In this document: positions 1-61,964 of the stretch, in pieces
Layout: every line of letters begins with the position of its first letter
Position numbering within the stretch: position 1 is the stretch's first letter
NCBI GenBank assembly: GCA_902496345.1
Contig: CABVAP010000001.1
Coordinates: forward strand, 1 to 61,964
Direction: 5' to 3'
Length of the DNA stretch: 61,964 nucleotides
Source of the DNA: an uncultured Eubacteriales bacterium
GTDB taxonomy: Bacteria; Bacillota; Clostridia; Lachnospirales; CAG-274
Notes under the pieces: model-generated
The model's database searches: none
Told to the model about the DNA's origin: nothing
The model's input: the letters and a program-made list of their open reading frames with translations, nothing else
Program-made: the position numbers and the translations under genes

Positions 1-69
1 TTTAAGAAATTAGCGAACGAAAATTTTGGAATAAAATTTAATTTGCAAAAAATCAACGATTTTTTGCAA

Positions 70-116
70 GGCTGTCGACTTTGTCGACAGCCAGAAACCT
101 GCCACATAGTGGCAGG
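70..116 (-). terminator. Two tandem GC-rich stem-loops 3' of the rhodanese-domain gene
   Basis: ggctgtcgac-ttt-gtcgacagcc (70-92) and cctgccac-ata-gtggcagg (98-116). These GC-rich palindromes stand out in AT-rich spacer just downstream of the minus-strand stop at 157. The U-tract is weak. Confidence 0.45.
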
Positions 117-156
117 CTTAAAAATAAAAACTTTCCCATTTTTCCAATATAAAATT

Positions 157-1098
157 TTATCTATCAACTAAACTATCAACGCTACCAAGATTGTAGACAT
201 TGATAAATCCCATAGCTTGTGCTGCTTGCACAGCTTTAGAGGCACGTCCACCGGATTTACAATAGAAAATCAAAGTAGTATCTCTGCTAAATTTATCAAT
301 TTCATTAATATTAGCGACAGGAATATTAATTGAATCAGCATAGTGATATTCATTAAATTCACTTACATCACGAACATCAATGAATAAAGCTCCGGAGGCA
401 TACATAGTAAGAGCCTCTTCAACAGAAATATTATTTTGACGTACACTAGATATAGGAAGTTCGATAGCATTTTCAGAACCCTCATTAAATATAACTGTTG
501 TTTCAGTAAATTTTATATCATTAAGATTTTCAGAAGAAACTTTTTTAAGTTTATAGCACTTAATACAAGGAGTTATAACAAGAACAACGCCGTCATCACA
601 AGCTAAATAAAGTTGGTCACCATAAACAGCAATATCATTTATTTTGTAAGTTGTACCATAAACGTAATCAATATCACTTTCAGCAAAATAGTCATAAGTT
701 ATAGGTTGCCAAATAGTTCCAAGGCCACTTGTTATAACTTTTTTTTCTTGTGCAATATTATCATAAACGAGAGCAGCAAAAGAACCGTTCCAGTTCATAA
801 GTTTTAAGAAAGTAAAATTACAACCATTTTGAGCATTATAGTTAATAGTAGAAACAAGCCCTTTTGATGTTTTTTTCATAACACCGTTAGGAGTAACCGT
901 TAAACTTATACTGTCTATTTCTGCAGCAAGAAGATTAGTTGCATTTTGAGATGTCTTTGGAGTTGTAAGATTTTTAAGTATGTCTATATTTTCTTGTTTT
1001 TGCATATTGTTCAAAACCTGCTCTGCAAAAGCAGTGTTAGAAAAAACACCAGTTACCATAGTGCTAGCCATTAAAACAGTTGCGATTTGTTTTTTCAT
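157..1098 (-). CDS. Secreted protein with C-terminal rhodanese (sulfurtransferase-like) domain
   Basis: Signal peptide MKKQIATVLMASTMVTGVFSNTAFA. C-terminal rhodanese fold with active-site loop FYCKSGGRAS. Start moved to the internal ATG at 1098, which has a purine-rich RBS upstream; the track ORF extends to 1143. Confidence 0.7.
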   Translation of the reverse strand: MKKQIATVLMASTMVTGVFSNTAFAEQVLNNMQKQENIDILKNLTTPKTSQNATNLLAAEIDSISLTVTPNGVMKKTSKGLVSTINYNAQNGCNFTFLKLMNWNGSFAALVYDNIAQEKKVITSGLGTIWQPITYDYFAESDIDYVYGTTYKINDIAVYGDQLYLACDDGVVLVITPCIKCYKLKKVSSENLNDIKFTETTVIFNEGSENAIELPISSVRQNNISVEEALTMYASGALFIDVRDVSEFNEYHYADSINIPVANINEIDKFSRDTTLIFYCKSGGRASKAVQAAQAMGFINVYNLGSVDSLVDR

Positions 1099-1225
1099 AA
1101 ATATCGTTCCTTCCATAGTCCATTTTTGTTTGTAAACGCCCAAAACCTTGAGTTAAATTCAAATATTTTATAGTATAATAATAACAAAATTTGAACACAA
1201 TCTCAAGGTTTTTTAGAATTTATTT

Positions 1226-1855
1226 TTATTTTATAATTTCTGTTGGAAATTTAAAAGAAGAATTTAATGCTTTTTGTAATATGCAAGCAACTTGCTCTGC
1301 TGTAATATCTTCTTTACCTGTAACATTAATTCTTTTTTCAAAATCTTCACGAGAAGTAATAGCCGAATCAACAGAATTTGGGTTAAGTATATATTGCAAT
1401 GCGATAGACGCATCAGCAACGGTAATTTGACCATCACCGTTTACATCACCAATCACAAAACTAACTTCCCCACCGGAAGTAGTTCCGACAATAAGAGAAG
1501 CCGGCTCACTAACATTACTTCCACCTATTCTAACAACATAAACTTTGTTAGCATCTAAAGTATCCTTTACCCCTAATTGAAAAGAAAAAGCACCGTCAGC
1601 ATTAGTATATACTGTCTGATTTATATAACTAAGGTTATCATAGTCATATTCTTCACCGTTTACCTCTGTGATAAGGTATGTAATTTGTTGACTATCACTA
1701 ACCCCTGTAATTGTACCAGAAACATCAACAAAACTTCTAGCCTCATCAGGTTTTGCAGAAGTCAAGCTTATAGAAGTTGTAGAAGCAAAAGCCGAACAAA
1801 AAAGACAAGTTGTAGTAACAATCAATGCACTAAAGAAAACAAAAGCCTTTTTCAT
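1226..1855 (-). CDS. Secreted dockerin-containing protein
   Basis: Signal peptide, an Ig-like/beta-sandwich region, then the dockerin Ca-binding repeat GDVNGDGQITVADASIALQYIL plus a degenerate second repeat. The tail ends KALNSSFKFP. Confidence 0.65.
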   Translation of the reverse strand: MKKAFVFFSALIVTTTCLFCSAFASTTSISLTSAKPDEARSFVDVSGTITGVSDSQQITYLITEVNGEEYDYDNLSYINQTVYTNADGAFSFQLGVKDTLDANKVYVVRIGGSNVSEPASLIVGTTSGGEVSFVIGDVNGDGQITVADASIALQYILNPNSVDSAITSREDFEKRINVTGKEDITAEQVACILQKALNSSFKFPTEIIK

Positions 1856-1942
1856 AAAATCCCTCCTAATTTTTTTAGTTTTAGACTATCCAAAAGGATA
1901 GCCTAAATTTTATATTAAACACTTTCAAAATAATTTTTACAA

Positions 1943-4900
1943 TTATTTATATTCAACAAATACAGCATAAAGTTTTTTGTTGCTACCACCACCATAGATG
2001 TAAACAGGTTTTGTTGTATCAGTAATATCAGCAGATACAGTTGTTAAACCAGTTTGAAGTGACTGACCAACAGCAAGTTTAGTTCCGTTTTGTTCAATAT
2101 TCATTTCACGACCGGCACTTCCGTTACCGTCAAATACTGCAGTAACACGGCAAGCACTCTTTGGAGTGAAGAATACACAACGTTTTGATGTACCACCACT
2201 ACCAGCTTGTAAAGCTCTAGAGAAATTGAAAGTTTTTCCTCTAAATTTAAAGTTCTTAGTACCAGCACCAGCTTCAACCCAAAGGCTATAACCCTCTAAA
2301 TCATCTACTTTAGGAAGAAGAATACCATCGGCACCACCCTTAACTCCGATAAAGTCATCATATTTAGAATCAGAGAAGTTGTATGCGACAAGTTCCATTT
2401 CTTTGTAAGATACAGAAGAAACATCGGAGATAGGCTTCATATCAACAATGTTGTTCCAAACGAACAAGCTAACTTCGTCATTTCCAGAGAAACCACCAGA
2501 AAGTGTATAAGTACCACTGTTAGTAAGTTCAGCTTTTGCAGCTTTTGTCATTTTTCCGTTTTCATCAAAAACAGCACCGATTAAAACACCATTTTCAGAA
2601 CCAAGTTTGTGGCTAACAGTTACTTTAACAGCACCATCGCCGTCACTTTCAGCAGATTTGAAAGTATAATGGTATTTAGCAGGTTCTTCATAAATAAATC
2701 TGATGTAGTCAATGTTTGCACCGTTTGATTGAACGTAAATTGTAGAAAGACCGTTTTCATCAACAACAGCGTTACTAATTATATCTTGTTTAACATCAAG
2801 AGTATTTTCAGCCCATTTAGCCCAGTTTCCGGTAGTTTTAGCAACACCTGTTGCAAGTAAGTCAGCTGGATAAGCGTCTTTACCAAGACTAACATTTAAT
2901 ACAGCGTCACCCTCAGTTTTGTAAGAGTTTCTAACAATAATTTGTTTAAGCCCTTCAAGTCTAACACCTTTGTATTCAACCCAAGAATCTTTAGTTGAAC
3001 CGATATTGTTACCACCTGTTGATGAACCACTTGCACCGTCTTTATGGTCAGTTATATCACCAACGCCTTTATCGTCAGCGAATTCACCTTCAAGCTGGAT
3101 ATTAACAAGAACAACAATGCTACCACATTCAAGTGATTCTGTGTTCATAGCAGTAATTTTAATAAGACCATTTTCTTTTACAGCAAGAACACCTGTGTCA
3201 TAGTTAATTTCAGCTGGTTCTCTGTTGTATTCACCAAGTTTTTCAACTTTCCATTTAAGTTTAGAACCGTCAATAGAAGTATCACCTTTAAATGCTTTAA
3301 GTTGAATAGTTACAGGATTTTCGTCTGTTACAGTACCTGTAATAGTATTTGTCTGTGCATCATATACAGGGATACCGTCAGTTCTGTAGTCAATAACATT
3401 TTCATAAATATGAGCTGGATTTTCAGATGCAATTGAATAAACATTTGTAAGTTTGTCAGCATCAACATTTCTAATATCTTTGATAGCTTGATTATAAACA
3501 GACACAACTGTTGGATAATCAACTGTCAAATTTATAAGTTCTTTAGCGTCATTATATATTTTTGTAAGTTTTTCGTAATTTTCAGTACTGTAAGCCTCTT
3601 TAACACATTGAGAATATTCTGTGTCAAGTTTAGCAATAAGCTCAGCTTTTTGTTCAGGAGTAGCACCGTCAATAATTTCGCAAGTAACAGGGAAAGAAGT
3701 AGATTTTGAATTTCCGTCAATAGTTACAGTTGCAGTAATTGTAGCAACGCCCTCTTTTGTACCGGCAGTAACAGTACCGTTTTCATCAACAAGTGCAACA
3801 TCTGTATTAGAACTTTCATATTTAACATCAGCTTTAGAAAGGTCATATTTAACCTCATCAGTCATATAAGCTGAAAGTTGAGCTTTGATAGGAGTTTCAG
3901 TTGTAGAAGTGTTTCCACCTTCAAAGTGAACACCTTTAACAGTAATACCTGTTGGTATAGCAGTAACAGTTTTAATAACTGAATTTAAAGTTCCAGAAAC
4001 AGTAACATCTGTTTTAAGAGCAGTTTCAGATTTAGCATCATTTGCATTTTTAGCAACAATAAATGAGTATTGACCTTCTGGAACATAAATTTTTTGGCCT
4101 GCTTCATCAAAGAAATGAATATCTTTGAGAGCAACTTCAAATTTAACCTCTGTACTTGCAGCAGGTTCAAGCTCTACTTTTTCAAAACCTTTAAGTTGTA
4201 ATAAAGGCATATCAGTACCGTTAGCATTAGGAACTTTTACATAAAGCTGAGCAACTTCTTTACCTTTAACAGAACCACTATTAGTAATTTTTGCAGTTAC
4301 AGTCACGGTATCATTTGGAGTAGCAGAAGATTTATCAACATTAATATCAGAATAAGTAAAGTTAGTATAACTTAAACCATAACCAAAAGGATAAACAGGA
4401 GTTCCGGAATAATATTGATAAGAACGACCTGGGAAATTATCTTTTTGTCTTATGCTATAATCATTGTAGTAATAGTCAAGACCGTCTTTTGTAATTTTAT
4501 TTTCAGCAGTTGTAGCAAGTGGCATTTTTTCAAGGTCAGAATTTAAGTACCAAGTTGAAGTAAGTCTACCGGAAGGGTTTACAGAACCACTTAAAACTTT
4601 GGCAAAAGCCGTACCTTGAGTTTGACCGTTGTAAGAAGTCCACATCATACCAGCAACTTTATCTTTAATATCTTCAACGTTCATCTGACCAACTGTTTGC
4701 ATAGCAACGATAGTTTTACTTCCGTAAGCATCAGCAATAGCTTTAACGTGGCTTTGAGATGTAGGGAAAGAAGTACTTGCTCTGTCGTTAGATTCAGAAG
4801 AATCAGAAAGGTTTGTACCAGCATAAGCGATAATTACATCAGCAGAATCAAGCTGGGCTTTATATTTTTCAACAGAAAAAGTTTCTACATTAGGTGATAC

Positions 4901-6685
4901 GGTAAGAACCATAGGTTTAATTCCGTTGTAACCACCAGATGTACCTGTATATTCACCTTTACATTCAGTATAAGTATCAAAATCTGTAGTAGTTTGGCTA
5001 GAAACGTTAGCAACAGTAAGAGTTGAATCATTGTAACCAATTTTAAGAGTACCACCAGGGGTTGTAGAATCAGCAGACATTTCAGCTTTAACATTTTTTA
5101 CATTCGAAAAGTCAACATTAGGAATTGTTGCAGTAAAGTTTTTAGTAACTCCGTTGATTGCACCGTTTGCAACTGTACCACCTGAAACAGCAGTAGCTTT
5201 AGAAAGGTCAATTTTTCTAGTAGTACCGTCTTCTAATTCAAAAGAAAGGCTTTTAAGGTTAAACAATACTGTGTCAGAAGAAACACCACCAAGGTAACTT
5301 ACATCAGTAAATTCATCTTTAAGTCCTTGTAAAGGTGTAGAAGTTTTTGTTGGCTCTCCAGAATAGTCACCGAGGAAAACTTCATCAGTATAGTTACCTA
5401 CAATAGCAATTTTCTTGTCTTTGCTTATAGGAAGAATATTGTTATCATTTTTAAGAAGTACCCAAGATTCTTCAGCAGCAGCCTCAGCGATAGCAACATT
5501 GTCATCTGTTTCGATAACATCTTTTGTTATACTTCTATAAGGAACAAGAGAGGCGTCATCAAATTCACCTGTTTTCATTCTTTGTAAGAATAATCTGTAA
5601 ACATTTACGTCAAGTTGGTCCTCAGATATGTAACCATTTTCAACAGCAGCAAGCTGAGTTGTTTGAGCAGCAGTACCACAGTCTATATCATTACCGGCAT
5701 AGAAACCTTTTGCGATAGATTCAGCAGCTGAAGTTTCTCTGTAATTTTTGTCAGGTACAAGAACTTGTTTGTAGACGTTTTGTTTACCACCAACTTCAGT
5801 ACCACCTAAATCTTGAACAGCACCACAGTCACCAGTTACATAACCATCAAAGCCCCAATTTCTTCTTAAAAGTTCAGTAAGTGTATATTCGTTAGCGGCT
5901 GAAGGGATATGGTCATATAAAGTTTCGCCGTTTCTAGTAACAGTAGTAGCATTGTAAGAACTCATAGCAGACGCAGGTTTGTCTGTTTCAACTATATCTT
6001 GGAAAGCTCTACCGTAATATTCTCTTAAAGTTCTTTCGTCCATTTTAGAAGAACCAGCACGTCTTTCTTTTTCACAGTTGTTAGCGATGAAATGTTTAAG
6101 AGTAGAAATTACTTTAAGATACTTAGAATCTGTACCCTGCATACCTTTAACAAATTCGCCAGCGATTTGACCAGTAAGGTAAGGGTCTTCACCGTAAGTT
6201 TCTTCATTTCTACCCCAACGAGGGTCTCTAGCCATATTTATAGTAGGATTCCAGTAAGATAAATCGTATTGATTATTTTTTCCTCTGGCCTCAGTACTTG
6301 TTGCAGTTGCGATTTTGTTAGCAAGTTCTCTGTTCCAAGTATTTGAGAGAGCAAGACTTGATGGGAAAGAAGTTGCTTGACCTTGTCTAGCAACACCGTG
6401 GATACCCTCTCTCCAATATTGATAAGCAGAAACGCCAAGTCTAGGGATAGCAGCAGCCTTGTTACCAAGCTGAGAAATTTTTTCTTCAAGAGTCATTCTT
6501 GAAACTAAATCAGCCGTACGTTCTTCAAAAGAAAGATTAGTGTTGAGATAAGGAAGAACTTCTTCCTGTACTGTGTCATTTGTCACACCAGTTTCCCCCT
6601 CTGCGAAAACAAAAGAAGACGAGCTTGTTAAAAGAGTCAAACACATAATAGCACTTATAATTCTTTTACCTATATGTCTTTTCAT
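1943..6685 (-). CDS. Multidomain glycoside hydrolase family 3 (beta-glucosidase/xylosidase-like) with Fn3-like, Big_2 and CBM-like modules
   Basis: Signal peptide. GH3 motifs LEEKISQL, WREGIHGV, DPRWGRNEETYGEDPYL, KHFIANN and GYVTGDCGAV (nucleophile Asp). Fn3-like segment LSYTNFTYS...VAQLYV. Big_2-like NTDVALVDENGTVTAGTKEGVATITATV. CBM6-like WVEYKGVRLEG...ANIDYIRF. Confidence 0.9.
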   Translation of the reverse strand: MKRHIGKRIISAIMCLTLLTSSSSFVFAEGETGVTNDTVQEEVLPYLNTNLSFEERTADLVSRMTLEEKISQLGNKAAAIPRLGVSAYQYWREGIHGVARQGQATSFPSSLALSNTWNRELANKIATATSTEARGKNNQYDLSYWNPTINMARDPRWGRNEETYGEDPYLTGQIAGEFVKGMQGTDSKYLKVISTLKHFIANNCEKERRAGSSKMDERTLREYYGRAFQDIVETDKPASAMSSYNATTVTRNGETLYDHIPSAANEYTLTELLRRNWGFDGYVTGDCGAVQDLGGTEVGGKQNVYKQVLVPDKNYRETSAAESIAKGFYAGNDIDCGTAAQTTQLAAVENGYISEDQLDVNVYRLFLQRMKTGEFDDASLVPYRSITKDVIETDDNVAIAEAAAEESWVLLKNDNNILPISKDKKIAIVGNYTDEVFLGDYSGEPTKTSTPLQGLKDEFTDVSYLGGVSSDTVLFNLKSLSFELEDGTTRKIDLSKATAVSGGTVANGAINGVTKNFTATIPNVDFSNVKNVKAEMSADSTTPGGTLKIGYNDSTLTVANVSSQTTTDFDTYTECKGEYTGTSGGYNGIKPMVLTVSPNVETFSVEKYKAQLDSADVIIAYAGTNLSDSSESNDRASTSFPTSQSHVKAIADAYGSKTIVAMQTVGQMNVEDIKDKVAGMMWTSYNGQTQGTAFAKVLSGSVNPSGRLTSTWYLNSDLEKMPLATTAENKITKDGLDYYYNDYSIRQKDNFPGRSYQYYSGTPVYPFGYGLSYTNFTYSDINVDKSSATPNDTVTVTAKITNSGSVKGKEVAQLYVKVPNANGTDMPLLQLKGFEKVELEPAASTEVKFEVALKDIHFFDEAGQKIYVPEGQYSFIVAKNANDAKSETALKTDVTVSGTLNSVIKTVTAIPTGITVKGVHFEGGNTSTTETPIKAQLSAYMTDEVKYDLSKADVKYESSNTDVALVDENGTVTAGTKEGVATITATVTIDGNSKSTSFPVTCEIIDGATPEQKAELIAKLDTEYSQCVKEAYSTENYEKLTKIYNDAKELINLTVDYPTVVSVYNQAIKDIRNVDADKLTNVYSIASENPAHIYENVIDYRTDGIPVYDAQTNTITGTVTDENPVTIQLKAFKGDTSIDGSKLKWKVEKLGEYNREPAEINYDTGVLAVKENGLIKITAMNTESLECGSIVVLVNIQLEGEFADDKGVGDITDHKDGASGSSTGGNNIGSTKDSWVEYKGVRLEGLKQIIVRNSYKTEGDAVLNVSLGKDAYPADLLATGVAKTTGNWAKWAENTLDVKQDIISNAVVDENGLSTIYVQSNGANIDYIRFIYEEPAKYHYTFKSAESDGDGAVKVTVSHKLGSENGVLIGAVFDENGKMTKAAKAELTNSGTYTLSGGFSGNDEVSLFVWNNIVDMKPISDVSSVSYKEMELVAYNFSDSKYDDFIGVKGGADGILLPKVDDLEGYSLWVEAGAGTKNFKFRGKTFNFSRALQAGSGGTSKRCVFFTPKSACRVTAVFDGNGSAGREMNIEQNGTKLAVGQSLQTGLTTVSADITDTTKPVYIYGGGSNKKLYAVFVEYK

Positions 6686-6830
6686 ATAGTTCCCTCCTGT
6701 TTGTTAGATTTTTTTAGTAGAACATCTTTATCTATGCTTGAATTATAGCAGATATTAATGTATAATGATAGCCATATAATATTAAATATAAGACAAAAAT
6801 TGCACATAATAATGTAAAGGGGGGAAATAT

Positions 6831-7634
6831 ATGACACCTTTTTATGAGATTCAAGAGGATAAATTAAAAATAATAAATAATAAAAGGGAGCTAACTTATG
6901 CCCCACATATACACGAAAATATTGAAATATTATATGTTTACAGTGGAACGCAACATTTGTCCATAAACAATATAGATTATGAAATAAACGAGGGAGATGT
7001 TGCAATAATTCTGCCAAATATTTTACACGAATATTATAAAGCAGATAAAAAAATAGCAGACGGCCTATTAATAATATGTGACCCACAGATTTTTTTAAAT
7101 ATGTTTCCAAATTTAATGAATTCAATCCCTGAAAATCCGGTTGTAAGAAAAGAAAATCTAAATCAAGAATTAATATTTGCGATAAATTCAATAACGCCAG
7201 AAAAACCATTGCCAATAAAGTTAGGATTTACTTATGTAGTAATGTCGCATATTCTTTCAATGATAAAGCTACAAAAAAACACAACTGGCTATAGTGATAA
7301 TATGACGCAAAAAATAATTGAATATATTCAAGAAAATTTCAAAAATCCAATAACCCTAGATGTAATGGCAAAAGACTTATGTGTAAGTAAATACTATATA
7401 TCTCATATTTTTTCAGAGAGATTAAAAATAAATTTTAGAAATTACATAGGTAAAATTCGCGTAGAATATGCCACAAAATTAATAAGGACAACAAATTTAA
7501 CATTAACGGACATAAGCAACGAATCAGGCTTTGAAAGTCAAAGAACATTCAACCGAATTTTTCATTTGATATATGGAATGTCACCAAGAGATTATAAATA
7601 TTATGCAAGTGAAAAAAATAACCCACATAAATAA
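6831..7634 (+). CDS. AraC-family transcriptional regulator (cupin sensor + HTH)
   Basis: N-terminal cupin-like HIHENIEILYV...GDVAIILPNILHEY. C-terminal AraC double HTH (LCVSKYYISHIFS...GFESQRTFNRIFHLIYGMSPRDYK). Divergent from the GH3 gene. Confidence 0.9.
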   Translation: MTPFYEIQEDKLKIINNKRELTYAPHIHENIEILYVYSGTQHLSINNIDYEINEGDVAIILPNILHEYYKADKKIADGLLIICDPQIFLNMFPNLMNSIPENPVVRKENLNQELIFAINSITPEKPLPIKLGFTYVVMSHILSMIKLQKNTTGYSDNMTQKIIEYIQENFKNPITLDVMAKDLCVSKYYISHIFSERLKINFRNYIGKIRVEYATKLIRTTNLTLTDISNESGFESQRTFNRIFHLIYGMSPRDYKYYASEKNNPHK

Positions 7635-7777
7635 ATAAATAAATAACCAAAAATCACTATTTTCATATTTTATACACTCTATCTGTTGACAAAATATTCA
7701 ATAAATAGTATTATAATAATGATGAAACATATAAGTTAGTATTATATTTATTTAAATACGTTAGGGGGTATTGAGAA

Positions 7778-7996
7778 ATGGCATTAGCAAAAGAAACATT
7801 GTTTGTTGAATTTTCCGGTAAACAAGTAAGTGAAAAAGAACTTATAAACGGTGCAAAACAGGTATGGAAAGACAATGGAAACAAAGTTAAAGATTTAGTT
7901 TCTACAAATCTATACTACAAGCCAGAAGAAAGCAAGTGTTACTTTGTTATGAACGAAGGTTTAGAGAACGAATTAACAGGTTCATTTGACGCATAA
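7778..7996 (+). CDS. Small hypothetical protein (72 aa)
   Basis: Strong RBS (ttagggggtattgagaaATG), non-repetitive composition and a hairpin terminator downstream. No family recognised with confidence. Confidence 0.55.
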   Translation: MALAKETLFVEFSGKQVSEKELINGAKQVWKDNGNKVKDLVSTNLYYKPEESKCYFVMNEGLENELTGSFDA

Positions 7997-8020
7997 TCTT
8001 AATGAATCCAGCCTACATAA

Positions 8021-8055
8021 AAAAATCCAACTTTTCAATAAGTTGGATTTTTTTA
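8021..8055. terminator. Bidirectional rho-independent terminator between convergent genes
   Basis: aaaaatccaactt-ttcaat-aagttggattttt: a 13-bp stem flanked by an A-run and a T-run. Confidence 0.75.
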
Positions 8056-8066
8056 CATATACAAAT

Positions 8067-9230
8067 TTATTTAAGTACGTCACTTTTCTGTATTTTTTCA
8101 ACTGCTCTATGTATTTTTTCAATAGGTTGAACAAGTGCCATTCTAACATATCCCTCACCGAGGTCGCCAAAACTACTACCAGGAACACAAACAACCCCAG
8201 CTTTTTCTAAGAGGTCAAAAGCAAATTTTTCAGATGATGTATATTTTTCCGGTATAGGAAACCAAGCAAACATAGTGCTTTCAGAAAAAGGAACTTTCCA
8301 ACCTATATCATTAAGGCTTTGGCATAAACAGTTTCTTCTTTCTTTGTACCTAGCTCTGTTTAAGTCAAGAATATCTTGAGGACCGTTCAATGCTTCAATA
8401 GCAACATTTTGAATTGCTTTGCAAATACCATAATCAATTTGTGAACGGAAAGCCTTAAATTTTTTGATAATGTCTTTATTTCCTATAGCAAATGACAATC
8501 TCAAACCGGTAAGGTTGTATGATTTAGAAAGAGAGTTAAATTCAACACCGACATCAATTGCACCAGGAACTTTTAAAAATGACATACCAGGTTCTTTATC
8601 ATAAATCAATTCAGAATAAGCATTGTCGTGTACAACGATAATATCATATTTTTTAGCAAAGGCAACAAGTCTTTCATAAAAAGCGTAATCTGCTGTTGCT
8701 GTAACAGGGTTGTTAGGGTAAGAAACAACAATCATTTTAGCTTTTCTTGCAACATCTTCTGGGATTTTTTCAAAATCAATAAGATAGTTGTTTTCTTTTA
8801 AAAGAGGATATTTATATAACTTAGCTCCTGCCATAAGTGGACCAAAAGAAAAAACTTGATACCCAGGGTTTGGGACAAGAACAATATCGTCTTTATCACA
8901 AATAGGGAAAGCGATATGAGCCATACCCTCTTGAGAACCGTTTATAGTCATAATATTTTCAGCTTCTATTTTAGTGTCATATCTTCTAGCATACCAATTA
9001 ATAACAGCGTCAATAAGTTCCTTGCTGTCAAATAAACCATATTTAAACAATTCAAGATTTTCAGTAGCTTGTTTTAAAACATCAAGAACACGTTGGTCCG
9101 GGAGAAAATCAGGAGTACCTATTGAAAAATTAATAACTTCCCTACCCTCTTTTTCTAAACGATTTTTCATATCATCAAGTTCAGTAAGAATATTAGTTTT
9201 TATCTCACCGAAAGCAGACGAAAACTTCAT
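8067..9230 (-). CDS. Class I/II PLP-dependent aminotransferase
   Basis: Fold-type I aminotransferase motifs: NPGYQVF, SYPNNPVTA, VHDNAYSEL and the PLP-lysine motif NSLSKSYNLTGLRLSF. Confidence 0.85.
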   Translation of the reverse strand: MKFSSAFGEIKTNILTELDDMKNRLEKEGREVINFSIGTPDFLPDQRVLDVLKQATENLELFKYGLFDSKELIDAVINWYARRYDTKIEAENIMTINGSQEGMAHIAFPICDKDDIVLVPNPGYQVFSFGPLMAGAKLYKYPLLKENNYLIDFEKIPEDVARKAKMIVVSYPNNPVTATADYAFYERLVAFAKKYDIIVVHDNAYSELIYDKEPGMSFLKVPGAIDVGVEFNSLSKSYNLTGLRLSFAIGNKDIIKKFKAFRSQIDYGICKAIQNVAIEALNGPQDILDLNRARYKERRNCLCQSLNDIGWKVPFSESTMFAWFPIPEKYTSSEKFAFDLLEKAGVVCVPGSSFGDLGEGYVRMALVQPIEKIHRAVEKIQKSDVLK

Positions 9231-9305
9231 TGTAAACGCACCTTCCTTAAAATTAAAACTTTTTAAAATTTTTAAGACCTTGAAATCAAATCCAAGGTCT
9301 TTGTT

Positions 9306-10373
9306 TTAAGATTTTTTTTGATTATTAATTTCTTTGCTTTTTGTATTTGCTGAAACCCTCGCCCTGTATACATAAAGCATAAGAAGAAGAACAATAAAAA
9401 ATACAAGAACAACAACAGTTGCTTGAAAATTTTGAACAGCGATAAGAATAGCAATCAAAGCACTTATTGCACTAAGACCGTATAAAATCATAACAGCTTG
9501 TCTGTGCGAATATCCACTATCTATAAGTCTGTGGTGTAAATGACCTCTATCCGGACTCATTATAGGTTTGTGATTAATAGCACGTCTTATCATAGCAAAT
9601 AAAGTATCAAGTATAGGAAGTGCCATAGCTAAAACAGCGATAACAACAGATAAAAGAGCATAGCTCTTGTAAACACCTATACAAGAAGAAACAGCAAGCA
9701 CATAACCTAAGAATGTAGAACCCGTATCCCCCATATAAACCTCAGCCGGACTAAAGTTTCTAGGCAAAAAGCCAAGACAAGCACCGGCAAGAGTTGAAGA
9801 AAGCACAACAGCCGTTGTTGTACCGGATATTATACAAAGTATAGTAAGACAAAGAGCAGCGATAGAGGTAACACCGGCAGCAAGACCGTCAACACCGTCA
9901 ATAAGATTTACGGCATTTATAACGCCGATTATCCAAAATACAGTAATAGGTGCATTAAAATTCTTAAAGTATTCCCAAGCCGGCCACATTATAACGTTTA
10001 TTCTTGTACCGGTTGAAACAACGATAATAGCGACAAGTATCTGAACTAAAAATTTAAATTTTGCACTAAGTTCGTAAATATCGTCAAGCATACCCAAAAT
10101 TACAATAATTGCACCACCAATTAAGAACCCAAAAAACTGGGTAGTAATAAATTCAGGTACAAAAAAGCACATAAGTAGCATTGTTATCATAAAACCTAAA
10201 ACAATAGCAATACCACCCATACGAGGCATAGGTTCAGAGTGAAGACCTCTAGATTTAGGGTAATCAATAGCTTTTAGTTTAAAAGACATCTTTTTTGCAA
10301 AAGGTGTCGCAAGGAGAGAAATAGCAAAAGAAGTAGCAAAAGCTGCCATATAAAGTAACCAATTATGAGTCAA
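9306..10373 (-). CDS. Glycosyltransferase family 4 / polyprenyl-phosphate N-acetylhexosamine-1-phosphate transferase (WecA/TagO/MraY family)
   Basis: Polytopic membrane protein with LGMLDDIYEL, NAVNLIDGVDGLAAG, FLPRNFSPAEVYMGDTGS and HLHHRL motifs. Confidence 0.85.
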   Translation of the reverse strand: MTHNWLLYMAAFATSFAISLLATPFAKKMSFKLKAIDYPKSRGLHSEPMPRMGGIAIVLGFMITMLLMCFFVPEFITTQFFGFLIGGAIIVILGMLDDIYELSAKFKFLVQILVAIIVVSTGTRINVIMWPAWEYFKNFNAPITVFWIIGVINAVNLIDGVDGLAAGVTSIAALCLTILCIISGTTTAVVLSSTLAGACLGFLPRNFSPAEVYMGDTGSTFLGYVLAVSSCIGVYKSYALLSVVIAVLAMALPILDTLFAMIRRAINHKPIMSPDRGHLHHRLIDSGYSHRQAVMILYGLSAISALIAILIAVQNFQATVVVLVFFIVLLLMLYVYRARVSANTKSKEINNQKKS

Positions 10374-10391
10374 ACTAATTGCTCCCTTCTG

Positions 10392-11018
10392 TTATTTTGT
10401 TCCGTAAAGTCTGCTACCTACATCTCCAAGACCAGGGAAGATATATCCACTTTCAGTAAGGTATTCGTCAAGGGCAGCAGTATAGATGTCAACATCTGGG
10501 TGGTCAGCTTGAAGTCTTTTAACGCCCTCAGGAGCAGCAACAAGGCAAAGATATTTAATTTTATTTATTCCACGTTCTTTTATGAACTGGATAGCAGCAG
10601 AAGCAGTACCACCAGTTGCAAGCATAGGGTCAAGTACAAAAATTTCACAATGTTCAGCATCTTCTGGAACTTTGCAGAAATATTCAACAGGCATCAAAGT
10701 ATTAGGGTCCCTGTATAAACCGATGTGACCAAGTTTAGCATTAGGTATAAGAGATAAAATACCCTCTGACATACCGATACCAGTTCTAAGAATAGCGACA
10801 ACACCGATTTTATTTTCAAGGACTTTGCCTTTAGTTTCGCCCAAAGGTGTTTCAACAGTAGTATCATCAAGAACAAGGTCCCTAGATGCTTCGTAACAAA
10901 TTAAAGAAGAGATTTCAGAAACAAGTTCTCTAAATTCTTTGTTAGAAGTATTTTTATTTCTAAGCATAGTAAGTTTACTTTGAATAAATGGGTGGTCTAA
11001 AATATATAAATTACTCAT
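10392..11018 (-). CDS. upp: Uracil phosphoribosyltransferase
   Basis: Full-length match to the Upp pattern: [48 protein letters not shown]. Confidence 0.95.
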
Positions 11019-11158
11019 ATAAATTCCTCCTTCGTTAATAAAAAATAATCCAGATTGTTAAATGGCTTATTATAGCCTATCTAGAGCCAATAAACCACTT
11101 AGCAATCTGTTATAGATTACAAACAAAATAATTGTAATACCATAAATTTTGTTAAAAC

Positions 11159-11587
11159 TTAATCTTCAATCATATTGATTCTTCTTATGTGTCTTTCTTC
11201 GTTAGAAAATTCAGTATTTAAGAAAGCGTCAACGATTTCGAGAGCAAGCCCAGGTCCAACAACACGTCCACCCATAGCAAGGATATTAGCATTGTTGTGT
11301 AAACGAGTAGCCTTTGCAGAGAAAACATCGTGACAAAGTGCAGCACGTATACCTTTTATTTTATTTGCAGTAATAGAAATACCGATACCAGTACCACAAA
11401 TCAAAATACCTTTTTCGCACTCACCACTAACAACAGCATTAGCAACTTTTTTTCCATAAATTGGATAGTCAGTAGATTCATCGCTGTAAGTACCAAAATC
11501 TTTATACTCAATATTATGTTCTTCTAAATATTTAATAATTTCACCTTTAAGTTCAAAACCACCGTGGTCACAGCCTATACCTATCAA
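11159..11587 (-). CDS. rpiB: Ribose-5-phosphate isomerase B
   Basis: IGCDHGGFELK, GILICGTGIGISITANK, RLHNNANILAMGGR: a typical RpiB/LacAB family sequence. Confidence 0.92.
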   Translation of the reverse strand: MIGIGCDHGGFELKGEIIKYLEEHNIEYKDFGTYSDESTDYPIYGKKVANAVVSGECEKGILICGTGIGISITANKIKGIRAALCHDVFSAKATRLHNNANILAMGGRVVGPGLALEIVDAFLNTEFSNEERHIRRINMIED

Positions 11588-11607
11588 TTAAAAACCCCCC
11601 ATAAATC

Positions 11608-12090
11608 TTAACTTTTTTTAATTATTTCATTCAAACAAGTATAAATTTCATCAAGACAATTCTCATAAACTTCAATATTGCCACCGAATGGGTCAGCAAT
11701 ATCCTTTTCCTCAGAAAAAGCATATTCATAAATAGTAAAAACCTTTTCGGCAACATCAGGGAAAGCTGAAATAATAACATTTTTATGACTCTCACCCATA
11801 GTAAGTATCAAATCAGCATTATAAACTTCCTCTTTAGTAAGTAGTTTAGCTTTATGTCCTGTTAAATCAATATCATATTTTTTAATTGCCTCAATAGAAT
11901 TATCAGAGGCAGGAGCATTTTCATAAACAGAAAGTCCTCTAGAAATAACATCAATGCCGTCAAAACCATTTTCTTTCAACAGCATTTTCATAATAGCCTC
12001 AGCCATAGGACTTCGGCAAGTATTTCCCGTACATACAAATATAATATTTTTAATTTCATCATTTAATAGTTTTTCGTTCAATAAAATCAC
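11608..12090 (-). CDS. Low-molecular-weight phosphatase (YwlE-like, probable protein-arginine phosphatase)
   Basis: P-loop FVCTGNTCRSPMAE and DPFGG motif. Synteny sua5-LMWP-rpiB-upp as in Bacillus ywlC-ywlE-ywlF...upp. The track start is a GTG at 12090; a TTG at 12081 has better spacing to GGAAGGTGA. Confidence 0.8.
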   Translation of the reverse strand: MILLNEKLLNDEIKNIIFVCTGNTCRSPMAEAIMKMLLKENGFDGIDVISRGLSVYENAPASDNSIEAIKKYDIDLTGHKAKLLTKEEVYNADLILTMGESHKNVIISAFPDVAEKVFTIYEYAFSEEKDIADPFGGNIEVYENCLDEIYTCLNEIIKKS

Positions 12091-12156
12091 CTTCCGATGA
12101 TATATTTAAAAAGTTAAATATAAAATAAATATATAAAACCTACTCTATTAGTAAAA

Positions 12157-13221
12157 TCAAACTTTAATAATGTTATATCCAGCAGCTTTTTTAAGTCTGT
12201 TCATTACAGCCATACCAACGCCACTTTCGTCAAAAGCCTCAGAATAAACTTTAGACAATCCCAAATAATCACATTTTCTAAGAGCCTTAAATAAATTAGA
12301 CGCAACTTCTTCAAGATTATCCCTGTCACCCAAAACAATAACGTTTTCCGTATCACAGATATACTTGTCCTTTGTTTGTTCAGTAGCCATTACGCCTACT
12401 TTAATATTTTGCTCCAAATCAGTCTTTATAAACTCATTAATCTTTGATATAACTTTGTCAGTTTCTCCACTTACAATAGCAACATCAGCAGTTGGAGAAT
12501 AATGGGTATATTTCATACCGGGAGCTTTAGGCTTTTCGTCTGCATTAAGTTTTTTAACAACAGCTTTATCGACATCTATCTCGCCTATTACGTCTTCAAT
12601 CATATCTTTAGTTATAGAACCTGGGCGAAGAAGACAAGGCTTGTCACCGGAAACATCAATAATAGTAGACTCTAGACCAAACTCAGCATTTCCACCGTCA
12701 ATTATCATATCTATTTTAGAGCTTAAATCAAACTCAACGTGAGATGCCCTTGTCGGGCTAGGTTTTCCAGATGAATTAGCACTAGGTGCAGCAATCGGAA
12801 GACCACACTTTTTTATAAAATATCTAGCGACTTTGTTCACAGGAAATCTAATAGCAACCGTATCCAATCCACCAGATGTTTCATAAGGTACAATATCTTG
12901 TTTTTGAAAAATCATAGTAATAGGGCCAGGCCAGAAAGCGTCCATAAGTTTTTCAGCTTTTTCAGATATTCCTTTAACGAGCGACTTCATTTCAGAAACA
13001 TCAGATATGTGCAAAATCAAAGGATTATCAGATGGCCTACCTTTTGCAGCATAAATTTTTTTAACTGCAATAGGGTCGAGGGCATTAGCCCCCAACCCAT
13101 AAACAGTTTCAGTTGGAAATGCAACAAGACCACCATTTTTTATAACTAATGCTGCCTCTGAAAAGACTTCGCCATCTGTTTCAGGATTGTTGAAATCAAC
13201 TTTCTTTATTATAGTATTCAT
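12157..13221 (-). CDS. tsaC: L-threonylcarbamoyladenylate synthase (Sua5/YwlC/TsaC, long form)
   Basis: YrdC domain (PTETVYGLGANA, KGRPSDNPLILH, AAPSANSSGKPSPT) plus the C-terminal Sua5 domain. Confidence 0.9.
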   Translation of the reverse strand: MNTIIKKVDFNNPETDGEVFSEAALVIKNGGLVAFPTETVYGLGANALDPIAVKKIYAAKGRPSDNPLILHISDVSEMKSLVKGISEKAEKLMDAFWPGPITMIFQKQDIVPYETSGGLDTVAIRFPVNKVARYFIKKCGLPIAAPSANSSGKPSPTRASHVEFDLSSKIDMIIDGGNAEFGLESTIIDVSGDKPCLLRPGSITKDMIEDVIGEIDVDKAVVKKLNADEKPKAPGMKYTHYSPTADVAIVSGETDKVISKINEFIKTDLEQNIKVGVMATEQTKDKYICDTENVIVLGDRDNLEEVASNLFKALRKCDYLGLSKVYSEAFDESGVGMAVMNRLKKAAGYNIIKV

Positions 13222-13224
13222 AAA

Positions 13225-13722
13225 TTATTTAGCACCACAACATTTTTTGTATTTTTTGCCACTGCCACAAGGACAAGGGTCGTTACGGCCAACTTTAGTT
13301 TCTCTAACATAAGTTTTAGAACTTTTCTGACCTTTGTAAAGAACTCTCATATGGTCTTCAGTAAAGATATTTTTCCATTGTGGAAGGTTGTATAAATGGT
13401 CAGCTTTGTATTCAACCATTTTTTTGTAAAGAACTTCAAAATCAATTTTTAAAGAAATTTCAGTATCTTCAGTAAGGTTTTCAAGGTTAACTTTTTCTTC
13501 CTGAGTGTCATTGATACCATCGATAAAACCAGCGATATATTCAACAGACATATCAAATCTTTCGCCAAGTTCTTTAACAGTGCCTTTGATTTCAGTTACT
13601 TTATTTTCAAGGATATATTCATAAATTTTTTGTTCCTTTGGAATATAGTCGTCCCAAAGTTGATTATTAGTTTTACCATCACGAGTATAAGCCTTTTTGA
13701 ACCATTCTTCATATAAACCCAT
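13225..13722 (-). CDS. SEC-C motif domain protein
   Basis: C-terminal [19 protein letters not shown] metal-binding SEC-C motif. The rest is unassigned. Confidence 0.7.
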
Positions 13723-13933
13723 TGTATTTAAATCCTCCTAATTAAATAGATAAATTTTCTTTAGATTTTAATGCAAAGCCAAAAATAGCTATGCCGAAGC
13801 TTCAATTTTATATTATATAGTAAAAATACCAATTCAAACTAGAAAACAAAGCCTCTAAACAGAATTGTATCATATTTTTTTATAAATTTCAACTATTATT
13901 ATAACCATTAATGCAAATTTCAAGATATTTAGA

Positions 13934-15307
13934 TTACAAAACAACTTTGTCAAGTAATTCTGCGACCGTTGAAACACCTATAACATTAATATTTTTTATA
14001 TTTTGCACTTCTTTGATATTTTCTTTAGGGATAACACAAGTTTTAAAACCAAGCTTTTCAGCCTCTAAAACTCTTTTTTCAGCCATAGTAACGGCACGCA
14101 TTTCTCCCGTAAGACCAATTTCACCAAATACGAGAGTATAAGGGTCAATTACCTTGTTTTTATAGCTAGATGCAATTGAGCAAACAATAGATGCGTCAAG
14201 TGACGGCTCAGCAACCTTTATACCACCAGCAAGATTAACATAACTGTCATAGCTTCCAAGGTTAAAACCGACACGTTTTTCAAGAACTGCAATAAGCAAC
14301 GTAACTCTGTTATAATCAACACCCGTTGCCATTCTTCTAGGCATACCAAAATTAGTATAAGTAATAAGTGATTGAACTTCAACTAAAATAGGTCTAGTTC
14401 CCTCAACACTGCAAGTAATGGAAGAACCGGAAACGTTTAGAGGTCTACCGGATAGCATATATTCTGACGGATTTTTAATTTCAGCCAGACCCTCTTTTTT
14501 CATTTCAAAGACACCAATTTCATTGGTAGAACCAAATCTGTTTTTAACAGCTCTAAGAATTCTGTAGCTTGCACGGCGTTCGCCCTCAAAGTAAAGAACA
14601 GTATCAACAATATGTTCAAGAACTCTAGGACCGGCGATAGCACCGTCTTTCGTAACGTGACCAACTATAAACATTGAAATATTTTTACCTTTTCCAATGT
14701 GCATAAGTCTAGAGGTACATTCACGAACTTGAGTAACACTTCCCGGGGCGCTAGAAATTTCATCAAGAAACATAGTTTGAATAGAATCTATAATCAATAA
14801 ATCAGGGGAAACCTCTTTGATTGTATTTTCAATTATATCCATATTAGTTTCTGACATAAGCAGAAGATTTTCAGTAGTTATATTAAGCCTTGAGGCTCGC
14901 AATTTAACTTGCTGAACGGACTCTTCACCTGAAACATATAAAACTTTTTTCCCCTGTTCACCGATATATTGACAAATCTGGATAAGTAGAGTTGACTTGC
15001 CTATTCCGGGGTCGCCACCGACAAGGGTAAGAGAACCTTGAACGACACCACCGCTTAAAACTCTGTCAAGTTCACCTATTTTAGTTTTTATCCTATTGTT
15101 ATCTATAGGCTGTATGCTTGCAAGACGTAAAGGTTTTCCAGATATACCAGAAACACCAGAGCTAGAAACAGGAGCATATCTAGATGACTTAATGTCAGCC
15201 TCTTCGTGCATAGTGTTAAACATACCACAAGACGGGCATTTTCCAAACCATTTACCTATTTCATAGCCGCATTCACTACAAACATATTTAGTTTTTGATT
15301 TAGCCAT
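13934..15307 (-). CDS. radA: DNA repair protein RadA/Sms
   Basis: N-terminal zinc ribbon CSECGYE...CPSCG, Walker A GDPGIGKSTL, KNRFG motif and a Lon-protease-like C-terminal domain. Confidence 0.95.
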   Translation of the reverse strand: MAKSKTKYVCSECGYEIGKWFGKCPSCGMFNTMHEEADIKSSRYAPVSSSGVSGISGKPLRLASIQPIDNNRIKTKIGELDRVLSGGVVQGSLTLVGGDPGIGKSTLLIQICQYIGEQGKKVLYVSGEESVQQVKLRASRLNITTENLLLMSETNMDIIENTIKEVSPDLLIIDSIQTMFLDEISSAPGSVTQVRECTSRLMHIGKGKNISMFIVGHVTKDGAIAGPRVLEHIVDTVLYFEGERRASYRILRAVKNRFGSTNEIGVFEMKKEGLAEIKNPSEYMLSGRPLNVSGSSITCSVEGTRPILVEVQSLITYTNFGMPRRMATGVDYNRVTLLIAVLEKRVGFNLGSYDSYVNLAGGIKVAEPSLDASIVCSIASSYKNKVIDPYTLVFGEIGLTGEMRAVTMAEKRVLEAEKLGFKTCVIPKENIKEVQNIKNINVIGVSTVAELLDKVVL

Positions 15308-15333
15308 ATAATCACCGTTAATTAAAATATAAA

Positions 15334-15750
15334 TTACATTTTTTCAACGCAAATTTGTTTAGCTTTAGAATTTAACTCAGCACTAAAACTAACTTTACCA
15401 GAGAGATTAGATTTCATTTTGCCAAGTTTAACATCATCAACAACAATTTTGTATATTGCGTCAGACTCAAGTTCAAGAGTAATTTGAGTATCGTCAACAC
15501 CCTCTGCCCAGAAAACAACTTCTTTTTCAGAAACAGTTAAGTTGTGAATAGTAGCACCAGGAACTGTTTCGATTAAAAGTTTGCCGTTTTTTTCAAGTCT
15601 AGTTATTTCATTATGAGTTTTAACTTTGTAAACATCACCTAAAGCTTTAAATTCATTTACTTTTTGTTTTTCAGAAACAGAGTAGTTTCCAAAACTTAAA
15701 CTATTATCATCTTCAACACGAATAATTTCATCTATTACTGCCATTTTCAA
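15334..15750 (-). CDS. Hypothetical protein (138 aa)
   Basis: RBS AGGAGG upstream and coding-like composition. Immediately upstream of radA and co-directional with it. No family recognised. Confidence 0.5.
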   Translation of the reverse strand: MKMAVIDEIIRVEDDNSLSFGNYSVSEKQKVNEFKALGDVYKVKTHNEITRLEKNGKLLIETVPGATIHNLTVSEKEVVFWAEGVDDTQITLELESDAIYKIVVDDVKLGKMKSNLSGKVSFSAELNSKAKQICVEKM

Positions 15751-16251
15751 TTCCTCCTAAAATTTAAATATTTAGTATTAAAAATTCTACTAACCAAGTT
15801 AGTAAACCAATAAAAAAATTTTATTTATTTTAGAATATGTAAAAACTCATTATAAGTACAAACACGCTAACAAATAAAATTTTAAAATCAAATAGATTTT
15901 TATACATATTCCAACAATAAAAAAAATACTATTCTCTTTATATGATTATAACAAATTTTATTTGTTTTGTACACATAAAAAACACAAAAATACAAATTAA
16001 TTTATTTTAATGCAAAAAAGTTCAAAAAACTTCAAATTTCTTTTAAATTATAATGTTAGATTTGATAATTTTGTTTTCTAGACCAAAATTGTCCACAAAA
16101 AAACAAATAAACTTTTCATATTTTTAAGTCAGCATTTAATTTTGTACGCAAAACTAAAATATAATAATCTTTTATATTTTCATTTAAAATTTGATACTCT
16201 ATAAAAACACCATATTCAAATAATTTGATACTGTTTATTTTTAAAGTTCAT

Positions 16252-16283
16252 AAAAAATGACGTAGATTGCCAACCAATCTACG
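16252..16283 (-). terminator. Rho-independent terminator of tsf
   Basis: On the minus strand: cgtagattg-gttgg-caatctacg followed by tcatttttta, about 60 nt after the tsf stop. Confidence 0.75.
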
Positions 16284-16345
16284 CCACTAAACTCTATAAT
16301 TTCAATGAGTTGTCGATTACTTAATAAAGTATTAAATTAAAGAAA

Positions 16346-17284
16346 TTACATTCCCATAGCTTTGTTAACTTCTGCAGCAAAGTCTTCTTCTTTCTTTTCG
16401 ATACCTTCACCAGTTTCGAAACGAACGAAATCTTTAACAGAAACTTTACCGCCGATTTCTTTAGCAACAGATTCAACATATTGTTTAACTGTTTCTTTGT
16501 TTTCAGCTTTAACATATTCCTGTTCAACGAGGCATTTTTCTTTTAATTCTTTGTTAAGACGACCAGTAATCATTTTTTCAATTACTTGGTCAGGTTTAGA
16601 AGCGTTTGCTGGGTCATTTTTAGCTTGCTGAGTTAAGATTTCAGTTTCTTTCTGAATGTAGTCAGCAGGAACAGCGTCTTTGTCAACAAATTCAGGGTTC
16701 ATAGCAGCAATCTGCATAGCGATGTTTTTACCAGCTTCATTTAAAGCGTCAGATTTAACATCAGTAGCGAACTGAAGTAAAACTGCAACTTTACCACCTG
16801 CGTGTAAGTAAGAAACAAGGTAACCATTTTCATCATTAACGAATTTTTTGAAACGTCTGATAGTAAGGTTTTCACCGATAACAGAGATTTTCTGAGTTAA
16901 AGCTTCTTTAACAGTGATGCTTTCATCTTCAATCCATTTTTCGTTAAATAATTCTTCAACATCTTTAGCATCAGATTTAACAACCTGTTTAGCAACAGCA
17001 TTAACGAATTTCTGGAATTCAGCATTTTTGGCAACGAAGTCAGTTTCACTGTTTACTTCAACAACAACACCAACTTTGTTGTCATCAGTAATATAAGCAT
17101 AACTTAAACCTTCAGCAGCGATACGACCAGCTTTTTTAGCAGCAGCAGCAAGCCCTTTTTCTCTAAGGATTTCAACAGCTTTTTCGATATTTCCGTCAGC
17201 TTCAACTAATGCTTCTTTACAAGTGCTCATACCAACACCAGTCATTTCTCTAAGTTCTTTAATCATAGCAGCAGTAACAGCCAT
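16346..17284 (-). CDS. tsf: Translation elongation factor Ts
   Basis: MAVTAAMIKELREMTGVGMSTCKEAL... UBA-like N-terminus and conserved EF-Ts core. Follows rpsB as usual. Confidence 0.95.
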   Translation of the reverse strand: MAVTAAMIKELREMTGVGMSTCKEALVEADGNIEKAVEILREKGLAAAAKKAGRIAAEGLSYAYITDDNKVGVVVEVNSETDFVAKNAEFQKFVNAVAKQVVKSDAKDVEELFNEKWIEDESITVKEALTQKISVIGENLTIRRFKKFVNDENGYLVSYLHAGGKVAVLLQFATDVKSDALNEAGKNIAMQIAAMNPEFVDKDAVPADYIQKETEILTQQAKNDPANASKPDQVIEKMITGRLNKELKEKCLVEQEYVKAENKETVKQYVESVAKEIGGKVSVKDFVRFETGEGIEKKEEDFAAEVNKAMGM

Positions 17285-17399
17285 TTTGTTTACCTCCGTA
17301 ATATAATATAGTAATGGATAAATTCGATATAGATAAAAAGGCTCCAGACCTTAAGAAACAAACTTCATTTAAGGCTGAAGCCTCCAAAAAATTCAAAAA

Positions 17400-18128
17400 T
17401 TATTCAGCAGTAGCTTCAGTTTCAGCTTCTTCTGAAGTTTCCATTTCGCCCTGTCTAGATTCGATAACAGCATCAGCAACTTTACCAGCGATAAGTTTAA
17501 CAGCTCTGATAGCGTCATCATTACCTGGGATTACATAATCGATTTCTTCAGGGTCACAGTTAGTATCAACGATAGCAACGATAGGAATATTAAGGTTGTG
17601 AGCTTCCTGAACAGCGATTTTTTCTTTTCTAGGGTCAACAATGAACATAACATCAGGGATTCTAGTCATATTTTTGATACCACCAATGTTTTTGTCAAGT
17701 TTTTCTTTTTCGTGCATTAAGTTAGCAACTTCTTTTTTAGGAAGTAAATCCATAGTACCATCTTCAATCATAGCTTCAAGGTCTTTAAGTCTTTGAATTC
17801 TAGTTTTGATAGTTTCGAAGTTAGTGAGCATACCACCTAACCATCTTTCGTTTACATAGTACATACCACATCTTTCAGCTTCTTCTTTAATAGAATCCTG
17901 AGCTTGTTTTTTAGTACCAACGAAAAGGATTTCTCCACCGTCTTTGATAATATCAGCAACAGCCTGATAAGCCTCTTCAACTTTTTTAACTGTTTTCTGA
18001 AGGTCAATGATATAAATACCATTTCTTTCAGCGAAGATGTATTCAGCCATTTTAGGGTTCCATCTTCTAGTTTGATGTCCGAAATGAACACCTGCTTCCA
18101 ATAATTGTTTCATAGAAATAACACTCAT
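17400..18128 (-). CDS. rpsB: 30S ribosomal protein S2
   Basis: [30 protein letters not shown] at 18128 preceded by AGGAGG (18136-18140); the track ORF starts 11 codons too early. Confidence 0.95.
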
Positions 18129-18396
18129 TTTAGTACCTCCTGTGGTTTTAATCCTCCACAAGTCAATAGCAAAGAACCGTAGACACCGTGTCTAGGCACC
18201 ACTTAGCAATATAACTTGTGTGTGTTTTCATAATACGTTTGCTATTGTACCATAACTTTCAAAATAATGCAAGCATTTTTTTTAATTTTACAAAACTTTT
18301 TTTAATCCGAAATAATTGGTCATTTTTTTGTTTTTTTTGTTTTTTTGTATTTTAGTCTTTTAATTTTTTTCAAAACACAGGGCTAAATTTTTTACC

Positions 18397-18669
18397 CTAC
18401 TGAAATTTCTTCCAATAACTATCTTCTTTTTTCTGTTCCACAGCGTCAAAATATTTATCAACAATATCAAATATCTCGCTTTCGTCTTTGATTTGATAAT
18501 ATTTTTTGCCTGAAACTTCTTTCACATTCTTCTTTTTTATTTTAGGATTGTCCACCCATTTTTTAAAATTAGCTTCCCATTCGTTAGCCTTTGCTTCTCC
18601 CAAATCTTCATAACTTAAAATTTCCTCTTTAACTTCATAAACGAAATCATCAATAGTCATTTTTATCAT
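18397..18669 (-). CDS. Hypothetical small acidic/basic protein (90 aa)
   Basis: RBS AGGAGG upstream. Directly downstream of ruvB in the same orientation. No recognised family. Confidence 0.45.
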   Translation of the reverse strand: MIKMTIDDFVYEVKEEILSYEDLGEAKANEWEANFKKWVDNPKIKKKNVKEVSGKKYYQIKDESEIFDIVDKYFDAVEQKKEDSYWKKFQ

Positions 18670-18681
18670 AACAGTTTCCTC

Positions 18682-19698
18682 CTAATTGTCATCGCTATTA
18701 ATTGCAAGACCAAAATGTCTGTATCCAAGTTCAGTAACCACCCTACCTCTAGGTGTTCGTTTAATATAACCAAGCTGTATTAAGTAAGGTTCGTAAACAT
18801 CTTCAATTGTGTCAGGTTCTTCACCGATTGAAACAGCAAGGGTTTCAAGTCCAACAGGACCACCTGCAAATTTTTCAATCATAGCCATAATCATATTTCT
18901 GTCTGTAATGTCAAGACCAACATCATCAACATCTAAAATATTTAAAGTTTCCCTCGAAACCTGTTCAGTTATAACCCCGTCATATTTAACTTCAGCAAAA
19001 TCACGAACACGTTTTAGAAATCTGTTAGCAATTCTCGGAGTTCCTCTGGACCTTCTAGCAATTTCAACAGCACCTTTTTCATCTATTTCAATATTTAAAA
19101 CATTAGCAGAACGTTTAATAATAGTTGTAAGGTCCGATGTATTGTATAATTCAAGTCTGCTTATAACTCCAAATCTGTCACGCAAGGGAGCAGTGAGAAG
19201 ACCTATTCTTGTTGTTGCCCCGACAAGAGTAAATTTAGGCAAATCAACACGAATACTTTTAGCAGACGGACCTTTACCTATAATAATGTCAAGTGCAAAA
19301 TCTTCCATAGCCGAATATAAAACTTCTTCAACAACCCTGTTCAGTCTGTGTATCTCATCAATAAAAAGCACGTCACCCTCACTAAGATTGTTTAATATAG
19401 CGGCCATATCACCGGCATTTTCAATAGCAGGGCCGGAAGTTATTTTTATACCAACACCAAGCTCATTTGCGATAATGTTAGATAAAGTTGTTTTTCCAAG
19501 ACCCGGAGGGCCGTATAAAAGAACGTGGTCAAGAGGTTCATTCCTTATTTTTGCCGCTTCAATGTAAACTTTAAGAGTATCTTTAACTTTATTTTGACCA
19601 ATATAATTATCAAGGGATTGAGGGCGAAGTTTTGGTTCAATTTCAACATCTTCATTTCTCAAACTGGTTTCAATAATACGTTTATCCATTTTGTTCAC
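18682..19698 (-). CDS. ruvB: Holliday junction branch-migration helicase RuvB
   Basis: AAA+ motifs [28 protein letters not shown], plus the winged-helix C-terminus. Confidence 0.95.
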
Positions 19699-19701
19699 CT
19701 T

Positions 19702-20313
19702 TTATTTTGCCGATAGCTTTTTAAGTACAATTTTTATAATCTCAGCAGAAGATAAATCATCTGTTGTTTCCATAACAGCTTTAACTGTTTCGCTTTTACC
19801 AAATCCAAGAGCAATAAGACCGTCTATAGCGTCTTGTTTTTCGCTGTTCATTTCATTTGATTTTGTAGAAATAGAAACTCCACTTGCTTCTAATTGTATA
19901 TCAGAATAATCAAATGTATCAACCTTGTCTTTAAGTTCAAGAGCAATTCTCTGAGCAATTTTCTTACCAATACCTTGTCCTTGAGAAAGAGCTTTAATAT
20001 CATCTGTTATGATAGCAAGAACAACATCTGCCGGCGACATAACAGCAAGTATTGCAAGAGCAGCTTTAGGTCCGACTCCCGAAACAGAGATAAGTTTATT
20101 AAAAATATCAATTTCGTCCATAGATAAAAAACCAAATAAGTTTATTCCGTCCTCTTTAACATTCATATAGGTGTATAATTTAACATTTTCACCTAAAGAA
20201 AGAGAACTTTTTGTACTTTCAGAAACCTGAATATTGTAGCCTATTCCGTTGTTTTCTATAATAACAAAACTTTCTGATATATAAGTAATTTCACCTTTTA
20301 TATAATTAATCAC
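19702..20313 (-). CDS. ruvA: Holliday junction DNA-binding protein RuvA
   Basis: MINYIKGEI..., HhH motifs LISVSGVGPKAALAIL and GIGKKIAQRIALELKDK. Immediately upstream of ruvB. Confidence 0.93.
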   Translation of the reverse strand: MINYIKGEITYISESFVIIENNGIGYNIQVSESTKSSLSLGENVKLYTYMNVKEDGINLFGFLSMDEIDIFNKLISVSGVGPKAALAILAVMSPADVVLAIITDDIKALSQGQGIGKKIAQRIALELKDKVDTFDYSDIQLEASGVSISTKSNEMNSEKQDAIDGLIALGFGKSETVKAVMETTDDLSSAEIIKIVLKKLSAK

Positions 20314-20481
20314 GTTTAAACTCTCCTTAAAAAAATAGCTAGCTTATTATACCACACCTTTGTTCAAAATAAAAGCCTAAACAGAAACTTTTTTCCATAA
20401 TTTGATTTTATAAAATTTTGCATAAAAATCCTAAAAAAACAAATAATAGTCATACAATCTTGTATTTAGGAGGTAAAAAAA

Positions 20482-21027
20482 TTGAAAGCTACAGGAATTG
20501 TTAGAAGAATAGATGATTTAGGTAGGGTTGTTATTCCAAAAGAAATCAGACGAACATTAAGAATAAGAGAAGGCGACCCACTTGAAATATTTACAGATAG
20601 TAATGGGGAAATTATTTTAAAGAAATATTCACCTATTGGCGAACTCGGTGCATTTGCTAAGGAATATGCTGAAAGCCTTGCCCAAAATGCCGGTCATATA
20701 ACTTGTATAGTTGATAAAGACCAAATTATAGCTGTTTCCGGTGGAGCAAAAAAAGAATTTATGGAAAAGCATATTTCAGGAGAACTTGAAAAAGTAATTA
20801 ATTCCAGAAATACCCACGTTGCTGAAAGAAATGATAAGAACTTTGTTCCTATTTTGGAAGATGATAACGAATCTATTTATAGCCACGAACTAATTACGCC
20901 AATAATTTCAGATGGTGATGTATTAGGTGCAATAGTAATGTTATCCGATAATCAAAAAATGGGCGAAGTCGAAGAAAAATTGGCCCAAACAGCATCAGGA
21001 TTTTTAGGTAAACAAATGGAACAATAA
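20482..21027 (+). CDS. spoVT: Stage V sporulation protein T (AbrB/SpoVT family regulator)
   Basis: The N-terminus MKATGIVRRIDDLGRVVIPKEIRRTLRIREGDPLEIF is near-identical to Bacillus SpoVT. GAF-like C-terminus ends GFLGKQMEQ. TTG start with AGGAGG RBS. Confidence 0.93.
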   Translation: MKATGIVRRIDDLGRVVIPKEIRRTLRIREGDPLEIFTDSNGEIILKKYSPIGELGAFAKEYAESLAQNAGHITCIVDKDQIIAVSGGAKKEFMEKHISGELEKVINSRNTHVAERNDKNFVPILEDDNESIYSHELITPIISDGDVLGAIVMLSDNQKMGEVEEKLAQTASGFLGKQMEQ

Positions 21028-21032
21028 CAAAA

Positions 21033-21080
21033 CCCCAACATATATTAGATTTTTCACTAATATATGTTGGGGTTTTATTT
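21033..21080 (+). terminator. Rho-independent terminator of spoVT
   Basis: ccccaacatatattag-(loop)-ctaatatatgttgggg followed by ttttatttt. Confidence 0.85.
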
Positions 21081-21240
21081 TAAATAACTTACATTTTGAA
21101 ATTTTTATTTTATCTGTTTTTCTAAAATTTCCGATACTACTTGACATTTTCTAACTATTAGACAACATTATAGGTGATTGATGATTAAAATTAATATTGT
21201 ATTTTTTTATCCCAACACAACCAATTTTATCTTATAGACT

Positions 21241-21969
21241 TTAAAATTTAAAACTATCATCTAATGCCTTTTGAAACACCATAGCTGCATCTTTTGCTGT
21301 TATAGCACCGTCGCCATCAACATCAACATACTTCATATAGCCTGACAATTTTTCTTCAATAGGCATAGATTTGTTTTTGTCAAGTACTTTTGCAAGAATA
21401 ATAGCTGCATCATTTGCTGTTATAGTGTTATTAGTATCTGCGTCACCAACAATTAAATCAGCTGTATTATTTTCGTCAATAGCTAATACTACATTTTCTG
21501 TTCTAAAACTAATATCATTTAAATTTTTATCATAAACAGATAGTCCGTTTTCATCTACCCAATCTATACTTATAAAATCCGACAATATATTAGACTTTAC
21601 TTTAAAAGAAAAAGTTCCAATTAGACCGTTTGTCGATATAGTATTAAGAGAATCATACGTAATATTAATTGTATCAATTTCTGTCAAATCAACACTGCTT
21701 GAATCAATAGTTGTAAGTGCTGTAAATTGGCTGTTATTTGAAAAAGTTACAGGCGTAATAACATTTTTATCAAACTTAATTTTAAGCGTAAACCCTGCTA
21801 TTCCGGGGTTATTTTTTATTGACATTTTAACATCAAATTGCTGACCAGGTTTAACAGTAGAAGAGTTACTTTCCAGACTAATAATCATAGTTTCGCTTGC
21901 CAAAACAATATTTACAGAACATAAAATCATACTAATTGTCAACACAAATAATATCATTTTTTTAATCAT
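21241..21969 (-). CDS. Secreted cohesin-domain protein with C-terminal dockerin
   Basis: Signal peptide. Cohesin-like VKPGQQFDVKMSIKNNPGIAGFTLKIKFDKNVITP. Dockerin repeats GDADTNNTITANDAAIILAKVL and VDVDGDGAITAKDAAMVFQKAL. The tail ends ALDDSFKF. Confidence 0.75.
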   Translation of the reverse strand: MIKKMILFVLTISMILCSVNIVLASETMIISLESNSSTVKPGQQFDVKMSIKNNPGIAGFTLKIKFDKNVITPVTFSNNSQFTALTTIDSSSVDLTEIDTINITYDSLNTISTNGLIGTFSFKVKSNILSDFISIDWVDENGLSVYDKNLNDISFRTENVVLAIDENNTADLIVGDADTNNTITANDAAIILAKVLDKNKSMPIEEKLSGYMKYVDVDGDGAITAKDAAMVFQKALDDSFKF

Positions 21970-21987
21970 AGCAGATTCCCCCTTTAA

Positions 21988-24900
21988 CTATAAATTAATA
22001 TCAGGCCAACCTGCGATATATTGCCTAATTTTAAGAATATCCTTTCCATTTACTATGCCATCACCTGTGACATCTGCTGCTTTAAGCTGTGAATTATCCA
22101 ATTCAGCTGTTGGCCAGCCGGCAACATATTGTCGTAACAATAACACATCTTTTCCATTTATTATTCCGTCTTTGTTTACATCACCCATTTTTATATCCGA
22201 AATCATAATTGTTGTAGATGTGTAGCTATAGTCAATATCTTCAAGTTTACTTGTTGTAAACATAGTTGTGTTATCATTCACATCTATATTATAATCCCCA
22301 GCCTCAACATTATCATTTATTTTAAACCTTATGGTAAATAAATTACCGTTACAATCTATATCGTTTATGCTATCCCATACAAATTTAACTTCTCCAAATT
22401 TTGACATATCGGCACCAGAATCTAAAGTTGAAATCATATCCGAAAAATTAGAGCTTTTTGTATAAGAAATCGGATACATAATTTGGTTATCATATTTCAA
22501 GATAATATTAAAACAAGATAGATTTTTGCTACTATTATCTAGAGTAACATTTACATCAACGTATCCACCCTTTGATGCATTACCTCCACTTAATGAAAGA
22601 AACATCATATCATTTTTTTGCCATACAGCATATAACGTTACATTTGCATTGCTACTATATGTGCCGTTTGGTTGGTATGTCGCAGTTGTCGCATTTGCCA
22701 TTGTTGCCCAGCCTAAAAATGTATATCCTGACCTTGTTGGTTTTGTTCCACTAAGTACTAAATTTACATTTTCTGTTTTAGTTTGGCTACTTGGTACTCC
22801 ACTTCCACCATTTGCATTGTAACTAACGGTATAATATGCAACTTTCTTTTGCCATACAGCATATAACGTTACATCTGCATTGCTACTATATGTGCCGTTT
22901 GGTTGGTATGTCGCAGTTGTCGCATTTGCCATTGTTGCCCAGCCTAAAAATGTATATCCTGACCTTGTTGGTTTTGTTCCACTAAGTACTAAATTTACAT
23001 TTTCTGTTTTAGTTTGGCTACTTGGTACTCCACTTCCACCATTTGCATTGTAACTAACAGTATAATATACAACATTCTTTTCCCATACAGCATATAACGT
23101 TACATCTGCATTGCTACTATATGTACCATTTGGTTGATATGTTGCACTTGTTGCATTCACCGTTGTTGCCCAACCTACAAATGTATATCCTGTTCTTGTT
23201 GGCTTTGTTCCACTAAGCACTAAGTTTACATTTTCTGTTTTGGTTTGGCTACTTGGGGTTCCGGTTCCTCCATTTGCATTGTAACTAACGGTATAATATG
23301 TAACATTCTTTTTCCACACGGCATATAATGTCACATTTGCATTACTACTGTATGTACCATTTGGTTGATATGTTGCACTTGTTGCATTTGCCGTTGTTGC
23401 CCAACCTAAAAATGTATATCCTGACCTTGTTGGTTTTGTTCCACTCAATGTAATATTTACACCATAAGTTTTTGTCTGATTTGCCGGTGTACCACTTCCA
23501 CCATTCGCATTATAAGCTACAGTATAAGTCATTTTTTTCCAAATAGCATATAAAGTTATGGCAGAATCGCCTTTATATACACTGTTAGATTGATATGCTA
23601 CACTTGTTGCATTCGCGGTTGTTCCCCAACCTGCAAATGTATATCCTGTTCTTGTTGGCTTTGTAGAACTTAACGTTAAATCAACCTTATGTATCTTTGT
23701 TTGACTTGCTGGCGCTCCGGTTCCTCCGTTTGCATTAAAATTAACAGCGTATTTATAGTAGTTACCCCCACTGGCCGGCATTGCTGAGTAGTTACCGTAA
23801 TTGTCATAGGCATATATATGTGTGTTGTAAAATCCTTGTTCGTCCTTATGGTCACTATATTTTACATTGTAAGTATACGTATTACCATTTTTTGTACCAG
23901 ATGCTTTTGGGTTTGTTGCCCAATTTGGAAAAATATCATCTTTGTCATTAGCAGTTGTCCAAGTCGGGAATTGAACCCTATTAACTCCCTTATTATCTGT
24001 AACTGTACAAGTTATTATATAACCTGTAGTTTCTTTTTTTACACTAACATTACTTATGACAGGGGCTGTTCTATCAATATATTTTGCTACACAAGGTACA
24101 CCCGTAACATTTCTCTGGTCATCGTATGCGTAAATATGGGTTGTATAATTTCCCTCTGCATAGTTCCACATAGATACATCAATCCTGCAATAATAAGTAT
24201 TTCCAACTATTTTTGTAGGTGTAAGCCATTCCCAATTTCCATTTTCAAGTTTAGTTGGGAATAGAACTTCTGTAACTCTATTATCATCAGTTATTGTAGC
24301 ATAAGCAGTATATCCATCTCTGTCTACATCTTTAATATTCCAAGAGCTTATTACCGGAGCTGTTGAATTGCTTACATAGCTACCAAAATAGAAATTCAAA
24401 TCAACATTACCACTTATTCCACTAACTTTACCGGAACTAGTTGCTTGCCACATTTCATAGTCCCCTGAATATGTACAGTTAGAATTATATTGAGCAACCC
24501 ATTTATGCCAACTTGAATTATTAAAAACTGAACTTGTTAATTTTGAAGTCCACCAGTATTTATTTGCATACACTCCAACCTCATAACCTGCATTTTGTAC
24601 CGTATCACAAAAAGTCTTTGCAATATTTCCAAGTGTGCTGGCAGATAATCCACTTTGTGTATTGTCTTCTAAGTCGATATATATAGGAAAATCTAAATTA
24701 TAACCCTTCACAAGACGTAAAACGTGGTCAGCCTCGCTCTTTGCTTGAGAAGTATTTTGTGCATAAGAATAAATATAAACTCCAAAAGGAATACCCAAAG
24801 AGGTACAAGCATTTGCGTTTGCAGACCATTGACTATCATCTTGACTTGAATAATTATCTCCAAACCCACAACGTATTATAGCATAGTCAACATCTGTATT

Positions 24901-25383
24901 TTTAACTTGATTCCAATTTATTGACCCTTGATGTTTACTTACATCAATACCTTTCATTGTTGCACCGTCAATAATTTGACCAGAATCATTGTAAAAAACA
25001 CCGTTTTCCTTGCCCCAAGCTCCGGCAGATGCTAAATCAATGTCAGAATCTCCACTTTGTAATATGTTTTCACCGTCAACATATCTCCAGCTATTTTCTT
25101 TTAGTTCTGTCTGTTCCGGTACTTCTTCTGTAAGAGCTACATTTTCTACATCTTCTGAATTTTGAATTTCCTCTTCTGCAAGAACTACATTTTCTGAATT
25201 TTCAGTTTCTGTATCATTTTGCTCATCGTCTAATACGTGAATTACTGCCCCTGAAACAGATACGTCACTGTTTTCAGAATTAACAATTTCACTTTCACCA
25301 ACATAATCTGCTAAAACAAAATTACAACTTGTGAAAATCATAAAAACAGCCAATAAGAAACTTATAAACCTTTTGTTATTCAT
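21988..25383 (-). CDS. GH25 muramidase (lysozyme) with Bsp-like repeats, five Listeria-Bacteroides-type repeats, a cohesin and a dockerin
   Basis: GH25: GIDVSKHQGSINW...DYAIIRCGFG...YIDLED. Two ...THIYAYD... repeats. 5 x (YNANGGxGxPxxQTK...GYTFxGW...VTLYAVW). Cohesin-like DVNVTLDNSSKNLSCFNIILKYD. Dockerin GDVNKDGIINGKDVLLLRQYVAGW / ADVTGDGIVNGKDILKIRQYIAGW. Start set at ATG 25383 (AAGGAG RBS). Confidence 0.85.
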   Translation of the reverse strand: MNNKRFISFLLAVFMIFTSCNFVLADYVGESEIVNSENSDVSVSGAVIHVLDDEQNDTETENSENVVLAEEEIQNSEDVENVALTEEVPEQTELKENSWRYVDGENILQSGDSDIDLASAGAWGKENGVFYNDSGQIIDGATMKGIDVSKHQGSINWNQVKNTDVDYAIIRCGFGDNYSSQDDSQWSANANACTSLGIPFGVYIYSYAQNTSQAKSEADHVLRLVKGYNLDFPIYIDLEDNTQSGLSASTLGNIAKTFCDTVQNAGYEVGVYANKYWWTSKLTSSVFNNSSWHKWVAQYNSNCTYSGDYEMWQATSSGKVSGISGNVDLNFYFGSYVSNSTAPVISSWNIKDVDRDGYTAYATITDDNRVTEVLFPTKLENGNWEWLTPTKIVGNTYYCRIDVSMWNYAEGNYTTHIYAYDDQRNVTGVPCVAKYIDRTAPVISNVSVKKETTGYIITCTVTDNKGVNRVQFPTWTTANDKDDIFPNWATNPKASGTKNGNTYTYNVKYSDHKDEQGFYNTHIYAYDNYGNYSAMPASGGNYYKYAVNFNANGGTGAPASQTKIHKVDLTLSSTKPTRTGYTFAGWGTTANATSVAYQSNSVYKGDSAITLYAIWKKMTYTVAYNANGGSGTPANQTKTYGVNITLSGTKPTRSGYTFLGWATTANATSATYQPNGTYSSNANVTLYAVWKKNVTYYTVSYNANGGTGTPSSQTKTENVNLVLSGTKPTRTGYTFVGWATTVNATSATYQPNGTYSSNADVTLYAVWEKNVVYYTVSYNANGGSGVPSSQTKTENVNLVLSGTKPTRSGYTFLGWATMANATTATYQPNGTYSSNADVTLYAVWQKKVAYYTVSYNANGGSGVPSSQTKTENVNLVLSGTKPTRSGYTFLGWATMANATTATYQPNGTYSSNANVTLYAVWQKNDMMFLSLSGGNASKGGYVDVNVTLDNSSKNLSCFNIILKYDNQIMYPISYTKSSNFSDMISTLDSGADMSKFGEVKFVWDSINDIDCNGNLFTIRFKINDNVEAGDYNIDVNDNTTMFTTSKLEDIDYSYTSTTIMISDIKMGDVNKDGIINGKDVLLLRQYVAGWPTAELDNSQLKAADVTGDGIVNGKDILKIRQYIAGWPDINL
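22615..23748 (-). repeat. Five in-frame tandem repeats of ~231 bp (77 aa) inside the GH25 gene
   Basis: The landmark ccatacagca recurs at 22621, 22852, 23083 (period exactly 231), 23314 and 23539. The two promoter-distal units are almost identical at DNA level. Confidence 0.9.
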
Positions 25384-25557
25384 AAAAAACACTCCTTTCA
25401 AAAACACCTATAGTTTTAATAAAATCCCTCCTTAAAACAAAATATTTTTTTATAATTTATTTTATTTAATAATTGCATAAATTTCAGCATAACTTTCTTC
25501 ATATATCTAAAGTAGCAAAAAATCGCTATTTTTTAGTCCCTTAATTAAGTCTTATTA

Positions 25558-26685
25558 TCAACTTAATCTGTATGGTTCTACTTCAGTTCCTAAACCCATT
25601 TTAAAAATTCCATTGGCTGACTCATTCAAGAAAAAAGCAGGACGAATACCAGCAGCAATTGACGAATCCACAAACCTAACATTGCCAGCATAATCGCCTG
25701 GATTTGGAACTATCCATCTAACATTATTAAGATATTTCCACGCCGTAGCACAAGTATATGGAGTTCTAAGAGTATACGAAAAGTATTTATGTTCTCTTGT
25801 TTCATGACCATTAATCAAAGCCCCACTTGTAGCTTCTGCCTCTTTATAATAATTATCAAAACTTTTATAAACAGTATTTACTTGTTTTACATCTAACAAA
25901 AATATCCTATCCTCACACATTTCACTATCTGCAACATCATAATTCTGAACCGATGTTTCTATATAAAAATTATGTTTAAATAGATTTTCCTTTACTTCTT
26001 CAGAATATTCGTATGGAGGAATAATGGATTTCTGAGTAACTTTTTGTATAAGCGTTTTTTCTTGAGAATTAAAATTTGTTAAAAATCCTGACTCATCGCT
26101 ATATTCATCAGACACTACATGTTCTCTATCTGGTGGATTACCACAACTCCAAATTACATTTCCTGAATCTTTATCCGAATTTAACCAATCACGAATGTTA
26201 CTATCACCCCAATAGTTAGAACCACCACTCCTCGATCTTATTATATTGTTAATATCCGATATTTGTCTAAATTCTTTGTATCCTCTTCCATGACTACCCA
26301 CGGTATTATCTCCAAAAGCGTCAAAAGCTTTAAAACATAAAATCTTATCACTTAACATCAACGGCAAATATCCTTCTTTATACTCTGTAGCTGTATCTGT
26401 TGCATCCATAACAGGGTTGCCATTCTTATCATATCCTTTTATTTTTTCAAAAGAAACACACCTCCAAAGTATATTTTCACCAAGATAATTTCCCATTTCT
26501 ATATAATCACCTAATTTTAATTGTGTATCAGAATTTTCATTTTCATCATACGTGGCATCAATTATCGTATTTTTTTCTATATCTAAGTCAGCAGTTGTTT
26601 CCGAATAAATGTAATGGCTACTCTGTTCACCACAACCTACTAATACAAACATCACTACTAAAATCAATAAATTTATCTTTTTCAT
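25558..26685 (-). CDS. Lipoprotein, DUF6273-like
   Basis: Lipobox LVGCG. Pattern ...ILWRCV...LPLMLSDKIL...SNIRDWLNS resembles the family NCBI labels DUF6273 (recalled, not searched). Confidence 0.55.
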   Translation of the reverse strand: MKKINLLILVVMFVLVGCGEQSSHYIYSETTADLDIEKNTIIDATYDENENSDTQLKLGDYIEMGNYLGENILWRCVSFEKIKGYDKNGNPVMDATDTATEYKEGYLPLMLSDKILCFKAFDAFGDNTVGSHGRGYKEFRQISDINNIIRSRSGGSNYWGDSNIRDWLNSDKDSGNVIWSCGNPPDREHVVSDEYSDESGFLTNFNSQEKTLIQKVTQKSIIPPYEYSEEVKENLFKHNFYIETSVQNYDVADSEMCEDRIFLLDVKQVNTVYKSFDNYYKEAEATSGALINGHETREHKYFSYTLRTPYTCATAWKYLNNVRWIVPNPGDYAGNVRFVDSSIAAGIRPAFFLNESANGIFKMGLGTEVEPYRLS

Positions 26686-26776
26686 AATTTTCCCTCCTAA
26701 ACAGATTATTTAAGTCCCCAAAATACAGATATAACAACATCAATTATTTATATGTTTAGTGTATATTAACAATAAA

Positions 26777-26835
26777 TTTTTTTCAATATGTGACAACAAA
26801 GATACAAAAATAAATATAGCTGTCACATATTTCAT
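26777..26835. promoter_or_regulatory. Copy A of a conserved ~52-nt palindromic motif (T-run + AATATGTGACAAC ... GCTGTCACATATT)
   Basis: 47/52 identical by hand alignment to 52263-52314, same orientation. Lies 92-150 nt upstream of the minus-strand lipoprotein start (26685). Confidence 0.6.
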
Positions 26836-26894
26836 CAATTATCAACAATGTTTAATAAGGCTATCTGAAAATTTGACAGCCTTATTAAACAACT

Positions 26895-28268
26895 TTATTT
26901 TACAACTCTAACGACATCTTTTTTAGGGTCGGTAAATAACAAACCGTCATTTGTCAAAGTAAATTCCATAAGGTAACTACCAGCAATTTCAACATTACTA
27001 GCATTACCGTTTTGTGTTTCAGGGTTTTGGTCAATGCAAATTTTACCAGCTAAAGTTTCTGCTGATATTGCAATTTTACCTTCATTCATAGAAACTTTTC
27101 TGATAATGTTGTAATCAAGTACATATAATTCATTATCTTTGTAAACAAGTTTTCTAGGTTCAAAAAACATAGGATTAGGACCGTCAACAAATTTTGTTTT
27201 TCCGTCAACACCGGCAAATAATCTCAAATTATTTTGAGAAACATCGTAATAATAAATTGAGCCTTTTACCGTATTCCCTAGAAACAAATTACCAATTTCA
27301 TCAACAGCCAAACAAGTTATACCGGAATCAACTGTTTTGATATATTTAATAGTTCCTGTAGACATATCAAGTTCACCTATATTATTTTGACCTGTTCCAA
27401 CGTTATTTTGTAGCACATATAACTTACCATCAGGTGAAAAATTAAAATCGGTAATTTTGCTATAGACAGCTTCTGTAATAAAAATTCCTTCTGCATTTCC
27501 ACCGGTAAGTTTAACAATACCATAAAACTTATTACCCTTTTCATCTTGGAACTCATTTGTCAAAAAATAGACATCATTTTTATAGCACCTAACTAAATCT
27601 ATAGTTATATAGCTTGGTTCAAATTCGACAGTTTCACTTTTTCCATTAACAATTTTTCTCAAAACTCCGGAATCAGAAATATAAATAGTTCCGTCATCAG
27701 ATACGTCTATACTTTCCGGAGATATAAACTCCATTCTTTCAGTTGTGCTGTCATATCTTTTTCTTGCACCATTTCCAGCATAAGTAGAAACTGTTTTATC
27801 AGCAGAATACTTTAATGTTGTATCATATATTATAATAACAGAATTAGTTGCCGAATCCCAGCCAACAGTAGCACCAAAACACTCGGCCATATTTCTAACA
27901 GGTATATAAATATTTCCTCCAAACAGTCTTGGAGCATTATCGTAATGGATAACCGACGGCTTACCACCACCATTTATTTTTGATTTATATACATTTTTGC
28001 TACCCATTTGCATACTTATAATAGTTGTATCACTTTTGATATTTACAGTATCTGTTGCTGCAACCCAAACAACTTGAAATCCCATAGCCTCAGCAACAGA
28101 CCTAACAGGAACATAAATAGCTCCCTCATAATTTACAGGCTTTTGTTTTGAAACGACTTCTTGATTATTCAAAATAATTTTTATGTCATTATTTTCGCCA
28201 AATGCCACTATAGCAAAACAAACAGTAGCCATAAACAAAGAAAACAAAAATAAGCATATTTTTTTCAT
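26895..28268 (-). CDS. Secreted protein: two copper-amine-oxidase-N-terminal (stalk) domains + NHL/beta-propeller-like region
   Basis: Signal peptide. Stalk-domain repeats (GAIYVPVRSVAEAMGFQVVW; GNIYIPVRNMAECFGATVGW). Repeated DG.iY/lyV blade-like segments. Start at ATG 28268 (AAGGAGGG RBS). Confidence 0.65.
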   Translation of the reverse strand: MKKICLFLFSLFMATVCFAIVAFGENNDIKIILNNQEVVSKQKPVNYEGAIYVPVRSVAEAMGFQVVWVAATDTVNIKSDTTIISMQMGSKNVYKSKINGGGKPSVIHYDNAPRLFGGNIYIPVRNMAECFGATVGWDSATNSVIIIYDTTLKYSADKTVSTYAGNGARKRYDSTTERMEFISPESIDVSDDGTIYISDSGVLRKIVNGKSETVEFEPSYITIDLVRCYKNDVYFLTNEFQDEKGNKFYGIVKLTGGNAEGIFITEAVYSKITDFNFSPDGKLYVLQNNVGTGQNNIGELDMSTGTIKYIKTVDSGITCLAVDEIGNLFLGNTVKGSIYYYDVSQNNLRLFAGVDGKTKFVDGPNPMFFEPRKLVYKDNELYVLDYNIIRKVSMNEGKIAISAETLAGKICIDQNPETQNGNASNVEIAGSYLMEFTLTNDGLLFTDPKKDVVRVVK

Positions 28269-28304
28269 ATAAAACCCTCCTTTCAAAGTTTAAATATAAA
28301 TAAA

Positions 28305-29036
28305 TCAGTCTTTAAGCCTTGTACCACAACCAGAACAAAATACAGAATCCTCTTGATTAACAGCATTGCAATTAGGGCATATAACTTTTGTTGGTAGAGC
28401 CTGCCCACAGCTTGAACAAAAAGTTTGTCCGTCTGAATAGTTAGCCCCACAGTTTGGGCAATAATTATTAGAGCTATTATTTTGACTACTTGCAGTAGAA
28501 TTCTTAAGAAAATTGTTTACAAAACTTGGAAGTTGTATATCTTTATTATATTTAATATTGTTCAAATAATAATTAACACAAATTCCTGCAATACCACATA
28601 TTATTACAACTGTAAATCCAAAAGTAATGAAATCATATCCTACTCCCAAAAAACTGTCTAATAATTCCAATGCGTAACGCTCACTAGCTAATTTTGCTTC
28701 TCCCATACCTATATATTGATTTATAAGATATTTGACATACCCACCAGAAACAATCATTATTATAGGGAATTTCATAGATAAACTTTGTTTGAATAAATTT
28801 CCGGCAACAAATGCAGCAACCAATGCAACAATACACAAAAGAAACCATATTGCATTTGGCAACTCCAATTTACCTTTAAGAATTCTATTTACAAATTCAT
28901 AAATAAGGTCGAATACAGAAACTTCTTGAGATTTTCTTTCACCTGTAAAAAATGGGAAAAAAACTCCAATAAAAATAACCAAACACGCGAAACTATTTAT
29001 TTTTGAAATAATATCACTTATATCAAATTTTCTCAT
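28305..29036 (-). CDS. Membrane protein with C-terminal double zinc ribbon
   Basis: About 4 hydrophobic helices. C-terminal YCPNCGANY...CSSCG...CPNCNAV...CSGCG. Start at ATG 29036 behind AGGAGGTGA; the track ORF starts at 29069. Confidence 0.65.
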   Translation of the reverse strand: MRKFDISDIISKINSFACLVIFIGVFFPFFTGERKSQEVSVFDLIYEFVNRILKGKLELPNAIWFLLCIVALVAAFVAGNLFKQSLSMKFPIIMIVSGGYVKYLINQYIGMGEAKLASERYALELLDSFLGVGYDFITFGFTVVIICGIAGICVNYYLNNIKYNKDIQLPSFVNNFLKNSTASSQNNSSNNYCPNCGANYSDGQTFCSSCGQALPTKVICPNCNAVNQEDSVFCSGCGTRLKD

Positions 29037-29068
29037 AAAATCACCTCCTAAAAAATTATAAATTTTCA

Positions 29069-31153
29069 TCAGTCAAAATAATCAAAATCCACATATATTT
29101 CTGGAATATTGTCTTCATTTTTCTTATACTTTTCATTTTCAGCGTCATCGTTAGTTTTTTGTACAGTTTCAGTTTTTTGAGTTACAGATTGTTGTGTTTT
29201 TTCTGTTTTTGTTGACCCTGATGTGGTTGTTTTTGAGTTAGTTGCTGTTGATTGTGATTTATTATTATTGGAACTTGTTGTTTGTTTATTTGCTACATTC
29301 GTTGTTTTATTATTAGTGCTTGTTGATTGTTTGTTACCGTTTGATTGTTTACTTGTAGAAGTACTTACAGAGCTATTTGTAGAACTGCCATCAGAAACTT
29401 TTTTATTTTGCACAGATGTTTTAGTGTTATTTTCTTGAACTTTCAATTCACTATTTTTTAAATACACTTTTTGAGATTCACTTATAATTTTATTATAAAA
29501 GTCATCAAATCCGTCAATTTCTTTTATTGTACTAGAATTATATATTTTACCATTTGCATCAATATATCTTATGATTTGCCCATCTTTAATATAAAATCTA
29601 TGTTCTTCATTTCCTTGATGTACAAAAGCAAAATAAAGTTTTTCATTATCATAATAATAATCTCTTTTATAGTCCCAACCGTCATAGCCGGCAAAAACAG
29701 CAATTTTAACGGGATACTCCCCTTGAAAATAATACCCTGCATTGTCATTGTTTTCCCTATATGTATAACTTTCAATATTGTTATTTACATCATAGAATAA
29801 CTTTTTAATTTTAGAAATATCATCTTCAGAAGAGCCATCACCTTTATCAGTAATCCCACTTAAATCGCCTGTAACTTCTTCACTAACTCCTTGTGTTTCA
29901 TTTGAATCAATAGAACTTTCTTCTGAATAAGTTTCTGTTTCAACAATTAAATCCGTTTCAACAGTTTCACTATTGTTAATAATTCCATAAGAAATCCCAC
30001 CGATTAACGTAGCCCCTATAGCACAAGCTCCTAAGGTCATATATAGATTTTTATTTCTTGATTTATTCTTGTAGGTATCTTCTTTTAAATCTTGATTACT
30101 CATAAGTTGAGTAGCTTGATATTCTGTTCCCGTCATAGCTTTTGTAGCGTTTAAGTCTGAACCGATACTTACATAGTTGATACTTTTAATATCAGCAGTA
30201 TCACCTTCAGGATAAATAATTTTTCCCTCTGCAGCATTATAAAGAATACTTTCAAGCTCCATTCTCATAAGGATAGGACTGTTATATCTGTTTTTAGGTT
30301 CATACTCACACGCTTTCAAAACAATTTCAGCGAGTCTACCATCTGCATTAACAGGTTTAGGAATTTTTTTACCGCTAACTCTTTTAACTAAGGCAGATTC
30401 TCTGTCACCGTGGCTTATAGGTTTTGGGTATTCTGGCATAAATGGTGTTCTGTTATTGTTTAAAAGCCTATACATAACAATTCCTAAAGAATAAATATCG
30501 ACCGTTGAGCCATAGGCTTCACCCTTGTAAACCTCTGGTGCAATATAAGTATAAGTACCCTTTTTAGAAAGTCCAGCAGTTGTTTTTTCAACTTGTCTTG
30601 CAATTCCAAAATCACCAAGTTTAAAATCACCATTATCAGAAATAAATATATTTTCTGGTTTTATGTCACGATGAACAATATTATATTTTTGGCATAATTC
30701 CAGAGCTTTACAAATATCTATGCCGAGCTTGATTATATCTTTTTTAACAATTTTATGATTTTCGATATAATCAATAAGCCCTGTCAATTTTTCCATTCTG
30801 ATAAAAATATCCCATTCTATTTTATCAGTATTTTTAATGACCTTGTGGTCTTCATAGCTAACAATGTGGCTGTTTCCTTTAAGTTTTGACATCAGGACAA
30901 ATTCTTCAACTATATCCTCAACCAACTTTTCAAAATATTCGCCAACGCTGTTGTTATCCATACCATCAGCAACGATACTTTTAACTTCCGATTGACTTTG
31001 AGGAACTCTGATATGCTTCATAGCAGCAACATAAGTATTTCCGAAGTCGGTTCTTTCAATAGAATAAACTTTTCCAAAACTTCCCTCACCAATAATATCC
31101 TTTATATACCACGTATCCCAAAAAGGCTCAAATTTTTTAATATCATTATCCAT
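29069..31153 (-). CDS. Hanks-type Ser/Thr protein kinase 1 (single TM, non-PASTA extracellular domain, S/T/N/K-rich tail)
   Basis: GEGSFGKV, AMK, HRDIKPENIF, DFGIAR and YIAPEV motifs. TM LYMTLGACAIGATLIGGISYGII. Start at MDNDIKKFEPFW by analogy with its paralog. Confidence 0.9.
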   Translation of the reverse strand: MDNDIKKFEPFWDTWYIKDIIGEGSFGKVYSIERTDFGNTYVAAMKHIRVPQSQSEVKSIVADGMDNNSVGEYFEKLVEDIVEEFVLMSKLKGNSHIVSYEDHKVIKNTDKIEWDIFIRMEKLTGLIDYIENHKIVKKDIIKLGIDICKALELCQKYNIVHRDIKPENIFISDNGDFKLGDFGIARQVEKTTAGLSKKGTYTYIAPEVYKGEAYGSTVDIYSLGIVMYRLLNNNRTPFMPEYPKPISHGDRESALVKRVSGKKIPKPVNADGRLAEIVLKACEYEPKNRYNSPILMRMELESILYNAAEGKIIYPEGDTADIKSINYVSIGSDLNATKAMTGTEYQATQLMSNQDLKEDTYKNKSRNKNLYMTLGACAIGATLIGGISYGIINNSETVETDLIVETETYSEESSIDSNETQGVSEEVTGDLSGITDKGDGSSEDDISKIKKLFYDVNNNIESYTYRENNDNAGYYFQGEYPVKIAVFAGYDGWDYKRDYYYDNEKLYFAFVHQGNEEHRFYIKDGQIIRYIDANGKIYNSSTIKEIDGFDDFYNKIISESQKVYLKNSELKVQENNTKTSVQNKKVSDGSSTNSSVSTSTSKQSNGNKQSTSTNNKTTNVANKQTTSSNNNKSQSTATNSKTTTSGSTKTEKTQQSVTQKTETVQKTNDDAENEKYKKNEDNIPEIYVDFDYFD
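30250..31153 (-). repeat. Kinase-domain paralogous segment (pairs with ~32010-32924)
   Basis: Roughly 85-90% nucleotide identity by eye over about 0.9 kb with the kinase 2 5' region. Direct orientation, about 1.77 kb apart. Confidence 0.8.
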
Positions 31154-31186
31154 AATAATCACCCCATTTCAAAGTAAAAACTTTTG

Positions 31187-31510
31187 TTAATCCATATCAT
31201 CTAATAATGAAATTAAATAATAACATCTTTCTTTTGTAGCTTCTAATCCAGCACAATTTTGTGCCATAGTTGAACCTGAACCTCCTTCCCACTCTTTTGC
31301 AGCTTGTACAATTTCGCTATCTCTTTGCCTAATCCAAGCTTGTTCGTCCTTTTGTAACTGACTAAATTTTTCATAAGGCATTACAATTTTTATATATTTG
31401 TAAATTTTATTAAGTAGACCGTCCCACATTTTGTAAACATTACCTGATTCACTATTCGCTTTGAGTTGTAGCTTTTTGAAAATATGCTTCATAATATTTA
31501 TCAATTTCAT
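31187..31510 (-). pseudogene. LprI/DUF1311-like domain ORF, probably the frameshifted C-terminal extension of kinase 2
   Basis: WDGLLNKIY...QLQKDEQAWIRQRD...GGSGSTMAQNCAGLEATKERCYYL matches the DUF1311 pattern. There is no signal peptide or RBS of its own, and it overlaps the kinase 2 3' end by 59 nt in the +1 frame. Confidence 0.55.
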
Positions 31511-32924
31511 CAGCCGAATTTAAAAATGTTTCTTTCATTTCAGTAATATTTTGCTTTAAGATAGCCTTACTATTATCGACCCTTTCTGTTGTTTTTTCTG
31601 TTATTTTTTCTGTTGTTTTTTCTGTTGTTTTTTCCGTTTCTGTTGTTGATATAGGTTGTTGAGTTGTTTCTTGAACGTCTTTTATTTTTTCAGTTTCTAT
31701 AACACTTACTTCTGTCACAACTTCAATCATTTCCTTAGAAGCAGAAATATCTTTCTTTCTATATATTTCATAAATAATAATAGATGAAAAAACCACAAGG
31801 AAAACAATAACAGAACATAAAACAATAGTTATATAGTTTTTTTTATTATTTTGAGGCTTATTATATTCATAAATTGTATTGTCAAAGGATTGCTCAGAGT
31901 TTACCTCTCTTCTCGGCATAAATTGAGTAGGACTTAAATCATCATTCAAATCAACATAGCTATTAGCATACTGTTTTGGAGAATATGAAAAAGTTTCTTC
32001 TGAAACATTATTAAGTATGTTTTCTAGCTCTATTCTCATAGCAGTAGGAGTTCTATATCTGTTTTCAGGGTAAAATTCACAAGCCTTTAAAATAACCTTT
32101 GCCAACCTGTCCTCAGCATTCACAGGCTTAGGTAATTTCTGACCACTCATTCTTTTAACAAGGGCAGTCTCTTTGTCACCGTGACTTATCAGCTTAGGAT
32201 ATTCTGGCATAAAAGGTGTTCTGTTGTTGTTTAAAAGCCTATACATAACAATCCCCAAAGAATATATATCAACTGTCAAGCCATAGGCTTCGCCTTTATA
32301 AACCTCCGGTGCGATATAAGTATAGGTACCTTTTTTAGAAAGTCCGGCAGTTGTTTTTTCAACTTGTCTTGCAATTCCAAAATCACCAAGTTTAAAATCA
32401 CCATTTTCAGATACAAAAATATTTTCTGGTTTTATATCTCGATGAATAATGTTATATTTTTGGCATAATTCCAAAGCTTTACAAATATCAATTCCCAATT
32501 TAATTATATCTTTTTTAGCAACTTTATTTTTGCTAATATAATCAATAAGGGGTGTCAGCTTTTCCATTCTGATAAAAATATCCCATTCTATTTTATTAGG
32601 ATTTTTAACAACCTTATGGTCTTCATAACTAACGATATTGCTGTTTCCTTTAAGTTTTGACATAAGAACAAATTCTTCGATAATGTCCTCAACCAACTTT
32701 TCAAAATATTTTCCGACACTATTGTCGTCCATACCGTCAGCAACGATACTTTTAACTTCAGCTTGACTTTGAGGCACTTTTATATGTTTCATAGCAGACA
32801 CATAAGTTGTCCCAAAATCAATCCTTTCGATTGAATAAACCTTTCCGAAACTTCCCTCACCAATAATATCTTTTATGTACCAAGTATCCCAAAAGGGTTC
32901 AAACTTTTTAATATCACTATCCAT
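31452..32924 (-). CDS. Hanks-type Ser/Thr protein kinase 2 (paralog of kinase 1; ORF ends at an apparent frameshift)
   Basis: Same catalytic motifs as kinase 1. TM YITIVLCSVIVFLVVFSSIIIYEIY. TEKTT pentapeptide repeats. AGGTGA RBS before ATG 32924. Confidence 0.88.
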   Translation of the reverse strand: MDSDIKKFEPFWDTWYIKDIIGEGSFGKVYSIERIDFGTTYVSAMKHIKVPQSQAEVKSIVADGMDDNSVGKYFEKLVEDIIEEFVLMSKLKGNSNIVSYEDHKVVKNPNKIEWDIFIRMEKLTPLIDYISKNKVAKKDIIKLGIDICKALELCQKYNIIHRDIKPENIFVSENGDFKLGDFGIARQVEKTTAGLSKKGTYTYIAPEVYKGEAYGLTVDIYSLGIVMYRLLNNNRTPFMPEYPKLISHGDKETALVKRMSGQKLPKPVNAEDRLAKVILKACEFYPENRYRTPTAMRIELENILNNVSEETFSYSPKQYANSYVDLNDDLSPTQFMPRREVNSEQSFDNTIYEYNKPQNNKKNYITIVLCSVIVFLVVFSSIIIYEIYRKKDISASKEMIEVVTEVSVIETEKIKDVQETTQQPISTTETEKTTEKTTEKITEKTTERVDNSKAILKQNITEMKETFLNSADEIDKYYEAYFQKATTQSE

Positions 32925-32969
32925 ATCTATTCACCTAAAATTTATAAATTATAAGGAGTTGTTTTTTTA

Positions 32970-33045
32970 ATAAAGAGTATATTCCCTAAATATTAGCTTA
33001 TTTGTTTTTCTAATACAGTATAAATTTTAAGAATATACTCTTTAT
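32970..33045. promoter_or_regulatory. 15-bp perfect inverted repeat upstream of kinase 2
   Basis: ataaagagtatattc (32970-32984) and gaatatactctttat (33031-33045), with a 46-nt spacer. No flanking U-tract on either strand. Confidence 0.4.
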
Positions 33046-33143
33046 CCCTATAAAGTTAAAAATCAACAACTATTGCAAAATTGTTTTACTTATTATTAGT
33101 GTAAATTCTAATATCATTTGTATTTGTATCATTATTTCTGTTA

Positions 33144-34061
33144 TTAATAAGTTTTACATTCAATACCTTTTTTCTTTGCATAACTTTCAGCATAACTTCC
33201 CGAATGTACTTGTAATGTTTTTAAATTTGGACACTGCGAGAACGTACTTTCTCCTATACTTGTCACACTATCGGGAATTGTTACACTTGTTATATTACAA
33301 TGCGAAAATGCATAATCACCTATGCTTGTTACACTATCGGGAATTTCTACGTTTATTAAATTGTCACATCTCTCGAATGCACTTATACCTATACTTATTA
33401 CACTGTTAGGAATTTCTACATTTACTAAATTGTCGCACCCCTCAAATGCCCATTTTCCTATACTTGTTACACTGTCCGGGATTATATATTTTGTTTCAGG
33501 CTTTCCTTGTGGATATTGTAATAACTCACTTTTGGCCTTATTAAATAAAACTCCATTTTCTGAACTATAGTTAACATTATCTTGTGATACCTTTATTTCT
33601 ATCAAGCTATCACAAGTATGAAATGCCCATTCACCTATACTTGTTACACTATTAGGAATTTCCACACTTGTTAAATTTCTGCAACAATAGAATGCATCTT
33701 CTCCTATACTTGTTACACTATTGGGAATTTCTATAAGTTTTAAGTTTTTACAAGCTTCAAATGCACTTTCACCTATACTTAATACATTAACTCCACCAAT
33801 TTTTTCAGGAATAATAACATCTTTTTCATTTCCAATAAATTTAGTAATGCTACCGATAGCACTATCAAACTCAAAACTACTTTCAGAGGTTTGGTTCGTC
33901 GTAAATGTAACACTCTCAGTTTCTTCAACGCTTTCATTTTTCTGAACATTTTCAGTTTGTACATTTATTTGATTCTCAGTTGGAAAACTATCATTAGATT
34001 GAACACCACACCCTGCAGTCATACAAACAACCATAAATAAACTTGAAATTTTCTTTTTCAT
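33144..34061 (-). CDS. Lipoprotein with BspA-type leucine-rich repeats (LRR_5)
   Basis: Lipobox MTAGCG. Repeated IPNSVTSIGExAFxxCxNL units. The tail SGSYAESYAKKKGIE is shared with modules of the neighbouring giant protein. Confidence 0.8.
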   Translation of the reverse strand: MKKKISSLFMVVCMTAGCGVQSNDSFPTENQINVQTENVQKNESVEETESVTFTTNQTSESSFEFDSAIGSITKFIGNEKDVIIPEKIGGVNVLSIGESAFEACKNLKLIEIPNSVTSIGEDAFYCCRNLTSVEIPNSVTSIGEWAFHTCDSLIEIKVSQDNVNYSSENGVLFNKAKSELLQYPQGKPETKYIIPDSVTSIGKWAFEGCDNLVNVEIPNSVISIGISAFERCDNLINVEIPDSVTSIGDYAFSHCNITSVTIPDSVTSIGESTFSQCPNLKTLQVHSGSYAESYAKKKGIECKTY

Positions 34062-34137
34062 AATAAAACCTCCTTTTTTATAGTAAGAAATTTCAAATTA
34101 ATTTAAAATTTCTTACTATAAAAGTCATTAGAAGAAA

Positions 34138-37100
34138 CTACCAAATTTTATCAAACAATCTTTTAAGCACTATAGCGGCGTCGCCTCTAGTCATTTCCTC
34201 ATTAGCTCCAAACAAATAGTTTGTTGCCTTAACAACTAAATTAACGTTTGTTGCAAGAGCGACATCTTCTCTAGCCCATTCAGGAATATCAGAATTTTGT
34301 TCATATTCATCTAGAACAGCCTCAACATCATCAGGTATTCTGTAATTCATTTCATTTTTCAAAACTCTGGCGGCGATAGTTATAATTTGGCTTTTAGGTA
34401 TAATAACGTCGCCCCTAAATGTATTATCTTCGTAACCGTTTATCATACCAATCTGTTTAGCACTTCCAGCAGTACCAAAGTACCAATTTTCTTGGGTAAC
34501 ATCATCAAAACCACCGTCAACATTGTTGTCAAGTTTAGAAATAATTCTAAGAGCAATAGCAGCAACTTCGGCTCTTGTGATACTACTGTCAGGAGAAAAT
34601 TCTTTTTCGCTTGTACCACTAATAAAACCCTTTGAGGCAAGAACTTTTATAGCATCTTGCATTTCTTCACTTTTTCCTTTAATGTCATCAAAATCCTTTT
34701 CACTTTCAACAACCTTATAAATTCCACTTTCCTCAATTTTAGCTGATAATTCTCCTGTAAGAGGGTTATATTTACCACCTACAATTTCACCTTTTTCGTT
34801 TGCAATAGCAACATATTTTCCGTCACCGTTGATATTAGGGAAACTTATTTTAACTTTATTTACAGTATCTTTTTGTTTTAAATCAATAGAAACTTTGTTA
34901 TTTTCAGATTTTGCAGTATTATCTGTGTTATTTGTTTTGTCATTAGTTTCATTTTCTGTTGATTTAGAGCTTTCTGTATCAGATTTTTTGGAAGAGCCAC
35001 CACCATTTGTTTTTTCAGAAACACTATTTGTATTTTCATTTGTTTCCTTTGTGTTATCCTCTGTTGTAGCTTCATCAGTAACCGGCTTTGTTTCGCTGTT
35101 ATCATCGATATTTACAAAGTTTATAGAAACCGTATTTTCACCAATATTTTTAACAGATAATTCAGAAATATCTTTTGTTGCAAAATTTACTCCAAGGTAA
35201 GGAGTTTCAACTTTAATATTGTCAATATCTTTTTTCAATTCTTCTTTCTTTATTGAAACTTCTCCATTATTTGATGTTTTAATTCTAACACCAACCTTTT
35301 CATCTCTGACCTTGCCAATACCGTCAAAAATGTTTAAAATACGATTTTTTATTTTGTCAACATCTTTTACAATTTGCTCAACACTTTCGTCATTTATAAT
35401 AATTTGGTCTGTATCTGTCATAATAGTTGCTGACCTTTCGATTACCTCATCAATGAAAAGAGCAGCTTTTTCCATACCGTCTATGCTATTTTTTGTTTCT
35501 TCGTTCATATCTTTAACGAAATCACTAGCAACCTGTTCGCCTTTTTCTTCGTCTTCAACATCAGGTAACTCGTATTCATAAGATACTTCTTTTTCTTCTG
35601 TTGTTTCTTCTGTACTGTCTTCAGTAACATTTTCAACACCAGAAATACTACTTATACTTGCAGGGGGAGTTTGAACACCTGAACCACTACTACCGCTGCT
35701 GTTATTTGTATTTTTAGCATTAAATCCGGAAATCAAATTAGGTTTATAATCGCTGTGGTACCATTGATACAATCTGCCGTCAGTCTTGAGAGCAAATCCG
35801 TCATAGCAACCGGCACCAACACTAAAGTTTTCTGTATCAGCTCCAAATATATTAACGCATTTTGAATTATTGCTGTTGTATTCCCAAACACTTCCGTCTT
35901 TTTTAAATGCCACAATAAAGCTATCACCCGTTGCTATATCTTCTGTTCCGTCAAGCTCATCAATTTTAGTGGTATTATCTTCACCATTGTATTTCCAAAC
36001 AGTACCATCATTTTTAAGTGCAATTATCGCATAAAAAGAGTAATAACTTTCAACTTTTTTAACATCTTCAAGACCGTCTATTTTATGAACAGTATTATCA
36101 TCTTCAATAATCCAAACGGTTCCGTCTTTTTTTACTACAGACATAGATGTTTTCTCTGTACCGGCATTAATCGCCATAACATCTGTAAGCCCGTCCACTT
36201 TTACCGGATTAGGATTAGTTGAATATCTATTCCATCTATAAACAGTACCGTCTTTTTTAAGTGCAAGTGCTTCACTATTTAAATCTCCAAGTGCAACATT
36301 TATAATATCAGTAAAGCCATCACCGGAAATCAATTTAAGCTCTTTGCTTCCTATATCCCATTGATAAACACTGCCGTCTTTTTTAATTGCTGCAGCTTTA
36401 CCACACTTTGCAGTTGCCCTAACAACATTATCCGTAACTTTTAGTGGTGTTTTGCCTCTTTCCCATTGCCAAACACTTCCGTCATCTTTTAAAACAACAC
36501 TAGAACTTATGCCACCATAAACTGCTTTAACAGCTTTTAATTGTTCTTGTGTGTTGTCTTCTGAATCGCCACCCTGATTTTGAGTTGTGCCTTCTGTTGT
36601 TTCATCTGTAGTATCTTCTGTAGTACTTTCTATTGCTCCGTCTGTTGTACTCTCTGTAGTGTCTTCATCTCCAATAATTTCATAATCATATTTATTATTT
36701 TTTGCATAACTTTCAGCATAGCTATCTGAATACACTTTTAGTGTTAAATCATTACAAATATCAAATGCACCCTCTTCTATACTTGTTACACTACGTGGAA
36801 TTATTACATTTGCCAGATTAGTACACTCTCCAAACGCCCAAACTCCTATACTTGTTACCCCATCTGGAATTGTTACATTTTTTAAATTAATACAATTTTC
36901 AAATGAATAACTTCCTATAGTCAATAATCCATTCGGAAGTTTATAGTCACTTTCAGCCTTTCCCTCAGGATATTTTATTAATTCCGTTTTTTGCTTATTA
37001 AATAAAACTCCGTTTTCTGAACTATAATTTTTATTTTGTGCAGATACATCTATTTTTGTTAATTTACAGCAACCTGAAAATACTCGTTCGCCTATACTTT

Positions 37101-38943
37101 CCACATTATTATTAAGCATTAAACTTGTTAAATTTTCACAATAACTAAATGCTTTATCACCTATATTAGTTACATTATCTGAAATAATTATATTTGTTAA
37201 TTCTTTACACTTACTAAAGGCATAGTTAGATATGGTTGTTACACTACTTGGTATTACATAGTTATTTCCTGATTTACCCTCTGGATATTTTATTAACTCT
37301 GTTTTTGTTTTATTGAATAAAATACCATTCTCTGAATTATAATTTTTATTTTCTTCAGATGTATTTATTTCCAATAATTTACTATCACCAAAAAACACAT
37401 TTATCCCTATACTTGTCACACTACTTGGAATTTCTATGCTTGTTAAATTGCTACAATTTTGGAAAGCACCCACCTCTATACTTGTTACGCTACTTGGAAT
37501 TTCTATATTTATTAAATTTTCGCATTGAATAAATGCATTTTTTCCTATATTTCTTACACCGTTTGAAATTATTACTGTTTTCAAATTATTCTTAAAACTA
37601 AACGCATTTTCTCCAATCGCTGTCACACTAACCCCGTCAATCTTTTCAGGGATAACAACATCTGTTTCTGTTCCAATAAATTTAGTAATAGTACCTGTTG
37701 AGCTATCAAATTTAAAACTACTGCTTGGGGTTACAGGAACCTCGCCAATAATTTTGTATTTAATGTTATTTTCCTTTGCATAACTTTCAGCATAGCTACC
37801 TGAATACACCTGTAATGTTAAGTTGTCACAACTATCAAGAGGTCCTCCAACAAATGTCGCTGCATCTATGTCTACTACACTACTCGGAATTGTTACACTT
37901 GTTATGTTATCACAAAATGCAAATGCACCTCCTGCTACGCTTGTTACACTATTTGGAATTATATATGTTTCTTCTGTTTTTCCTATAGGATACTGTATTA
38001 ATTTAGTCTTTTCTTTATTGAATAAAACTCCATTCTCTGAAATATAATTTTTATTATCATTTGCTATGGTTATTTCTGTAAGATTTTTACAACCAACAAA
38101 CGCAAAATCTCCTATGCTTGTTACACTATTTGGAATTTGTAAGCTTGTAATTCCGGAACAACTATAAAAAGCATTTGCACCTATACTTACTACACTATTT
38201 GGAACAGTCACACTTGTCAAATTAAAACAGCAATAAAAAGCATCATCATCTATAGTTACTACACTATTAGGAATTACATACTCCTTTTCTGCCTTTCCTG
38301 CTGGATATTGTATTAATTTTGTTCCATCTTTATCAAATAAAACTCCATTTTCTGAACTGTAATATTCATTGTCACTTGATACAACTAAATCTGCTAAATT
38401 ATCACAGCTCCAAAACGCACCTTTTCCTATACTTATTACACTATTTGGTATATTTACATTTGTCAAACCATCACACTCACTAAACGCTTCATTTCCTATA
38501 CTTGTTATACTTTGTGGAATTATTATATTTGTTAATTCATCACAATTCCAAAATGTATTATCCCCAATCGCTGTTACACTAACCCCACCAATTTTATCAG
38601 GGATAACAACATCTGTTTCATTTCCAACAAATCTAGTAATAGTACCTGTTGAGCTATCAAACTCAAAACTAGTTTCAGATGTTTGGTCTGCTGCCAAAAC
38701 AACGTCATCATTTTCGTCGACTATTTCCTCACCGTTATTTTCTGCAACAACTTCTTCGACCCCATTTTCCTCAACAGCGTCAACTATAACGTCTTCCCTT
38801 TCTTCAACATCTTCATTGATATTTTCATCTTGCACACCCATTTCATTATCAATTAAAAAATCCTCATCAAGTGCAAAAGATTGAAAACCACTTCCTGTAG
38901 TCATACAAATAGCCATAAATAAACTTGAAATTTTCTTTTTCAT
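34138..38943 (-). CDS. Giant surface protein: 3 BspA-type LRR modules + 7-blade RCC1-like propeller + acidic/low-complexity linker + 3 SLH domains
   Basis: Three modules, each running FEFDSSTGTITxF...LRR units...SYAESYAKxN. Seven KKDG(S/T)V(W/Y)xW blades. C-terminal SLH repeats (FDDIKGKSEEMQDAIKVLASKGFISG; FDDVTQENWYF; IPEWAREDVALA). Confidence 0.85.
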   Translation of the reverse strand: MKKKISSLFMAICMTTGSGFQSFALDEDFLIDNEMGVQDENINEDVEEREDVIVDAVEENGVEEVVAENNGEEIVDENDDVVLAADQTSETSFEFDSSTGTITRFVGNETDVVIPDKIGGVSVTAIGDNTFWNCDELTNIIIPQSITSIGNEAFSECDGLTNVNIPNSVISIGKGAFWSCDNLADLVVSSDNEYYSSENGVLFDKDGTKLIQYPAGKAEKEYVIPNSVVTIDDDAFYCCFNLTSVTVPNSVVSIGANAFYSCSGITSLQIPNSVTSIGDFAFVGCKNLTEITIANDNKNYISENGVLFNKEKTKLIQYPIGKTEETYIIPNSVTSVAGGAFAFCDNITSVTIPSSVVDIDAATFVGGPLDSCDNLTLQVYSGSYAESYAKENNIKYKIIGEVPVTPSSSFKFDSSTGTITKFIGTETDVVIPEKIDGVSVTAIGENAFSFKNNLKTVIISNGVRNIGKNAFIQCENLINIEIPSSVTSIEVGAFQNCSNLTSIEIPSSVTSIGINVFFGDSKLLEINTSEENKNYNSENGILFNKTKTELIKYPEGKSGNNYVIPSSVTTISNYAFSKCKELTNIIISDNVTNIGDKAFSYCENLTSLMLNNNVESIGERVFSGCCKLTKIDVSAQNKNYSSENGVLFNKQKTELIKYPEGKAESDYKLPNGLLTIGSYSFENCINLKNVTIPDGVTSIGVWAFGECTNLANVIIPRSVTSIEEGAFDICNDLTLKVYSDSYAESYAKNNKYDYEIIGDEDTTESTTDGAIESTTEDTTDETTEGTTQNQGGDSEDNTQEQLKAVKAVYGGISSSVVLKDDGSVWQWERGKTPLKVTDNVVRATAKCGKAAAIKKDGSVYQWDIGSKELKLISGDGFTDIINVALGDLNSEALALKKDGTVYRWNRYSTNPNPVKVDGLTDVMAINAGTEKTSMSVVKKDGTVWIIEDDNTVHKIDGLEDVKKVESYYSFYAIIALKNDGTVWKYNGEDNTTKIDELDGTEDIATGDSFIVAFKKDGSVWEYNSNNSKCVNIFGADTENFSVGAGCYDGFALKTDGRLYQWYHSDYKPNLISGFNAKNTNNSSGSSGSGVQTPPASISSISGVENVTEDSTEETTEEKEVSYEYELPDVEDEEKGEQVASDFVKDMNEETKNSIDGMEKAALFIDEVIERSATIMTDTDQIIINDESVEQIVKDVDKIKNRILNIFDGIGKVRDEKVGVRIKTSNNGEVSIKKEELKKDIDNIKVETPYLGVNFATKDISELSVKNIGENTVSINFVNIDDNSETKPVTDEATTEDNTKETNENTNSVSEKTNGGGSSKKSDTESSKSTENETNDKTNNTDNTAKSENNKVSIDLKQKDTVNKVKISFPNINGDGKYVAIANEKGEIVGGKYNPLTGELSAKIEESGIYKVVESEKDFDDIKGKSEEMQDAIKVLASKGFISGTSEKEFSPDSSITRAEVAAIALRIISKLDNNVDGGFDDVTQENWYFGTAGSAKQIGMINGYEDNTFRGDVIIPKSQIITIAARVLKNEMNYRIPDDVEAVLDEYEQNSDIPEWAREDVALATNVNLVVKATNYLFGANEEMTRGDAAIVLKRLFDKIW

Positions 38944-38988
38944 AAGTATTCACCTCGTATTAATTATTTAAAGTTGTAATATGTAAAT

Positions 38989-39627
38989 TTAATAAACTTT
39001 AACATTCCAAAAACCAGCATAACCACTTGCTGTAAACTTAAGTTCGTCAACACCTGTCAAAGACAAACTAACGCTTTTAACATCACCGTCTTTTGGGGTA
39101 AAAATTTCTTGAACAACTTCTCCGTCTGCGATAACCTGTATTTTACCGTCAACATCATTAGAAATACAGTCAAAGTTCAAAACATTATATTTACTATCAA
39201 GCTTAAAAATAACATATCCACCATAATCAAGCTTAAAACCATTTTTACGTTTTTCTCCTGCATAATCAAAAGAGTTGTTTCCTATAAATTGGCGATAATG
39301 ACCACTTTCAAAAGGTTGTATTATGTCAAAAATATACCCGTCAGACCCTGGGTGACTGCCAATGTAAACACTTTTGTTACTTCCATTCCAGCTTGCCTCT
39401 TTTCCAACTGCCTCGCTTACCTTTCTGATTGGTAAATAAGTTGTCCCATTATAGATAAATGGCTCGTTTCCGTCTGTATTAAGCTCTTTACCATCAACAA
39501 AAACTTTAATATCTTTGTATGCGACATTGATAGTTTCGGTAATGTTTTTTGCCATAGTTGGAATTGCTGTTGCAACTGCAACACCGGAAATAAAGCAAAT
39601 AAATCCATTTTTCAACTTAAATTTCAT
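38989..39627 (-). CDS. Secreted stalk-domain protein with NPCBM-like C-terminal beta-sandwich
   Basis: Signal/anchor helix. Copper-amine-oxidase-N-type segment FIYNGTTYLPIRKVSEAVGKEASW. The C-terminal FKLDSKYNVLNFD...IQVIADGEVV resembles NPCBM (tentative). Confidence 0.55.
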   Translation of the reverse strand: MKFKLKNGFICFISGVAVATAIPTMAKNITETINVAYKDIKVFVDGKELNTDGNEPFIYNGTTYLPIRKVSEAVGKEASWNGSNKSVYIGSHPGSDGYIFDIIQPFESGHYRQFIGNNSFDYAGEKRKNGFKLDYGGYVIFKLDSKYNVLNFDCISNDVDGKIQVIADGEVVQEIFTPKDGDVKSVSLSLTGVDELKFTASGYAGFWNVKVY

Positions 39628-39703
39628 AATATAACCTCCCTTAAAAAATAGTAATGCCTATAACCCCCATACCCACCCTTTAAAACCATAAAACTTTTTT
39701 TAT

Positions 39704-40495
39704 TTAATGCAAAAACCCTCCTATAACTCTAAATAAACCCTTATAAACTTTGATAACAACAGCAGTTGCATTATCTTTAGAACCATTTGAAACAGCCTTT
39801 TCAACAATTTTTTTAGCAAAATTATTTTTCTTTTTTAAAATTGAACAAATTTCATCATCAGAAACCCCGTTACTAACTCCGTCAGAACAAATCAAAAATA
39901 TATCTCCATTTTGAATTTGTCCAACATCACAAGAGTAAGGTTTTATAATCATTTCGCTTTCACGAATACCAAGGCATTGAGAAAGTGAATTTTTAAGTCC
40001 AAATTTAGAAATATCATCATTAGTTAAAACACCGGATTTTAACATTGCCGATAAAGTTGTATGTTCTTCGCTAAGCTGTAACAGTTTGCCTTTTCTGAAC
40101 AAAAATATTTTGCTATCACCGATATTAGCAACTGTTGCCTTTTTCCCCTTAATAGAAACGATACAGGCTGTTGTACCAATTCTTTTTTTTGTATTTTCTT
40201 GATATAGCTTACAAATTTCCTCATTTGCTCTTTTAAAATAAACATCTGAATCAAAATTTTCTTTAAATTCAGAAAGTGTTTTTGCTGCAATATAAGATGC
40301 CGTTTCTCCTTTGTCTTCTCCTCCAAGACCGTCAAACACACCAAAAAGACTTGCTTTATCTCCAAAAACAAAAGTTTTATCTAAGTTGTCTGTGTGTTCT
40401 TCTTTCATAAACTTGCCATTAATATAATAGTTATCTTCGTTATTTTCGCGATAGTTTCCCTTAAATGAATAAGCCAATGCTTTAATAGCATACAA
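39704..40495 (-). CDS. PP2C-family Ser/Thr protein phosphatase
   Basis: RENNEDN, FGVFDGLGGEDKGETAS, ANIGDSKIF, CSDGVSNGVSDDEI, SKDNATAVVI. TTG start, exact start uncertain. Confidence 0.88.
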   Translation of the reverse strand: MYAIKALAYSFKGNYRENNEDNYYINGKFMKEEHTDNLDKTFVFGDKASLFGVFDGLGGEDKGETASYIAAKTLSEFKENFDSDVYFKRANEEICKLYQENTKKRIGTTACIVSIKGKKATVANIGDSKIFLFRKGKLLQLSEEHTTLSAMLKSGVLTNDDISKFGLKNSLSQCLGIRESEMIIKPYSCDVGQIQNGDIFLICSDGVSNGVSDDEICSILKKKNNFAKKIVEKAVSNGSKDNATAVVIKVYKGLFRVIGGFLH

Positions 40496-40524
40496 AACAA
40501 AAATCCCCCCTCTTTGGTTTTATA

Positions 40525-41046
40525 TCATTCAAAATATCTAAAAATAGCAGTAACAATAACTCCTGCAAATATAGCAATCCCAAACGGAAAATATCCGTCA
40601 GAATTTTTATCATCTACCATATATGCCGTTATTTTGTGAAAATAAAAAATATTTTTAAAATATTCAAATAAATATTTAATTCTTGAAATAAAACAATGTC
40701 TTTTTATAGCCACAAAAATCGCAATTATGCCTCCGGCTATTAAACTCATAGCCATACACCAGAGTCCCCATTCGACTCCCATAACAGCACCTATAGCCAT
40801 ATAAAGTTTAACGTCACCGGCTCGTATAATTTTCAAACAATAAAACAAAAGACATATTAAAAATGGTACAATAAGACCTAAAACTGAACTTTTAAAACTA
40901 AATTCCGGTATAATAAAATTAAATAATAACCCTGCAAGTGCAGTTCCTGCCGTCAAACGATTTTTAATTTTTTGAGTTTTATAGTCGCTATATGCAGCAA
41001 TTCCGGAAACAATTGTAATCCAAACAACACTTATGTAATAAAGCAT
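40525..41046 (-). CDS. A24-family prepilin peptidase (TadV/CpaA-like), copy 1
   Basis: Polytopic membrane protein with both catalytic Asp contexts: SDYKTQKIKN and RAGDVKLYMAIG. Confidence 0.75.
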   Translation of the reverse strand: MLYYISVVWITIVSGIAAYSDYKTQKIKNRLTAGTALAGLLFNFIIPEFSFKSSVLGLIVPFLICLLFYCLKIIRAGDVKLYMAIGAVMGVEWGLWCMAMSLIAGGIIAIFVAIKRHCFISRIKYLFEYFKNIFYFHKITAYMVDDKNSDGYFPFGIAIFAGVIVTAIFRYFE

Positions 41047-41058
41047 ATAACCCCCCTC

Positions 41059-42777
41059 TTACATCGAATAAACTCTAATTTTAGTATCAGCAAGGTACAA
41101 TGTTTCTCCGGAATTTATAGCTATTTCAGTATCTTGTTTAATTTTCTTTCGGCTTTCGCCGATGTAAACACCGTTTAAAGAGCAAATATCACGTACAAAA
41201 ATATTATTTTCTTTTAAAACAATTTCTGCGTGAATTTTACCAATCATTAAATCTTTAATCTGCAAATCAACTTGTGATTTAAGTCGCCCTATAATCGTTT
41301 TTTCTTTTGTTATTATAAATTTGTTGGTGATATTATTTTCTTTGTCGTAAACCTCTATATATCCCAAAGGTACGTTTTGATTCATCAAAACAGTTTTTTC
41401 CATTTCAATATCTTCAATTTCGTCTTCCTGTTCAATAGGCATTAAAACAGTTCTTTCAAATTTGTCATCGTCTTCCTCGATTATTAAAGGCTTTTCTTCG
41501 ATAGGTGGGTTTTGTTTCACCTCTGTTTTTTTAGTTTCAATAGGTATTTCTTTCCTTGGTATTTCTCTGTCAATCGGTTTTTGTTCTTCCCTTGTCTGAA
41601 TATGTGGAACTTCCTTTTTAAGGTCTAAAATATCTTTAGGAGGAACTTCTTTATTAAAATTTCTTTGAGGTACATTTTGAGGAATATTATTATTAGGTAC
41701 AGTCTGTGGATTAAATTGTACATTCTGTTTTCCGGTGACCTTATCCTTAACCTTTTTCTCTTTAACTTTTCTTTCCTTCGCCTTTTTTTCTTTAACATTT
41801 TGACCTTTATTTGCATTTTTTAAGAACAATTCTTTTGCAACAATAAGGTCTATAACAACGAACGCAACAACCAAAGCAATAAGTTGTTCTTGTTCAATAT
41901 CTGCCATAGCAACTTTAGCAATAATAGCAATCGCTAAAACCTGAACACCAATGAATACAGTTATTTTTGTTGAAGAGCTTTTTTTACCATTTGTTTTTTC
42001 GCTTTTATTATTTTTATTAGCCTGTTTAGTCTGTTGTTTTGCTTTGGGTTTTCCCTTTTCTTTTTTAGTTACTTTTGGCTTTTGAGGTATAGCACTGTTA
42101 AAGTTGTCACTATTTTTATAAAAAGACGGTATATCATTTGGAGTTTCATTAGTATCCATTTCATCTTGAAAATCATCATAAGTATTTTCTCTTATGTTAT
42201 TTTTAATTTTTCCAAGTATAGACTTTGAATCGTATTTGCTTATTATTTTTCGTATTTCATCTATATTTCTGTTTCTTGAAACAGTATCTAAAATCTCTAT
42301 CGAAAAATTATCATTCAGATTATCATAGTAGTTTCTAACAGTTTGTCCAAAAAAGTTCAAAATCTCATTATCAGAAAAATCTTCATTCTCTGTTGGAATA
42401 TGTATGTACCTGTAATCTTCAGCAGAATTATCATAAAAAATATAATTATAATCAAGCAAAATTCCTTTTGACGAAAGTAAGTATCCCTCAAGTTCATCAA
42501 TCATATATAAAAAACTTTTAAAGAAAACGACAATATCAGAAATACTCATTTTTCTGTTAGAAAACAGTTCCGCAAAAGTAACCATATTTTCATAATCATA
42601 ATATAAACAAGACTTGTCCTCCGTTCGCATAAACTTTGTTGCTAAAAGACAATTAATATCATTGTTTACTATCATCTTTAGTTGACTTTCTTTAATTTCT
42701 GATAATGAATTAAATGTAACAGATATATTTTTTCTGTTATTAGAATATTCTTTGTTAATAGTAAAATTTTTTTCCAT
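41059..42777 (-). CDS. FHA-domain membrane protein (DUF6382-like N-domain, two-TM hairpin, K/E/P-rich linkers, C-terminal FHA)
   Basis: C-terminal FHA: TIIGRLKSQVDLQIKDLMIGKIHAEIVLKENNIFVRDICSLNGVYI. Two adjacent hydrophobic helices (ITVFIGVQVLAIAIIAKVAMA / LIALVVAFVVIDLIVAKELF) should place both ends in the cytoplasm. Confidence 0.8.
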   Translation of the reverse strand: MEKNFTINKEYSNNRKNISVTFNSLSEIKESQLKMIVNNDINCLLATKFMRTEDKSCLYYDYENMVTFAELFSNRKMSISDIVVFFKSFLYMIDELEGYLLSSKGILLDYNYIFYDNSAEDYRYIHIPTENEDFSDNEILNFFGQTVRNYYDNLNDNFSIEILDTVSRNRNIDEIRKIISKYDSKSILGKIKNNIRENTYDDFQDEMDTNETPNDIPSFYKNSDNFNSAIPQKPKVTKKEKGKPKAKQQTKQANKNNKSEKTNGKKSSSTKITVFIGVQVLAIAIIAKVAMADIEQEQLIALVVAFVVIDLIVAKELFLKNANKGQNVKEKKAKERKVKEKKVKDKVTGKQNVQFNPQTVPNNNIPQNVPQRNFNKEVPPKDILDLKKEVPHIQTREEQKPIDREIPRKEIPIETKKTEVKQNPPIEEKPLIIEEDDDKFERTVLMPIEQEDEIEDIEMEKTVLMNQNVPLGYIEVYDKENNITNKFIITKEKTIIGRLKSQVDLQIKDLMIGKIHAEIVLKENNIFVRDICSLNGVYIGESRKKIKQDTEIAINSGETLYLADTKIRVYSM

Positions 42778-42792
42778 AATCGAACCACCCTT

Positions 42793-43386
42793 TTAAAAAT
42801 TAATAATATTTAAACTCACACTTAAGAATAGAAATGGCAAAAAAGGAATTTCCGTTTTAATTTTTGCTTTTTTTAAAATCAAAAGACCAATACCATAAAG
42901 CATAGATATAAATAACGCTGTAAATAACACGTTAAAGATATGTGGATAACCGTAAGCAAAACTAAGAGCAATTATAACTTCTATATCACCAATACCAACG
43001 CTTGACTTTTTGACCTTATAAAACACAAGTAGAACAATTGCTATAACAACGCCCAAAATCACGCAATTAATTAGTTTACAATATGGATTAATAAGCATCA
43101 TAATTGCACATATAAAAGCAAATATGTATATGAATACAATAGGTATTTCCATATCTTTTATATCCCAAAAGCTAAGTAACAAAAGTAGTAATTGCATTGC
43201 CGATTGAGTAATGACGAAATATAAATCCATATCTTTCAAGAACAGCATTACATAGTTCGAAAAGCCAATAAGTATTAAAATAGGCAAATATAAAAGTTTT
43301 TTATTTAAAATCTTAAATTTTATATCTGCAAAAATGGCACAAGCCATAAAAACAACAGTCAATAAGACACAAATAACATAATCCAT
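42793..43386 (-). CDS. A24-family prepilin peptidase-like membrane protein, copy 2
   Basis: Polytopic. Asp contexts IFADIKFKILNKKL and SVGIGDIEVIIAL (GxGD-type). Confidence 0.65.
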   Translation of the reverse strand: MDYVICVLLTVVFMACAIFADIKFKILNKKLLYLPILILIGFSNYVMLFLKDMDLYFVITQSAMQLLLLLLSFWDIKDMEIPIVFIYIFAFICAIMMLINPYCKLINCVILGVVIAIVLLVFYKVKKSSVGIGDIEVIIALSFAYGYPHIFNVLFTALFISMLYGIGLLILKKAKIKTEIPFLPFLFLSVSLNIINF

Positions 43387-43403
43387 AATACCCTCCTTAA
43401 AAA

Positions 43404-44345
43404 TTATTCCTCATCAGGTTTACATCTGCTACAAGCAGTAAGTTCTTTTCTCTTTGCTTCTGATATAGTCCCATATGTATAGTTTTCGTTCTTTGTTTTA
43501 TCTAAATAGAAGCAGCCATCTCTATGATATTTTTTACCTGCTCCTGATTCTGTCCAACAAACAGTTTTACCTGCTGCCACATCATCTAACTTTAAACCCT
43601 CTCGTTTAGACGGTGTAACGTGATTACCACCTTTAAGCCAAGCCTGTTCAATAGCCATACTTTTAAGTTTGACATCAAAAGCCGGAAAAAAAGGCAGTGT
43701 AATTTTATAGTTATATTCAACAGCTAAAATAACATCATTTTTGCTAAGTTTATCTTGTGCAATTCCTGTACGTTCAGAAATAATCTGTTTTGCGTTTGCG
43801 TTTTCAAATTCTGCTTTAGATTGTGGAAATGTAAAATATTTAACTGTAACCTTTGATTCATCAATATATATTTTATTTTCCGACAGAATTTTTTTGTATA
43901 TATTTGCTGCAAGTGCTGTTTGCTTATCACTTTTAAAAGTTTCAAGTTTGGTTAAAATATTTGATACAAAGTTGTCCTTTACCTCACTAATCGTATTAAG
44001 TACATTTTGAAGATTTCCTGTACTTGTTCCAAAATTAAAATTAAATCCCAATTCCTGAATAATAGATGTAGAGCCTCCGTCACCCAATTCTGATAATATT
44101 AATCCATTTTCAACATTATCCACTCTTTTTTGAACACCTTCAGCAAAATCATCAATCTCATTATTTACGTAAGAAATTGGGTAAGACATACCAGCAACTT
44201 TTTTAACGGTTTCGCTAGTAACATCATTAAGTGTAATATAGACCATAGACAGCTTTACGATTGACATAAGTATAAACATAAAGCATAAGAACACAGTGAA
44301 AGCGATAGTTGCCTCAATAGCCAAAGCACCTTTAACTTTTTTCAT
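43404..44345 (-). CDS. TadE-like pseudopilin with C-terminal Cys-rich (YH..C...C..C) module
   Basis: N-terminus MKKVKG|ALAIEATIAFTVFL (TadE-like, E at +5). The C-terminus is CWTESGAGKKYHRDGCFYL...ACSRCKP. Confidence 0.65.
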   Translation of the reverse strand: MKKVKGALAIEATIAFTVFLCFMFILMSIVKLSMVYITLNDVTSETVKKVAGMSYPISYVNNEIDDFAEGVQKRVDNVENGLILSELGDGGSTSIIQELGFNFNFGTSTGNLQNVLNTISEVKDNFVSNILTKLETFKSDKQTALAANIYKKILSENKIYIDESKVTVKYFTFPQSKAEFENANAKQIISERTGIAQDKLSKNDVILAVEYNYKITLPFFPAFDVKLKSMAIEQAWLKGGNHVTPSKREGLKLDDVAAGKTVCWTESGAGKKYHRDGCFYLDKTKNENYTYGTISEAKRKELTACSRCKPDEE

Positions 44346-44362
44346 AACCTCACCACCTTAAA

Positions 44363-46936
44363 TTAATAGCCGTATGTAATTGAACTTTGAACTTTATATT
44401 TTCCATTGTGTATATTTCCAAAATTAACAAAGTCAGGTAATAGCAATGGAATAAAATATAAATCAACATCAACTTCAGTATCAGCCTTTATTTGAGTTGC
44501 ATATTCGCTCAAAAAGTCCTCTGAGCCTAAATTTTCCATATTAGCTAAATTTTCATTATAGCTATTTTTCATAGTTGCGTGTATACATCTTTTAAGTGCG
44601 TCGGCACCGCCATTACCGTCCAAATGTAAAAGTAACAATATTCTTAAATGGTCAGAATATGACAAAACTTTGTACTTGCTTAAAGACGGACAAATAGCAA
44701 TAAGACCTTTACTATTAGAGTCACCACCATCTAATAACATAGTTGTCATATCAACAGCAGTTCTCGCAAGTCCACGAACAACAGCGCCAACTGTTCTTGC
44801 GATAAGTTCACCCGGTGTAGTTATCCAATAATTAACGGCATTTATTGCGAATCTTATAAGTGCAATTTCACCAATGGCATATATTGCATTATCAAGTTGC
44901 GTTTTTTGTCCGAAAATAATATATTCAACCTCAGTATGGTCAAAGTAATGTTTTCTTGTTGTTTGTGACGTTAAATATGTACACTTACTCATAATATAGT
45001 CAACAAGATAAAACTTATTTCCTGGGTTTGTAACTATGTTTTTAAGTTGATTAAATTTATCTTTGAGCTTGTTAAACATAGAAATTTTTCCACCTGAAAT
45101 ATTGTCTATGTTATTAACATCAGAAGCCCCCGGCATTGTCTTTCCAACCCAAGTTCCAGCTATTTTTTCAATTTCATCTTTAATCTCTTTAATCTTTTCA
45201 TTATAGCTATCTGTATCTAAGTTAGAATCTTTATCACTTTGTACACCAGCATTAAAATCAGGTATATTAGCGATTCCCATATCATTGTATAAATTTATAT
45301 TTTCGATTTCTTCAACCTTAGCGTTGTATGCATTTGCTTTTTCAGCAGCCTCGTCCCTTGCTTTCTTTGCAGCAGCTATAGTTCCTTTATTCTTAACAAC
45401 AAATTCATATAGACTATAATTTTTATCTAATAAATTTTTTAAATCGCTAAAATTTTTTAAATCGGTTTCTATTTCATTCAAAGTTCCTTCAGTATCTGGT
45501 TTTATTTTTTCTTCATAATATTCTTTAAAGTTTTTTCCCTCTTTGTTGTCGCAACAATCCAAAATAAGACTCTTTATATCTTTATATGTATCTCTACCAG
45601 CACCATTATCTCCGATATACTCTTTAAGAGCTTCCGTATTATAAACATCTATATTGGTATCTTCATTAATAAGTTTATCAAAAAGCTCTAAAATATGCTT
45701 TTTTTCTTTCTTTTTACTTTCTAAATCTTCTTTATTTTTTCCAAGCAATAACCCTTCTAATTCGCTAACCCTTTCAACTGTTTTTTTAGCATCATTAACA
45801 TCACAAGCCAAAACATCTTCAACTGTTTTTCCAATACCTGCTGAACTTAATTCTGTTTCTATTTCTGAACATTTTTTGTCAAAAGTAGCAACAGCCTTAT
45901 TATATTCTTTAGCAAGGGCTCGAGCCTTTTCAATTTCGCTTGCAATAGTTGCTTTAACTGAGTCTTCCTTATCCGTTGCCTCCTTTGCTTTCTTTTTTAT
46001 ATCGTTGATTAATTCTGTTTCTTCGTTAGCTTTAGCTTTTTGTTCTTCTCTTAATGTTATTTCGTCATCGCTTTCCCCCTCATATTTATCTGTCGCACCT
46101 GTAGCATAAGGTTTTTTCCCGCCTTCTATAATATTTTCTCCATTATTACCGATAATACCGTTGTTCTCTTTAGAAGTTTCAAAATTTCCAAACTTAGTGG
46201 CTTCCTCTTGTGCTTTTCTTCCCTCTTCCTGATAGTCTTCGACACTTTTTTTATATTCCGAAATTTGGTTTACAACCGAACCAACCTTGCCATTAATATC
46301 ATCTTTCCAATTATCCAAAGCCCCTAAGTCAATCGCTTGTAATTTTCCACCATTAGAAGTATTAGCCTTTACATCTGTAGAGGCACTGCCCAAAATTGTA
46401 TTTTTAGTCAAATTTGTAAATGCCCCTCCGATTTTTCCTGTAATGTTATTAACAGTACCCTCAACATCAATAGAAATATCCTTCATATCCTTTGAGAATA
46501 TCGCTTTAAATTTATCAATAACCCCCAAACATAGACTAACAGGGGCTCTATATTTAGAGTATTCATTAATTTTTTCTTGAAAGACATCAGCTTTACCGAG
46601 ATTTTTTTCACCATCAACACTTGCGTTTAATATTTCATAATTTATCAAATTACCCATATTTTCGCTATTTGCTGTATTAAGATTATTTTCAAGATACTTT
46701 TTAAAAATACTATTTATATCAGTACTTTTAGTATTAATACCAAATAACCCCCACTCTGACACCAAATTTTCGCTATATTCAGCAAGAGTAGACCTAACAG
46801 CAGACTCTGTTGCTGTTCTAACTCTGTTTTTGGCAACAAGAATCCTTGTCATATCAGCAAACACGCCACCAAAGGTAACGGTCGCAACGACTATTATAAT
46901 CAAGAAAATACTTATTCCACCCTTATGTTTTTTCAT
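44363..46936 (-). CDS. TadG-like pilus-associated protein (857 aa) with long coiled-coil middle region
   Basis: The N-terminus KGGISIFLIIIVVATVTFGGVFADMTRILVAKNRVRTATESAVRSTLAEY fits the Tad/TadG N-terminal domain. The central region is E/K-rich heptad-like. Confidence 0.65.
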   Translation of the reverse strand: MKKHKGGISIFLIIIVVATVTFGGVFADMTRILVAKNRVRTATESAVRSTLAEYSENLVSEWGLFGINTKSTDINSIFKKYLENNLNTANSENMGNLINYEILNASVDGEKNLGKADVFQEKINEYSKYRAPVSLCLGVIDKFKAIFSKDMKDISIDVEGTVNNITGKIGGAFTNLTKNTILGSASTDVKANTSNGGKLQAIDLGALDNWKDDINGKVGSVVNQISEYKKSVEDYQEEGRKAQEEATKFGNFETSKENNGIIGNNGENIIEGGKKPYATGATDKYEGESDDEITLREEQKAKANEETELINDIKKKAKEATDKEDSVKATIASEIEKARALAKEYNKAVATFDKKCSEIETELSSAGIGKTVEDVLACDVNDAKKTVERVSELEGLLLGKNKEDLESKKKEKKHILELFDKLINEDTNIDVYNTEALKEYIGDNGAGRDTYKDIKSLILDCCDNKEGKNFKEYYEEKIKPDTEGTLNEIETDLKNFSDLKNLLDKNYSLYEFVVKNKGTIAAAKKARDEAAEKANAYNAKVEEIENINLYNDMGIANIPDFNAGVQSDKDSNLDTDSYNEKIKEIKDEIEKIAGTWVGKTMPGASDVNNIDNISGGKISMFNKLKDKFNQLKNIVTNPGNKFYLVDYIMSKCTYLTSQTTRKHYFDHTEVEYIIFGQKTQLDNAIYAIGEIALIRFAINAVNYWITTPGELIARTVGAVVRGLARTAVDMTTMLLDGGDSNSKGLIAICPSLSKYKVLSYSDHLRILLLLHLDGNGGADALKRCIHATMKNSYNENLANMENLGSEDFLSEYATQIKADTEVDVDLYFIPLLLPDFVNFGNIHNGKYKVQSSITYGY

Positions 46937-46963
46937 ATAGACACACCCCCAAAATTCAGAATT

Positions 46964-47584
46964 TTAGTTATCAATTTCACTTGTTTTATCACTAATTGCG
47001 TCAATTTTTCCCTTTACTTCATCAATAATTGATTTAGTAAGTTCATAAATATAGTCAGCATTTCGGATAAACTCATCTGGGTCATATAGACTAGCTGAAC
47101 TCTGTGCCGATATGCTCATACCGTCCCCGTTACCAAAATAAACCATAATATTTCTAAAAGGAGCGTTTATTTCTTGTGTGGCACTAACGTCAATGCTACT
47201 GCCTAAAAAACTGGAATTATACACTGCCTCTACTGTAACATTTCCGCCGATAAAAGTTAAAGAGTCAACTATTTCCTTTGTTTTTTCTTGAATATATTGA
47301 ACTTCACTTTCTTTACTTCCAAATAAATCAAAATATAAATCCGGTCTGCCCTTGTTAGTTTTTCTTTTATCTCCAACCGTACCGTCAATAAAATTTTTGC
47401 TGCTGCCGTCATAATCCCACATCATTGCCCCTCTTGATGAGCCATACGACACAGCATATTCAAGAACAGCATTTTGATATAAAACCTGAAAGGCATATAA
47501 TACAGCAAATATAGCAATTAAAATTGTAGGAACAACAATAGTTGCTTCAAGTGTAAACATAGCCTTTTGTCTTTTTCTTTTCAT
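46964..47584 (-). CDS. TadE-like pseudopilin
   Basis: N-terminus MKRKRQKA|MFTLEATIVVPTILIAIFAVL (TadE-like hydrophobic segment, E at +5). Confidence 0.7.
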   Translation of the reverse strand: MKRKRQKAMFTLEATIVVPTILIAIFAVLYAFQVLYQNAVLEYAVSYGSSRGAMMWDYDGSSKNFIDGTVGDKRKTNKGRPDLYFDLFGSKESEVQYIQEKTKEIVDSLTFIGGNVTVEAVYNSSFLGSSIDVSATQEINAPFRNIMVYFGNGDGMSISAQSSASLYDPDEFIRNADYIYELTKSIIDEVKGKIDAISDKTSEIDN

Positions 47585-47617
47585 AAGTAAACACCACCTT
47601 AATTAATAAATATAATA

Positions 47618-47683
47618 GGATATACAAACACAGTTACAAATCGCAACTGTGCTTGTATATCCCCTCATCTTCAAGATGAGAGG
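47618..47683 (-). terminator. Two strong stem-loops immediately 3' of the pilin gene (intra-operon attenuator/stabiliser)
   Basis: Arms 47618-47635 / 47645-47662 pair at 17 of 18 positions, followed on the minus strand by tattatattta. A second hairpin ctcatc..gatgag lies at 47663-47683. Confidence 0.6.
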
Positions 47684-47704
47684 ATACGTTGCAATAGATA
47701 CAGA

Positions 47705-47932
47705 TTATTTGCTACTTAATCCAGTTCTATCTTTAATTTCTCCTGGCTTTACATCTATCGTATCTGCATCGCCATTTGTTTTAAAAGCGTTATTTATTAA
47801 TCCTTGTGCAAAGTCTTTAATAGCGTCTTTAAAAACCATTGCAATAGCAACCAATATAGCAATAATAATAACTATTTCAATAGTTCCCATTGCCTCCTCT
47901 TCTTGCCAGAAATCCTTAAAAAACTTCATCAT
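47705..47932 (-). CDS. flp: Flp-family (type IVc) pilin precursor
   Basis: 75 aa. Charged leader MMKFFKDFWQEEEA, then MGTIEIVIIIAILVAIAMVF hydrophobic helix with Glu. Strong RBS GGAGGAG. Sits between tadC and tadE-like genes. Confidence 0.75.
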   Translation of the reverse strand: MMKFFKDFWQEEEAMGTIEIVIIIAILVAIAMVFKDAIKDFAQGLINNAFKTNGDADTIDVKPGEIKDRTGLSSK

Positions 47933-48051
47933 AGTAATCTCCTCCTTTCTAAAATATTTTTAATTTTTATATTAAAGGTACTTTGCAAAAGCGTTTCCCT
48001 CTAATGACATAAAATAACCCTTTTTTTGAAAAAATAAAATTTCAATGCAAA

Positions 48052-48996
48052 TTATGCCCCACTAATACTAAGTATCGCTGGAAGTACAACAACCATAATT
48101 ATTCCGATAAGCATAATAGCCATAGGAATCATAAGTTTACTACTTGCCTTTTCCCCTTGTTGCTTTGCAGCAGCCTTTCTAAGTTCCCAACAATCGTCTG
48201 CTTGTTCTCGCAATGCCGGAACAACTTGAGTACCACCTTTTTTCAAGTTCAAAACAATTATAGAAACACATTTAATAACTTCTTTTATTTTGCAACGTCT
48301 TGCAAATTCCTCATAAGCCTGTGCTTCACCCTTGCCGGCTCTAATCTCCGACATAGTTATGGTGAGTTCTCTATATAATGGAGTATCTTTTCTGTTGTCC
48401 TCAACAATTTTTTCCCAAGCCTTGTTTATTGTAAGTCCGGCATTAACAAGCAATAATAACTTGTTTACAAATTCAGGAAAATCAATTTGTATAGACAATC
48501 TTTTTTCTTGAATTTTGTCTTTTAAGCTCTTATCTAATAAAATAGGCACAGCAATTAAACAAATAAATGCAACTGAAAAGAATAATTTAACATTGCCCCC
48601 ATCGTTATTAATACAAGAAATGCCACTTAAAAACATACATATAAGAAAAGCTGCAACTGCACCAAAATATTTTGTTGCCGTATGTATTTCATAATAGTAA
48701 TCAGCATATTTATGTGTATATAGCTCTGTAATATCTCGCTTTATATTTTCGTTATATCTGTAATAAGGTTCAGAAATTTTTGAAAAAACGAATTTTCTAA
48801 TTGGTAAAACCTCATTAAGATATAGTCCGATAGGCAAATATTTTTTTGCCTTAAATTCCTCTTCGTCAAGAGGTTCGATATATTCATCGTATACCCCTTT
48901 AGATTTTGTATATGCAATCATAAACACCACAAAAGCAAGTAAAAAGAATATTAAATTTAATATTTTAACAACCCAAAATGCAATAGTCATAAACAT
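48052..48996 (-). CDS. tadC: TadC-like platform protein (T2SS F family)
   Basis: T2SSF domain DFPEFVNKLLLLVNAGLTINKAW...MIPMAIMLIGIIMVVVLPAIL, with N- and C-terminal TM segments. Confidence 0.8.
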   Translation of the reverse strand: MFMTIAFWVVKILNLIFFLLAFVVFMIAYTKSKGVYDEYIEPLDEEEFKAKKYLPIGLYLNEVLPIRKFVFSKISEPYYRYNENIKRDITELYTHKYADYYYEIHTATKYFGAVAAFLICMFLSGISCINNDGGNVKLFFSVAFICLIAVPILLDKSLKDKIQEKRLSIQIDFPEFVNKLLLLVNAGLTINKAWEKIVEDNRKDTPLYRELTITMSEIRAGKGEAQAYEEFARRCKIKEVIKCVSIIVLNLKKGGTQVVPALREQADDCWELRKAAAKQQGEKASSKLMIPMAIMLIGIIMVVVLPAILSISGA

Positions 48997-48999
48997 ACG

Positions 49000-49818
49000 C
49001 TACACCTCAATATCAACAATTTTTTCAGAAACAAGAAAAGCAATAGTAAACATAACAATTGCGATAGTCATAACAACGTTACCTGTAATTGTCGAAAAAA
49101 CAGGCTCCATAAACTCGGGAGATGACATAGATAATATAAGAATCATAAATACAGGCATAACAGCCATAATACGACTTTCAAATTTCTTGCTTGTAATAGT
49201 TGTTTCGATTTCTCGTTTTGTTTCGATTTTGTCGCCGATAACTTGAGATGTATTTCTAACAACCTCTGCCAAGTTTCCCCCTGTTCTTTTACAAACACTA
49301 ATGATGTCAGCAAAATTTTCAATATCATCAATGTGCGAACGGTCGGCAAATTCTTGTATAGCCTGTTCAACTGGTTCATTCATTTCAATTTTTCTTACGA
49401 TAAAGACAGCCTCTTTCATAATAGCTGTGTCAGGGTTTGCATAGATAATAGCTAAATCCCTTAAAGCGTCTTTAAAAGCCATTTCAATAGAACGACCGGC
49501 CTCCATAGAAGATGAAACAGAATACAATAAATCTTTAAATTGAATTGTTAAGTTGTTTTTTCTTTTTTTGATTATGGATTTTGTTCTTATTTTGGGATAT
49601 TTAAAAGCAAATAAAGCAAGTAATGCCGAAAGTATTGGGTTGTGATAAAATATCATTCCCACAATAAAAATGACGATATAAGCAAAAATAATATTTATGA
49701 TATTTTCTTTTTTGCTCATTATGTATACATCATAGTCTATAATTCCTGCTTCTTGCTGTTCCCACTGTTGACGTCTAAGTTCTTTCTCTGCCTTTTTGTC
49801 TTTTTTTTCTTTTGCCAT
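49000..49818 (-). CDS. tadB: TadB-like platform protein (T2SS F family)
   Basis: T2SSF domain FKDLLYSVSSSMEAGRSIEMAF...GGNLAEVVRNTSQVIGDK. Start at ATG 49818 behind GAGGTGG. Confidence 0.8.
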   Translation of the reverse strand: MAKEKKDKKAEKELRRQQWEQQEAGIIDYDVYIMSKKENIINIIFAYIVIFIVGMIFYHNPILSALLALFAFKYPKIRTKSIIKKRKNNLTIQFKDLLYSVSSSMEAGRSIEMAFKDALRDLAIIYANPDTAIMKEAVFIVRKIEMNEPVEQAIQEFADRSHIDDIENFADIISVCKRTGGNLAEVVRNTSQVIGDKIETKREIETTITSKKFESRIMAVMPVFMILILSMSSPEFMEPVFSTITGNVVMTIAIVMFTIAFLVSEKIVDIEV

Positions 49819-49832
49819 AAAAACCACCTCTT

Positions 49833-51068
49833 TCACACTTTGTCAGATAAACCTGCCATTCTAAATTTAAAAGTATTTATCATAGGATTTTCTGTTCGTT
49901 GCAAATTACCGATAATTTTGTTGTTTTCATCTTCACCAAGTTCAATAAATTTATAAAGTGGGTTCATTTTAATTTCACCATTTTCATAATTAAGAACTTC
50001 GCTTATCTCAACAGTTCTTCTTGATTTATCACGCAATCTTGAAAGTTGGATAATAACGTCAACAGCCGATGCCATTTGGTGTCTAATTGCATCAAGTGGC
50101 ATATTTGCACCGGTTAAAACCATTGTTTCAAGTCGACTTAACATATCACTTGTAGAATTGGCGTGACCTGTTGAGAGTGAACCGTCGTGACCTGTGTTCA
50201 TAGCTTGAAGCATATCAAGAGCCTCTGCCCCTCTAACTTCGCCGACAACAATTCTTTCCGGTCTCATACGCAATGAAGACTTTATGAGGTCACGCATAGT
50301 GATTTCACCTTTTCCGTCAGTATTTGCGTTTCTTGTTTCCATTCTAACAAGGTTCTCTACCCCCTTTATTTGCAATTCTGCTGAATCTTCGATTGTTATA
50401 ATTCTTTCATCTTTCGGAATAAAGTTTGATAAAGCATTTAGAAAAGTAGTCTTTCCAGAGCCTGTACCACCACTTATAAAGATGTTGTATTTTGCCTTAA
50501 CCATTCGCTCAAGAAGTTCAGCAACCTCGGGGGTTATTGACTTATAGGCGATAAGCTGACTAATAGTCATAGGATTTTCAGGGAACTTTCTTATTGTAAC
50601 CGTTGGACCGTCAAGGGCAATCGGTGGAAGTACAATGTTTACTCTGGAACCGTCTTTAAGTCTTGCGTCAACTATAGGTGATGATTCATTTACAATTCTG
50701 TTTACTTTGGAAACAATATTTTGAATAACGTTTTCGAGAACAGCCGTACTAGAAAATGTATTAGGTACTCTTGATAATCTGCCTGACCTTTCAATAAAAA
50801 TGTTATCAGGTCCGTTAATCATAATTTCTGTTATAGTTGGGTCATCAACAAGAGGTTGAAGTGCGTCAAGTCCTCTCATAGAATTAAAAACATTGTTAAA
50901 CAAACTTACTTTCATATCTATTGTCAAATAGTCCTCTAATGACATATTTGTAATAACCTTGTAAATAATGTCTTTAAGTTCATCATCATCAATATCTCTG
51001 CTTAAATCCATAAGCTCAGCAACTTTAGCTTTTGTAGAATAAACCAAAGAATTTAAATCATTATTCAT
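49833..51068 (-). CDS. tadA: CpaF/TadA-family pilus assembly ATPase
   Basis: Walker A ISGGTGSGKTTFLNAL. RIITIEDSAEL. RMRPERIVVGEVRGAEALDMLQAMNTGHDGSLSTGHANS. Confidence 0.93.
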   Translation of the reverse strand: MNNDLNSLVYSTKAKVAELMDLSRDIDDDELKDIIYKVITNMSLEDYLTIDMKVSLFNNVFNSMRGLDALQPLVDDPTITEIMINGPDNIFIERSGRLSRVPNTFSSTAVLENVIQNIVSKVNRIVNESSPIVDARLKDGSRVNIVLPPIALDGPTVTIRKFPENPMTISQLIAYKSITPEVAELLERMVKAKYNIFISGGTGSGKTTFLNALSNFIPKDERIITIEDSAELQIKGVENLVRMETRNANTDGKGEITMRDLIKSSLRMRPERIVVGEVRGAEALDMLQAMNTGHDGSLSTGHANSTSDMLSRLETMVLTGANMPLDAIRHQMASAVDVIIQLSRLRDKSRRTVEISEVLNYENGEIKMNPLYKFIELGEDENNKIIGNLQRTENPMINTFKFRMAGLSDKV

Positions 51069-51083
51069 AAAGAACCCCCAATT

Positions 51084-52133
51084 CTATAGTAAACGTATAA
51101 TTGGTTCAAGGTCATCAAAACCAATGTTTTGATTTTTAAGAACAATTTTTATATTTTTGTAACTTTCATTAAAAGGAATTTTCAAAACATCATTATCAAA
51201 ATTTTTTTCGTATGCCATATTTTCGATAAATATAGTTTTAGATAAAATAGATTTTTCATATTTGAGTTTTTTCATTTCCGAAACAAATAGATTAACCTTT
51301 TGCTTTGAGAGTTCATTATTTAAATAAGGGAATAAAACTTTTTTACTTTTCTTTAAGATGTCAAATACACGTTTGTTAAATTCACCAACAAAATCAAGAA
51401 CCACATAGTCAAATTCTGTAAGTCCCTCTGCTGCGTTAATTATGTCCATAATTTCATCATCAGACATTTGAGCATATTCCGTACAGCTTTCGGCAGGATT
51501 TATGTAATAAATTTTACTTGCTTGATTTTGAACAACATTAGATAAAATTTTTGTAGGAATACTTTTTTTGTTTGTTCGTGCAGCAAAGAACACGTCTGTT
51601 AGATTGTTTATACCGTCATTGTTAAAAATTCCGGCCATTGAAGAAACTCTTTCAAAATTCAGATATAATACTTTTGCCCCACTAAGAGATAGATTTTTTG
51701 CTAATAGAATAGATAAAGTTGTTTTTCCACTGCCACCGACAGGCGAATATATAGAAATAATTTTCTTTTCTCCGTCATTAGATAAAATATAACTGCTGTC
51801 GCCGGTTTTTTCAGAATATATAAATAAAATATCATTTACAAATTTGTCAAGTTTCTGATATTTTTTAATTGTTGAATACTCATCGCTTTCAGCTTCAAAA
51901 GTTTCGGTCATAAGTATTTTCACAACATTGTCTTCGTAAAATTTAATATACTTTGTATATTCATCAGAAAAAAGTATAATATCCTGTTTTGTGTTTTCCG
52001 TGAACTCAGTAAACTTTTGGAAATCAGAAAAAGATAAAACTGTAAAATTATCTGTTTTATTTATAAGATAATTTGAAATTTTTTCTAAAAAACCCTTGTC
52101 ACTGTCCAAAATAACAATATTTAATTTAGCCAT
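51084..52133 (-). CDS. tadZ: TadZ/CpaE-like ParA/MinD-family ATPase with N-terminal receiver-like domain
   Basis: N-terminal NIVILDSD... REC-like fold. Deviant Walker A SPVGGSGKTTLS. First gene of the tad operon. Confidence 0.75.
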   Translation of the reverse strand: MAKLNIVILDSDKGFLEKISNYLINKTDNFTVLSFSDFQKFTEFTENTKQDIILFSDEYTKYIKFYEDNVVKILMTETFEAESDEYSTIKKYQKLDKFVNDILFIYSEKTGDSSYILSNDGEKKIISIYSPVGGSGKTTLSILLAKNLSLSGAKVLYLNFERVSSMAGIFNNDGINNLTDVFFAARTNKKSIPTKILSNVVQNQASKIYYINPAESCTEYAQMSDDEIMDIINAAEGLTEFDYVVLDFVGEFNKRVFDILKKSKKVLFPYLNNELSKQKVNLFVSEMKKLKYEKSILSKTIFIENMAYEKNFDNDVLKIPFNESYKNIKIVLKNQNIGFDDLEPIIRLL

Positions 52134-52254
52134 AGAACCCCTCCAGACATCTTGTAGCTATACTATATATAAAAATAGCTACAAAATTTTTTGAACTTTT
52201 TACCTATAAAACTTGAATACCTTTTATATAAATTTTAATATATATTACTTGACA

Positions 52255-52314
52255 TTTTTTTTCAATATGTGACAACAAGAATACAAAATAAAATATAGTT
52301 GTCACATATTTCAT
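52255..52314. promoter_or_regulatory. Copy B of the conserved palindromic motif, in the tadZ / regulator divergent promoter region
   Basis: T-run + caatatgtgacaacaagaatacaaaataaaatatagttgtcacatatttcat. The 13-bp arms AATATGTGACAAC / GTTGTCACATATT are perfect. Lies 122-181 nt upstream of tadZ and 66 nt upstream of the regulator ATG. Confidence 0.6.
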
Positions 52315-52379
52315 TTATTTAATAAATATGCTATTATTAATGTGATAGATTAGTATTTTTGTTAAAGAAAGGGTTAATT

Positions 52380-53864
52380 ATGGATAAAAAAGAGGCAATT
52401 TTAAATACATTAAATACTACAATTTCAGAAAGAGGATTAAAGATTTACTCACTTGCAAAAATAACAGGGATAAATCGTTCGACTTTACAAAAATCATTGC
52501 AAGGTACAAGAACATTAAATTTAAGGCAATTTAAAATTTTAATAAATGCTCTTCCTTTCTCAATTCAAGAGAGGAAAAACCTATATGATGATTTTTTGGA
52601 ATGTATTTGGGAAAAAGAGAGAATTATAAGCAATAAAGCTATATTAGATATAATTAACGTATTAACCAACCTAACCGTAGAAAATACTGGAAATTCGGGG
52701 GGAGGGGGGGTAGAACGGCTAAAACTCAGTATTTACAATATTACTTTCCCTGAACTAAAAAAAGTATATACAGGAGAGATAATTTTTGATGTTATAAAAA
52801 ATTTAATTATAGAAGAAATTGAATTAACTAAAGATATATCATCAGATATACGTATATATCTTCCGTTTGATAATGACTTTTTTAATAAAACAATTTTGCC
52901 GTGTGTCAATAATCTAAAAAATTCTTTACAACTTTCAATATTGTTTGAATTTTTTAAAAGCACACAAGCAAACAATCCACAAAATATATTAATACTAAGA
53001 AATATACTTCCGTTACTACTCGACCCAAATAATCATTATAACATTTATTATCTGTATTCAGATTTTACAAATAGTAACAACTTAACGTTATATCCTTATT
53101 ACATAATTTTAAGTAATAAAATTATAATGATAAGCTATGATTTGAATAGTATATCTATCATTGAAAACGAAGAGTTTTTGACAAAATACATAGACCACCA
53201 TAATAACAAAGTAAAGTTTGGAAATCCATTAAAAGTCGATATTTTGGAGATTGAAAACACAATAAAACATTTATTAACTGATACAATATATGATGACAAT
53301 ATGTATGCAATAGCTTATGACCCTTGTATCTCTGCCTTTGTTCCGCCAGATATGTTTAATGATTTAATCACAGATGAATTTCCAGAAAGAGAAGAGTTTT
53401 TAAATATAATTAATCATCGACTATCACAAATGTCAAAAATACCAAAAAAATATGCTTTGTTTAATAAAGATTCAATTGATGATTTTATAAATGATGGGTA
53501 TATAGTAGCTTTTAGACACCCAAACCTAAGACCTTGTACATTAGAGCAAAGAAAAATAATATTGTCGAATATATTAAATCTGTTAGATAGTAATAAAATC
53601 TTTCTTCGAGCGTTTTCTGCTGAAGAAATAAATATCTCAAGAAAATATGAAATAACTAATATACAAAATCACTATGATTTTAGTATAATGATTTACTCTG
53701 AAACATCAATAAGGGTAATAACAATACACGAAACAATTATAAGTAATTGCTTTATACAATTCATCAACGATATTATGGAAACAGATAAAGTATACACGTT
53801 GGAAGAAACAAGAACTTTATTCAAACAAGCAATTAATAAATTAGACAATTTATTAAAAAAATAA
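52380..53864 (+). CDS. HTH (XRE-like) domain protein, candidate regulator of the tad locus
   Basis: N-terminus GLKIYSLAKITGINRSTLQKSLQGTRTLNLRQFKILINAL. About 400 aa of unassigned, AT-rich-coded C-terminal region. Divergent from tadZ. Start chosen at ATG 52380. Confidence 0.65.
   Translation: MDKKEAILNTLNTTISERGLKIYSLAKITGINRSTLQKSLQGTRTLNLRQFKILINALPFSIQERKNLYDDFLECIWEKERIISNKAILDIINVLTNLTVENTGNSGGGGVERLKLSIYNITFPELKKVYTGEIIFDVIKNLIIEEIELTKDISSDIRIYLPFDNDFFNKTILPCVNNLKNSLQLSILFEFFKSTQANNPQNILILRNILPLLLDPNNHYNIYYLYSDFTNSNNLTLYPYYIILSNKIIMISYDLNSISIIENEEFLTKYIDHHNNKVKFGNPLKVDILEIENTIKHLLTDTIYDDNMYAIAYDPCISAFVPPDMFNDLITDEFPEREEFLNIINHRLSQMSKIPKKYALFNKDSIDDFINDGYIVAFRHPNLRPCTLEQRKIILSNILNLLDSNKIFLRAFSAEEINISRKYEITNIQNHYDFSIMIYSETSIRVITIHETIISNCFIQFINDIMETDKVYTLEETRTLFKQAINKLDNLLKK
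52697..52710 (+). repeat. G6-A-G7 homopolymeric tract inside the regulator ORF
   Basis: ggggggaggggggg encodes SGGGGV in frame. It is the only long G/C run I noticed in this AT-rich window. Confidence 0.9.
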
Positions 53865-53866
53865 CA

Positions 53867-53915
53867 AAACCCAACCTATATTAGATTCTCCTAATATGGG
53901 TTGGGTTTTGTTTCA
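53867..53915 (+). terminator. Rho-independent terminator of the regulator gene
   Basis: aaacccaacctatattag-(loop)-ctaatatgggttgggttt followed by tgtttc. Confidence 0.8.
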
Positions 53916-54014
53916 AAAAAATTACATTCAATAAAAATAAACACAAATAACACAATCAATTTTACAATAAAACAATATAACAAATCTTTATAAAAACATT
54001 AAAAATTCAAAATC

Positions 54015-55964
54015 CTATTCATTTTCAAGAACGCTTCTTGTTCTTTCAATAAGACTATCTATTTTATTTGAAAGGCCTTTAACATTAGTCATTGACTGAT
54101 TTATAAGCATACCATTTTCAGAAGTATCTTTTACATCTTTTATTGTATTGTCAACAACTTCCATAAGGCTTTTTATTCTTTCGCTAAAATTTTTTATAGT
54201 TTTATTTATGTAAATAATAGATTCATTTATATTTTTATTATTACTTGTAGCATTTTGAACTGAACGGCGTGAGTTCTCTGATAATTCACGTATACTATTA
54301 GCAATAACAGCGAACCCTTTTCCAAGTTCACCGGCTCTTGCAGCTTCAATAGAGGCATTGAATGAAAGAAGATTAATATTTTGAGAAATCTGCTCAACAT
54401 CATCAGTAACTTTTTTATAATTCTTCACATCTTTTTTGATTCCCTCAACGCTTGAATAAATATCTTTTCCGATGTTGCTAAGCTCTTCCATATATTCATT
54501 TACAAGTGTCATATCTTCTACATTTTTTTCACCAAGTTGTCGTATATTTTCAGAATCTTTTGTAGTATCGTTTACGCTAGTATTAAGAGATGTAAATACT
54601 TGTTGCAATTCCTCCATAATCTCAACAACGCTTTTGTTAATTTCTTCAATACGTTTAGTTTCTTTTTGAATTTTATTCATTATGTATTGATTACAGTTAT
54701 CAGGAACATTTACCCCTATAGCAATAGCCTCTGCCATTTCTCTACAAGATTTATAACCACAGGCGTGACAATTAAAGTTCTTCTCGATTTCTTTTGTTTT
54801 TCCAAGAGCTGAAAAGGCGTCTTGAATTTCTCTTTCAGACACGCTTTTATTTGATTTATATCTTGATTTATAGATTCTAATAAAATCGTCTACCCTAAGT
54901 TTTTCATCAAATTCCCTAAATTGACTATCCTCTGTTTCATTTCCATTTTCATCAATTTCAACTGTACTGTTTCTTTTATCTACAGTATATCGTTTAACAT
55001 CTCTCATAATTGCTTCCATTTGGAAAGGCTTATAATCTTGACCTACGGCAGGGCCATCATTACAACCAAACTCACAATTGAGTACGTCAAACACATCTGG
55101 AAGATTAGACTCTTTTTCTTCAGAATAGTCATTAATTTCTTTATATACTTTTGAAATACCTTCAGAATTTAATATATGAACATTCGGTACGTGAAGAAGT
55201 ATATTTTCTTTAAGTCCACCAGGCTTAGGGTAAATTGCACCTACACTTCCCTGTGCAGCGTCAAATTCAAATTCACTAAAAATCTTAATTTTAGGAAGGT
55301 CAACACCAGTTGCGTCAAAATATTCTTTAAGATGTTTAAATGTAACATTGTAGTCAATATATCCTGTCTGTTCAAACTCTTCTTTTTTAGCTATACAAGG
55401 TGATAACGCAGCAATCTTACAATTTTTGCCTAAATATTTCTTTATATAAATAGCAAGACAAAGCATAGGGCTTTGAACAGGAGAAAGTCTGTTTATAAGT
55501 TCTGGTTTATGCTGTAACACATAATTTACTATTGCAGCACAAGGTTGTGAAATAATTTTTTTATTTTTGTTTTCTTTAAGATATTTAACGTGAGCCCAAG
55601 TACATATATCAGCACCTAAAGAAACATCATAAATTTCCTTAATACCGTTGTTTCTAAACCATTGTAAAACGTAACGCCAGTTTCCGTCAAAAGCTATTTT
55701 CACGGCAGGGGCAGTAATAATTATTATGTTTTTACCACTTTTAACATCTTTTATAAATCGGTCTGTATCATCTCTGTAAAATCTTGCTCCGTGAGCGCAA
55801 GCCTTTATACAAGCACCACATTTTATACACTTGTCACTGTCTATGTCAATTACCATTTTCCCATTTTCATCATACCTTGCAACATTCGCTTCTGGAGCTG
55901 GACATACCCTAACACACGAATTACAACCAACGCATTTTTCTAAACTAATATCAATTATATTCAT
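54015..55964 (-). CDS. Sensory-type [FeFe]-hydrogenase-like domain fused to a methyl-accepting chemotaxis (MCP) signalling domain
   Basis: Two ferredoxin motifs (CVGCNSCVRVCP, CIKCGACIKAC). Divergent H-cluster motifs SQPCAA / LSPCIAKK / NCEFGCNDG. Extra Cx2Cx4Cx16C (CHACGYKSC-16-C). C-terminal MCP core NLLSFNASIEAARAGELGKGFAVIANSIRELSENS. Confidence 0.85.
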   Translation of the reverse strand: MNIIDISLEKCVGCNSCVRVCPAPEANVARYDENGKMVIDIDSDKCIKCGACIKACAHGARFYRDDTDRFIKDVKSGKNIIIITAPAVKIAFDGNWRYVLQWFRNNGIKEIYDVSLGADICTWAHVKYLKENKNKKIISQPCAAIVNYVLQHKPELINRLSPVQSPMLCLAIYIKKYLGKNCKIAALSPCIAKKEEFEQTGYIDYNVTFKHLKEYFDATGVDLPKIKIFSEFEFDAAQGSVGAIYPKPGGLKENILLHVPNVHILNSEGISKVYKEINDYSEEKESNLPDVFDVLNCEFGCNDGPAVGQDYKPFQMEAIMRDVKRYTVDKRNSTVEIDENGNETEDSQFREFDEKLRVDDFIRIYKSRYKSNKSVSEREIQDAFSALGKTKEIEKNFNCHACGYKSCREMAEAIAIGVNVPDNCNQYIMNKIQKETKRIEEINKSVVEIMEELQQVFTSLNTSVNDTTKDSENIRQLGEKNVEDMTLVNEYMEELSNIGKDIYSSVEGIKKDVKNYKKVTDDVEQISQNINLLSFNASIEAARAGELGKGFAVIANSIRELSENSRRSVQNATSNNKNINESIIYINKTIKNFSERIKSLMEVVDNTIKDVKDTSENGMLINQSMTNVKGLSNKIDSLIERTRSVLENE

Positions 55965-56104
55965 AATGTTACACCTTCCTAAAACAATTATACTAAAAAC
56001 GCATTATAACATAATGATACTAAATATATCCATATTTTGCAATATATTTTTCCAATAAAAGAATAATTTCGACAAATTTATATAATAAAAAGACTTAACA
56101 AAAT

Positions 56105-56153
56105 AAAAAACCAATATCTTATCTATAATTTAATTATACATAAAGTATCGGTT
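56105..56153 (-). terminator. Probable terminator downstream of the sirtuin gene
   Basis: Minus strand: aaaccgatactt...aagatattggttt followed by tttttatttt. The stem is imperfect. Confidence 0.45.
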
Positions 56154-56205
56154 TCTGCATTTTGCTAAAGCGAACAAATTAAATACAAAGTTCAAATAAC
56201 TAAAA

Positions 56206-57090
56206 TTATCCAGAAATCTTACTCATACAATTTAAAATAACATCTCCAATATCATCATCAATACAAATAGATTGTTTTTTTATTTCATCTGGACAAACAG
56301 CTTCTCCATAATTAATACAAGCATATATTGCTTTTTTATTTTTTGCTGTCATTTGCCAAAAAGGATATTTTATAATAATCGGAGTATTATATCCAACACC
56401 AAGTTCAAGAAATAATACATTCATATTTTTCCTTGTTCGGATAAAATTCTCATATCTGTAAGATGCCTCATACCAGCCGTCATCTTGAACAAAAGTGTCA
56501 TCAGAGCGTAAATTCATAGTCATTTTTTCACCACAATGAGGGCATATAGGAATAAGCTCTGACGGAATACGCATATTTTCTTGTTGTTCAAACATATCCT
56601 TTATAATTTTCTCATTGTCAAAAGTTTCTTGACAACAAGGTTTACTACATTGAAATAAACCATAATCACCTTGTGTATAAAACAATCTTTTTTTATCAAA
56701 CCCTGCTTTTTGGAAACAATGGTCAACATTCGTTGTAATAACAAAATAGTCTTTATCTTTAACCAACTTTAATAAATTTTCATAAACCGGCTTAGGTGAA
56801 TTTAGGTAACGGTTGATATATATGTACCTACTCCAATATGCCCAATATTCCTCAAAAGTATCGTATGGATAAAAACCACCGGAATACATATCATTGAACC
56901 CATATTTTTTTGAAAAATCAGAAAAGTATTTTTCAAATCTATCTCCTGAATACGTAAAACCAGCAGACGTTGAAAGTCCAGCACCAGCACCGATAACAAT
57001 AGAGTCAGAATTATCAATAGCATAACATAACTTATCAATTTTCTGTGAGTAGTCGTTCATAGATTTCTTTGTCAATATCTTTGAAAACAT
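56206..57090 (-). CDS. Macrodomain-linked sirtuin (SirTM-class SIR2-family protein)
   Basis: GAGAGLSTSAGF NAD-binding loop, TTNVDH, Zn-Cys pairs CSKPCC / CPHCG. Overlaps the 3' end of the macrodomain gene. Confidence 0.8.
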   Translation of the reverse strand: MFSKILTKKSMNDYSQKIDKLCYAIDNSDSIVIGAGAGLSTSAGFTYSGDRFEKYFSDFSKKYGFNDMYSGGFYPYDTFEEYWAYWSRYIYINRYLNSPKPVYENLLKLVKDKDYFVITTNVDHCFQKAGFDKKRLFYTQGDYGLFQCSKPCCQETFDNEKIIKDMFEQQENMRIPSELIPICPHCGEKMTMNLRSDDTFVQDDGWYEASYRYENFIRTRKNMNVLFLELGVGYNTPIIIKYPFWQMTAKNKKAIYACINYGEAVCPDEIKKQSICIDDDIGDVILNCMSKISG

Positions 57091-57829
57091 TAAAAATTAC
57101 CCTCTTTATAGTTGTTTCCTTTTTCATAAAGTTCTTTACAGTTTCTACTGCAATTTGAGCAGCAATATCATTAGGAAAACGAAATGCACCTGTAGATATA
57201 CAAGAAAAAGCAATGCTATTAAGTCCTTTTTCGTTTGCCAATTCCAAACAAGATAGATAACATTTCTTTAGTAAATCACAATGTTCTTCTGTCAATGTCC
57301 TTCTAACAATAGGTCCTACTGTATGAATAACGTTTTTACAAGGTAAATTATAAGCATTTGTAATTTTCGCCCTACCTGTTGGCTCTGGGTATCCTTGTTT
57401 TTTAATCAAATTATCACATTCAAGACGTAACTGAACACCAGCATAAGTATGAATAAAATTATCTACACACTTATGATTAGGTATATAACAGCCCGTCATA
57501 TTACTGTTTGCAGCATTAACAATAGCGTCACAATCAAGTGTAGTAATATCACCCTGCCAAACATAAAGCCCCTCTTGAATTGGTTGCAACGTATCAATCT
57601 TTGTTATTCCCTTTTGTGTAGTAACCTCTTTTAAGTATTCATCTTGTATATCCAAAAAGTTTTTTGAAATTTCTTTAGGTTGACGTACATTCATCAATGC
57701 CCTTAAAAGTTGACGTTGCTGTTCAGGATTTTGAGGTATTTCAATATATTCACGCTCGTCACTTTCATCAACCAATGTTCTTATCAAAAAATTTCTTTTT
57801 TCAGAATTATTCAAACTATCAACTCCCAT
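57035..57829 (-). CDS. Macrodomain protein (protein ADP-ribosyl hydrolase, SirTM partner)
   Basis: WQGDITTLDCDAIVNAANSNMTGC, IHTVGP, FSCISTGAFRFP. Collinear with my recollection of the Staphylococcus SirTM-operon macrodomain. Start uncertain: ATG 57829 preferred by length, while the track ORF begins at TTG 57883. Confidence 0.8.
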   Translation of the reverse strand: MGVDSLNNSEKRNFLIRTLVDESDEREYIEIPQNPEQQRQLLRALMNVRQPKEISKNFLDIQDEYLKEVTTQKGITKIDTLQPIQEGLYVWQGDITTLDCDAIVNAANSNMTGCYIPNHKCVDNFIHTYAGVQLRLECDNLIKKQGYPEPTGRAKITNAYNLPCKNVIHTVGPIVRRTLTEEHCDLLKKCYLSCLELANEKGLNSIAFSCISTGAFRFPNDIAAQIAVETVKNFMKKETTIKRVIFNVFKDIDKEIYERLLTEN

Positions 57830-57913
57830 AGTACATAGTATATTAAAATTTTTATTTATATAAATAAATTTTAACATTGACAAAAATACGCGTCAAACTT
57901 TTTAGATTGTAGT

Positions 57914-58096
57914 TTACTCTCCAATTCTAATTACACGGTCATTTTTTCTAGGTTTGCCTATAGGGTGTTTATCACCCTCTTTAGGATAACCAAACATAAG
58001 TTGCATTACTGCGTAATAATCCGTTCTAATATTTCTCTTTCTAAAATTTTCTTTTTTATCTTTTAATAAAGTCAATGGAAATATGGGGAAAAGCAT
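57914..58096 (-). pseudogene. Possible remnant of a nitroreductase-family gene (C-terminal fragment)
   Basis: ...MFGYPKEGDKHPIGKPRKNDRVIRI resembles nitroreductase C-termini. Only 60 codons, with no N-terminal domain. Confidence 0.25.
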
Positions 58097-58101
58097 ATAA
58101 A

Positions 58102-58148
58102 GAAAGATTATAAAAAATAGCTGTTTCAGTGGTTTTAAATCCTTGAAA
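58102..58148 (-). terminator. Rho-independent (bidirectional) terminator after the hydrogenase operon
   Basis: aaaatagctgtttca-(loop)-tgaaacagctatttt: a 15-bp stem with an A-run on one side and T-rich sequence on the other. Confidence 0.8.
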
Positions 58149-58232
58149 CAGCTATTTTCATTTTATACTAATTTACAAAAAAATCAATGACCTTTGGCAA
58201 GATTGTCAACATTCTCGACAATCCTTTGTATA

Positions 58233-58475
58233 TTAGAGTCTTGACATAACATTTTCTTCAAAAAACTCTCTAGCGTTTTCCGGTTTAACAGCAAAATAAT
58301 CATCTTCAACCTTAACAGAAACATCTTCTGAACAATGTCCAAGACAAAAGCTACCACAAACCTCAACTTTATCATTTAATTTTTTTTCTTCTATAATTTG
58401 TTGAAAAGCGTTAATAACGTTATAAGAGCCTTTTAAATGACAGGCACTTCCAATACAAGTATATAATTTTATCAT
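58233..58475 (-). CDS. Small thioredoxin-like [2Fe-2S] ferredoxin-domain protein
   Basis: Cys pattern CIGSAC...CGSFCLGHC. Immediately follows hydA. Confidence 0.75.
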   Translation of the reverse strand: MIKLYTCIGSACHLKGSYNVINAFQQIIEEKKLNDKVEVCGSFCLGHCSEDVSVKVEDDYFAVKPENAREFFEENVMSRL

Positions 58476-58477
58476 AG

Positions 58478-60160
58478 TTATTCCTCCTTAGTATAATCCA
58501 CGTGAAGTAATTTGTGTACCTTTCCTTTAAGTAATCCGTTATAAAGACGCATAATAACAGGATTTTCTTCGCTTCGCTTAATCGTACAAAGCCTATCGTT
58601 ATTATAAAGTCTTTCACCTCTTTTAACTTTTTCATCAAAGTCAGCAAAAGGCTGTCCGGCACCGGAAACACAACCACCTGGACAAGCCATAACCTCAACA
58701 AGGTCATAGTGTACACCATTTTTAATTTTTTGAATTAAGTTATCAGCATTTTTAAGTCCACTAACAACAGCGATTTTTATATTCTTACCGGAATATTGAA
58801 TAGTAAGTTCTTTCACGCCTTGCATACCTCTAACACCGTTAAAAGCTAAAGCACGCAAGCTAGAAAGAGATTTATCCGTTGAAATTCTTCTAATAACAGC
58901 CTCTGTAACACCACCCGTAACACCAAATATAACACCGGCTCCGGTGTGTGTTTCAAAAGGCATATCAACTGCCTCTGGTTCAATTTCAGAAAATACAATA
59001 CCGGATTCACGAATCATCTGTATAAATTCCTGAGTAGTAATGACATAATCTGTTATAGGTTCACCGTCAACCTTAAATTCATCTCTTGCAGCCTCGAATT
59101 TTTTAGCTGTACAAGGCATAATAGCAACATTTATAATTTTTCTATTGGAATTTCTATTTTCCTCTTTTATAACACTGGAAAACATTTGCATTGGTGAACG
59201 GCAAGTTGATACATTAGGCAAAAGCTCAGGGTAGTTTTTTTCAACATAATTAACCCAAGCCGGGCAACAAGATGTAAATAGAGGTATATTTTCACCTTTT
59301 TCAATTCTATTAAGAAATTCGTTAGCTTCTTCAAGCACAGTAAGGTCAGCACCTGTAGAAGTATCATAAACCTCATCAAAACCCATACGTCTTAAAGATG
59401 CAATGATTTTACCCATAACGTTTTGTTCATCACAGCCAAACTCTTTTGCAACAGCCGTACGAACAGCCGGAGCAATCTGTGCGATAATCTTAACATCGTC
59501 TTTGCTTAAATCTTGCCATAACCTTTGACTGTCGTTTTTAATAACAATAGCACCTGTTGGACAGACAGCAGCACATTGCCCACAATTTACACAAGGTGAC
59601 TCGGCAATAGGCATACCAAAAGCAGGGGCAACTTTCATTTTAGAACCTCTAAACGCAAAATCAATAGCACCAACGTTTTGAACTTCATTACAAACACGAA
59701 CGCAATCGCCACAAAGAATACACTTATTAGCGTCACGCACAATGCACAAAGATGAATCGTCAATATCAGGTTCAGTTGCTGTATTAGGAAATCTAACACT
59801 AGTTATACCAAATCTGCTGGCAAGCTCTTGAAGTTTGCAGTTTCCATTTTTAGCACAAGTTGTACAATCTCGGCAATGGTCAGCAAGTAATAACTCAAGA
59901 ATCATTTTTCTATGTTTTCTAAGTTTAGGTGTGTTTGTATATATTTCCATACCAGCTTTAGGTGGTGTTGAACAAGATGCTTCCATACCACCCCATTTAT
60001 TTTCAACCATACACATACGGCAAGCACCATAGACAGAAAGTTCAGAATAATAACAAAAAGTAGGTAAATCAATCCCAGCCTTTCTAATAAGTTCAAGGAT
60101 ATTTTTTTCGCCATTTATTTCAACAGGAATGTTGTCAATCATCATAAAATTATCACTCAT
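58478..60160 (-). CDS. hydA: [FeFe]-hydrogenase catalytic subunit HydA (HydABC/bifurcating type)
   Basis: N-terminal 2Fe-2S and 4Fe-4S domains. H-cluster motifs FTSCCPAWV, MPCTAKKFEA, EVMACPGGCVSGAGQP. ATG 60160 behind GGGAGG. Confidence 0.93.
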   Translation of the reverse strand: MSDNFMMIDNIPVEINGEKNILELIRKAGIDLPTFCYYSELSVYGACRMCMVENKWGGMEASCSTPPKAGMEIYTNTPKLRKHRKMILELLLADHCRDCTTCAKNGNCKLQELASRFGITSVRFPNTATEPDIDDSSLCIVRDANKCILCGDCVRVCNEVQNVGAIDFAFRGSKMKVAPAFGMPIAESPCVNCGQCAAVCPTGAIVIKNDSQRLWQDLSKDDVKIIAQIAPAVRTAVAKEFGCDEQNVMGKIIASLRRMGFDEVYDTSTGADLTVLEEANEFLNRIEKGENIPLFTSCCPAWVNYVEKNYPELLPNVSTCRSPMQMFSSVIKEENRNSNRKIINVAIMPCTAKKFEAARDEFKVDGEPITDYVITTQEFIQMIRESGIVFSEIEPEAVDMPFETHTGAGVIFGVTGGVTEAVIRRISTDKSLSSLRALAFNGVRGMQGVKELTIQYSGKNIKIAVVSGLKNADNLIQKIKNGVHYDLVEVMACPGGCVSGAGQPFADFDEKVKRGERLYNNDRLCTIKRSEENPVIMRLYNGLLKGKVHKLLHVDYTKEE

Positions 60161-60162
60161 TG

Positions 60163-61890
60163 TTAAACCTCCCTTATAGCCTTGAAATTGCAATTATCTT
60201 TACAAGTTCCACATTTTATACATTTGTCATTATCTATAACAAACGGCTCTTTTATTTTTCCGGAAATAGCACCAACAGGACAGACCCTAGAACATTTTGA
60301 ACAACCTTTACAAATTTCAGGGTCAATTTTATAAGTAATAAGTTTTTTGCAATTTCCGGAAGGACATTTTTTGTCATAGATATGAGCTTCGTACTCATCT
60401 CTGAAATTTTTAATTGTACTAACTACAGGGGCAGCAGCCGTTTTTCCAAGACCACATAAAGCAGTGGAACTAACTGTTTCGGCAAGTTCAAGAAGAAGTT
60501 CAATATCGCCGTCTTTGCCCTGCCCTGCGACAATTCTTTCAAGAATTTCAAGCATACGTTTAGTACCCTCTCTGCAAGGTACGCATTTGCCACAAGATTC
60601 ATTTTGCGTAAAGTGCATAAAGAATCTGGCAACCTCAACCATACAGGTATTATTATCCATAACAACAAGACCACCAGAACCAATCATAGCACCAACTTTT
60701 TTAAGAGAATCAAAGTCAAGAGGTAAATCAAGGTTAGGAGTTATCAAACAACCACCAGACGGACCACCGATTTGAACAGCCTTAAATTCAGTACCATTTT
60801 TCATACCGCCACCGATGTCAAATATAATTTCACGAAGTGTAGTACCCATTGGAACTTCAATAAGACCTGTGTTTTGGATATTTCCAGTAAGAGCAAAGGC
60901 TTTAGTACCTGGGCTTTTTTCAGGTCCGATACTTCTGTACCAATCAGCACCTTTTACAATAATTTGTGGAACATTAGCATAAGTTTCAACGTTGTTTAAA
61001 ACGGTAGGTTTTTCAAAAAGGCCTTTTTCAACAGTACGAGGTGGCTTAACTCTAGGCATACCTCTTTTGCCCTCAATAGATGATGTAAGAGCGCTACCTT
61101 CACCACAAACAAAAGCACCTGCACCTCTGTTTATATGTAATTTAAAAGAAAAATCTGTACCAAGTATATTGTCACCAAGAAGTCCATACTCTTCAGCCTG
61201 TTTAATTGCATTTTTAAGTCTTTCAACAGCCATAGGATATTCAGCACGAACATAGATATAACCCTCTTTTGCACCGGTTGCAATACCAGCAATCATCATA
61301 CCTTCAAGCATTCTATGAGGGTCACCCTCCATAATACTTCTATCCATAAAGGCACCTGGGTCACCTTCATCACCATTACAAACTATGTATTTAGTATCGT
61401 TGTTTTGACGTTTAACTTGAGACCATTTTTGGCCAGTGGTATATCCACCACCACCTCTACCACGGAGGTTAGACTGTGAAACTTCATTTATAATATCATC
61501 TTGTGACATTTCAAAAAGAGCTTTTTCAAAAGCAGTATAACCGTCTATTGATAGATATTCATTTATAGATGTAGCGTCAATATGCCCACAATGTTCAAGT
61601 ACAAGACGAGTCTGTTTTTTATAAAAAGGTATATCCTCTTGAACCTTATATATTTCACCATCTTTTTTATAACAAAGTCTTTCGACAATTTCATCATTTT
61701 GTATTGTCTTTTCAATAATTTCGTCACAATCATCAATTTTAACTTTTGTATATAAATATCCTTGAGGTTCAATACGTACAAGTGGACCCATTTCACAAAA
61801 TCCGTGACAACCGCTTCTTTTAATGCCAATAGAATCATCGTGAGGCTCTTTTTGCAGTTCAATAGAACAGACAATACCTTTTTCGTTCAT
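60163..61890 (-). CDS. hydB: NuoF-like flavoprotein subunit HydB (NADH-binding, FMN, Fe-S); 5' end probably continues beyond an apparent frameshift and the window edge
   Basis: GRGGGGYTTGQKW, CNGDEGDPGAF, ESCGKCVPCREG and C-terminal 2 x 4Fe-4S (CKGCSKCSRVCP, CIKCGTCKDNC). The upstream 74 nt encode ...FDYTCIGFE in another frame. Confidence 0.9.
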   Translation of the reverse strand: MNEKGIVCSIELQKEPHDDSIGIKRSGCHGFCEMGPLVRIEPQGYLYTKVKIDDCDEIIEKTIQNDEIVERLCYKKDGEIYKVQEDIPFYKKQTRLVLEHCGHIDATSINEYLSIDGYTAFEKALFEMSQDDIINEVSQSNLRGRGGGGYTTGQKWSQVKRQNNDTKYIVCNGDEGDPGAFMDRSIMEGDPHRMLEGMMIAGIATGAKEGYIYVRAEYPMAVERLKNAIKQAEEYGLLGDNILGTDFSFKLHINRGAGAFVCGEGSALTSSIEGKRGMPRVKPPRTVEKGLFEKPTVLNNVETYANVPQIIVKGADWYRSIGPEKSPGTKAFALTGNIQNTGLIEVPMGTTLREIIFDIGGGMKNGTEFKAVQIGGPSGGCLITPNLDLPLDFDSLKKVGAMIGSGGLVVMDNNTCMVEVARFFMHFTQNESCGKCVPCREGTKRMLEILERIVAGQGKDGDIELLLELAETVSSTALCGLGKTAAAPVVSTIKNFRDEYEAHIYDKKCPSGNCKKLITYKIDPEICKGCSKCSRVCPVGAISGKIKEPFVIDNDKCIKCGTCKDNCNFKAIREV

Positions 61891-61964
61891 AATATCAATA
61901 AACCTTTGGTATATATCAAGTGCAGCGGAACGTGACTTTCAAATCCAATGCAAGTGTAGTCAAA

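Follow-up and report, generated by a model that had tools for sequence, protein, structure and literature searches.

A complete set of Tad/Flp pilus genes that shares its strand with genes for an FHA-domain membrane protein, a PP2C phosphatase and two Hanks kinases raises the question of whether assembly of the pilus machine is switched by phosphorylation. In the window, the whole stretch of 61,964 nt analysed here, the ORF map and Pfam scans placed the Tad/Flp genes and the extra genes on the minus strand at positions 26895–52133, reproducing the gene list, coordinates and common orientation of a first-pass annotation. The short gaps described there were found at most junctions, but not on either side of flp (about 120 nt each) or between the genes for the LRR lipoprotein and kinase 2 (219 nt). 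Its span of 26895–53864 takes in the minus-strand genes, which end at 52133, and also an HTH-like gene on the plus strand that it did not describe. All features below lie on the minus strand unless stated otherwise, and values after family names are from Pfam.

The Tad/Flp gene set

The locus encodes a type IVc pilus of the Tad/Flp family in its monoderm (Clostridia-type) form and comes from a Gram-positive Clostridium of gut or rumen type. The first gene of the locus, as in related loci, is tadZ (51084–52133), coding for a TadZ/CpaE-like ATPase of the ParA/MinD group that has an atypical receiver domain (AAA_31 2.7e-11, TadZ-like_ARD 2.4e-8) and the Walker A motif GGSGKT. It is followed by the TadA/CpaF secretion ATPase (49833–51068; T2SSE 4.4e-61), 58–92% identical to its counterparts in related loci, and by the platform proteins TadB (49000–49836; T2SSF 2.3e-9, polytopic by hydropathy) and TadC (48052–48996; T2SSF 2.1e-12). 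The Flp-type major pilin (47705–47932; 75 aa, Flp1_like 1.2e-14) presented a class III leader (...EEAMG/TIEIV...) and one hydrophobic segment (aa 11–42). Directly 3' of flp, a scan for terminator-like structures detected a hairpin with a stem of 20 bp (47618–47662), which likely sets how much pilin is made relative to the machinery, either by terminating part of the transcripts or by stabilising the mRNA.

Downstream of the hairpin, a TadE-like pseudopilin of 206 aa (46964–47584; N-terminus KA/MFTLE) matched TadE only at 0.011, although it has the A/G-x4-E N-terminus, a single N-terminal TM segment and a homologue at the equivalent position in most related loci. The positions of the two genes after it are also conserved: these encode a TadG-like protein of 857 aa (44363–46936; Tad PF13400 4.7e-5, DUF5702 3.9e-9) and a second TadE-like pseudopilin of 313 aa (43404–44345; N-terminus KG/ALAIE, TadE 0.026), whose C-terminal tail is Cys-rich, with the Cys motif present in 5 of 38 homologues. 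Two short A24 prepilin peptidase genes complete the set. Peptidase 'a' (42793–43386; Peptidase_A24 2.2e-9), of the TadV type, carries the motifs D..IP and GIGD without a methyltransferase domain and keeps its place just upstream of the FHA gene in related loci, while peptidase 'b' (40525–41046; Peptidase_A24 1.8e-15), which showed no BLAST similarity to 'a', is usually the next gene after it. The FHA gene thus lies within the Tad structural gene set, flanked by the two peptidase genes, as had been claimed from the first reading.

The divergently transcribed plus-strand gene (52359–53864) encodes a protein of 501 aa with a weak N-terminal HTH (HTH_26 5.6e-4 and HTH_3 2.5e-3, both under the curated cut-offs). 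No relative was found among loci L001–L028, and from its position it is possibly a local regulator.

Conservation of the FHA gene and its neighbours

For the comparison we used 108 related loci, representing 48 dereplicated lineages. The DUF6382-FHA gene was located with tadA/B/C in 35 of the 38 lineages informative for this linkage (at least 6 kb upstream), in a sample that started from FHA-domain motifs taken from Tad-linked members and in which T7SS-linked DUF6382 proteins may be under-sampled. The conserved order was tadZ-A-B-C-flp-tadE-tadG-tadE2-pepA-[DUF6382-FHA]-pepB, and because it repeats in dozens of independent Clostridia loci the arrangement is far beyond chance. Within three genes of the FHA gene we found an A24 peptidase in 32 of 44 lineages, a PP2C in 13, a Hanks kinase in 9 and either of the latter two in 18. 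Synteny of the FHA, PP2C and kinase genes with tad, which the first-pass annotation had proposed as a check, was therefore found for the FHA gene in nearly all informative lineages and for PP2C and/or kinase in the 18 of 44. Across the 108 loci, every PP2C and kinase ORF was no more than six genes away from the FHA gene: the 22 PP2C ORFs at −1 to +5, with 17 at +1 (Fisher p = 5e-7), and the 21 kinase ORFs at +1 to +6, with 12 at +1 (Fisher p = 2e-5). Both genes were absent beside the FHA gene in the remaining 26 of 44 lineages (59%), so the scaffold that we propose below clearly works without a dedicated kinase/PP2C pair; housekeeping kinases could serve there.

A kinase/phosphatase/FHA trio with DUF6382 is already known from T7SS subtypes (PMC11217815). 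In 2024, DUF6382-FHA, PPM phosphatase and kinase were listed as parts of new T7SS variants, the DUF6382-FHA proteins TseJ, TsfJ and TsjJ and membrane kinases being named T7SS components; T7SSf includes a TadZ-like ATPase, TsfV, and T7SSg and T7SSh adjoin Tad genes, an adjacency left unexplained (PMC11217815). These parallels suggest that the DUF6382-FHA, PP2C and kinase genes might be part or regulator of a T7SS variant (T7SSe/f/j-like TsxJ/TsxF/TsxD) and merely tad-adjacent. We consider this highly improbable: although the window has the trio in common with the T7SS variants, genes for an FtsK/EssC ATPase, WXG100 and YukD-like proteins were not found across its 62 kb, no T7SS family was recurrent among 77 unlabelled neighbours of DUF6382-FHA genes, and in most lineages the FHA gene lies between the two peptidase genes, inside the tad set.

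The DUF6382-FHA membrane protein

The protein encoded at 41059–42777 (572 aa; DUF6382 6.5e-21, FHA 3e-9) consists of DUF6382, two TM segments, a linker and the FHA domain, and both Pfam domains were present in 28 of 28 genome relatives. DUF6382 (aa 1–190, 42208–42777), which the first-pass annotation had called the FHA N-domain, is predicted to be cytoplasmic and to adopt a compact pseudokinase fold (AlphaFold2 pLDDT 84, pTM 0.82). The closest Foldseek matches of the model were the N-domain of the T4SS protein TraF (8cba) and T7SS EssB/YukC (4ano and 6z0f; TM ~0.56), followed by true kinases, while the family alignment revealed no invariant catalytic Lys or Asp. With its EssB/TraF-like pseudokinase N-domain, the protein resembles a structural scaffold no less than a signalling adaptor. 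Hydropathy segments 268–295 and 294–321 predict a two-helix transmembrane hairpin (aa ~268–321, 41815–41976) that would place DUF6382 and FHA both in the cytoplasm; a matching topology was reported for TsfJ of the T7SS (PMC11217815).

Before the FHA domain, the linker, disordered in the structure model (pLDDT <50), carries two copies of E-[RK]-T-V-L-M (T443 and T462; 41383–41457). In the alignment of 28 members the T462 column held 27 T and one S, and L, M or F filled position +3 in all 28; the near-invariant motif E-T-V-x-L was present in 28 of 34 lineages. The motif is a candidate phospho-acceptor and FHA ligand (pT-x-x-L/M), its phosphorylation being inferred.

The FHA domain (aa 472–572, 41062–41364; model pLDDT ~90) was aligned to OdhI and GarA. 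Residues R498, K514, H516, S533 and N535 are invariant in the family, whereas the canonical phosphate-binding Ser is replaced by Gly513, a Gly that does not vary in the clade. Binding of pThr is not assured, because this Ser, which contacts the phosphate, is Gly across the clade. The substitution favours an explanation in which DUF6382-FHA is a phosphorylation-independent architectural subunit, comparable to EssB and the EssC FHA of T7SSb or to YscD of the T3SS, and in which the kinases and PP2C regulate the cell envelope, adjacent surface proteins or other targets. In agreement with this, DUF6382 has an EssB- and TraF-like pseudokinase fold, 25 of 28 members weakly matched the Pfam entry for the FHA-like cytoplasmic domain of YscD from the T3SS, and in 59% of lineages neither a kinase nor a phosphatase gene adjoins the FHA gene. 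YscD-type FHA domains function without phosphate. Furthermore, phosphate is not needed for the FHA of EssC to bind the EssB pseudokinase (PMC11217815). However, the remaining residues of the pThr pocket are invariant, more distant FHA branches retain the canonical S-R-x-H, the model is most similar to genuine pThr-binding FHAs, the disordered linker conserves T-x-x-L, and the PP2C and kinase genes of these loci occur only near the FHA gene, mostly at +1. On balance we regard a purely architectural role as rather unlikely, but as a serious contender.

Surface proteins, kinases and the proposed switch

Downstream of peptidase 'b', a cytoplasmic PP2C/PPM Ser/Thr phosphatase (39704–40495; PP2C 2.7e-16) has intact catalytic motifs (RENNED, DGLGG, GDS, SDGV and DNAT). 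Three surface-protein genes and the 219 nt gap separate it from the kinases. The first codes for a secreted protein of 212 aa (38989–39627) for which the assignment to a stalk/NPCBM protein held as regards the Cu-amine-oxidase-N 'stalk' domain (Cu_amine_oxidN1 4.1e-10), while no NPCBM domain was detected by Pfam; loci L003 and L007 have homologues 3' of their tad genes. The second encodes a surface protein of 1601 aa (34138–38943; LRR_5 1e-107, SLH 2.5e-12, WD40_RLD and RCC1_2 weak) built of BspA-type LRR blocks, an RCC1-like propeller and a C-terminal SLH anchor. The third, a BspA-type LRR lipoprotein (33144–34061; LRR_5 6e-51, lipobox MTAGC), is paralogous at its N-terminus to this giant and had no counterpart in related loci; the LRR genes are insertions specific to the window.

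In the window and in the distant lineages L003, L017, L050, L067 and L090, giant proteins of the SLH, RCC1-like or Ig/PKD kind are encoded directly downstream of DUF6382-FHA, which suggests that the Tad-like apparatus could be a phosphorylation-triggered Kil-like or T2SS-like device, not mainly an adhesive pilus, that exports or displays these giants or acts on neighbouring cells. SLH was also the most recurrent family among the 77 unlabelled neighbours, 2 of the 77 carried CDI-toxin-like domains, and the FHA-rich, Tad-like Kil system kills on contact (PMC8460266). We nevertheless find this reading improbable, since the giants have Sec or lipoprotein signal peptides of their own, related loci lack the LRR genes, the gene set includes a normal Flp pilin and pseudopilins, and TadA carried no FHA fusion in the Pfam scan, unlike KilF. 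The giant and the remaining surface proteins are envelope proteins encoded at the same locus and possibly co-regulated, while the giant as cargo is speculation.

Kinase 2 (490-aa ORF with one TM, 31452–32924; Pkinase 1.5e-39) had been described as carrying DUF1311. The domain is present, but on a separate ORF of 107 aa in a different frame (31187–31510; LprI 7.9e-13); a frameshift at the A5 run 31473–31477 splits the two, and shortening this run by a single A fuses both ORFs into a kinase with an LprI/DUF1311 ectodomain (31187–32924). Its tandem paralogue, kinase 1 (29069–31162; 697 aa, one TM, Pkinase 3.7e-40), has an unclassified ectodomain with an S/T-rich tail; the two are 67% identical at the protein level (435 aa) and 84% identical at the nucleotide level (928 nt), and the PP2C-adjacent kinase of L003 is likewise 67% identical to kinase 1. 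The catalytic motifs of both are intact and, as first described, neither has PASTA domains. A membrane protein with three to four TM segments and a C-terminal double zinc ribbon (28305–29069; Zn_Ribbon_1 5e-15, DZR 4e-10), whose gene shares 1 nt with the stop codon of kinase 1, had no homologue in related loci. The last gene encodes a secreted stalk and NHL beta-propeller protein (26895–28286; Cu_amine_oxidN1 7e-26, NHL weak), with a 47.5% identical orthologue right after the kinase in L003. In L001 and L017 the FHA-adjacent kinase itself has a beta-propeller or NHL ectodomain (NHL in L017), which parallels the separate NHL protein of the window and L003; the stalk-NHL protein is possibly a co-sensor of the kinases.

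The Ser-to-Gly change in FHA, the 26 lineages without the pair, the kinase 2 frameshift and the separation of kinases and PP2C weigh against a phosphorylation switch.

The T6SS proteins PpkA, PppA and Fha, and the DUF6382-FHA/PPM/kinase trio of the T7SS variants (PMC11217815), are precedents for a kinase/phosphatase/FHA switch, and the likeness of the Kil system to T6SS threonine-phosphorylation signalling has already been drawn (PMC8460266). Because the FHA scaffold adjoins a phosphatase and two live kinases, assembly of the pilus machine is probably phosphorylation-switched. A phosphorylation-switched scaffold at the Tad base is in our view the best explanation, held with slightly better than even confidence; we infer its signalling, target and direction. 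The DUF6382-FHA protein would sit as a scaffold at the TadZ/TadA/TadBC base, and Thr phosphorylation would switch its interactions. The two membrane kinases, with their distinct ectodomains and perhaps with the secreted NHL-propeller protein, would answer an envelope or contact cue and phosphorylate Thr, most plausibly in the E-T-V-L-[LM] motif(s) of the scaffold's linker or else in a Tad base protein. FHA would then bind pThr in cis or in trans, altering assembly or activity of the machine, and the cytoplasmic PP2C would reset the switch. The DUF6382-FHA protein is a conserved, lineage-specific extra component of this Tad subtype, for which we propose a role as scaffold and phospho-switch.

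Tad genes and prepilin peptidases of the window

The ORF map, translations and Pfam annotation bore out the gene list of the first-pass annotation at the positions it had proposed, all on the minus strand and running from 52133 down to 26895. The span to 53864 that it had assigned to the pilus operon held as far as 52133, while 52359–53864 proved to be a plus-strand gene, transcribed divergently, that matches HTH weakly; its short gaps did not extend to the 219-nt gap upstream of the kinase 2 gene, and the NPCBM domain that it had proposed for the stalk protein of 212 aa was not detected by Pfam. As in the Tad/Flp systems of Aggregatibacter (tad), Caulobacter (cpa) and the monoderms Bifidobacterium and Eubacterium rectale, the locus encodes TadZ, TadA/CpaF, TadB, TadC and Flp, together with candidate TadE-like pseudopilins, a TadG-like protein and an A24 peptidase of the short TadV type, in the usual order. 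TadA (411 aa) has a Walker A motif and T2SSE as its sole domain (4.4e-61), the platform proteins TadB and TadC match T2SSF (2.3e-9 and 2.1e-12, respectively), and TadZ combines AAA_31 with TadZ-like_ARD, an atypical receiver domain. The Flp pilin (75 aa, Flp1_like, 1.2e-14) has a class III leader (G/TIEIV), and the 857-aa TadG-like protein matches Tad (PF13400, 4.7e-5) and DUF5702. From its TadA, TadB/C, Flp, TadZ and TadV-type peptidase sequences, the locus would be classed as Tad/Flp, type IVc.

The two TadE-like proteins (206 and 313 aa) gave weak Pfam TadE matches (E = 0.011 and 0.026, respectively); both have G/A-x4-E N-termini and keep their positions in related loci. The 313-aa protein ends in a tail rich in Cys (43404–43560), C-x17-C ... 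C-x2-C, which includes the motif Y-H-R-x-G-C, and similar tails were present in 5/38 homologues (e.g. in the related loci L044 and L048); the tail may serve this pseudopilin as an extracellular module for metal binding.

Neither a secretin, as judged by Pfam, nor a pilotin was found in the window, as expected in a monoderm. In contrast to the known Tad/Flp systems, the window adds two unrelated A24 peptidases, a pseudokinase-FHA membrane protein encoded within the structural gene set, a PP2C phosphatase and Hanks kinases. The embedded module comprises, in order, an A24 peptidase, a 572-aa DUF6382+FHA protein (41059–42777; the FHA gene), a second A24 peptidase and the PP2C (39704–40495). Three surface proteins follow, namely a 'stalk' protein with Cu_amine_oxidN1, an LRR_5/RCC1-like/SLH protein of 1601 aa and a lipoprotein with LRR_5. 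The distal genes encode a pair of Hanks kinases, a membrane protein with a double zinc ribbon and a protein that combines stalk and NHL domains. Peptidases a (42793–43386, 197 aa) and b (40525–41046, 173 aa) flank the FHA gene; both match Peptidase_A24, are of the short TadV type without a methyltransferase domain and share no BLAST-level similarity. Both Asp motifs of peptidase a were located by pattern search; the patterns did not match peptidase b, where visual inspection gave SDYK...IKN and AGDVK. The two types hold their positions across many related loci, and a division of labour between them is suggested, for example between Flp and the pseudopilins.

The sole standout of the promoter and terminator scans was a hairpin with a 20-bp stem (47618–47662, minus strand), directly 3′ of flp and ahead of the pseudopilin genes, which may be an attenuator or stabiliser setting the pilin-to-machinery stoichiometry. 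The counts were otherwise close to shuffled expectation, so that transcription units cannot be defined from these scans. The window contains no match to an Rfam family, and hence no detectable riboswitch control, and no tRNA.

The rest of the 62-kb contig (GC ~31%, spoVT present) carries housekeeping genes and cohesin/dockerin proteins, and no T7SS gene. Proteins with cohesin and dockerin domains are encoded at 21241–25407 and 1226–1855, indicating that the host has cellulosome-type surface assemblies; a 1139-aa cohesin/dockerin protein combines a GH25 lysozyme, a GBS_Bsp-like domain, five Listeria-Bacteroides repeats, cohesin and dockerin. A 649-aa protein (54015–55964, minus strand), in which ferredoxin-like 4Fe-4S clusters and an MCP signalling domain are fused with an [FeFe]-hydrogenase large-subunit-like domain, looks like a soluble hydrogenase-like chemoreceptor, and its gene adjoins a bifurcating-hydrogenase-type gene pair (58478–61890). 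Adjacent or overlapping genes for a SIR2-family (294 aa) and a Macro-domain (282 aa) protein (56206–57883, minus strand) look like a SirTM/macrodomain-type ADP-ribosylation pair.

The DUF6382-FHA protein, its kinases and phosphatase

Hydropathy placed a two-helix transmembrane hairpin at approximately aa 268–321 of the DUF6382-FHA protein, which puts both the DUF6382 and the FHA domain in the cytoplasm. The AlphaFold2 model of the DUF6382 region (aa 1–190; pLDDT 84, pTM 0.82) had as its top Foldseek matches in the PDB the N-domain of TraF from the pIP501 T4SS (8cba) and the EssB/YukC pseudokinases of T7SSb (4ano, 6z0f), with a TM score of ~0.56 on both query and target, followed by many true kinases. 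Family alignments contained no invariant catalytic Lys or Asp, and neither a search of the DUF6382 profile against PDB sequences nor Pfam YukC gave a match. We therefore rejected a sequence-level kinship between DUF6382 and EssB/TraF, the likeness being one of fold only. The kinase-like model, the lack of an invariant catalytic Lys or Asp and the empty profile search together identify DUF6382, at the level of its predicted structure, as a compact pseudokinase-fold domain. The family census came from locus scans and one exhaustive single-sequence phmmer run, in which the N-domain matched 497 clusters at 50% identity and so belongs to a large family; word-indexed protein searches returned 5, 0 and 6 matches.

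The FHA domain (aa 472–572) was modelled with a pLDDT of ~90 and lies nearest to genuine pThr readers, namely MDC1, CT664, OdhI/GarA, Ki67, ArnA (5a8i) and EmbR. Compared with the canonical pThr pocket (G-R, S-x-x-H, N-G), it conserves GR, H, S and NG and has an invariant Lys514, whereas the canonical phosphate-binding Ser is replaced by Gly513; G497, R498, K514, H516, S533, N535 and G536 are invariant in the family. The resulting 'G-K-x-H' occurs in 32 of the 34 lineages that the search pattern matched; in DUF6382-FHA branches further away 'S-R-x-H' is retained. A Lys/Pro-rich linker of ~150 aa, predicted to be disordered (AlphaFold2 of linker plus FHA), connects the membrane hairpin to the FHA domain. 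Within this disordered segment is a near-invariant motif, [EK]-T-[VA]-[ILFV]-[LM], found in 28/34 lineages: of 28 sequences, 27 have T and 1 has S in the column of T462, and all 28 have L, M or F at +3. A second copy is common and places T443 in the window protein. GarA/OdhI carry an ETTS autoregulatory switch, and the conserved candidate pThr motif, of the pT-x-x-L type and next to an FHA domain, recalls it by analogy. Both this motif and the modelled pseudokinase fold are new features of the family.

Kinase 1 (29069–31162, minus strand), kinase 2 (31452–32924, minus strand) and the PP2C all have intact catalytic motifs, and the two kinases are tandem paralogues (67% identity over 435 aa) with different ectodomains. 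The DUF1311 domain previously attributed to kinase 2 belongs to a separate 107-aa LprI/DUF1311 ORF (31187–31510) in the +1 frame. The kinase 2 stop codon lies just 3′ of an A5 run (31473–31477, minus strand), and one A fewer would yield a single kinase-TM-LprI protein; the frame break may reflect misassembly, pseudogene formation or phase variation.

Conservation of the FHA gene in related loci

Related loci were collected with an alignment of the DUF6382-FHA protein and its few database relatives, giving 28 loci from species-representative genomes, which include Clostridia MAGs, Acetivibrio mesophilus, A. straminisolvens and Ruminiclostridium papyrosolvens, and 80 from metagenomes (108 in all, numbered with the prefix L). 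Genes were labelled by tblastn and in-house HMMs, and dereplication at 80% FHA-domain identity left 48 lineages. DUF6382 and FHA were both present in 28/28 genome relatives. A new observation is that, in this sample, possibly biased towards Tad-linked members, the DUF6382-FHA gene is predominantly a tad-locus gene, with tadA/B/C present in 35/38 lineages having at least 6 kb upstream. Conserved co-localisation of the FHA, PP2C and kinase genes with tad genes, which the first-pass annotation had proposed as a check of its hypothesis, was thereby found, a PP2C or kinase lying within three genes of the FHA gene in 18 of the 44 lineages with at least 1.5 kb downstream. In these 44 lineages the figures were 32 for an A24 peptidase, 13 for PP2C, 9 for a Hanks kinase and 4 for PP2C and kinase together, neither being adjacent in 59%.

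The recurring order was tadZ-A-B-C-flp-tadE-tadG-tadE2-pepA-[DUF6382-FHA]-pepB, where tadE2 is the second TadE-like gene and pepA and pepB encode peptidases a and b. Across the 108 loci, all 22 PP2C ORFs lay at positions −1 to +5 relative to the FHA gene (17 at +1) and all 21 kinase ORFs at +1 to +6 (12 at +1), and both positions differed from those of other ORFs (Fisher, p = 5e-7 for PP2C and 2e-5 for the kinase). The order FHA-pepB-PP2C-kinase is kept in the closest relatives. In L003, PP2C and kinase are both present slightly beyond the three-gene range, the PP2C being followed by a kinase 67% identical to kinase 1, an orthologue of the stalk-NHL protein (47.5%) and an RCC1-like protein. 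The kinase of L001 has a beta-propeller ectodomain, and that of L017 carries Big_2+NHL, with pepB and an SLH protein coming next. The recurring order and positions place the FHA gene in the core of a Clostridial Tad subtype, and indicate that PP2C and kinase are a frequent accessory physically tied to it.

Two other arrangements were observed. An Acetivibrio-like group (L006, L008, L019, L026, L049, L064, L075, L081 and L093) has no tad ATPase within 10 kb, and its order is a 1250-aa GGDEF-STAND(NB-ARC)-TPR gene, the FHA gene, pepB, fur and htpG. The 1250-aa proteins upstream of these orphan FHA genes had been considered as EssC, which their GGDEF-STAND-TPR architecture led us to reject; the GGDEF neighbour hints at a link to c-di-GMP. 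L047, L050, L067, L070, L090, L092 and L103 are minimal loci of the form tadZ-A-B-C-(flp)-DUF6382-FHA and lack pseudopilin and peptidase genes in the vicinity. One extra look-up, of Thermoclostridium stercorarium (GCA_001310995, L110), again placed DUF6382 in a tad locus. At the end of that locus (10001–11537), DUF6382, a middle ORF and FHA are three genes (180, 132 and 200 aa), reflecting either frameshifts in the draft assembly or a natural split.

On balance we favour, with modest confidence, a reading in which the pseudokinase-FHA protein serves as a membrane scaffold at the base of the Tad machine and phosphorylation of Thr switches its contacts. In the signalling steps that we infer, the ectodomain-bearing Hanks kinases would write a Thr mark, possibly aided by the secreted NHL propeller, either on the motif in the scaffold's linker or on a protein of the Tad base; the FHA domain would read the mark and the PP2C would erase it. 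The gated pilus proposed in the first-pass annotation is partly supported: it gains strongly from the synteny, while the non-canonical FHA pocket counts against it. The main rival, which we consider less likely, is that the protein is a phosphorylation-independent structural scaffold, as are EssB and the FHA domains of EssC; Gly513 and the 59% of lineages without an adjacent kinase or PP2C speak for it.

Envelope proteins recur beside the FHA gene, SLH being the commonest recurrent family among its unlabelled neighbours, while the LRR genes are restricted to the window among the loci compared. In distant lineages, SLH proteins and RCC1-like or Ig/PKD giants are encoded directly after DUF6382-FHA: an SLH protein in L017, an RCC1-like protein in L003, an SLH protein and Ig/Y_Y_Y giants of ~1600–1900 aa in L050 and L067, and an SLH protein and a 2694-aa RCC1-repeat giant in L090. 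This recurrence of SLH, RCC1-like and Ig-type proteins supports a co-location of envelope proteins with this Tad type. Since the surface proteins have their own signal peptides, a cargo relationship is not demonstrated, and we consider it improbable that the locus encodes an export or contact-weapon machine. The 77 DUF6382-FHA neighbours also include two CDI toxin EC869-like nuclease domains, three rhomboid proteases and two patatin-like phospholipases.

Comparison with other machines, and significance

The only paper found to name DUF6382 (PMC11217815) describes the DUF6382-FHA proteins TseJ, TsfJ (with two TM helices) and TsjJ as components of T7SSe, T7SSf and T7SSj, respectively. In these Bacillota systems TsxJ (DUF6382-FHA), TsxF (a PPM phosphatase) and TsxD (a membrane kinase) form a trio for which phospho-regulation was already proposed, by analogy with T6SS, and the TadZ-like ATPase TsfV belongs to T7SSf (PMC11217815). 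The window shares the DUF6382+FHA architecture, in the two-TM form of TsfJ, as well as the trio of DUF6382-FHA protein, PPM phosphatase and membrane Hanks kinase and a TadZ-like ATPase, but its partner machine is a Tad pilus. What is new is that the trio occurs in a window without a T7SS gene; the pseudokinase fold of DUF6382 went unremarked in PMC11217815. No FtsK_SpoIIIE-family protein was found in the window beyond a sub-threshold P-loop match of TadA, and the ORFs annotated, with a minimum length of 90 aa in the flanks and 50 aa in the locus, included neither WXG100 (TsxA) nor YukD-like (TsxB) proteins. With EssC, WXG100 and YukD not found among these ORFs and none of them recurrent among the 77 neighbours, we rejected a T7SS reading for the window, and it is highly improbable that DUF6382-FHA, PP2C and kinase are a T7SS module.

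The likeness to EssB/YukC of T7SSb and TraF of the pIP501 T4SS consists of a ~190-aa cytoplasmic N-terminal domain of predicted pseudokinase fold in a membrane protein of a Gram-positive machine. There is no sequence similarity and the TM score is only ~0.56; moreover, the window protein has a two-TM hairpin and a cytoplasmic C-terminal FHA domain instead of one TM helix and an extracellular domain. EssB binds the FHA domains of EssC (PMC11217815), whereas in the window the pseudokinase and FHA folds are in one chain.

Whole-window Pfam annotation contained no T6SS core gene (TssA-M, Hcp, VgrG). The T6SS threonine phosphorylation pathway consists of PpkA/PppA/Fha1 and TagQRST, with an Agrobacterium version acting through TssL-pThr-Fha. 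It and the window have in common that an envelope-spanning machine is encoded together with a membrane Hanks kinase bearing a sensor ectodomain, a PP2C and an FHA protein; by analogy the common logic would be post-translational gating. The machines are unrelated, however, and the window FHA protein is membrane-anchored, fused to a pseudokinase and missing the canonical Ser.

FHA, Hanks kinases and phosphatases are also linked to control of the archaellum in Sulfolobus (ArnA/ArnB), where they act on transcription and ArnA is soluble; the window shares this linkage to a type IV filament machine. FHA proteins are likewise attached to such a machine in the Tad-like Kil apparatus of Myxococcus, for which a T6SS analogy has already been drawn (PMC8460266). 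Kil is diderm, with a secretin (KilC) and an FHA-fused CpaF-like ATPase (PMC8460266), whereas the window has no secretin and its TadA carries no FHA domain. Both Kil and Arn are without the DUF6382 pseudokinase domain. The phrase 'FHA domain' does not occur in two Tad surveys (PMC3244431, PMC6668835), which do not mention the window's additional genes, and our literature search found no paper joining 'tad locus', Firmicutes and 'forkhead-associated'.

A broader reading, which we regard as unlikely, is that pseudokinase-FHA, PP2C and Hanks kinases are a portable Thr-phosphorylation gate plugged into varied Bacillota machines, Tad pili here and T7SS variants elsewhere, as a Gram-positive counterpart of PpkA/PppA/Fha in T6SS. 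Such a gate would work through a GarA-like pThr(E-T-V-x-L)-FHA switch, either intramolecular or intermolecular, and the pilus would be a device triggered by contact or envelope cues and tied to giant SLH-anchored proteins, not a constitutive adhesive pilus.

Tad pili are widespread colonisation organelles whose assembly and control in monoderms are poorly known, and their regulation is usually described as transcriptional, via two-component systems or c-di-GMP. The present results would define a large Tad subtype, spread across Clostridia, that has a previously overlooked component in its core, and DUF6382 gains a predicted fold, that of a pseudokinase, and a genomic home. They would also offer a simple explanation for the puzzling Tad and TadZ links around the new T7SS variants, in which full Tad sets always adjoin T7SSg and T7SSh for a reason left unexplained (PMC11217815). 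T443, T462, R498 and K514 are candidate residues of a post-translational switch. Should this switch exist, gating by Ser/Thr phosphorylation, known from T6SS, would also reach type IV filaments as a superfamily, in Firmicutes of the gut and rumen and in cellulolytic ones.
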